Of a stretch of DNA of 35,403 nucleotides, positions 1 through 35,403 are shown one piece after another. This DNA comes from an uncultured Methylococcaceae bacterium. Its GTDB lineage: Bacteria > Pseudomonadota > Gammaproteobacteria > Methylococcales > Methylomonadaceae. Position numbers and translations under genes: made by a program. The DNA is taken from NCBI GenBank assembly GCA_913009515.1, contig CAJVYO010000001.1:1-35403 (forward strand), given 5' to 3'. Position 1 is the stretch's first letter. Each line of letters begins with the position of its first letter. Under the pieces are notes generated by a model. It saw only the letters and a program-made list of their open reading frames with translations, was not told where the DNA came from and searched no databases.

Positions 1-101
1 GATTAAGAAAAAAGGCTACCCCTCTATTCAGAAAAAATTATGGGGCATTGCCCATTGATATTATTCGCAAATATATCGAACAACAGCGAACGCCTAAATA
101 G
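1..101 (+). pseudogene. tnpA: 3' end of IS200/IS605-family Y1 transposase TnpA, with internal deletion and frameshift
   Basis: Frame 2 reads IKKKGYPSIQKKLWG then stops (TGA 56-58). Frame 3 reads PIDIIRKYIEQQRTPK* (TAG 99-101), containing the YIxxQ catalytic helix of Y1 transposases. The usual intervening LWSPSYF..SxGG segment is absent. Confidence 0.8.
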
Positions 102-123
102 AACATTAAACTAACTGAACCAC

Positions 124-169
124 TTACATCCCCGCCCTGAACGACGGGGTTTTACGCTACACTGGATAA
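124..169 (+). mobile_element. IS200/IS605-type subterminal hairpin / element end
   Basis: TTACATCCCCGCCCTGAACGACGGGGTTTTACGCTACACTGGATAA lies just after tnpA. CCCCG(130-134) and CGGGG(145-149) form an imperfect stem typical of IS605 ends. Confidence 0.7.
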
Positions 170-212
170 ACTCAATCTACTTAGAGATACATAGTTTTTA
201 AAAGTGCGATAT

Positions 213-240
213 TGGGGCGTAGGCTAAAGTCTACGCCCCA
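213..240. repeat. GC-rich palindrome: terminator of the minus-strand operon or REP-like element
   Basis: TGGGGCGTAG(213-222) and CTACGCCCCA(231-240) form a perfect 10-bp inverted repeat that can be extended inward. It lies 35 bp past the dehydrogenase stop codon. Confidence 0.55.
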
Positions 241-275
241 CACAAAAATACGATTTTCAATATGGATGGGGTTTA

Positions 276-1370
276 TTAATTTTTACGCGTTTTAAATCCC
301 GTTCCTGTGCCGATTAAAGCTGCGATAATATTTTTTTGCATTTCAGAAGAGCCTGAAAACAAGCGACTGGCCATTGCATCTTGCACCAATTCCAGCATTT
401 TATTTTCCTGCATTAATCCTTTAGCACCCAATATATGTACCGCATCAAGGCTGGACTGCAAAAAAGCCTCACTGGCAATCAATTTAGTTTGTGCACTGGC
501 TAAACTAATACGCTTTTCCGCATCTTTTAAGCGCACACATTCATTCACCCATAATAAACAAGTATCAAGACGACATTTCATATCTGCAATTTTATGGCTA
601 ATGGCTTGATTCGCACCTAAATGTTCACCTTGAATCATGCGCTGACGACTATACTGGATTACTTCTGCTAATTGCCATTGCATTATGCCAATAATACCCG
701 CAAAAATAAAAGCGCGTTCTAATTCTAAGGCATTTTGAATCATCATATTACCCGCGCCTGTTTTTCCTAACTGGCGATTTAAAGGAATATGACAATTCGT
801 TAAATGCACATCACCCATGGTCGCTGTTTTACAGCCGACCACTTCAGGGGAGTCTTTAAAGTCTGCGCCTATATCATCAGAACAAACCAAGAAAGCCGAT
901 AATTTACTATCTAATTGCGCATAAATGACCAATACATCCGCAATGGGCGTATTGGTAATAAATCGCTTATGGCCATTAAGTACAAAGCCCTCTTCTGTAA
1001 CAGTGGCGGTTGCTTGTAGCAGGGAAATATCCGAACCCGCTTGAGGCTCTGTAATGGCATGACCGCCAATCATTTCTCCCGAAATTAAGGCAGGCAACCA
1101 AGTGTTTTTTTGTTTTTCCGTGCCATACAGCATTAAAGGAAAGATACTTCCCCAAATATGCGCATTGATAGATAAAATCAGCCCCGTATCTTGGCACACT
1201 TTGCCCAGCTTTAAATGCGCCTCAACCAGTTCTTGAAAGCCATTACCTAAGCCACCTAACTCTTTTGGCACAGCCTGTTTGAATAAACCCTGTTGCCCAC
1301 AAAATTGCAGACGACTTTTAGAGGCTAAACGATTACCACTCTTGGGAAGTTGTGTTGCAAAATTCATCAA
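276..1370 (-). CDS. Acyl-CoA dehydrogenase family protein; probable L-prolyl-S-PCP dehydrogenase (PltE/RedW/Bmp3-like)
   Basis: ACAD motifs AITEPQAGSD, GHKRFITN, HILGAKG and FSGSSEMQK. It overlaps the end of the proline-type A domain gene. Confidence 0.85.
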   Translation of the reverse strand: MMNFATQLPKSGNRLASKSRLQFCGQQGLFKQAVPKELGGLGNGFQELVEAHLKLGKVCQDTGLILSINAHIWGSIFPLMLYGTEKQKNTWLPALISGEMIGGHAITEPQAGSDISLLQATATVTEEGFVLNGHKRFITNTPIADVLVIYAQLDSKLSAFLVCSDDIGADFKDSPEVVGCKTATMGDVHLTNCHIPLNRQLGKTGAGNMMIQNALELERAFIFAGIIGIMQWQLAEVIQYSRQRMIQGEHLGANQAISHKIADMKCRLDTCLLWVNECVRLKDAEKRISLASAQTKLIASEAFLQSSLDAVHILGAKGLMQENKMLELVQDAMASRLFSGSSEMQKNIIAALIGTGTGFKTRKN

Positions 1371-2800
1371 TGAAAAAGTCCTTCTATCGCTAAATAATCT
1401 ATTTTACCGTTAGATAAAGTCGGTAACGTATCCACGATGATAAATTTACACGGCTGCATATAACTTGGTAGCAATCCGCGTAACGGTTTTATCGCTACAG
1501 CTAAATTCACTCCGTTTTCTAAAACCAATACCGCCGCAGGTCTTTGCCCGCTGGTCTTATCTCTCATCCCTATCACAGCACAATAGGCTATACCTTCCAA
1601 CTGAGAAATTCGTTGTTCAATTTCAGCAGGTTCAACACGATAGCCCGAACATTTCAGCATACGATCTAAACGGCCGTGATAACAATACTCGCCCCTGCTA
1701 TTTAAAGAGACTTTATCGCCTGTCGGATAAGGAGAACTGGCTAACGCAGATAATTTCCCATTTTGCCAATAGCCTGAAAAATTATTGAGACTTTGTACCT
1801 TTAACTCACTTGTTTCATTGTCCACATCTAATACGGCATCACCAGCCGCTTTGCCAATAGGAATAGACTCTCCTAGTTTTAATCGAGCGCGGTCTACCTT
1901 CCAATAACAACACACATTGGTTTCTGTGGGGCCATATAAATTATATAAATTCACCTCAGGTAATAAATTGCTCAAGGTGATTAAATGTTCCATTGGAAAC
2001 ACCTCGCCTGCAAATAAAATACGTTTTAACGCGCTTAAATCTGTTGTTTCTACCGCCCCTTTTAAAGCGATAAAACTTAATAAAGAAGGCACGGTATACC
2101 AACAACTGATTTTTTTCTCACTCAGCCATGCAGTTAATTTACTGGGTGCAAAACTAAGTTTATCAGGTATAAAATGCACACTTGCCCCGATAGAAAGGCT
2201 GCTAAATAAATCAAAAATAGATAAGTCAAAATGAAATGGCGCGAGACTGGCAATACAATCCGTATTATTTAAGCTAAACGTCTGGGTCGCCCAAGCAGAA
2301 AAATTAAATAAAGCCTGATGACTCAGAGCAACCCCTTTCGGCGTTCCAGTGGAGCCTGAAGTATATAAAATAGCCGCAATCTGCGTTTTTTCCAGCTCTA
2401 CAGGCATAAACGCCTTTTTATTCTGCTGAAAAATCTCATTAATATCCAACCATTTTTCAGACTGTTCTAGCCATTCGGGTGCTTTGCCTGAACCTATAAT
2501 ATAGCGGGCTTGAGCATCTTCAATAATAAAATTTAAACGCACCGCTGGATTTTTAATATCCAGCGGCACATAGATAGCCCCTGCACTCAGCACTCCATAA
2601 ATACACGCCGCAGAATCAATACCACGATCCAATGCTATCGCAATACACGAGCCTGCTATTAATTTTTTCTGGAGAAATAAACCAAGCGTCTCGACTCGAT
2701 GTTTAAAATCCACATAAGAAATGGCCGTTTCATTTTCACTGAATGCCAGTGCATCAGGCGTATCACTGCATTGCTTAAAAAATGGCTGAACAATATTCAT
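1367..2800 (-). CDS. Stand-alone adenylation enzyme; probable L-proline:PCP ligase (PltF/RedM/Bmp4-like)
   Basis: Motifs YTSGSTGTPKG, FHFDLS, NLYGPTETNVC, TGD, GYRVE and NGKID. The specificity code read by eye against GrsA is D-L-F-Y-L-A-L-V-C-K, the pattern of pyrrole-pathway prolyl A domains. Confidence 0.85.
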   Translation of the reverse strand: MNIVQPFFKQCSDTPDALAFSENETAISYVDFKHRVETLGLFLQKKLIAGSCIAIALDRGIDSAACIYGVLSAGAIYVPLDIKNPAVRLNFIIEDAQARYIIGSGKAPEWLEQSEKWLDINEIFQQNKKAFMPVELEKTQIAAILYTSGSTGTPKGVALSHQALFNFSAWATQTFSLNNTDCIASLAPFHFDLSIFDLFSSLSIGASVHFIPDKLSFAPSKLTAWLSEKKISCWYTVPSLLSFIALKGAVETTDLSALKRILFAGEVFPMEHLITLSNLLPEVNLYNLYGPTETNVCCYWKVDRARLKLGESIPIGKAAGDAVLDVDNETSELKVQSLNNFSGYWQNGKLSALASSPYPTGDKVSLNSRGEYCYHGRLDRMLKCSGYRVEPAEIEQRISQLEGIAYCAVIGMRDKTSGQRPAAVLVLENGVNLAVAIKPLRGLLPSYMQPCKFIIVDTLPTLSNGKIDYLAIEGLFH

Positions 2801-2801
2801 C

Positions 2802-4124
2802 TTATTCCATCAATAATTCATCTAACATCAAATCATGCAGCTGCTCAATCCATTGCATTTCAAATAATGGCTCAACAAAATTATAACTAAAGCTTAATTT
2901 TTGATTAAATTGGCAACTTAAAAAAGCAAGAGCTGGCGGGCTGGTCACTTGGCATAAGTGTAGAATATCTGCGATTTCACTGTCAAAAAAAGACATCTCA
3001 GAAACATCCGTACGGCCAATATCAGAAAACCAAAAAGAACTGCGCTCGCCTCCTGTTCCATACGCTTTACGCAATTGTTCGCCATGTTTTGCTAACGATA
3101 ACCAACTGGCTGCCCACATAACGGGTAAAAAAGCATAATCTAATTTTTCACGAATAACCTGCGTATGTTGTTGCTTTAGATGCTGAAATAAAGCCTCACG
3201 ATTATCCAATATCGATTTAGGGGCTTGAGCAAATAAAGCGCCGACATGATTACCTAATACCGGGCTAAGCGCTTTATTTTTGCGTAAATTAAACGCATAC
3301 GGCGCACAATACGCCTCACCTGCTTGCTCAGGATTCATACGATACAGCGCGCGCATAAAACAACCAATATAATATAAACTGGTTCCTGTTAAACCTACTT
3401 GCTGACGCGCCAACTTATTAACTCGTTGCGTTTGTTCTAAAGTTAGGCTGTAAGTTTGATAATTTAAACGCTCAGGGGTCTGTTGCGTATCTGCATGAAT
3501 CACACTGGGCAATGTATCTAAGCTAGTAATATAGCGTTTAGCCTTAAAAAAAAGAGCTATTTTTTGCCACCATTTATACTTCGCTAACTGTCGGTTAACC
3601 AACGAATCCAATTTAGGAAAATCGAACTTTTCACGCTGCTGTTCCGATTCAGTACACAGGTATTTTAAAATTAAATCCGCACTGCGCGCATCACAAAAAG
3701 GATGTATCCAGCGTAATAGAAAAACAGATTTATGTTCGCTGCTAATTAAATGAAAACTAATCGGTAAAATTGCTTCTCTATCATGCTTTTCATTAATTAA
3801 ATCTAATAGTACCGTCTTATGAAAATCAGCAGTATCATTTTTTTTCGCGGCATAATGCTTAAATAAATTTGGTGATTCCGCTCGTTCATACCAGAAAAAA
3901 CGCTTACCTTTCTGCTGTAAACTGGCATAAGCCAATGGAAACTTAAGCCCAAATTCATTAATACGCTGTTGCAAAACCTCTAAATCAGGTTGCTTTGATA
4001 GCTCCAAAGCAAAGCCACACAAACTACCCGGCATATTTTCTTGGCGAATTTCTTCATCCATTGCCAAGGTAAAATAATCAGCAGGGTTTAAACCTTGTAC
4101 TATTTTTTGTTGAGAATCACTCAT
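2802..4124 (-). CDS. Stand-alone condensation-domain-like / CoA-dependent acyltransferase-fold protein
   Basis: 440 aa with an HxxxD motif (WIHPFCDARS) at the usual C-domain position, plus AFNLR and LGNHV segments. Its start overlaps the PCP stop codon. Confidence 0.6.
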   Translation of the reverse strand: MSDSQQKIVQGLNPADYFTLAMDEEIRQENMPGSLCGFALELSKQPDLEVLQQRINEFGLKFPLAYASLQQKGKRFFWYERAESPNLFKHYAAKKNDTADFHKTVLLDLINEKHDREAILPISFHLISSEHKSVFLLRWIHPFCDARSADLILKYLCTESEQQREKFDFPKLDSLVNRQLAKYKWWQKIALFFKAKRYITSLDTLPSVIHADTQQTPERLNYQTYSLTLEQTQRVNKLARQQVGLTGTSLYYIGCFMRALYRMNPEQAGEAYCAPYAFNLRKNKALSPVLGNHVGALFAQAPKSILDNREALFQHLKQQHTQVIREKLDYAFLPVMWAASWLSLAKHGEQLRKAYGTGGERSSFWFSDIGRTDVSEMSFFDSEIADILHLCQVTSPPALAFLSCQFNQKLSFSYNFVEPLFEMQWIEQLHDLMLDELLME

Positions 4125-4357
4125 TACTTATGCTGTAAAATCCATTGCTCTAAGGTATTAAACGACCTAACATTATCTGGGTCAATTTCTGAATCTGGCA
4201 AAGTAACAGTAAACTGTTCTTCAACAAACATAATTAATCGCATAATGCCCATGCTATCTAAGCCTGCCTCTAGCAAATCATCATCATCGGAAAATTTTTC
4301 TGGCTCAGCAACAAAAATAAGGTCTTCAAAGATAAACTCTCGAATTTTTTCTTTCAT
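4124..4357 (-). CDS. Carrier protein (PCP/ACP, PltL-like)
   Basis: 77 aa, acidic, with the phosphopantetheine motif LLEAGLDSMGIMRL. First gene of the pyrrole operon. Confidence 0.85.
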   Translation of the reverse strand: MKEKIREFIFEDLIFVAEPEKFSDDDDLLEAGLDSMGIMRLIMFVEEQFTVTLPDSEIDPDNVRSFNTLEQWILQHK

Positions 4358-4461
4358 TTTTATTTATATCGTTTATGGTTTCATACAGTGCTTTTCCAAA
4401 ACACATTATTTATTCACTTCAATAAACGCAGTGAACATCCCTACATTTTAGAATCAGTATA

Positions 4462-5436
4462 TTGTCTATTAAATTGCCTAAAAATTCTTACCCTAAAATA
4501 AACATAGCCCTTATTATCATCGTTTGGAGCTTGCTTTATCTATATAGTTACCCGATGCACTGGGAGGCTATTCAACAATACTGGCCAATCTCTATCACCA
4601 TGATGTTTGGCTCTATCATTGCTGGTGCAACAAGTGAGGGTGGGGGTGCAATTGCTTTTCCAATATTCACTAAAGTATTACAAATTCCACCTCAAGATGC
4701 AAAAGTTTTTTCACTTGCTATCCAAAGTTTAGGTATGTCTGCGGCAACGCTCACCATTTTAAGTATGAAAATTCCAGTGCTATGGTCAGCTATTTTCTGG
4801 ACAAGTATTGGCGGTATTTTAGGTTTATCCATCGGACTTCATATTGCCCACTTTATTTCGCCCGAATTTATTAGGATGCTATTTACTATGATGGCCATTA
4901 GTCTAGCGATAAACTTAGCTTTTTTACAAGCCGATTTTCAGAAAAATTACCATACAATCACTAATATCACAGCTAAAGAGGCAAGCATTTTTATAGTCAC
5001 CGGAATAACGGGCGGTTTATTATCAGGATTGGTTGGCAGTGGTATTGATATGGTCTGTTTTACTGTATTAGTGCTACTCTTTAGAATAAATGTAACCATT
5101 GCAACACCCACTTCTGTTGTTTTGATGGCTATTCATTCATTTTTCGGTATATTAATACAAGTTTTTACGTTAGAAGGCATCAATTCTCAAGTACAAGACT
5201 ATTGGTTCGCAGCGGCACCCATCGTTATAATAGGCGCACCTTTAGGTGCTTTTTTATGCACAAAGATGAAAAATCAGCATATCCGCTATTTATTGATAAG
5301 CCTTATTAGCCTTGAACTATGTAGTTCTTTATGGCTACTAAAATTTAATATAACTTTAATTATCTTTAGTAGTGCCTTACTTATCTTTTTTTCAAGCCTT
5401 ATGCTCTATATGCACAAATCAAATGCTTATGTTTAA
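4462..5436 (+). CDS. TauE/SafE (sulfite exporter-like) membrane permease
   Basis: Multi-TM protein with duplicated halves (GATSEGGGAIAFP; SGLVGSGIDM). TTG start. Confidence 0.75.
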   Translation: MSIKLPKNSYPKINIALIIIVWSLLYLYSYPMHWEAIQQYWPISITMMFGSIIAGATSEGGGAIAFPIFTKVLQIPPQDAKVFSLAIQSLGMSAATLTILSMKIPVLWSAIFWTSIGGILGLSIGLHIAHFISPEFIRMLFTMMAISLAINLAFLQADFQKNYHTITNITAKEASIFIVTGITGGLLSGLVGSGIDMVCFTVLVLLFRINVTIATPTSVVLMAIHSFFGILIQVFTLEGINSQVQDYWFAAAPIVIIGAPLGAFLCTKMKNQHIRYLLISLISLELCSSLWLLKFNITLIIFSSALLIFFSSLMLYMHKSNAYV

Positions 5437-6211
5437 AACTATAATCAAAGAAATTATTGAATGGATTTTATTAATTTTTGGCTTTCTTTATTGGATAGTC
5501 TTTGGCTTTAGCATCAGCTTAGTTTCTAGGGTGCTCTATGTTATTTTACCCCCCAAAAAAGGGATATTATGGGGGCAATATCTTTTGCAAAAAATGTTTG
5601 TGGTTTTTATTGGCTACTTAAAAATAACTCATTTATTGCAGTTAGAAGATAAACAGCTTTCTATCCTAGCGAAACAAAAAGGCGCGGCCATTATTGCTCC
5701 AAATCATACGGCTTTATGGGATGCTATTTTTATAGCGCATAGAATCCCCGATATTCTTTGCATTATGAAAGGCTCTATTTTAAAAAATCCCATATTAGGA
5801 GGGGGCGCGCGTTTAGCAGGCTATATCCCTAATAATTCGACCAGCCAGATGTTGAAATTAGCCATCTCACGTTTACAAGCACAAGATAGACTGCTTATTT
5901 TTCCTGAAGGCACCCGTACAAAAACAGAGGCTCAATGGCTCAACCCCTTAAAGGGTGGAACAGCACTTTTAGCTAAACACAGCGGCGCACCGGTTATTCC
6001 TATTTTTATTAGAAGCAATACCCGTTTTTTCGAAAAAGGCTGGCCACTTTATAAAAAACCTAAATTCCCATTAAAAATATCGATTCACGTTGCTGAACCC
6101 GTATGGATAGAAAAAAATGAAAGCTCTCAAGCTTTTACCCAGCGACTTGAACAGCTATATTTAAAAGAATTATCCTCTCCTCACCGTTTACAAAGAATTC
6201 CCTATGAATAG
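5423..6211 (+). CDS. PlsC-family lysophospholipid acyltransferase (ApeD-like)
   Basis: NHTALWD (HX4D) and FPEGTR motifs. An ATG at 5423 or 5429, overlapping the upstream stop, is preferred over GTG 5372. Confidence 0.85.
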   Translation: MLMFKTIIKEIIEWILLIFGFLYWIVFGFSISLVSRVLYVILPPKKGILWGQYLLQKMFVVFIGYLKITHLLQLEDKQLSILAKQKGAAIIAPNHTALWDAIFIAHRIPDILCIMKGSILKNPILGGGARLAGYIPNNSTSQMLKLAISRLQAQDRLLIFPEGTRTKTEAQWLNPLKGGTALLAKHSGAPVIPIFIRSNTRFFEKGWPLYKKPKFPLKISIHVAEPVWIEKNESSQAFTQRLEQLYLKELSSPHRLQRIPYE

Positions 6212-6971
6212 TGTATCCAGCTCGCATTTTGTGATGATTCCCAGCTATAACACGGGGAGATTATTGCCAATTACGGTAGAAGAGGCTTTAAACGAATGGT
6301 TACCTGTCTGGGTTATTATTGACGGCAGTGATGATAATAGTGAACAATTATTAAAACCTTTGCAAGCCAAGCATCCAGAAACGCTGAAAATCATTAAGCT
6401 GGCTAATAATATCGGCAAAGGTGCGGCTATTTTGCACGGTCTAACGCAGGCGAGAGCACATAACTATACACACGTACTCACGCTGGATGCAGATCATCAA
6501 CATCCTGCCAATTACATTAGCAAATTTATGGCTTTATCGCTTAAAAATCCCAGCAGTATGATTTTAGGGATGCCTGAATTTGATGCTTCTGCACCGATGT
6601 TACGTGTTAAAGGGCGGAAAATATCCAATTGGTGGGCTAATTTAGAAACATTAGGCTGGGGTATCAAAGATTCTTTGTTTGGAATGCGCGTCTATCCCAT
6701 TGAAGATTTAATGACTGTTATGCAATCGACAAGCTGGGCAAGACGTTTTGATTTTGAACCTGAAGTAGCAGTACGCTTGGCTTGGCTTGGTGTTTCTGTG
6801 CTTAATATTTCTACCCCTGTGCGTTATATTCTCAAGGAAGACGGCGGCATTAGCCAGTTCAAATATGGGCGAGATAACTTATTATTAACAGGGATGCACA
6901 TACGCTTATTTAGTGAGTTTTTATTACGCTTACCTGTGCTGATATATAAAAAATATAGCCCTACTCGCTAA
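6204..6971 (+). CDS. Glycosyltransferase family 2 (aryl-polyene/xanthomonadin cluster type)
   Basis: Motifs IPSYN, IDGSDD, GKGAA, DADHQH, DSLFGMRVYP and RFDFEPE. Confidence 0.85.
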   Translation: MNSVSSSHFVMIPSYNTGRLLPITVEEALNEWLPVWVIIDGSDDNSEQLLKPLQAKHPETLKIIKLANNIGKGAAILHGLTQARAHNYTHVLTLDADHQHPANYISKFMALSLKNPSSMILGMPEFDASAPMLRVKGRKISNWWANLETLGWGIKDSLFGMRVYPIEDLMTVMQSTSWARRFDFEPEVAVRLAWLGVSVLNISTPVRYILKEDGGISQFKYGRDNLLLTGMHIRLFSEFLLRLPVLIYKKYSPTR

Positions 6972-7045
6972 AAATAAGGCTGGTAAAAAAATTAAGGTAA
7001 AATAGCTTTTTATTTCTCTCCCTTTAAAATTTAGGATAATAAACT

Positions 7046-7309
7046 ATGTCAGACGCATTAATAGCGGAATTAAAAACATTAATTATTGAAGGCTTGCATT
7101 TAGAAGATATTACTACTGAAGAAATTATGCCCGATGAACCTTTATTTGGTGAAGGCTTGGGTTTAGATTCTATTGATGCTTTAGAAATTGCCGTGTTATT
7201 AGATCGTCAATATGGCGTTAAAATTACGTCTGAAGATGAGCGTAATCAAGAAATATTTGCCTCGTTAAATTCTTTAGCTCAGTTTATTGCTGAAAACAAA
7301 ACTAAATAA
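7046..7309 (+). CDS. Acyl carrier protein (ApeE/XanC-like)
   Basis: PLFGEGLGLDSIDALE motif typical of aryl-polyene ACPs. AGGA RBS upstream. Confidence 0.9.
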   Translation: MSDALIAELKTLIIEGLHLEDITTEEIMPDEPLFGEGLGLDSIDALEIAVLLDRQYGVKITSEDERNQEIFASLNSLAQFIAENKTK

Positions 7310-7315
7310 CCGGTT

Positions 7316-7954
7316 ATGCAAGCCATTCTTCGTAGCATTTTCATAACATGTCTATTTTTAGGCTATCCTTACTTAGTTTATCTCGGTGTAAAACAAGGAA
7401 TAGTCTGGTTTGCACCCCTTGTTATTGCCAGTATTTATTTATATCAAGCCATTCGAGCTAAAAATCAAAAAATAAAACAACAAAAATGGGCTATCGTGTG
7501 TGTGTTATTTCTTGGAACTATTTTCTTTCAAGAAGTCATCGCTAAATTTATGCCGATTTTCATACAATTAAGTTTACTACTATTTTTTGGCAAAACCTTA
7601 TTTAAAGGCCCGCCTTTAATTGAGCGTTTTGTACGCTTTGAGTTTCCAGAAATTCCCCCTGTCATTCAAGAATATTGCCGCTATTTAACCATTATGTGGA
7701 CCAGTTTTTTTGCCTTTAATATTATCGCGTGCATTGTACTCGCTTTATTTGCCCCTATTGAATGGTGGGCTATTTATACCGGCGTAATGATTTTCATGCT
7801 CTCTGGGGTATTGATGGTCGCTGAATATATTTGGCGACATTTTTACTTTCGCCGCATCGACTTACCGCATAAAGAAATTCCCAGTGTCAGGGATTCCATT
7901 AGAAATATGATTATTAATGGCAAAACCATTTGGTTTGATGTGCAAGAAAGCTAA
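7316..7954 (+). CDS. COG4648-type membrane protein (ApeG-like)
   Basis: FGKTL..GPPLIERF, YCRYLTIMW, WWAIYTG and AEYIWR pattern. Follows the ACP as in aryl-polyene clusters. Confidence 0.75.
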   Translation: MQAILRSIFITCLFLGYPYLVYLGVKQGIVWFAPLVIASIYLYQAIRAKNQKIKQQKWAIVCVLFLGTIFFQEVIAKFMPIFIQLSLLLFFGKTLFKGPPLIERFVRFEFPEIPPVIQEYCRYLTIMWTSFFAFNIIACIVLALFAPIEWWAIYTGVMIFMLSGVLMVAEYIWRHFYFRRIDLPHKEIPSVRDSIRNMIINGKTIWFDVQES

Positions 7955-7961
7955 TTTCCCT

Positions 7962-8603
7962 ATGTATTCAAAAAAATTCCGTTCTATCCTGCTAACAACT
8001 CTGGCGATGATTCTGTATTCAATCCAGCTTATTGCCAGTGATACCGTTGAATCGGTGATTGCTCGCATGAAAACCCAGACGGCGACCAAAATTGCCTATA
8101 CAGAAACCCGCGACATGGGATTATTTTCGGATACATGGCAAGCGACTGGGGTTTTATATGCTCAACCGCCTAATATTATGCTGAAACAGCAACAGCAGCC
8201 GACTGTGGAAATCATGGCGATTGAAGCTGACCAACTTTATTATCATAAGCCTGCAACCGATACTTTTCATCAGATGCAGTTTGATGAAAATAACGAAATG
8301 ATGGCCAGTATTATCATTTTTAAAGGGCTGATGACGGGAGATAGTCACTATTTACGCCAATTTTATACGCTTTCGATAAAAAATAGCGCGCAGAATTGGA
8401 GTTTGTTGATGGAAGAAAAAAATCCAGATAGCGAACAGCAGGGGCTAAAAATCATTATTCAGGGAATGCCAGAACAAGCGGCACACTCTATTAGCATCAC
8501 GCTACCCGATGGCGATGAAGAAAGTTATGCGTTAAGTCCTCCTGAACACAACCCATATTTTAAACAGCTTAATAGCTTATTAAACGCCTTAAAATCTCAT
8601 TAA
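7962..8603 (+). CDS. LolA-like periplasmic lipid carrier
   Basis: Signal peptide after ATG 7962. AYTETR...ATGVLY.QPP LolA-fold pattern. Precedes the MMPL gene. Confidence 0.7.
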   Translation: MYSKKFRSILLTTLAMILYSIQLIASDTVESVIARMKTQTATKIAYTETRDMGLFSDTWQATGVLYAQPPNIMLKQQQQPTVEIMAIEADQLYYHKPATDTFHQMQFDENNEMMASIIIFKGLMTGDSHYLRQFYTLSIKNSAQNWSLLMEEKNPDSEQQGLKIIIQGMPEQAAHSISITLPDGDEESYALSPPEHNPYFKQLNSLLNALKSH

Positions 8604-8608
8604 TTAAT

Positions 8609-10921
8609 ATGCGCCCTTCGTTTGCTTCGCTGTTTTTCATTATTATCCTGCCGCTTTTGATCGGGCTTGCTTTTTTTACTGTGCAGTTTAAAACGGATAT
8701 GTCCGCCTTTTTAATCACAGGTGAGAATGCCGAAGAAATTTTATTAGCCAGTGAAATCCAATCAGGCACTTTATCCAGACGCTATATTTTATCCATTGAT
8801 GCAGGGCAGAATCAGGTGGTTGCTCCGCGTTTTATTGAAACATGGATAGCCAAAATCAAAACCATTCCAGAGGTTAATAGTCTCTGGCGCGCCAATGAAC
8901 AAAAAAATACGCTCAAGAGTTTATCCACACTGTACACAAAACACGCCACACAGCTTTACAGCCGCGAGCCTGAAAAAACATTAGCGCAGATATTTACTCA
9001 AAGCGCACTTTCTCAAAGAGCGGAAGCACTTAAACAAGCGCTGCTTTCGCCTCAAGCCTCTGTTATCAAAAAAATTGCCGTTCAAGACCCTTTATTACTG
9101 TCTTTAAATGGTTTTAAATCCTTTGCCGATCAATTCAAAAAAACAGCGTTGCAACAAACAGGGCAGTACGCTAATTTTATTTTAGTCACCGACCCTTCGG
9201 GCATGGACATTGAAAAACAGCGGATTATTCAAGCTGAAATCAAACGCTACTTTAGTGAAAACACTAAAAACTTAGCCTATACATTAGAGATGACTGGCGT
9301 ACCTATTTTTGCCGCTGCCACCCAAACAATGATTCAAACGGATATTCAGCAAGTCAGCCTGTTATCGACCATTGCTCTAATTCTGTTGTTTTTAGTACTG
9401 TTCCGCTCCTTTAAAGTGTTATTTTGGGTATCCAGCCTATTACTCTTTGTTATTTCAGTGGCGCTATTAACCACACAATTAATCTTTGGCTCTGTACACG
9501 GCATGACCATTGCCATTGGCTCTACTTTAATTGGCATTTGTATTGATTACCCGATTCATGCCATCGTACACGCTCAAGGCTCCGAGCCGCAACACCGTTT
9601 ACAATCGATAAAAACTATTTTTCCAAGTCTTGCGATGGGCGCGCTAACAACGCTTATTGGTTATATCGCTTTAGGTATTTCAGGCTATCCTGGATTCCAA
9701 CAAGTGGCTATTTATGCCAGCACAGGTATTATCAGTTCCTTATTATTAACCCGTTATTTATTCCCTTATTTAATAACAGGCAAAGTGAAAAAAGTTAATA
9801 CCTTTAAGTTCATTATTATTTGGTCTAAATTTTGCCAAAGCTTCCGACCGTATCTAGTCGCTGTAGTGATTCTTCTGTCTGCCTTTAGTGTTATAAAACT
9901 GGATAATTTACAATGGATGCAAGATTTACAGCAACTGACTCCCGAATTAGATTACTTAAAGCTTAATGATAAAAAAATTCGTGAACGCTTAGTAAGTATG
10001 GAGCCAGGACGATTTATCCTCGTCAGCGGAAAAACCCCCGAACTCGCCTTACAATATTCTGAGCAACTTTATCCGCTGTTAGAACACTTAAAACAAAGTA
10101 AAGCACTCGATGATTATTTTGGCCTGTATCCTTGGATACTTTCACAACAGCAGCAACAAAAAAACCAAGCGTTCTTAGCGAAATCACTGACAACAGAACA
10201 TCAAATACATTGGCAAGCCGCTTTAAAACAGCAGAAATTATCGGTTAAACGCTTAGGCGATTTGGACAGATATAGCCATTCAGTGAAGACTTTAACACCA
10301 CAAGAAATATTAAGCTCTCCGATTGCACCTCTAATTAATAACCAACTCATTATTAATGCACAACAAACCTTACTGATTATTTGGCTGGGTAAACATAACC
10401 CCGAAGCCTTAAAACTTGCTCTAAAAGATAGAGAGCATATCCAATATTTTAGCCAACGGGATTTACTTAACCGCATGGCAATTGATTATCAAAATCAGGC
10501 CGAAATAACCTTACTCTCTGGCTTAGCTCTTATTTTGTGTTTACTAAGCTGGCGTTATAAAAGTATTCTATTAGCGATAAAAACACTGTCTCCTGCGGTT
10601 ATTTCAGCCTTATTGATTTTAGCCTTATGGGCTTCGACAGGGGAAGCTATCAGCTTTTTACACTTAGTAGGATTTTTATTAGCCGTTGCTATTTGTGTCG
10701 ATTATGGTATTTTTTATCAAGAAAACCGCAGCGGAAATATCAGCCTAACCTATCAAGCGATGGCGGCTTCCATGTTAACTAGCGCATTGGTGTTCGGCTG
10801 TTTATTAATTGCCCAAACTTCGACCTTACAAACACTCGCCAAAGTGGTTACTTTGGGTATTATTTTAGGGTTTTTATTATGCCCCATCTTAATTAAGCCG
10901 CGTCCATTCATAAAGCCATAA
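8609..10921 (+). CDS. MMPL/RND-family exporter (aryl-polyene/xanthomonadin type)
   Basis: 770 aa with two TM bundles; LIGICIDYPIH and AICVDYGIF GxxxD motifs; QDPLLL. Confidence 0.85.
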   Translation: MRPSFASLFFIIILPLLIGLAFFTVQFKTDMSAFLITGENAEEILLASEIQSGTLSRRYILSIDAGQNQVVAPRFIETWIAKIKTIPEVNSLWRANEQKNTLKSLSTLYTKHATQLYSREPEKTLAQIFTQSALSQRAEALKQALLSPQASVIKKIAVQDPLLLSLNGFKSFADQFKKTALQQTGQYANFILVTDPSGMDIEKQRIIQAEIKRYFSENTKNLAYTLEMTGVPIFAAATQTMIQTDIQQVSLLSTIALILLFLVLFRSFKVLFWVSSLLLFVISVALLTTQLIFGSVHGMTIAIGSTLIGICIDYPIHAIVHAQGSEPQHRLQSIKTIFPSLAMGALTTLIGYIALGISGYPGFQQVAIYASTGIISSLLLTRYLFPYLITGKVKKVNTFKFIIIWSKFCQSFRPYLVAVVILLSAFSVIKLDNLQWMQDLQQLTPELDYLKLNDKKIRERLVSMEPGRFILVSGKTPELALQYSEQLYPLLEHLKQSKALDDYFGLYPWILSQQQQQKNQAFLAKSLTTEHQIHWQAALKQQKLSVKRLGDLDRYSHSVKTLTPQEILSSPIAPLINNQLIINAQQTLLIIWLGKHNPEALKLALKDREHIQYFSQRDLLNRMAIDYQNQAEITLLSGLALILCLLSWRYKSILLAIKTLSPAVISALLILALWASTGEAISFLHLVGFLLAVAICVDYGIFYQENRSGNISLTYQAMAASMLTSALVFGCLLIAQTSTLQTLAKVVTLGIILGFLLCPILIKPRPFIKP

Positions 10922-10938
10922 GACATTATATTAATATT

Positions 10939-12147
10939 ATGCCCAAAAAATCTGCTTTAACCACGCCTGTCGCCATTACTGCGATGTCCTCTCTCAGTGT
11001 CTGTGGGCTAGGAAATCAGGCTTTATACCAATCCCTGATTAAACATGAAACGGAACTCGCGCCTTTAGAATTATTTAACGTACCTTTTAAAAATTATGTC
11101 GGTGAAATTAAAACACCGTTAATATCGATTAAGCAGGCACTTAATGACTATGCCAGCCGAAATTCACAAGTCGCCTTAACCGCACTCAATTGCCCAGAAG
11201 GAAAGGTAAGAGAACAACTGGAAGCAGCAAAAATAAAATACGGCACACAGCGTATTGGAATTATTATTGGCACTAGTACTTCAGGTTTATATGAAACGGA
11301 ATCCGCTTATGCTTCTTTATTGCAACACGATAAAATGCCGCAGGATTTTGACTTTGTTAAGCAACACGCCTACCAAGCCACTGCTCGATTTTTACAATTA
11401 GAACTCGGATTACAAGGCATCTGTTTTGCTATTTCAACCGCCTGTTCATCAGGGGCTAAAGCTATTGCCGCAGGCCAAAAACTGATTAACAATGACCTGT
11501 GTGATGCGGTACTCGTGGGTGGGGTTGATACCTTATGCCGACTCACGCTTAGAGGGTTTAATAGTTTAGAATTAGTCTCTGATAAACCGTGTCGCCCAAT
11601 GGATAAAGATAGAAACGGTATTAGCATTGGCGAAGCGGCGGGCTTACTGCTGTTAGAAAAATGTCATGCCAATAATGAAAGTAATCTTAAAATTTTAGCG
11701 GTGGGTGAATCCTCTGATGCGTATCACATGAGTACCCCGCATCCTAAAGGCGAAGGGGCGCAATTAGCCATGCAAAATGCTTTACACGCGGCAGGATTAA
11801 AATCGTCTGATATAGATTATTTAAATTTACACGCGACCGCCACCAAAATAAACGACCAAGTAGAAAGTACTGCCGTGGAAACGGTTTTTTCAGACAGCGT
11901 GGCTTGCAGTGGCACTAAAGGTATCACGGGACATACACTGGGAGCAGCAGGCGCGTTAGAAACCATTATTGCCAGCCTCAGTTTACAACAGCAATTTATC
12001 TCTGGCACCGTTGGCTTACAAGAAACCAATTCAGACTGCCACTGTCAGGTGATTAAAACCCCTCAATTTAACCAGCCCCTCACGATTGCCATGAGTAATT
12101 CCTTTGGTTTTGGTGGTAATAATGCAAGCGTCATCATAGGCCTATGA
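10939..12147 (+). CDS. Beta-ketoacyl-ACP synthase (type II PKS KS)
   Basis: STACSSG (Cys), NLHATAT (His), GHTLGAAG (His) and SNSFGFGGNNAS motifs. Confidence 0.92.
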   Translation: MPKKSALTTPVAITAMSSLSVCGLGNQALYQSLIKHETELAPLELFNVPFKNYVGEIKTPLISIKQALNDYASRNSQVALTALNCPEGKVREQLEAAKIKYGTQRIGIIIGTSTSGLYETESAYASLLQHDKMPQDFDFVKQHAYQATARFLQLELGLQGICFAISTACSSGAKAIAAGQKLINNDLCDAVLVGGVDTLCRLTLRGFNSLELVSDKPCRPMDKDRNGISIGEAAGLLLLEKCHANNESNLKILAVGESSDAYHMSTPHPKGEGAQLAMQNALHAAGLKSSDIDYLNLHATATKINDQVESTAVETVFSDSVACSGTKGITGHTLGAAGALETIIASLSLQQQFISGTVGLQETNSDCHCQVIKTPQFNQPLTIAMSNSFGFGGNNASVIIGL

Positions 12148-12899
12148 TTCATAATTCTCTGTTTATAAAATCTTTTGCGCTTTGTTGCTCTGATACCGAG
12201 TTATTAAGCGCCTTTAATCTGCTAAGTCATGAAGTCGATAAAACACTGTTGCCCGCCGCAATGCGCAGACGCACCAGTTTAAGCACTAAAATGGCGATTA
12301 CGGCGGCGACCTTAGCCTGCGAACAAGCCAAGGTCGAAACAAAGTCACTGCCTTCTGTTTTTGCTTCTTTAGGCGGTGAAATACAAGTGACCGATGCCTT
12401 ATGTCGATTATTACCGGATGATAATGAGCTGCTTTCTCCCACTCAATTTCATAATTCAGTACATAACACCACGGCGGGCTATTGGAGTATTTTAAATCAA
12501 TGCCAAGCACCGACTACAGCGATTGCGGCGGCGGATGATACTTTTGCAATGGGGCTGATTGAAGCGTGGTCGCAACTACAACAGTCTGAGCAAACAGAAC
12601 AATTATTAGTCTGTTATGATGAAATATGGCCACAATATTTAGCCGCTCCCATTGGTAAAATTCCTTTTGCCTGTGCCTTGGTGTTAAGCACTCAAGCCGA
12701 AGGAAGTATTGCTAATATTAGCTTACCTAAACTATCAGAATCCGTTAATAAAGACAGACTCAATCCAGAGTGGGTAAATTTAGCCGCGTCCGCCCCCGCG
12801 GCGAATGTTATTCCTTTGCTGATGGCCTTGCACACTAAAAGTAATCACCCCATCCCTTTAAATAGTGGGATACCGACTTGGATAACGGCTCTTTTATGA
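12144..12899 (+). CDS. Ketosynthase chain-length factor (CLF, aryl-polyene type)
   Basis: MRRRTS and LSPTQFHNSVHN motifs. Lacks the KS catalytic motifs. ATGA overlap with the KS gene. Confidence 0.85.
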   Translation: MIHNSLFIKSFALCCSDTELLSAFNLLSHEVDKTLLPAAMRRRTSLSTKMAITAATLACEQAKVETKSLPSVFASLGGEIQVTDALCRLLPDDNELLSPTQFHNSVHNTTAGYWSILNQCQAPTTAIAAADDTFAMGLIEAWSQLQQSEQTEQLLVCYDEIWPQYLAAPIGKIPFACALVLSTQAEGSIANISLPKLSESVNKDRLNPEWVNLAASAPAANVIPLLMALHTKSNHPIPLNSGIPTWITALL

Positions 12900-14083
12900 A
12901 ACATAAATCCTATGATGTCATTATTGCAGGGGCTGGTCCTGCTGGCAGTACAGCGGCAACTTTATTGGCTCAATATGGACATAGCGTCTTATTAATTGAA
13001 AAATCTGAACACCCTCGATTTCATATCGGTGAATCGATGTTACCGATGGCAGAACCTGTCATGAAACGTTTAGGCATTGATTGGCAAGCAGGCAATTTAA
13101 AAAAAGGCGGTGCTGAATTTATCGATGAAACTTCTGGAAGAGCCACTTACTTTCCTTTTCAAGGAAAATACCGTACCTTTCAAGTGGAACGCTCTGTTTT
13201 TGATCAACGACTGTTTAATAATGCCGTTGCTCAAGGAGTGATTGCCCATGAAAATGAAACCATTACACAGGTTGATTGTCATCGTGAACAAGTGGATATT
13301 CAAACCGATAAACAAAGCTATCAAGCCCGTTATTTTATTGATGCCACAGGCCGCGATGCGCTTATGGGTAAAAAACTCAACAGCATCCAGAAAATTAACA
13401 ACCTCGGGCAATATGCCCTATATAAACACTATCGATTAAATCATTCGCCAGAGGCACAGGCATTATTCAGTCACGGTAATATCAAAATTTTTCTATCCCA
13501 AATTGGCTGGATTTGGTGTATCCCCTTAACTGATAATCGTTTAAGCGTTGGCTTAGTGGTGCAAAAACAAGAGGCTACCCCGTTAAAAAAAGAGGCTTTA
13601 TATGAGCAATATATACAGGCATCGCCTTATATGAAACGTTTATTGGAAAAGGCTGAGGTATTATCTGAGATACGCATTGAAGCCGACTTTAGTTATCAAA
13701 ATCAACAGCGTTATGGACAGCGTTTTGCTTGTTGTGGCGATGCATCAGGTTTTTTAGACCCTGTTTTCTCATCAGGTTTTTTATTTGCAGTCAAAACAGC
13801 GGAATTTGTCGCAGACACCCTGCATACACATTTATTAGCAGGTACTGAAGCCGATAGCGAATTGCAGAAAATAAATGATGCCTTTTATCAAAAAGGTTTT
13901 AAAACCATGCACTTATTAATAGAGCGTTTTTACGGCTCTAATTTAGTTGAAAATTTATTTTTTGAGTCGGACAGACAACTCAAAATAAAACAGGAAATTG
14001 TCGCGCTGTTAGCAGGCGATTTATGGCAGGAAGGCAATGGCTTCCAACAAGGATTGCTGAGTGGTAGAAGTAAAAATACTTAA
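12896..14083 (+). CDS. Flavin-dependent halogenase 1
   Basis: GAGPAG, HPRFHIGESMLP, candidate catalytic Lys in LKKGGA, WIWCIP (WxWxIP) and GDASGFLDPVFSSG. ATGA overlap with the CLF gene. Confidence 0.8.
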   Translation: MKHKSYDVIIAGAGPAGSTAATLLAQYGHSVLLIEKSEHPRFHIGESMLPMAEPVMKRLGIDWQAGNLKKGGAEFIDETSGRATYFPFQGKYRTFQVERSVFDQRLFNNAVAQGVIAHENETITQVDCHREQVDIQTDKQSYQARYFIDATGRDALMGKKLNSIQKINNLGQYALYKHYRLNHSPEAQALFSHGNIKIFLSQIGWIWCIPLTDNRLSVGLVVQKQEATPLKKEALYEQYIQASPYMKRLLEKAEVLSEIRIEADFSYQNQQRYGQRFACCGDASGFLDPVFSSGFLFAVKTAEFVADTLHTHLLAGTEADSELQKINDAFYQKGFKTMHLLIERFYGSNLVENLFFESDRQLKIKQEIVALLAGDLWQEGNGFQQGLLSGRSKNT

Positions 14084-14102
14084 CTTTAAAAAGGAAACTC
14101 AA

Positions 14103-14669
14103 ATGAAATTATTCAAATTAACACTTATTTTTTTAACCCTCCTTATCATCAGTGCGTGTTCAAGCAATAAGACTCAAATTCATAATGACATTACTCAAGA
14201 TAATATCATTACATCTGCATCCAATGGTGCTACATTATCAATTAAACCAGTTATTTATACAAAAAATTTAGAACTCAGGGATACAGTAAAAAAAGAATGT
14301 CAGTTACTCACGAAATTGCCTACTTTTATAAAAAATTATGCTGCAAAACAGTATGGCACTATAAATCTAGAGTCTAAAAACAGCAAGTCAGGAGATTTTT
14401 TAGTCTTAGAAATTTCAGGTATTTCTAATGCTAAAAAGAATATTTGGACAGGACAAGGTGTGGGTCAATGGGTTACTGTCAAAGGAACTTTATTAAGAAA
14501 TGGAAAAAATATAGCCTCATTTAAAGCTAATAGAGCCACTACAGGAGGATTTATGGGGGGATACAAAGGAACGTGTGCCTTATTAGGTCGCTGTACAAAA
14601 ACATTAGGTAAAGATATTGCAGCTTGGCTTAAAAAACCAGTCAATAATGCACAGTTAGGCGACTTATAA
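14103..14669 (+). CDS. Conserved hypothetical lipoprotein
   Basis: AAGGA RBS before ATG 14103, lipobox IISAC, and C-terminal GGFMGGYKGTC..LGRC..LGKDIAAWL. Confidence 0.7.
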   Translation: MKLFKLTLIFLTLLIISACSSNKTQIHNDITQDNIITSASNGATLSIKPVIYTKNLELRDTVKKECQLLTKLPTFIKNYAAKQYGTINLESKNSKSGDFLVLEISGISNAKKNIWTGQGVGQWVTVKGTLLRNGKNIASFKANRATTGGFMGGYKGTCALLGRCTKTLGKDIAAWLKKPVNNAQLGDL

Positions 14670-14687
14670 AGTTACTCAATATAATAA

Positions 14688-14726
14688 GCCAATTTAGATA
14701 TAAGTTTTTATTTAGGTTGGCATTTT
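14688..14726 (+). terminator. Possible hairpin terminator after the lipoprotein gene
   Basis: GCCAATTTAGATA...TATTTAGGTTGGC stem with G-U pairs, followed by ATTTT. Confidence 0.35.
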
Positions 14727-14740
14727 AAAAAACTATATCA

Positions 14741-16072
14741 ATGACTCTCCCTTGTACAGAAAACATCCCATCAAAATGTACCGTCTTAATTATAGGCGGT
14801 GGTCCTGCAGGCAGTAGCTCGGCAACCCATCTTGTGAAAGCCGGTATTGATGTAGTTTTATTAGAACGCAGCAAATTTCCTCGAAATCAAGTGGGAGAAA
14901 GTTTGATTCCCCATTTTTGGAAGTTCGCTGACCAACTGGGGGTTTCTGAAAAAATAGAGCAAGAGGGCTTTATTAAAAAATCGGGAGCCATTACCGCTTG
15001 GGATAATAAAATACATCAGACCGATTTTTCTAAATACGGTTATACCCGTCCAGGCTTACAAGTTGAACGGGATATTTTTGATAACTTATTACTAGACCAT
15101 TCCAAAAGCCAAGGCGCACAAGTCTTTAATCAAGTGGTTGTTAAAGATATTAACCTTGCTTCTGTCAATCCTGTTATACGCTATATAGACACAAGAAAAG
15201 AGGAAAACAGAGAAGGCACGATACAGTGCCGTTTTGTGATTGATGCCAGTGGTCATAGTGCCATGATTGCGAATCAATTAGGCACTAAAAATATTATTAG
15301 CACGGAATTAAATTTCTTATCTTTATGGGGCTATTTTAAACATTCTCGCTATATAGGCTGTGACCGTAAAAGTCATGATGCCTCCGAACTTAATTCTGTC
15401 GCGCCTGTCACCTTTGTCAGTTCCCATAAAGATGGCTGGCTGTGGCATATTATATTGCGCGAGAAAACCAGCGTGGGCTTGATTGTGCATACCGATAGAT
15501 TATCAGGCATGAATAAACAACAGCGAGAAAGCTATTTTAAACAAACCTGTGCTGAACTTCCCTATGTGAAAGACTTATTAAAAAACGCCAGTTTTATGGA
15601 AAATTCATTAAACTATCGCCCTGATTATTCTTACTACACCACTCAATCCTGTGGTGAAAATTATTATTGTATTGGCGATGCGGCTGGGTTTGTAGACCCT
15701 GTTTTTTCTCATGGTGTACAAAATAGTTTTTACAATGCCGCCGTCACTTGTTTAGCCATTACCGAATCCTTAAAAACGCCACAGAAACAAGCCCGTTATG
15801 CCCAGCTTTGTGAAAATAGAATGCAACAATTTTATGGATTTTCCAGAGCTTTATCGTTAGGGGATTTTGGCTGTAATGGCGTCAATAATCAACTGGTGGT
15901 TTCATTAATGAAAGCCTTGCCGCCTTTAGAACTAGAACTTATTTTAATCGCCTCAGAAATGACCAACCGCTCGGATAATTTCAAAAAAATAGCCCAACAA
16001 GCAGGAGTATGGGATAGAATATCCGCGAACTTAAAAGATCAATCGTTAGGTCTGGTTCATTCTTTATACTAA
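14741..16072 (+). CDS. Flavin-dependent halogenase 2
   Basis: GGGPAG, FPRNQVGESLIP, GFIKKSGA, WLWHII (WxWxI) and GDAAGFVDPVFSHG. Confidence 0.8.
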   Translation: MTLPCTENIPSKCTVLIIGGGPAGSSSATHLVKAGIDVVLLERSKFPRNQVGESLIPHFWKFADQLGVSEKIEQEGFIKKSGAITAWDNKIHQTDFSKYGYTRPGLQVERDIFDNLLLDHSKSQGAQVFNQVVVKDINLASVNPVIRYIDTRKEENREGTIQCRFVIDASGHSAMIANQLGTKNIISTELNFLSLWGYFKHSRYIGCDRKSHDASELNSVAPVTFVSSHKDGWLWHIILREKTSVGLIVHTDRLSGMNKQQRESYFKQTCAELPYVKDLLKNASFMENSLNYRPDYSYYTTQSCGENYYCIGDAAGFVDPVFSHGVQNSFYNAAVTCLAITESLKTPQKQARYAQLCENRMQQFYGFSRALSLGDFGCNGVNNQLVVSLMKALPPLELELILIASEMTNRSDNFKKIAQQAGVWDRISANLKDQSLGLVHSLY

Positions 16073-16185
16073 ATCACAATCTAATGCTACGCATGCATTC
16101 AAATAAAATACAAGCTATAATCATTTTAAAAAATATAACTCATTAATCTTTATCAATTGATACGTAACATTAATCGATTAATACC

Positions 16186-16494
16186 TTATTTTCCTCGAAC
16201 TGTTACTTTATAGTTATTAACAATCCCTAAAATAGTATCATAATGCCAATCAACACTCGTTACTACACTAATACCACCATTCTTTTTAGCAGCTTCAATA
16301 CTACAATCGCCTTTAGCTACCATTGATAAATAACTAATACAGCTTGCTTCACCTGTTTTTGTTGCTGAAGAATTTACCGATGTTGCTATAACAGGTAAAT
16401 TAACATCGGTAATAATTGCTCCTATTGGAACCATACTTCCACATCCAGATAATAAAGTAACTGTCGCAGCACTTAGCATTAATTTTTTAAGCAT
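16186..16494 (-). CDS. TRL-like family lipoprotein
   Basis: Lipobox LLSGC and the KTGEASC.SYL..VA.GDCSIEAAKKNGGI..V..VD pattern. Confidence 0.75.
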   Translation of the reverse strand: MLKKLMLSAATVTLLSGCGSMVPIGAIITDVNLPVIATSVNSSATKTGEASCISYLSMVAKGDCSIEAAKKNGGISVVTSVDWHYDTILGIVNNYKVTVRGK

Positions 16495-16573
16495 TCTTAT
16501 ATCCCTAAATAGTTTAAAAACAAAATATACGTGATATTCACGAGTAAAAATTATAACATACTCAAATATAATT

Positions 16574-18103
16574 CTAAGCTGATAAATGCCTCACCCTCAA
16601 TCCAGAAAATAGCAACACCACCCCATACAAACTGCCTGCAATCGCTATCCACATTGCTAAATATAAAGCACGGTCAATTAATCCCCACACTAGCCATTGT
16701 TGTGTATCCACACAATGATAAATCAAGGCGACCATTGCTGAAGCGGCTAAGATAATTCGTAATAAAAATACTCGCCAACCTTTGCTTGGCTGATAGATGC
16801 CGGTTTTTAATAATGCTGCTAACAACAAACTGGCATTAAAAAATGCACCCAGTGAAGTGGCTAACGCTAATCCGGCATGAGCTAACGGAAAAACTAAGGC
16901 GATATTCAACATCATATTGGCAACCATCGCATAAATACCAAATCGCACCGGTGTTTTCATATCTTTACGCGAAGAAAAAGCAGGCACTAATACTTTGACT
17001 AAAATAAAACCTAGCAAGCCTAATGAATAAGCTTTTAAGCTTTTCCCCGCCATCATTACATCATGTTCGGTAAATTCATTGTATTGAAATAAGGTTGAAA
17101 CCATCGGTTCTGCCAACATAAATAAACCCAATGAAGCGGGCAATCCAATCAAAATAACCAGCTTCAAGCCCCAATCTAATGATTTGGAAAACGCCTGCAT
17201 ATCATCTGCCGCATGATTTTTAGATAAGCTTGGTAAAATTACCGTTGCTAAGGCAATACCGAATAAACCCAACGGAAATTCAACCAATCTATCCGAATAA
17301 TAGAGCCATGACACACTGCCTGTCGCTAAAAATGATGCAATGAGTGTATCTAATAATAAATTAATTTGCGTAATCGATACCCCAAATAAAGCGGGTACCA
17401 TTAATTTCAAAATACGTTTGACCCCAGCATCTTTAAAACCAAACTGTAATCGCGGCAATAAACCTAAACGATATAAGGCAGGAAATTGAAATAATAATTG
17501 CACCGCTCCTGCTATAAAAACGCCCCATGCCAATGCGACAATAGGATCAGGCATTAAAGGTGCCAACCAAATCGCAGCCGCAATTAAACATATATTTAAA
17601 AACACCGGCGTAAAAGCAGGTACTGCGAATTTACCAAATGAATTAAGAATACCACCGGCAAAGGCCACTGAAGAAATAAAAAATAAATAAGGAAAAGTAA
17701 TGCGTAACATTTGCACGGCTAAATCATACTGTTCACCCTGCCATGAAAATCCTGGTGCAAACACCATAATTAAATAGGGTGCCGCTAACATGCCTGCAAT
17801 GGTGGTGAACATTAAAATAATCGCCAAGGTGCCTGCGGTGCGATTAACAAATTGCTTAAGAGCCTCTTGACCACCCTGCTCTTTATAATCAGATAACACA
17901 GGTACAAACGCTTGTGCAAATGCCCCTTCTGCAAATAAACGTCGTAAAAAATTAGGAATTTTAAAGGCAACAAAAAACGCATCACTACTCGAATCCGCGC
18001 CAAAAATACGAGCAAATAACATATCGCGTATAAAGCCTAAAATACGTGAAATCATCGTCATACTACTGACGATTGCAGTAGATTTAAAAAGTTTACGGCT
18101 CAA
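16574..18103 (-). CDS. murJ: Lipid II flippase MurJ (MviN)
   Basis: SRILGFIRD, PNFLRRLFAEGAF and DRLVEFPLG motifs. Divergent from rpsT. Confidence 0.97.
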   Translation of the reverse strand: MSRKLFKSTAIVSSMTMISRILGFIRDMLFARIFGADSSSDAFFVAFKIPNFLRRLFAEGAFAQAFVPVLSDYKEQGGQEALKQFVNRTAGTLAIILMFTTIAGMLAAPYLIMVFAPGFSWQGEQYDLAVQMLRITFPYLFFISSVAFAGGILNSFGKFAVPAFTPVFLNICLIAAAIWLAPLMPDPIVALAWGVFIAGAVQLLFQFPALYRLGLLPRLQFGFKDAGVKRILKLMVPALFGVSITQINLLLDTLIASFLATGSVSWLYYSDRLVEFPLGLFGIALATVILPSLSKNHAADDMQAFSKSLDWGLKLVILIGLPASLGLFMLAEPMVSTLFQYNEFTEHDVMMAGKSLKAYSLGLLGFILVKVLVPAFSSRKDMKTPVRFGIYAMVANMMLNIALVFPLAHAGLALATSLGAFFNASLLLAALLKTGIYQPSKGWRVFLLRIILAASAMVALIYHCVDTQQWLVWGLIDRALYLAMWIAIAGSLYGVVLLFSGLRVRHLSA

Positions 18104-18171
18104 GTGAAAAATTCCCTAAAATATCGAAAAAATTAAGGCACTTATCTGCACCTTACTTCAAATAATAATGA

Positions 18172-18200
18172 TTGACAATCATACCATTTAAACGGAAAAT
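18172..18200 (+). promoter_or_regulatory. Putative sigma70 promoter of rpsT
   Basis: TTGACA (18172-18177), 17-bp spacer, GAAAAT (18195-18200), then a GC-rich discriminator GACGGGC. Confidence 0.5.
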
Positions 18201-18235
18201 GACGGGCTATTAAAAATTTTTAAATCCGAGGCATT

Positions 18236-18499
18236 ATGGCTAATACAGCTCAAGCAAAAAAACGTGCACGTCAAGCAGAAAAGAACAGAGTTCGTAATGC
18301 TGGACAACGTAGTAATTTACGTACATTCATCAAAAAAGTTACCGCAGCTATTGAAGCCGGTGACAATGACAAAGCAAAAGAAGCATATGCAACTGCTGTG
18401 CCTATTATAGATTCAGCGGTTAGCAAAGGTATTCTACATAAGAATACAGCTGCGAGAAATAAAAGCAGACTTAATACTAGAGTCCGCGCAATGGCGTAA
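18236..18499 (+). CDS. rpsT: 30S ribosomal protein S20
   Basis: MANTAQAKKRARQ...KGILHKNTAARNKSRL. Confidence 0.98.
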   Translation: MANTAQAKKRARQAEKNRVRNAGQRSNLRTFIKKVTAAIEAGDNDKAKEAYATAVPIIDSAVSKGILHKNTAARNKSRLNTRVRAMA

Positions 18500-18530
18500 T
18501 TTATCCTCTAATTATTTAGGATAACACGCT

Positions 18531-18570
18531 AAATACCAGATAATCACTATGATTACTCTGGTATTTTTTT
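18531..18570 (+). terminator. Intrinsic terminator of rpsT
   Basis: AAATACCAGA-TAATC...GATTA-CTCTGGTATTT stem followed by a T run. A second hairpin TTATCCT...AGGATAA lies at 18501-18524. Confidence 0.75.
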
Positions 18571-18616
18571 GCCTAAAATTTAAGCCATTCCAAATGGAAG
18601 AGCCATTAAATCTACA

Positions 18617-18916
18617 TTATTTTTTAGCGGCTTTTTTCGCTTCAAAAAGTGCCATTTGTTCAGGAGTCGCTTTGAGCTGAAATTTATCTTTCCATTCGCT
18701 ATACGGCATGCCGTAAACATATTCTCTCGCCGCATCATAATCTAACACTTCACCACGTTCTTCAGCGGCTGCCATATACCATTTTGCCAAACAATTACGG
18801 CAAAAATCGGCTAAATTCATTAAATCAATATTTTGCACATCAGTATGCTGTTGAAAATGAGCGACTAAACGTCTAAACGCAGCGGCTTCAAGTTCGATTT
18901 GAGTTTGAGCATTCAT
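18617..18916 (-). CDS. DUF1244 family protein
   Basis: ELEAAAFRRL, DVQNIDLMNLA.FCRNCL and VYGMPY.EWK motifs. Confidence 0.9.
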   Translation of the reverse strand: MNAQTQIELEAAAFRRLVAHFQQHTDVQNIDLMNLADFCRNCLAKWYMAAAEERGEVLDYDAAREYVYGMPYSEWKDKFQLKATPEQMALFEAKKAAKK

Positions 18917-19049
18917 ATTAATTTTCCTATAAAAATTTGATTATTCTAGCAGAAAGCCCTGCATGCTTATGTACAAAATTTTAAAAAACCCCTACAATCA
19001 TTTCTCATAAACCTATTGATTTTTTAGCATTCATCCCCATTTTTAGTTT

Positions 19050-19595
19050 ATGAAAAAAATAATTTTTGACTTCTTTCCCATCTTACTGTTTTTTGCTGCC
19101 TATAAAACCTATGATTTATATGTTGCAACCGCTGTCGTTATTGGTGCTACGGTTCTTCAGGTACTTTATAGTGCCGTAGTGACGCGTAAAGTTGAAACCA
19201 TGCAGTGGGTCACCTTAGCACTGATGATTGTTATGGGCGGAGCAACCCTTTATTTACAAGATGAACAATTTATAAAATGGAAACTCACCATTATTGAATG
19301 GCTATTCGGTAGTGTCTTAATCGGCAGTCATTTTATTGGCAAAAAAACCATTATGGAAAAAATGATGGGAGCTAATTTAGAATTACCAGCCAAACAATGG
19401 TCTATTTTAAATTTCATGTGGGCCTCTTTCTTTTTCGCAGTAGGAGGGTTAAATATTTATGTGATGTTTAATTACGATACTGATACATGGGTTGAATTTA
19501 AAACCTTTGGCGTACCTATCTTAATGAGTGTGTTTATTATTTTCCAAATTATCTTTTTATATAAATATATGCCGGATAATGAAGTAGAAAAATAA
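19050..19595 (+). CDS. yciB: Inner membrane protein YciB (IspZ)
   Basis: DFFPILLFF, FIKWK and WVEFK.FG motifs; yciB-yciI-bolA synteny. Confidence 0.92.
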   Translation: MKKIIFDFFPILLFFAAYKTYDLYVATAVVIGATVLQVLYSAVVTRKVETMQWVTLALMIVMGGATLYLQDEQFIKWKLTIIEWLFGSVLIGSHFIGKKTIMEKMMGANLELPAKQWSILNFMWASFFFAVGGLNIYVMFNYDTDTWVEFKTFGVPILMSVFIIFQIIFLYKYMPDNEVEK

Positions 19596-19645
19596 TAACA
19601 ATTAACCCGGATTAACTCCTTACTTAACCCACTGGAAACTAAATC

Positions 19646-19948
19646 ATGCTGTACGCCATTCTTAGCGAAGACGTTGCTAATAGCTTAGAAAAAAGACAAT
19701 CTGCTCGCACCGCTCATATTCAACGTCTGCAAGACTTACAAGATGCAGGACGCTTAGTCATTGCTGGGCCTCACCCTGCGATTGATAGTAATACCCCAGC
19801 AGAAGCAGGTTTTACAGGCAGTCTCGTTATTGCTGAATTTGAAAATTTAGAAGCCGCCCAAATATGGGCGAATAATGACCCTTATTTGGAAGCCGGTGCT
19901 TATGCACAGGTTACCGTCAAGCCCTTTAAACAAGTATTCCCTAAATAA
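19646..19948 (+). CDS. yciI: YciI family protein
   Basis: [20 protein letters not shown] and DPY motifs. Confidence 0.93.
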
Positions 19949-20214
19949 TGACTATCGACTTAATTAAATCACTACTCACTGACGCTTTAACCCCTGAAAA
20001 ACTTGAACTTGCTGATAATAGCCATGCCCATGCAGGTCATGCGGGCACCCAACAAGGCGGCGGGCATTATCATGTCAATATTGTTGCCAGTATTTTTGAA
20101 GGCAAATCATTAGTACAGCGTCATCAACTTATTTATAAAGCCTTGGGCGATTTAATGAAGCATGAAATCCATGCTTTAGGTATTGATGCCCATTCCCCCT
20201 CAGAACTTCATTAA
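19948..20214 (+). CDS. bolA: BolA family protein
   Basis: HAHAGH, GGGHY, FEGKSLVQRHQ and EIHAL motifs. Confidence 0.9.
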   Translation: MTIDLIKSLLTDALTPEKLELADNSHAHAGHAGTQQGGGHYHVNIVASIFEGKSLVQRHQLIYKALGDLMKHEIHALGIDAHSPSELH

Positions 20215-20230
20215 AGAATAGGAATCCTCT

Positions 20231-22285
20231 ATGAAATTAAAAGCTATCCCTTTTTTACTTGCTGCGACTGTTTTAACAGCTTGCCAACCAACTATTAATG
20301 CATCAGCCCCTGCGATTAAAGAAGCTGATGCGGCAGTACGTGTTAATGGCGAATACATTAGCAAAGCGGCACTTGAAACACTTAAAAAAGATATTACCGC
20401 ACGTTCACGCGGTCAACAACAAGATATCCCGCAAGATAAATTGATTGATGAGCTCATTAAACGTGAATTACTGATTCAAGATGCTAAAAAGAAAAAATTA
20501 GATCAATCTGCTGAAGTGGCTGCACAATTAGTAGAAATGAAAAAAGCTTTACTGACACAAGTTGCTGTGCAAGATTATATGAAATCTCACCCTGTCAGTG
20601 ATGCTGATTTAAAAGCAGAATATGACAAGCAAATTGGCAATAAAGGCGGTGGCACTGAATTTAAAGCCCGTCATATTTTATTAAAAACTGAAGATGAAGC
20701 TAAAGCGGTAATTGCTGAACTAGATAAAGGCGGTGATTTTGCTGAATTAGCAAAAACTAAATCAACCGGCCCTTCTAAAACTCAAGGCGGTGATTTAGGT
20801 TGGTTTGCAGCAAAACAAATGGTTGCTCCTTTCTCTGAGGCCGTTGCTGCTTTGGAAAATGGTACTTATACCAAAACGGCTGTTAAAACACAGTTTGGCT
20901 GGCATGTCATTATCCGTGAAGATTCAAGACAACAAACACCACCGCCTTTTGAAGCTGTTAAAACACAATTAGAGCCAATCGCAAAAAGACAAAAATTAAC
21001 AACCTATTTAGATAGTTTAAAAAGTAAAGCTAAAATTAACTACCTATTAAAAGAGGGATCTGTTGCTCTTAAAAACAACAATATAGCTCCCACAATCGTA
21101 TCAAAAAGCATAGAAACAATCGATAATACCCCTGCGGTTATCTTAAAAAATAAAGGGCTAATTAACAAATCTTCTATTGCTGTAGTTAATAAAGAAATAA
21201 TAGATATTATACCTCCTAGTATTAAATTATTTACTCCTAAATTAGAATATGGATTAAATAAAATAAATCAATCTAAAACCAAATCAATACACTTTAATGG
21301 TCACATTACCGATAAATCAGAGATCAAAAAATTATCTATTAATGGAAAACAAATTACTTTAGATAAAGATAATTATTTTTCCTTAGATTATCAGCTAAAA
21401 AAAGGAACTAATAATATCACCTTATCTGCTATAGATATTAATAACAATAAAACACAAGAAAAAATTAAAATCTTCTTTTCAGGAACCACTACTCATTCAT
21501 TAAAAAATAAATTAAATTGGTATAAAAAACAAACTGCCTTAGTTGTTGGTATAGATTACTATAAAAATAAAAATATTCCTGAATTGATTAATGCTGTAAA
21601 TGATGCCCAAGCACTCGCAGATATTTTTAAAACAATGGGTATTAAAGTTATTTCTCTTTATAATAAAAATGCAACTAAAAAAAATATTCTTAAAGCTTTT
21701 AGGAATGTAGAAAAAACAGCAGGGATCCATGATTCCTTTATTTTTTATTTTGCAGGGCATGGTCAAGGTCTTACTATGCAAAACTATAAGAAAAAGGGAT
21801 ATATAATACCTTATGATGCTGATATTAACTTATCATCAAGTTCTATTATTGATTATGGAGAAGAAGCTATACCTTTAGACTCATTACGTGATTATAGCCA
21901 AAATTTAAAATCTAAGCATATTGCCTTATTATTAGATAGTTGTTTTTCAGGTTTAGCTATGAATCATCGTGCTATTAAAATAAAAAATTATAATCTAAAC
22001 TATTACCAAGATATTTTGACACGAAAATCAATTAATATTTTAACTGCCGGAGCAGACCAGCCTGTCAGCGACGGAACAGGACATTCACCTTTTACATCAG
22101 CAATTATTGAAGGTTTGAAAAGAAAAGCATTAGATATTAATGATAATGATGGGTTTGCTACCTTTAGTGAATTATCTCTTTATGTTAAAAATAAAGTAGA
22201 AAAAGCGACAAATCGACATCAACGACCTCAATTTGATAATTTAAGTCAAGAAGATGGGGATTATATTTTTAGTTTTTACAATTAA
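20231..22285 (+). CDS. PrsA/PpiC-type parvulin PPIase lipoprotein fused to an Ig-like domain and a peptidase C14 (caspase-like) domain
   Basis: Lipobox LTAC. Parvulin motifs ARHIL, GGDLGW and TQFGWHVI to about aa 269. Caspase motifs ALVVGIDYY, NDA, FYFAGHG (His510), LDSCFSG (Cys571), HSPFT and Q.PQ. Confidence 0.85.
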   Translation: MKLKAIPFLLAATVLTACQPTINASAPAIKEADAAVRVNGEYISKAALETLKKDITARSRGQQQDIPQDKLIDELIKRELLIQDAKKKKLDQSAEVAAQLVEMKKALLTQVAVQDYMKSHPVSDADLKAEYDKQIGNKGGGTEFKARHILLKTEDEAKAVIAELDKGGDFAELAKTKSTGPSKTQGGDLGWFAAKQMVAPFSEAVAALENGTYTKTAVKTQFGWHVIIREDSRQQTPPPFEAVKTQLEPIAKRQKLTTYLDSLKSKAKINYLLKEGSVALKNNNIAPTIVSKSIETIDNTPAVILKNKGLINKSSIAVVNKEIIDIIPPSIKLFTPKLEYGLNKINQSKTKSIHFNGHITDKSEIKKLSINGKQITLDKDNYFSLDYQLKKGTNNITLSAIDINNNKTQEKIKIFFSGTTTHSLKNKLNWYKKQTALVVGIDYYKNKNIPELINAVNDAQALADIFKTMGIKVISLYNKNATKKNILKAFRNVEKTAGIHDSFIFYFAGHGQGLTMQNYKKKGYIIPYDADINLSSSSIIDYGEEAIPLDSLRDYSQNLKSKHIALLLDSCFSGLAMNHRAIKIKNYNLNYYQDILTRKSINILTAGADQPVSDGTGHSPFTSAIIEGLKRKALDINDNDGFATFSELSLYVKNKVEKATNRHQRPQFDNLSQEDGDYIFSFYN

Positions 22286-23172
22286 ATTTTAACCTCGGTA
22301 ATTAATCTTTTCATCATCATTTCAGCTTGTTGAATATAACTAGCTCCAAATAAATTAACATGATTTAAAATGTGATATAGGTTGTACAGATTTTTACGAA
22401 TGTGATAGCCATCATCTAACGGCCATACTTCATTATAAGCAACATAAAAATCTGCACTCAAACAGCCAAATAATTCCGTCATCGCAATATCTGCTTCACG
22501 GTCACCGATATAACAAGCGGGGTCGTAGATTACAACATCGCCTTGTTCATCTGCTGCATAATTGCCACTCCACAAATCACCGTGTAATAGTGAGGGCTGT
22601 GGCTGATAATTCACAAAAAAAGCAGGCAATAATTCACATAAAATCTGTCCTTTAGCCTGTAAAGTACCTGAATAACCATTTTCTAACGCTAATTCAAGCT
22701 GGGCTATTAAGCGTTGTTGCTGCCAAAAAGTTACCCAATCTGAATACTTACCATTATATTGCTGATTAGACCCAATATAATTATCTTCATGCCAACCAAA
22801 TGAGCTTTGTGGCTGTCGATGCAAAGCAGCGAGTTGCTCACCGAATTGTCTTTGTGTGACTTTTTTTAATGAAGATAAAGATAAATATTCCAAGACTAAA
22901 AAAGCATAATGTTTTGCACATCCTACTGTAATCACATTAGGAATACGTACTGTTTTTGTCTGCTGTAAAGCGTGTAAGCCTGACACTTCTGCTTCAAACA
23001 TCGTTAATAACGATACCTTATTAAGCTTCACAAAATAACTGATGTCAGTGCCTTGGAGCTGATAGGTTTGATTAATATCACCGCCCTGAACAGCCACTAC
23101 TTTTTGTAACCGAAATGACTGCCGCGTTGTTTTTTCAATCGCTTGAACAATAATATGCCAGACAGCTTGCAT
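22282..23172 (-). CDS. Fructosamine kinase family protein
   Basis: GGDIN, FVKLN, LLHGDLWSGN, YDPA, GDREADIAM and YHILNH motifs. Confidence 0.92.
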   Translation of the reverse strand: MQAVWHIIVQAIEKTTRQSFRLQKVVAVQGGDINQTYQLQGTDISYFVKLNKVSLLTMFEAEVSGLHALQQTKTVRIPNVITVGCAKHYAFLVLEYLSLSSLKKVTQRQFGEQLAALHRQPQSSFGWHEDNYIGSNQQYNGKYSDWVTFWQQQRLIAQLELALENGYSGTLQAKGQILCELLPAFFVNYQPQPSLLHGDLWSGNYAADEQGDVVIYDPACYIGDREADIAMTELFGCLSADFYVAYNEVWPLDDGYHIRKNLYNLYHILNHVNLFGASYIQQAEMMMKRLITEVKI

Positions 23173-23186
23173 GAATTATTCCTTAT

Positions 23187-23726
23187 TTAAAATAATTCAA
23201 TATCATCATCGTCATCTTGATGCTCATGAGCTTCATATAACGCGATTGCTTCTTGAATAGACTTGCCCTGTAAAATAGCATCGAACATAATTTTTTCTGA
23301 CTCCATGCTATACCCTGAACGAATAAAATTTTGTAATTTTTGCCATTCATCTGGGTTATATAACAATTTAGGGGTTTCGATAATATCCGATAAGCCCATC
23401 AAATTATCAGTGACATGTTCTAAACATTGCTTCATTCGATCATAAAACTGAAACTCAATAATAGAAGTATGCACCCGTTCGCTAGTCATCATACAGTGCA
23501 TTTTGATGGTTTCTTTTGCTTCACTCTCTTCTAAATCATCTAAAGCATTGGTAATCGCATCTAAATGCATCGCCATACCTGTAAAAGATTCCGTTAAATT
23601 ACTTACTGAATGATCACCTTTTAAAACACTCGCCTCTACCTGAGAAGCTGAAACGGCAATTAATTTAACCGTTTCACGCACTTGGCTCCAATCTAAATCA
23701 GGATTTTTAGCACTCGATTTAAGCAT
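23187..23726 (-). CDS. Conserved hypothetical helical protein, possibly CheZ-like / chemotaxis related
   Basis: QFYDRMKQCLEHV (DxxxQ) and acidic DDDDIELF tail. Start placed at ATG 23726 because ATG 23762 abuts a terminator. Confidence 0.5.
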   Translation of the reverse strand: MLKSSAKNPDLDWSQVRETVKLIAVSASQVEASVLKGDHSVSNLTESFTGMAMHLDAITNALDDLEESEAKETIKMHCMMTSERVHTSIIEFQFYDRMKQCLEHVTDNLMGLSDIIETPKLLYNPDEWQKLQNFIRSGYSMESEKIMFDAILQGKSIQEAIALYEAHEHQDDDDDIELF

Positions 23727-23762
23727 ATAGTTTATTCTCTGTTCTAATATTATTTTACCCAT

Positions 23763-23790
23763 AAAAAAGGAGGCAATATGCCCCCTTTAT
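23763..23790 (-). terminator. Intrinsic terminator of the LPP20 operon
   Basis: Minus strand reads AAAGGGGGCA-TAT-TGCCTCCTTTTTT. Confidence 0.7.
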
Positions 23791-23808
23791 TATCATAAAA
23801 GATTATGA

Positions 23809-24417
23809 TTAATCTTCCATTGCAGCAATCCCTGCTGCCATTTCATCATGTGATTTTTGAGCTTTAAATTCTTGCCATAATGCTTTTTCATTTTTCATGC
23901 TATTTTTAACAGCGGCTTTCACTAATGCTTTGGTTTTTTGAGCATCTAAACCCACCATTACATACATACGCCCTTCTGGCCCTGTACGTGAACGGTACAT
24001 TCTTGCACCTTCTAGCATCTTACTACTAATCGTTTTAATCGTACTGCTCGCCGCCGCATCAACTGTTTGTGCATCGCCCATACCGGTGGTACCGATATAT
24101 TGCTTCACCATCTTAGCGACTTTAACTTTAAACTGCTCAGCAAGATGTCCTAATGCAGCCGCTTTTGCCATATCTTTCATATAACTTTGGCCCGCAGGTG
24201 AACGCTCTGCGATACCAACTGCTTGAATTTCTACACCTGGTAATGGCTCATCACAAACCCAGCCTGGTGCTGCAGTTTGATTAGAGAAAACACAATCAGG
24301 AACGGGTGCTGCAGCGGCAGGTGAGTAAGCAGATACACTGCCATTTTGAGTATTAGTTTGAGCACAGGCAGCTAAACTTGCTACCAATAATAAAGACGCT
24401 GGTTTCACTAAATTCAT
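23809..24417 (-). CDS. LPP20 family lipoprotein
   Basis: Lipobox LAAC; APGWVC, AVGIA, AKAAALGHLA and MYVMVGL motifs. Confidence 0.75.
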   Translation of the reverse strand: MNLVKPASLLLVASLAACAQTNTQNGSVSAYSPAAAAPVPDCVFSNQTAAPGWVCDEPLPGVEIQAVGIAERSPAGQSYMKDMAKAAALGHLAEQFKVKVAKMVKQYIGTTGMGDAQTVDAAASSTIKTISSKMLEGARMYRSRTGPEGRMYVMVGLDAQKTKALVKAAVKNSMKNEKALWQEFKAQKSHDEMAAGIAAMED

Positions 24418-24451
24418 GTTTATAATCCTTAATTTAAAATGTAAAAAATTA

Positions 24452-25660
24452 TCAAGATTGATATTTTGCTAAACGCGTTGCAACACGTTTTATATATTGT
24501 CGTGTTTCATCATGTGGTAATTGACGACGTAATGTTTTATACACATCACTCGCAGAAAATGTATTAATAGTTTTAGCCGCTTTGTTAATGTTATAAGTGC
24601 CTATAAACGTTTTTGCAACATTGCCTGCCCCCGTATTATAAGCGGCAATAGTACAAAATAACCGACTAGTCGTGTCATCAATCTTTCTTAAATAGCGATG
24701 ATATAAAATATGTAAATAAGCACCACCAATTTCAATATTCTTATCACTATTATAAAGATACGAGGGTGCTAACACTTTTTCTTTGCCAAACAAATATTTT
24801 GTGGCATCTTTACCCGCACTCACCGGTACAATTTGCATCAAACCATACGCAGGTACATGAGATTTAGCCCGCGGATTAAAGTTACTTTCTGTTTCCATCA
24901 CCGCATACATCAACGCAACCGGAATTTTTTCCTTTTTTGCAATTTGCTGAATACGCTGAGAATATTGAGCCGCTTTAGCCGATAAATTATCAGGTATTTT
25001 AAAGGTTAATTTAACTACCTTTTTTTCTTTATCCTTAAGCTCGGTTGTTTCTACTTTCGCTTTACTGACAAAATTCGCTGCTTGTTGAGTCGCTTCAGGC
25101 TCACTAATATTACCCACCAATCCTTGCATCACTTTAGTGGTGGTAGACGGTTCGCCTGTCTTTACTACCTCTTTATGCTGCTTAATTTGCTCTTCAACTT
25201 TTTGTGCCACCACATCATTATTAAACGCTTGTTTTTCAGTGGTTAATAATAATTTGCTGATATTTTCTTGTGCTTTAGCTTGTATAGTCGCTAATGAATC
25301 GCCTTTATTCGCAAGCACTTCGACGACTACAATCCCTGTTGAAAAATCCACGGATTCACGCACGTCACCATTTTTTTCGTAATTAACCCAGCTTTTTTTA
25401 TCACTGCTTTTAGAGCTACCCCACTTTTGGGTCATTTCTTGATTATACTGCTTTGAAGCCTGCTCATAGGTTTTTTGAAAATCATTAAAACCTGCTTCTA
25501 ATGCAGTTTTATAATCAGAAAATTCTTGGTTAACCGTTTTTTTATAATCGTCAAATTCAGTGTTTGCTTGTTGTTTAGCACGGTAAGCTTCAAATTCATT
25601 TTCAGCAACCGCCTGAGTAGCCACCATTACCAATAACATGGATATTACTTTTTTATTCAT
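24452..25660 (-). CDS. MltC-like lytic murein transglycosylase (DUF3393-like N-terminus plus SLT domain)
   Basis: Signal peptide; METESNFNP (catalytic Glu), GLMQ, AAYNTG and ETRQY motifs. Confidence 0.85.
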   Translation of the reverse strand: MNKKVISMLLVMVATQAVAENEFEAYRAKQQANTEFDDYKKTVNQEFSDYKTALEAGFNDFQKTYEQASKQYNQEMTQKWGSSKSSDKKSWVNYEKNGDVRESVDFSTGIVVVEVLANKGDSLATIQAKAQENISKLLLTTEKQAFNNDVVAQKVEEQIKQHKEVVKTGEPSTTTKVMQGLVGNISEPEATQQAANFVSKAKVETTELKDKEKKVVKLTFKIPDNLSAKAAQYSQRIQQIAKKEKIPVALMYAVMETESNFNPRAKSHVPAYGLMQIVPVSAGKDATKYLFGKEKVLAPSYLYNSDKNIEIGGAYLHILYHRYLRKIDDTTSRLFCTIAAYNTGAGNVAKTFIGTYNINKAAKTINTFSASDVYKTLRRQLPHDETRQYIKRVATRLAKYQS

Positions 25661-26113
25661 TTAATCCTTCTCCAAAATAACCCATAAATATTTTTTCTGT
25701 GTCACACCATCAGACCATTGATCCTTCACACTCGCTTTGATATGTTGCGATTGCCCTTTCTTCGCTGAACTAATCACCGTAAAACTAATCACTGATGAAT
25801 TATCAGCAACGCCATTTTTATTGACAGTCGTATGCTTATTCACAATGCTGTCTCGAGCAACCTCTAAACCCACGACAGACGCCGACAATCGCTCTATCGC
25901 CCTATCAAAAAGGGCTTTATCGGTATTCGCAGGAATCACATGGCGTGCTGAACTTACAACTACTCCTTCTTTGGGTAATTGATTCACCCAGCAAGGTCGG
26001 CCATTAATATCAAAAACGCGGGCATCACATTCACGCTGAGAACGAATATTATCGGTGCAAGCCGTTAATAACGACCCTATTAATAATAAAGAAACTTTAT
26101 AGAATCCTTTCAT
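25661..26113 (-). CDS. Hypothetical lipoprotein (distant LPP20-like)
   Basis: Lipobox LTAC and RPCWV motif. Abuts the transglycosylase gene. Confidence 0.6.
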   Translation of the reverse strand: MKGFYKVSLLLIGSLLTACTDNIRSQRECDARVFDINGRPCWVNQLPKEGVVVSSARHVIPANTDKALFDRAIERLSASVVGLEVARDSIVNKHTTVNKNGVADNSSVISFTVISSAKKGQSQHIKASVKDQWSDGVTQKKYLWVILEKD

Positions 26114-26173
26114 ACTTATATTTTTACCTAATTAATCATCTATATTATTAAATATACCATAAAAACTGAATAC

Positions 26174-27826
26174 TTAACGGTGTGTCGTATAGGTTAACGT
26201 TGCTTCAGTTGTCTGCATCGAGCCTTTATTTTGCTTACGCTTTAATGCTCTTGTTAAAGAAACCCCTTTTGCAGCATTGCCTTTGCTACCTTTTAAAATA
26301 AAATAATCACCATTATCATAATAACTCGGCAATTGTTTTATTTTTTTATTACTCGCAATCACTTGTAAATGTTCTACACCAAAAGGCGGAGTGACTTCAA
26401 AAGTCGCCACTTCCATATATTTATTGGCTTGATCTTGTGGAATATGACGAATAAATTTTTCATTACCTGAACCATCATTTAAATCCAATAAATACGATAA
26501 TTGTTCGCCCTGTTTAGTCACATGACCAATAATATAATAATAACCCGCTTTATTTAATCTGACTAATAAACGAATAGTCTCACGAGCCTTATAATTTAAT
26601 GAATTAGAACCTTGTAAAGTTTTAAGCTCAACTTGAAATTCATTACTCACCGCAATATTATCATTCAGCAATGCTTCAAATGATACTGCTTGAGGTTTGG
26701 CACGTAAACCTTTATACGCTGATTTTTCGACGGTGACACTCTTGGTTTTTAAGACGTTATAATCTAAATCTACCAAGTTATAACGTATAAAAATATCGCC
26801 ATCTATCAAAATATTATATTCCCCTTCTAGGGTATATTTAGCGAGTTCAGGACGCGTTACGGTTTTTAAACCTTGCCGTATATTGGTATTTAATTTTGCT
26901 GCAAATGGGGTGACTTCTTGAGAATTTTTAGGTCGCGGCGGTTGCAAATAAATGGCTTGCTCAGTAATGCCTTTGGTTAAAGTTTTTGCGGCAAAGGCTA
27001 ATGAACCGGCTTTACCTTCTAAGCGTTCTAATTCATGCTTTAATTCATCTAAATTAATATCAGGGCGAGGAGGATTTTTATAGCCGCCTAAAGCATTCGC
27101 AACCAAACGATGTTTATCATATTTTTCTGCTAAATTAACCACACTACTTAATACCCGATAACGCACCGCAGGCTTTAATTTCCTTGCTAATAAACGCTTA
27201 TTTTTATTTATTTTTTTAGCTTGTCTATCTAGCTCAGCAATATATAACGGTAACGCCTGAACATTATCTAACCATACCTGAAAGCGTATTGAACCTTGTT
27301 CATTGGCTAAACGCTGATATTGAGCCCCTAAAATCGGCAAGTTTGTATGCGTATTCACTTTCACCACACTGCCACAATCACCTGAATGATTAGTACAACT
27401 TGCCACAATTTTGGAGACGTTAATTTGAATGCTACTGGCTAAATTATTAAGTGCATCGCGACGTGCTAAATCCGTATTTTCGCCATAACCATTACCAACA
27501 ATACGTTGCGTCGCTTTTTCTTTAGACGGTGATTGAGCTGTGATACTCGCAGGTTTATTGATCGGTTCATAGGATTGAACCGCTTTTTGAGGTGCGACGG
27601 GGCGTTTCTTAAGCCCCATTTCTACATCAAGCTCATCAAACGCGGCTTTTTGTGCAGCGGCATTATGAACTTGAGAGCCTGCTTGGCTTCTTGTTAAAGT
27701 TTTAGATGCGACTCGAGATTGTAAGCTCTTGTTAGCGTCGTTTTTTATAGGCGGCGTTGCAGCACAACCACTCAACACAATGACACTCCCTATCATAAGT
27801 TTTAGTGTATTTTTAACATACTGCAT
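26174..27826 (-). CDS. Lipoprotein with an LPP20-like N-terminal domain and a DUF4384-like C-terminal domain
   Basis: Lipobox LSGC; GYG...ARRDALNNLASSI; C-terminal YKARETIRLLVRLNKAGYYYI...VTPPFGVEHLQVIAS. Confidence 0.65.
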   Translation of the reverse strand: MQYVKNTLKLMIGSVIVLSGCAATPPIKNDANKSLQSRVASKTLTRSQAGSQVHNAAAQKAAFDELDVEMGLKKRPVAPQKAVQSYEPINKPASITAQSPSKEKATQRIVGNGYGENTDLARRDALNNLASSIQINVSKIVASCTNHSGDCGSVVKVNTHTNLPILGAQYQRLANEQGSIRFQVWLDNVQALPLYIAELDRQAKKINKNKRLLARKLKPAVRYRVLSSVVNLAEKYDKHRLVANALGGYKNPPRPDINLDELKHELERLEGKAGSLAFAAKTLTKGITEQAIYLQPPRPKNSQEVTPFAAKLNTNIRQGLKTVTRPELAKYTLEGEYNILIDGDIFIRYNLVDLDYNVLKTKSVTVEKSAYKGLRAKPQAVSFEALLNDNIAVSNEFQVELKTLQGSNSLNYKARETIRLLVRLNKAGYYYIIGHVTKQGEQLSYLLDLNDGSGNEKFIRHIPQDQANKYMEVATFEVTPPFGVEHLQVIASNKKIKQLPSYYDNGDYFILKGSKGNAAKGVSLTRALKRKQNKGSMQTTEATLTYTTHR

Positions 27827-27845
27827 ACGACCGTCCTATCAACTA

Positions 27846-28088
27846 TTATTTAGATTTTTTTAGACTATTGATATAAAAACTTTCAACTTTTTCCCTTGCC
27901 CACGGCGTTTTACGCAAAAACGTCAAACTCGATTTTAGGCTAGGATTACTTTTAAAACAATTCAGCTTAAGCTCAACTGCTAGCTCATCCCAGCCATATT
28001 CATCAACAAGCTGACTAACAATATTACTCAGTGTCATGCCATGTAAAGGGTCTTTATTTTTACGCGGCTGACTAAGATACGGTGACAT
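27846..28088 (-). CDS. VF530 (DUF2132) family putative DNA-binding protein
   Basis: PLHGMTL, YGWDEL and PSLKSSLTFLRKTPWAREKVE motifs. Confidence 0.9.
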   Translation of the reverse strand: MSPYLSQPRKNKDPLHGMTLSNIVSQLVDEYGWDELAVELKLNCFKSNPSLKSSLTFLRKTPWAREKVESFYINSLKKSK

Positions 28089-28354
28089 TATTTTTCAACC
28101 GCAGGGGCTGATTCTGCCTGCTCTGATTTTTTCACTCTAATTTTGCTGCCTAAAATATCTTTACCATTTAAATTTTTCATCGCCGCTTTGGCTTCACCTA
28201 TTTTAGGCATTTCAATAAATGCAAAACCCTTTGATATACCGGTTTCTTTATCCATTACTAAATCACACGATTGCACCTTGCCATAGGTTTCAAATAACAC
28301 ACGTAATTCAGCCTCTTTCATATTCCGTACCAGATTACGAATCAGTAATTTCAT
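28088..28354 (-). CDS. RRM RNA-binding protein
   Basis: RNP2 LLIRNL and RNP1 KGFAFIEM. Confidence 0.92.
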   Translation of the reverse strand: MKLLIRNLVRNMKEAELRVLFETYGKVQSCDLVMDKETGISKGFAFIEMPKIGEAKAAMKNLNGKDILGSKIRVKKSEQAESAPAVEK

Positions 28355-28414
28355 CTTGTTTGACCTAAAATAATTAAACGTTTTATATTAAAATATGTTG
28401 TACAGTACATCGGT

Positions 28415-28753
28415 TTACATATTGCTACCGCATTTCCCTTCACCACATTTACCTTCCATAGCCTTTGTTTTCGGCGTCTCTTTACCTTGTTTCATTTTAG
28501 GCATGGGTTTATTACCAGCACAACTACCTTCAGCTGTTTTTTCCAACGCACCTTCAGGCATCATTTTGGCACCACATTTCCCTTCACCACAGGCACCTTC
28601 TTGCATTTTTGAACTCTGTTTTTCAGCTAATTGCATATAACCTGATGCAAGTTCTTTTAATTCAAATGGGTTTTCACTTGCACTCACATTTACAGTTGCT
28701 AATAATGTCGTGCTGATTGCGGTTGCCATTAAAGGCATTTTTATTGTTTTCAT
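28415..28753 (-). CDS. HvfA-like secreted EGKCG-repeat protein (putative MNIO-modified RiPP / metal-binding precursor)
   Basis: Sec signal peptide, ENPF...L.SGY leader, and motifs EGACGEGKCG, EGSCAG, EGKCGEGKCG. Confidence 0.75.
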   Translation of the reverse strand: MKTIKMPLMATAISTTLLATVNVSASENPFELKELASGYMQLAEKQSSKMQEGACGEGKCGAKMMPEGALEKTAEGSCAGNKPMPKMKQGKETPKTKAMEGKCGEGKCGSNM

Positions 28754-28771
28754 GATGATAAACCTATCAAT

Positions 28772-30136
28772 TTAGTTAATTAAGAAAATAGTCGCTAAGC
28801 CTAAAAAGGACATAAAACCAATCACATCGGTGACGGTTGTTAATAACACCCCGCCCGCTAAAGCTGGGTCAATACCGCGTTTATGTAAAAATAATGGAAT
28901 TAACACCCCTGCTAGAGCTGCACAACTTAAAGTAATTACCATCGCTCCGCCTAACATAAGACCTAAGCTATAATTTGAGAACCAAAAACCAGCGACACTG
29001 GCAACAATGGTTGACCAAACTAAACCATTTAATGCCCCTACTGATAATTCTTTAAGTAAAAAAGAGCCGGCATTAGATGAAGAAATTTGATGTAAGGCTA
29101 ATCCTCGAATCACTAAGGTTAAGGTTTGGCTACCGGCAATCCCACCCATACTTGCCACCACTGGCATTAAGACGGCTAAAGCCACAATTTCTTCGATAGT
29201 GGCTTCAAATAAACCAATCACCCATGATGCTAAAAAGGCGGTAAATAAATTAACCCCTAGCCACACAGCACGTCGTTTAGCACTGACTAAAACCGGTGAA
29301 AATAAGTCGTGTTCTTCGTCTAGCCCCGCCGAGATTAAAACAGCATGATCCGCTTCTTCGCGTACCACATCTAAGACTTCGTCTAAGGTAATACGCCCTT
29401 CAATACCGCCTTGCTCATTAACCACAGCCGCAGATATCATGTCTTTACGTTCAAAAATAAGCGCGACTTCTGAAACCGGCATATTTAAGCTAATCGCTTC
29501 GACTGTATCATTCATTAATGATGAAATTAACACGGCGGCTTTATTGGTTAACACACTCGAAATAGCGACCATGCCTTCATATTTACCGTTATCATCAACG
29601 ACAATTAAGCTATCCATATTCGATGGTAGTTTATCTTGCTGGCGTAAATACGCTAAAACACTGTCTACTGTTGAACTCTTTTTAACGGTCAATACATCTA
29701 AACGCATTAATCTTGCTGCGGTATGTCCATCATAAGACAATGCAGACTCAAGGCGGCTATCACTTTGAATATTGAGAATTTTTTCACGAATCGTCGCAGG
29801 AAAGTCACTGACTAAATCAGCAACCTCTCTTGATTCCAAGTGATTAACCGAGGCAATTAAATCTTTGGCCGAACTATGGTCAATCAAACCTACCCGCACT
29901 TCACCTTGCAATGCAACTAGCACTTCACCCATAACTTCTGTTGATATCACCGTCCAAATTTGATAACGATAATCAATCGGTAAAGACCTGAGTAACAACG
30001 CAATTTCAGTTGCATGTAAATCATGTAAATGAGCACGAGCATCATAAAGCGTGCCATTTTCTAGGTCATACATAATTTGTTCTAAATGTAACTCGGCGGT
30101 ATCTTGAGGTCGTACTGACATGTTCATCCTTTGCAT
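28772..30136 (-). CDS. mgtE: Magnesium transporter MgtE
   Basis: N domain, CBS pair, LAVLMPVVASMGGIAGSQ and DPALAGGVLLTTVTDVIG. Confidence 0.95.
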   Translation of the reverse strand: MQRMNMSVRPQDTAELHLEQIMYDLENGTLYDARAHLHDLHATEIALLLRSLPIDYRYQIWTVISTEVMGEVLVALQGEVRVGLIDHSSAKDLIASVNHLESREVADLVSDFPATIREKILNIQSDSRLESALSYDGHTAARLMRLDVLTVKKSSTVDSVLAYLRQQDKLPSNMDSLIVVDDNGKYEGMVAISSVLTNKAAVLISSLMNDTVEAISLNMPVSEVALIFERKDMISAAVVNEQGGIEGRITLDEVLDVVREEADHAVLISAGLDEEHDLFSPVLVSAKRRAVWLGVNLFTAFLASWVIGLFEATIEEIVALAVLMPVVASMGGIAGSQTLTLVIRGLALHQISSSNAGSFLLKELSVGALNGLVWSTIVASVAGFWFSNYSLGLMLGGAMVITLSCAALAGVLIPLFLHKRGIDPALAGGVLLTTVTDVIGFMSFLGLATIFLIN

Positions 30137-30208
30137 CTATGTGTAATGGAAGCGTAAATTCAATCTATAACCAGCCTTTATTAAAGCCAGTTATAGATAA
30201 ATTTTACA

Positions 30209-30240
30209 AACATAAGGTAAATAATCATTTACCTTATGTT
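30209..30240 (-). terminator. Hairpin downstream of hpf (probable terminator)
   Basis: Perfect 14-bp inverted repeat AACATAAGGTAAAT-aatc-ATTTACCTTATGTT. Confidence 0.65.
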
Positions 30241-30253
30241 CAAACTGAAAAAA

Positions 30254-30547
30254 TTAACCGCGATGCGATTGTATTTTTTCTTTATGTTTAATAATTTGGC
30301 GATCTAGTTTAGAGACCATATGATCGATAGCGACATACATGTCTTCTTGCGTATCTTCAGCAAATAAATTTGCACCACTTAAATGAACGGTTGCTTCTGC
30401 TTTTTGCTCTAATTTTTCAACTGTCAAAATAACATGTATATCCATAACATGATCAAAATGACGTTTTAATTTACCTATTTTATCTTCAACGCTTTGTTTC
30501 ATCGCGTCTGTTACGTCGATATGATGACCTGTGATACTAATTTGCAT
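30254..30547 (-). CDS. hpf: Ribosome hibernation promoting factor
   Basis: MQISITGHHIDVT...DMYVAID...KLDRQ. Lies directly after rpoN. Confidence 0.95.
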   Translation of the reverse strand: MQISITGHHIDVTDAMKQSVEDKIGKLKRHFDHVMDIHVILTVEKLEQKAEATVHLSGANLFAEDTQEDMYVAIDHMVSKLDRQIIKHKEKIQSHRG

Positions 30548-30618
30548 AATTTTAAACTCCTAATAATCTTTAAAAAACAATTGTCATTATACTACACGTT
30601 CACTGTCGGGCGTGACTT

Positions 30619-32076
30619 TTAAAACAGTCGCTTCCGCTGGCTTGACGAGGGAATAGCCAGTGCTTCACGGTACTTTGCAATCGTGCGCCGCGCCACATTA
30701 ATGCCTTTTTCTGCTAAAAAATCAGCTATCTTCTTATCACTTAAGGGTTTAACCTGATTTTCATGCTCAATTAACTCTTGAATAAATGCCCGAATAGCGG
30801 TTGCGGAACATTCGCCGCCACTGGCAGTCGACACATGACTTGAAAAAAAATATTTTAATTCCACAATCCCTGTTGGTAAATGCATATATTTTTGGGTTGT
30901 CACCCGAGAAATAGTCGATTCATGCAGCCCTAAATCTTCGGCAATTTCCTTTAGCACCAGAGGCTTCATCGCCATATCACCCTGCTCTAAAAAATCTAAC
31001 TGCCGTTCAATAATACTACAGCCTACTCTGAGCAAAGTATCATTACGGCTATGTAAACTTTTGATAAACCAACGCGCTTCTTGTAAATGTTCACGCAACC
31101 GCACGTTATCATCATCCTTTTTTCCCCGCTGAATCATTTTTGAATACACCGTATTCACTTGTAACTTAGGTGAAATATCAGGATTCAAACTCACTCGCCA
31201 TTCACCCGATGCGGTTTTCTGTACAAATAAATCCGGCACCACACAATCTGATACCACGGTAGCAATACTTTCGCCCGGTCTAGGCTCTAAAGAACGCACT
31301 AATGCGGTTACTTCCGCCAATTCTATCTCGGACAAAGCTAAACGTCTTAATAATTTTGCTTTATTCTGTGATGCTAAATCATCTAAAAACTCATTCACTA
31401 ACCGTAATGCACTCACCTTAAAAGGCGTATCGTCATCTAATTCTGCTAACTGTATACTTAAACAGTCTTTTAAATTTTCTGCCGCCACGCCAATGGGGTC
31501 AAAACGCTGGACACGATGCAAGACCGCCTTAACTTCGTCTAAGGTTAATTCCTCTAATGTATCGCCTAAACTGTCGAAAATCTCATTAATCGCCACCATC
31601 AAATAACCGGATGTGCCAACTGAATCAATAATCGCTAACGCAATTTCACGATCTCTTGCAGATAACGGTGCCATTTCCACCTGCCATATTAAATGCTTAT
31701 ATAAACTATCAGGCTCACTACGTTGTGCTGCAAAATCTGCATTTTCCGTGACTGCATTAGTGACTTTGATTCCCGTTTGCTGTGGTTCAAACACATCATC
31801 CCAAGAACTATCAACCGCTAATTCATTGGGCATTAGCTCTTCTGAGCCTTCACTATTTATCTCATCAGTTTGATTATCAACTTTATCTTCTGTGATTGGC
31901 TGTTCATTTGCACCCAGATTATCCTCAATCACTTCGAGCATAATATTAGAATCTAATGCCTGTTGTATTTCTTGCTGTAAATCCAAAGTAGACAGTTGTA
32001 ATAATTTAATCGCCTGCTGTAATTGCGGGGTCATCGATAATTGCTGCCCCATACGCAGTTGTAATGATTGTTTCAT
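30619..32076 (-). CDS. rpoN: RNA polymerase sigma-54 factor
   Basis: MTPQLQQAIKLLQL, LHESTISR and RpoN box VARRTIAKYRE. Confidence 0.98.
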   Translation of the reverse strand: MKQSLQLRMGQQLSMTPQLQQAIKLLQLSTLDLQQEIQQALDSNIMLEVIEDNLGANEQPITEDKVDNQTDEINSEGSEELMPNELAVDSSWDDVFEPQQTGIKVTNAVTENADFAAQRSEPDSLYKHLIWQVEMAPLSARDREIALAIIDSVGTSGYLMVAINEIFDSLGDTLEELTLDEVKAVLHRVQRFDPIGVAAENLKDCLSIQLAELDDDTPFKVSALRLVNEFLDDLASQNKAKLLRRLALSEIELAEVTALVRSLEPRPGESIATVVSDCVVPDLFVQKTASGEWRVSLNPDISPKLQVNTVYSKMIQRGKKDDDNVRLREHLQEARWFIKSLHSRNDTLLRVGCSIIERQLDFLEQGDMAMKPLVLKEIAEDLGLHESTISRVTTQKYMHLPTGIVELKYFFSSHVSTASGGECSATAIRAFIQELIEHENQVKPLSDKKIADFLAEKGINVARRTIAKYREALAIPSSSQRKRLF

Positions 32077-32119
32077 TAAATTTTCCTGTCTGTTACTAAG
32101 TCCAAATTAAAAATTGCCC

Positions 32120-32845
32120 TTACAAGCTAAAATCATCGCCTAAATAAACCTTGCGTACTTCTTCATTCGCAATAACCTCTGCCGTAGTGCCTTCTGCAAT
32201 CACGTTACCCGCATTAAGAATATAAGCTCGATCACAAATGCCCAATGTTTCGCGAACATTATGTTCAGTAATTAATACCCCAATATTACGTTCTTTTAAA
32301 TGGGCGATAATACTTTGAATTTCTAAAACCGATAGCGGGTCAACGCCTGCAAAGGGTTCATCTAATAAAATAAATTCAGGATCAGTTGCTAATGCACGGG
32401 CTATTTCCACTCGTCGCCGCTCACCACCTGATAACGCCATGCCCTTACTTTCTCGAATATGGCTAATACTAAATTCATTTAATAAATCATCAATAATCAT
32501 GTTTATTTGCGGCTTTTTCAGGTCTTTGCGTAACTCTAATACTGCCCGTAAATTATCTTCTACGCTCAACTTTCTAAACACTGATGCTTCTTGCGGCAAA
32601 TAACCCACTCCCATTTGAGCTCGTTTGTGCATCGGATAATGCGTAATATCTAACTCGTTATAAAAAATAGCTCCGCCATCAGTACGCACTAAACCCACTA
32701 ACATATAAAAGCTGGTGGTTTTTCCTGCTCCATTCGGGCCTAATAAGCCCACGATTTCATTACTCTGTACGTGTAATGACACGTCATTCACCACCTGACG
32801 CTTACCATATTGCTTCATAATATGTTGAGCCGCTAACATAGCCAT
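32120..32845 (-). CDS. lptB: LPS export ABC transporter ATP-binding protein
   Basis: [33 protein letters not shown] and [11 protein letters not shown]. Confidence 0.97.
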
Positions 32846-32848
32846 CGT

Positions 32849-33385
32849 TTACAACCCTAGCTCATTATTTTTGTCGGGTATGTCTTTACTCGAACGCAAA
32901 ATAACATGCACTCTTTGATTTACCAGACTTTCATCACCCGCCTTAATAATTTCACTAATACGGTCATACACAATACGTTCACTTGCGGTACTATTCTCAC
33001 CCTGCCAAACCTGTGCTTGTTGCGTCATAATTAAGACTCTAATTTTAGTCTTATATTCCATCACTAATGAGTGACCATGCACATCTTCTTTGCCCTCTTC
33101 AGGGGTTTGGGTAAATTTAACCGGCTTACCGGTAGCAATTAATTTATAAATATCGCGGTCTTTACTAAAAACGCTCACTTTATCTGCCTCTAAGGTCATA
33201 TTTCCCTGTTTAATCACTACTTGACCGGTATAAATACTTAAACCTTGTTTTTCATCATAAAACCCTGCATCTGATTCCAAAGTAATTGCATCATCAAGCG
33301 GTTGCTCAAGCTCATCAGCTACCGCTATTAAAGGCTGACTGCCGAGTAATAACACTAAATAAGCGATTAATACTTTAATGAACAT
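32849..33385 (-). CDS. lptA: LPS transport periplasmic protein LptA
   Basis: OstA-like YTGQVVIKQG and ATGKPVKF motifs; position between lptC and lptB. Confidence 0.88.
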   Translation of the reverse strand: MFIKVLIAYLVLLLGSQPLIAVADELEQPLDDAITLESDAGFYDEKQGLSIYTGQVVIKQGNMTLEADKVSVFSKDRDIYKLIATGKPVKFTQTPEEGKEDVHGHSLVMEYKTKIRVLIMTQQAQVWQGENSTASERIVYDRISEIIKAGDESLVNQRVHVILRSSKDIPDKNNELGL

Positions 33386-33959
33386 GACGTCTGCCCTTCA
33401 CTGCTTTTAATAATTTAATATATAAAGGCTGTTGATAAAAAAATTCTAGCCCAATGCCTGATATAACTTCTGAATTTGTGGTTAATTCCGCCCATGCGGC
33501 GGTTTCTGCATATGCTTTATCAGGCTCCAACATTAAATCCCGTGTTTTAATTTTAATCGCTCCTAACTGTGCTGACTTGCTTGCCGCACGGCTAATCAGT
33601 ACCGCATCGTTTAAAAAAATAGTTTGCCCATTTGCTGACATGCGCCCTGATTCTGCATTAATTACCCAAGGCGGTATCGTATTTTCTACTTGGTACACCG
33701 TCACAATCGGATCATTAAATTGCATCTCATCATTATGGCTTTCATGTTGCAGTGAACTTGCATCTAAACGCTGTACGGGTATACCTTGTTCGTTCATTTC
33801 AATTTTAGTGTAACCTTTGGAAAAATAATCGATTTTACTGTATTCAGCGACCTTAACCACTTTAAGCAACGGTGCTTTAGCTTGATTCAGTAACCAAATA
33901 GAGCTTAAAAAAACCAGTACTAATACAATACTGCCTTTATACGCTAATAAATTCATCAA
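33375..33959 (-). CDS. lptC: LPS export protein LptC
   Basis: N-terminal TM and PW.I.AESG motif; kdsC-lptC-lptA synteny. Confidence 0.85.
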   Translation of the reverse strand: MMNLLAYKGSIVLVLVFLSSIWLLNQAKAPLLKVVKVAEYSKIDYFSKGYTKIEMNEQGIPVQRLDASSLQHESHNDEMQFNDPIVTVYQVENTIPPWVINAESGRMSANGQTIFLNDAVLISRAASKSAQLGAIKIKTRDLMLEPDKAYAETAAWAELTTNSEVISGIGLEFFYQQPLYIKLLKAVKGRRHVH

Positions 33960-34499
33960 TTAAGCACAATAACTAGCGACAATAGCGTCTAATTGGTTTT
34001 GAGCTTGCAAAATAACATCGCACACTTCTCGCACTGCTCCTTGCCCGCCTAATGCCTTAGTTTGCCATGCAACATAAGGTAAAATAAATTCATTTGCATC
34101 TTGCACTGCAATCGGCAAACCTACTTGCGTCAGCACCGGTAAATCAATTAAATCATCGCCTACATACGCTACTTGCTCCGCGCCACAGCCCACCGTCGCT
34201 AAAATTTCTTTAAACGCAATTCGCTTATCAGATTGCCCTAAATACACTAATTCAATACCTAAATTTTTCATTCTTAAGGCAACCGGTTTTGAAGCCCGAC
34301 CTGAAATAACTGCCACCTTAATACCGACACGCTGCATCAAACGAATCCCTAAACCATCTTGGGTATTAAAGCCCTTATATTCTTGCCCTTTATTGTCAAA
34401 AAATAAACGGGCATCGGTCAACACCCCATCGACATCAAGCACCAATAATTCTATTTTTTTTGCTTTCTCTAAAATCTCACTGTTTAGCTTATCGACCAT
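33960..34499 (-). CDS. kdsC: KDO 8-phosphate phosphatase
   Basis: DVDGVLTD, GDDLIDL and GGQGAVREVCD motifs. Confidence 0.95.
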   Translation of the reverse strand: MVDKLNSEILEKAKKIELLVLDVDGVLTDARLFFDNKGQEYKGFNTQDGLGIRLMQRVGIKVAVISGRASKPVALRMKNLGIELVYLGQSDKRIAFKEILATVGCGAEQVAYVGDDLIDLPVLTQVGLPIAVQDANEFILPYVAWQTKALGGQGAVREVCDVILQAQNQLDAIVASYCA

Positions 34500-34586
34500 C
34501 TTAATTATATTTACATTGAATAAAAAATTTCTTAAGCTAATATTGTGCCATAAATAATATTTTTAACCACTGCCTTTTAAAATTCT

Positions 34587-35403
34587 ATGTCAAAAAAACA
34601 CACTCACCTACTGTGGATAGTGATAAATACCTGTAAATTGATTTACCGTTACCCATGGCTATTATCGGTTTTTTTTATTTTGGGGGGAATTAATTATTAT
34701 TATGAAGTCAGTATTGCTCGCCCCAAACAAAGCTATCACGGTGTTCCACAGGCTCAACAGTGGCACAATTCTTCAGCATGGTTTCGAGTCTTACGCAATC
34801 CACATTTTATGATTGGTTATTCTGATTTACGCGGTAATCCGTTGTGGGTCAGCTATCAAATACAGCCTGTTGCTAAAAATAGCCGTTCTTTAAAGCGTCC
34901 GAGTTCGTTTAAATCTGATTGGCGTAGTTTGCATCGTGTAAAACATAAAGATTATACCGGCAGCGGTTATGACCGTGGGCATATGGCACCTAATTACGCT
35001 ATTTCCCGTTTATATGGAAAATCAGCCCAACTTGATAGCTTTTTTATGAGCAATATCACGCCACAACGTCCCAAGCTAAACCGCAAATTATGGCAGCGAC
35101 TGGAAGAAGTTGAAATTAATTATTTTACGAAACTCAGTGACAAAATATGGGTAATGACAGGTACTATTTTTGACGATAATTCAGCACATTTAAAATCAGC
35201 GGCTCATGTAAAAATACCGACTGCATTTTATAAAATATATATCAGGGAAGATAACAATGAAACACCTTATGCACTTGCGTTTATCATGCCACAAAACGTT
35301 AAAGGGACAGAAGCTTTAACACAGTATTTAAGCACGATTGATGAAATTGAACAGCGGACAGGATTAGATTTTTTCAGTGAATTAGAAGATGGTATAGAAG
35401 ATA
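34587..35403 (+). CDS. DNA/RNA non-specific endonuclease (NucA/EndoG type), truncated by the window end
   Basis: Absent from the ORF track. ATG 34587 reads MSKKHTHLLW..., with a hydrophobic N-terminal stretch, then DYTGSGYDRGHMAPN, FFMSNITPQRPKLNRKLWQRLE, IPTAFYK and IEQRTGLDFF. Confidence 0.9.
   Translation, partial: MSKKHTHLLWIVINTCKLIYRYPWLLSVFFILGGINYYYEVSIARPKQSYHGVPQAQQWHNSSAWFRVLRNPHFMIGYSDLRGNPLWVSYQIQPVAKNSRSLKRPSSFKSDWRSLHRVKHKDYTGSGYDRGHMAPNYAISRLYGKSAQLDSFFMSNITPQRPKLNRKLWQRLEEVEINYFTKLSDKIWVMTGTIFDDNSAHLKSAAHVKIPTAFYKIYIREDNNETPYALAFIMPQNVKGTEALTQYLSTIDEIEQRTGLDFFSELEDGIED

Follow-up and report, generated by a model that had tools for sequence, protein, structure and literature searches.

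A predicted pyrrolyl-carrier-protein module accompanies an aryl-polyene-type gene cluster in an uncultured Methylococcaceae bacterium

The window analyzed here is the whole 35,403-nucleotide stretch of contig CAJVYO010000001.1 (assembly GCA_913009515.1) from an uncultured Methylococcaceae bacterium. Between positions 276 and 16072, its open reading frames (ORFs) form two divergent runs 104 nt apart, as an earlier sequence-only reading had described, and every ORF listed in that reading is present. The window genes are real and belong together. The features are as follows.

1–164, minus strand: end of a tnpB element of the IS200/IS605 type, which has inserted downstream of the ACAD gene
276–1370, minus: prolyl-PCP dehydrogenase-like ACAD (PltE/RedW/PigA/Bmp3 type); best NCBIfam matches RedW and PigA
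1367–2800, minus: stand-alone proline adenylation (A) enzyme (PltF/PigI type), from its pocket code and PDB matches
2802–4124, minus: stand-alone condensation-superfamily (C-like) protein, predicted pyrrolyl transferase; HxxxD (H141, D145) and AlphaFold fold
4124–4357, minus: PltL-like peptidyl carrier protein (PCP) with GLDSM; best PDB match PltL (E 4e-8)
4462–5436, plus: TauE/SafE-family permease (Pfam TauE, E 9e-25); recurs beside transport genes and is conserved with the cluster
5372–6211, plus: PlsC/ApeD-type acyltransferase (Pfam Acyltransferase; NHxxxxD motif)
6204–6971, plus: GT2 glycosyltransferase, ApeJ-type GT half (Pfam Glycos_transf_2)
7046–7309, plus: aryl-polyene (APE)-type acyl carrier protein (ACP; PRK09184, 109.7 bits against a cut-off of 70)
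7316–7954, plus: membrane protein at the ApeG/COG4648 position, with about 6 hydrophobic segments
7917–8603, plus: LolA-like carrier, ApeL type (Pfam LolA_3; weak LolA2_flexi match)
8609–10921, plus: MMPL/RND exporter, ApeM type (Pfam MMPL)
10939–12147, plus: APE-type ketosynthase (KS) with a Cys-His-His triad (PRK09185, 463.7 bits against a cut-off of 407)
12144–12899, plus: chain-length factor (CLF), ApeC type (Pfam Ketoacyl-synt_2, E 1e-34)
12878–14083, plus: flavin-dependent halogenase-like Hal1 (Pfam Trp_halogenase; matches PltA and 5buk; GAGPAG, GWIWCIP)
14061–14669, plus: lipoprotein-like ORF, conserved in the cluster (N-terminal hydrophobic stretch, then Cys)
14741–16072, plus: flavin-dependent halogenase-like Hal2, with a Lys pair that aligns with that of PltA and CmlS

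The permease gene that heads the plus-strand run and the lipoprotein-like ORF, which has homologues at 37 to 59% in relatives, had been overlooked previously.

The tnpB element, which is inserted after TTTAT, ends in TCAA and has subterminal hairpins, breaks the assembly at the start of the window. TnpB itself is encoded on contig C92, which overlaps window positions 1 to 77 by 77 identical bases, and contig C177 overlaps C92, again by 77 identical bases. A further contig, L158, is 99.5% identical to the window and has the corresponding empty site; it runs continuously from window position 14124 to 165, into C92 and then to the FabG gene of C177, adding two further halogenases, a CrtI-like oxidoreductase and FabG beyond the window. 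The stretch of L158 examined ends at FabG; what ties the ligase to the window is therefore the sequence of C177, together with the cluster of the closest relative, G133, which is contiguous. Contig C177 carries genes for an ApeH/XanA2-type ligase (C177:407–1711), two dehydratase (DH)-like ORFs, an acyltransferase and FabG. The ligase has intact P-loop, A5, A7, A8 and A10 motifs and is 27% identical to ApeH of Escherichia coli CFT073 and 33% identical to the Burkholderia ligase. The previous statement that no ligase or chorismate lyase is present thus holds for the window only, since the ligase lies on C177 and UbiC is encoded on a separate contig (C193) of this 71%-complete source genome.

Judged by the ACP and KS scores above the NCBIfam cut-offs, the CLF, the export genes and the KS tree, which places the window KS next to that of Burkholderia as its sister, the KS/CLF set is of the APE/xanthomonadin type, in line with the first assignment of this gene run. 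The best PDB matches of the KS are 7f28 and 6qsp. The ApeG/L/M-type export genes, PlsC and the GT2/acyltransferase functions are all present when the window and C177 are taken together. The membrane protein gene runs straight into the LolA-like gene with a 38-nt overlap and no ligase between them, as had been noted; its product, labelled COG4648 in the earlier reading, matches no family in Pfam or NCBIfam and shares 29% identity with its positional counterpart in the Burkholderia YI23 cluster. FabG scores well (357 bits against a cut-off of 273), and the two DH-like ORFs were called by position and weak homology (29% by BLAST to an ApeP-like protein, and a weak FabA match in a fusion in G139).

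The ape clusters of E. coli CFT073 and Xenorhabdus doucetiae share with this one the KS/CLF, ACP, ApeH-type ligase, DH, KR, PlsC, GT2 plus acyltransferase and ApeG/L/M-type export genes, and likewise have no lyase in the cluster. Here, however, there is one ACP, and an ApeR-type query for a second KS returned only FabF/FabB-level matches in the 71%-complete genome; elsewhere in the order, some lineages do have an ApeR-type second KS. Also present here are four or more halogenase-like genes, a CrtI-like gene and TauE, together with a module of pyrrolyl-PCP and C domain that is missing from the CFT073 cluster. The xanthomonadin/arcuflavin-type clusters of Xanthomonas, Azoarcus BH72 and Burkholderia YI23 share the PRK09184 ACP, the PRK09185 KS and the gene set, but in our cluster the ligase-DH-acyltransferase block has moved from between the membrane protein gene and LolA, and the ligase falls in a separate clade. 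Arcuflavin provides a precedent for joining an APE to the product of a second module (PMC3949708), although the second module is of the dialkylresorcinol type there and of the pyrrole type here.

The minus-strand run soundly predicts a PltF/PltL/PltE-type maker of pyrrolyl-PCP, as had been proposed. The code of the A domain, DLFYLALVC, is identical to that of PltF (DLLYLALVC) at 8 of 9 positions, and the top PDB matches of its pocket region, 6o6e (PltF) and 7thn, are two L-proline carrier-protein ligases. The same code is found in 75 of 92 homologous ORFs (duplicates included), the remainder differing at 1 or 2 positions. The PltL-type carrier adjoins the A and dehydrogenase genes. The ACAD matches RedW (E 5e-83, 279 bits) and PigA (4e-82, 276 bits) below their cut-offs of 650 and 500, and the next family follows 30 orders of magnitude behind at 5e-52. 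The module shares its proline A code, carrier, dehydrogenase and PltA-like halogenase motifs with pyoluteorin PltF/PltL/PltE/PltA, PigI/G/A and Bmp1-4 (for the Bmp chemistry, see PMC5577590), but no type I PKS or thioesterase follows here; instead, hand-off falls to a stand-alone C-fold protein, and the module is partnered with a membrane-lipid pathway.

Hal1 and Hal2, described earlier as two WxWxI halogenases, are indeed Trp_halogenase-family proteins, and both contain GxGxxG, the Lys region and WxWxI; the aligned Lys is presumably the catalytic one. CmlS, PltA, ChlB4 and other halogenases score alike against them. Hal1 usually lies after a KS/CLF of the window type, and Hal4 groups in the tree with a Burkholderia halogenase-like gene. 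Of the 301 genomes surveyed, 86 have Hal2, and in 84 of these the C-like gene is present too; this co-occurrence alone points to Hal2 as the best candidate for the pyrrole halogenase.

The AlphaFold model of the C-like protein (pLDDT 90.9) is predicted to have the two-lobed C-domain fold. H141 and D145 are invariant in 38 homologues, but the motif reads IHPFCDA: relative to the canonical HHxxxDG, the second His and the Asp are retained, the first His is absent and the Gly is replaced by Ala. The protein belongs to a large family of unannotated stand-alone C-fold proteins, with 422 clusters at 50% identity (E ≤ 1e-30). Stand-alone C proteins such as SgcC5 can make esters (PMC12304814). The closest fold by a clear margin is AzeD (Z 33.7, TM 0.76), ahead of NRPS C domains (Z 29.3) and SgcC5 (Z 24.6). 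AzeD is a dehydratase rather than a transferase and also lacks the first His, which raises the question of whether the C-like protein might instead dehydrate its substrate as AzeD does, or act as a hydrolase that frees the pyrrole acid, any attachment then being left to PlsC or the lipid-A-type acyltransferase. We regard this as improbable: identity to AzeD is 11 to 12%, the Pro that precedes the His in the PHxxxDG of AzeD is absent from the xHxxxDA motif here, the gene always follows that of the PCP (immediately downstream in 85 of 85 loci), and a paralogue, C2, keeps HHxxxD. The A-PCP-halogenase-C logic of the module is that of SgcC5 in C-1027, but donor and acceptor are not those of AzeD or SgcC5, and identity to SgcC5 is likewise in the 11 to 12% range.

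A link between the two gene runs would be expected to show in their co-occurrence, for which the sequence-only reading had suggested a survey. Among 301 genomes of the order Methylococcales, which are kin and whose counts are not independent, the C-like gene is present in 101, about a third, including those of mussel gill symbionts. The module and the APE core are found together in five or more different gene arrangements, and their genome-level co-occurrence extends over the order, which suggests that they are functionally linked. In G002 they form one co-directional run from TauE to ACAD, and in five loci (L022, L023, L035, L144 and L163) GT2 lies co-directionally and directly upstream of the PCP and C-like genes. 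The physical link is nevertheless frequently lost: among 16 genome loci of at least 12 kb, any APE gene lies within 10 kb in 6 and two or more in 2, and among 29 metagenome loci 17 have two or more. The PCP and C-like genes frequently sit at a distance from APE genes; in many loci of the same genus, for instance, their neighbours are purM/Tim44. In addition, 43 genomes have the ligase without a C-like gene. These observations would fit two co-travelling pathways, one of them making a separate small (halo)pyrrole amide or ester that shares only location, halogenases or transport with the APE cluster. That explanation seems unlikely, as among the whole genomes that could be checked APE ligase or transporter genes are found in 76 of the 101 C-like genomes directly (ligase match at E ≤ 1e-50) and in all five tested of the remaining 25, the runs re-associate in several orders, and no thioesterase or second acceptor-loading module was found accompanying the PCP and C-like genes.

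In each of those five genomes, the operon that holds the single CLF also encodes an ApeH-ApeI fusion of divergent sequence, and in four of the five the same operon contains an aromatic ammonia-lyase with an ASG motif, indicating that a dedicated aryl starter coexists with the module. The module is retained alongside KS and ligase from either of two deep lineages and so does not depend on a single starter system. This bears on the earlier suggestion that a pyrrole has replaced the aryl head or decorates the lipid. The argument for replacement from a missing ligase fails, as the ligase is on a linked contig here and occurs in all 71 genomes with a window-type KS. The absence of a chorismate lyase from the cluster is uninformative, since the CFT073 APE cluster has none either and its pathway is thought to use UbiC-made 4-HBA (PMC8253772).

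Nevertheless, a pyrrole head has some support in the window-type systems. The window KS clade (support 99) comprises nine rows, all from pyrrole-module genomes, and 66 of the 71 genomes with this KS have the C-like gene, the other 5 being fragmented assemblies. The ligases paired with this KS group in a separate clade (support 98) of 20 rows, of which 18 come from C-like genomes. In this clade a bulkier residue (Leu, Met or Gln) follows the TET motif, whereas Gly is found in 45 of 46 readable outside rows; this altered pocket motif keeps a pyrrole head in play. Neither the XanB2-type family nor an ammonia-lyase was found in the 71%-complete source genome or in the window-type-KS genomes tested (XanB2-type chorismatase, 0 of 5), so the starter may not be hydroxybenzoate. 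Four complete genomes (G018, G053, G179 and G020) have two CLFs and one ligase. A pyrrolyl unit, or a conjugate made by the C-like protein, might then be placed on the APE ACP and elongated by this KS/CLF clade. Fungal rumbrin, in which a proline-derived pyrrolyl starter primes a chlorinated polyene (PMC9643285), belongs to the predicted class, although its synthase is a highly reducing type I PKS with a CoA-bound starter and no lipid anchor. Transfer to the ACP, directly or through a re-specialized ligase, could tentatively yield a pyrrolyl-polyene lipid anchored in the membrane, perhaps in addition to an aryl chain where a genome has two KS/CLF pairs. Against this, all 71 genomes with the window-type KS have the ligase, UbiC was found in each of the 5 genomes tested for it, genomes in which no window-type KS was found also retain the module, with an ApeH system fed by TAL/HAL, and G666, from outside the order, carries on one contig the window-type KS clade, the pyrrole module and a Gly-type, ApeH-lineage ligase in canonical position. 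Bulky residues at the same position also occur in benzoate ligases. Overall, we consider a pyrrole head a minority possibility.

Decoration is the best reading, and we give it about an even chance: the locus would be an APE (xanthomonadin-type) glycolipid cluster with a PltF/PltL/PltE module, whose C-like protein transfers a (halo)pyrrole-2-carbonyl group to the lipid as an ester or amide. The A enzyme would load L-proline on the PCP, the ACAD would convert it to pyrrolyl-2-carboxyl-S-PCP and Hal2 would halogenate it; in relatives with a PEMT-like gene the pyrrole is perhaps N-methylated too. The C177 ligase would load hydroxybenzoate (UbiC-derived 4-HBA) on the ACP; the KS/CLF, FabG and the two dehydratases would build the polyene, to which Hal1 and Hal4 may add halogen. 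Assembly on a glycero-phospho-sugar anchor, a scheme put forward for Xenorhabdus APELs, would fall to PlsC, GT2 and the lipid-A-type acyltransferase. Through H141/D145, the C-like protein would then transfer the PCP-bound pyrrolyl group to a lipid hydroxyl or amine, for which the sugar, the glycerol and the phenol are candidates, and MMPL, LolA and the membrane protein would export the product to the outer membrane. The observations behind this scheme are the gene content and its contiguity, the motifs, the predicted fold and the co-occurrence of the genes.

APE clusters are among the commonest bacterial biosynthetic clusters. A survey found them to be dominant in Methylococcaceae, and the passages of it that were searched have 0 matches to "pyrrol" or "halogen" (PMC11964084); the combination of a pyrrole module with an APE cluster was not found in the literature searched. 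From their gene content, many methane-oxidizing bacteria carry APE genes together with genes predicted to make a (halo)pyrrole from proline. If our interpretation is correct, their membrane lipids with a halopyrrole would form a new class, which might serve as a biomarker and be a source of organohalogens in methane seeps, and the large stand-alone C-fold family would gain a function. More speculatively, the outer-membrane glycolipid of methanotrophs may be a halogenated pyrrolyl polyene whose chain head, a halopyrrole derived from proline, is taken up by a dedicated KS/CLF clade and a re-specialized ApeH-type ligase; this would be a heteroaryl branch of the APEs, with stand-alone A-PCP-C modules acting as swappable head or decoration cassettes. 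In favour of decoration, a paralogous module (halogenase, PCP2, C2, FAD oxidoreductase and the acyl-CoA-ligase-like A2) is embedded in the same set of APE genes, and some genomes have both this and the pyrrole module. Four genomes with C2 only keep the ApeH-type ligase, and the paralogous module suggests interchangeable acyl decorations on the APE lipid.

Every gene listed in the sequence-only reading was found at the position given for it, in two tightly packed divergent runs with 104 nt between them. Two further genes had been overlooked, and the contig opens with part of a mobile element:

4462-5436, + strand: TauE permease, overlooked earlier
14061-14669, + strand: lipoprotein-like gene, overlooked earlier
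1-164: tail of a tnpB-only IS200/IS605-type element (about 1.3 kb; window 1-164 and L001:5708-6958)

The genome, of which the window forms contig C1, is 71% complete; contig overlaps within it, together with locus L158, show that the cluster extends past the window. Contig C92 shares 77 identical bases with window positions 1-77, as does C177 with C92, and only four end-groups among the 260 contigs share such overlaps. Many contigs carry ends related to those of the tnpB element, and C229 has the same end at the window join, but a repeat artefact was ruled out by L158, which is 99.5% identical and shows the empty site (the element inserts 3' of TTTAT, with right end TCAA) together with the true neighbor. 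The C92-window join is settled because L158, lacking the element, runs on from the dehydrogenase gene (ACAD) through a 153-aa ORF to a CrtI-like oxidoreductase, the halogenases Hal3 and Hal4, and FabG. A 180-aa ORF between FabG and Hal4 (L158:19833-20375) is absent at that place on C177, where FabG leads directly to Hal4. Upstream of FabG, C177 carries a dehydratase-like gene, a lipid-A-type acyltransferase, an ApeI-like gene, and an ApeH/XanA2-type starter ligase with intact motifs. By itself, window span 276-16072 has no gene for the ligase, the ketoreductase, or the dehydratases. The closest relative, G133, has the same gene complement in one uninterrupted cluster, in which the ligase and TauE genes diverge. 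The earlier argument that the ligase is missing, and that a pyrrole had hence taken the place of the aryl head, therefore fails: the ligase lies on the linked C177 and is present in all 71 genomes carrying the window-type ketosynthase (KS). Since the Burkholderia YI23 cluster has the usual gene order while the ligase persists on C177 and in G133, the ligase block is relocated, not lost. There was no foreign-island signal (GC 38.9% in the cluster versus 37.7% in the genome), and promoter and terminator scans gave chance-level results (41 versus 50.7 and 21 versus 15.9, respectively).

Good evidence identifies the pyrrole module. The pocket region of the proline adenylation enzyme first matches PltF (6o6e) and then a second L-proline carrier-protein ligase (7thn), and its code, DLFYLALVC (DLLYLALVC in PltF), is identical in 75/92 homologous ORFs from the fetched loci, duplicates included. 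PltL is the best solved relative of the carrier protein (PCP), and RedW and PigA are the best families for ACAD, both with scores under the family cutoffs. In many relatives, a gene for a PEMT/ICMT-type membrane methyltransferase, a candidate pyrrole N-methyltransferase, stands beside ACAD or PCP (L007:4491-4967; L038:6527-7006); there is none in the window.

The 440-aa stand-alone C-like protein had no Pfam match. Its predicted model (pLDDT 90.9) shows a condensation-domain fold that most resembles the stand-alone dehydratase AzeD (TM 0.76, Z 33.7), followed by NRPS C domains. H141 and D145 are invariant across 38 homologues, and the motif is neither the canonical HHxxxDG nor the PHxxxDG of AzeD, as given in the AzeD preprint (bioRxiv 10.64898/2026.07.17.738954). 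That the protein does other chemistry altogether seems to us very improbable; the PCP gene lies directly upstream of it in 85/85 loci with enough flank. Among named relatives of the protein (64-71% identity) are entries labeled Methyloprofundus, Methylomonas MAG, Bathymodiolus methanotrophic symbiont, or uncultured bacterium. A plasmid search gave no match, protein-cluster look-ups returned no informative names, and the Atlas neighbors, hypothetical or Condensation/PapA_C clusters, serve as a lead only.

The cluster is real and conserved. In an order-level sample of 301 genomes, the C-like protein matched in 111, of which 101 gave strong hits (best E<=1e-60) and 10 gave weak ones, at paralogue level; under strict thresholds, the ligase matched in 119, Hal2 in 86, and the window KS in 71. 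The two gene sets do co-occur in other genomes, as the reading of a single cluster had supposed, with the C-like gene present in 66 of the 71 window-KS genomes. It is also present in 84/86 Hal2 genomes, and 17 C-like genomes have no Hal2 match at the threshold used. The ligase is matched in 76 of the 101 C-like genomes and occurs without the C-like gene in 43 genomes. Five near-complete genomes were tested from the 25 C-like genomes with no ligase match, and all five have MMPL, a single chain-length factor (CLF), and a divergent ApeH-ApeI fusion inside the CLF operon, which in four also includes an aromatic ammonia-lyase. Because the genomes are kin and not independent, the counts show that the genes are inherited together and do not amount to a statistical test. 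The tallies include the unpublished genome G042, and G337, G415, G559, and G569 appear in the class-wide comparison, the locus comparison, or the ligase tree; no conclusion rests on any of these. Few genomes beyond the order carry the family: a class-wide set of 400 gave 8 matches, G000 (the genome under study) and G010 among them, and strong matches outside the order are confined to G666 and G695. In G666, a complete canonical aryl-polyene (APE) operon faces PCP, C-like, adenylation, ACAD, and halogenase genes. Within 10 kb, any APE gene was found in 6/16 genome loci of at least 12 kb, and two or more in 2/16; two or more were found in 17/29 metagenome loci. These linkage counts speak against tight linkage, and we regard it as unlikely, though less so than other chemistry by the C-like protein, that the module and the APE cluster make separate products. 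In G284, an additional PCP and C-like pair (54%; L119:436-6898) lies beside a halogenase-KS-DH-FabG-KS operon of the other lineage, reflecting either transfer or binning contamination.

The pyrrole module is kept with two different KS/ligase lineages and, wherever this could be checked, is accompanied by a starter ligase and sometimes also by a dedicated aryl-supplying lyase. An aryl-polyene glycolipid decorated with a (halo)pyrrolyl-carbonyl is therefore the simplest account, and we give it an even chance. The C-like enzyme would move this group from PCP onto the glycolipid. The aryl-polyene lipid (APEL) scaffold is glycerol-phosphate-GalNAc with the polyene sugar-bound (bioRxiv 10.1101/2020.12.19.423268), and groups of an APEL-type scaffold are possible acceptors. 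Two hints fit decoration: a GT2 gene lies immediately upstream of PCP and C-like in five loci, and a paralogous module sits in places similar to those of the pyrrole module. This second cassette, found amid APE genes at L037:8457-14012, comprises a halogenase-like gene, PCP2, C2 (HHxxxD present; about 20% to the window protein), an FAD oxidoreductase, and an acyl-CoA-ligase-like enzyme; it recurs at L044, L089, L090, L092-L096, and L122 and was not found in the 71%-complete G000. Judged by co-occurrence, the strongest candidate for the pyrrole halogenase is Hal2. For Hal4, the polyene or the aryl portion is the probable target, because in the halogenase tree it clusters with a halogenase-like gene of a pyrrole-free Burkholderia cluster. 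(The KS and halogenase trees were made with FastTree; in the latter, rows G004_426, a Na+/H+ exchanger, and G040_426 were disregarded.) We infer every catalytic step of the proposed pathway.

A less probable but still appreciable alternative is that the pyrrole is the head of the polyene chain. Consistent with this, the window KS clade contains only pyrrole-module genomes among the rows tested, and the ligases paired with this KS form a separate clade (20 rows, support 98) in which a position that is Gly in 45/46 readable other rows holds Leu (17), Gln (2), or Met (1) instead; four rows had no readable motif. Four complete genomes likewise have two CLFs but one ligase. One ligase tree was a quick version; the later one used FastTree with two outgroups left out. 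ArcT, a characterized ligase of the same type, takes 3-HBA and 4-substituted benzoates (PMC3949708).

For the aryl supply on which decoration would draw, UbiC is present in G000 and 4/4 relatives, and neither the XanB2-type chorismatase family nor ammonia-lyase families were found in the five genomes tested for each; the E. coli CFT073 APE cluster is likewise without a lyase (PMC8253772). Sugar de-N-acetylation was rejected as a general source of an amine acceptor, since one of five genomes tested had a deacetylase, a search of G000 found none, and the gene also occurs in pyrrole-free clusters; in some lineages it is coupled to ACAD.

All parts belong to known families, and the combination and product appear undescribed. 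Full-text searches of open-access papers turned up nothing that describes APE clusters with a pyrrole module; subscription journals, MIBiG, or the supplements of the APEL and AzeD preprints might hold one. In the sections available, the one open-access paper containing both "arylpolyene" and "pyrrole-2-carbo" mentions them separately, a survey of methanotroph gene clusters (PMC11964084) notes APE clusters with "pyrrol" and "halogen" absent, and a 2026 labeling review has nothing relevant. By term count, "polyene" is absent from a marine pyrrole review.

Several neighboring features deserve mention. A CrtI-like FAD oxidoreductase, an atypical 545-aa halogenase-like gene, and a small secreted-looking ORF (L001:2053-5714) form a trio that adjoins the pyrrole module in G133, L147, L158, and L161. 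Halogenase-rich clusters of this kind repeatedly include a gene for a TauE permease or a Na+/H+ exchanger (window 4462-5436; L089:5185-6408; L137:5482-6762), for which a role in halide supply would be a guess. Finally, a PpiC/SurA-type isomerase at window 20231-22285 is fused in frame to Glucodextran_B and caspase (Peptidase_C14) domains; GC falls to 25.6% across 21001-22000, within this gene, which points to either a fusion of recent date or a join made during assembly.
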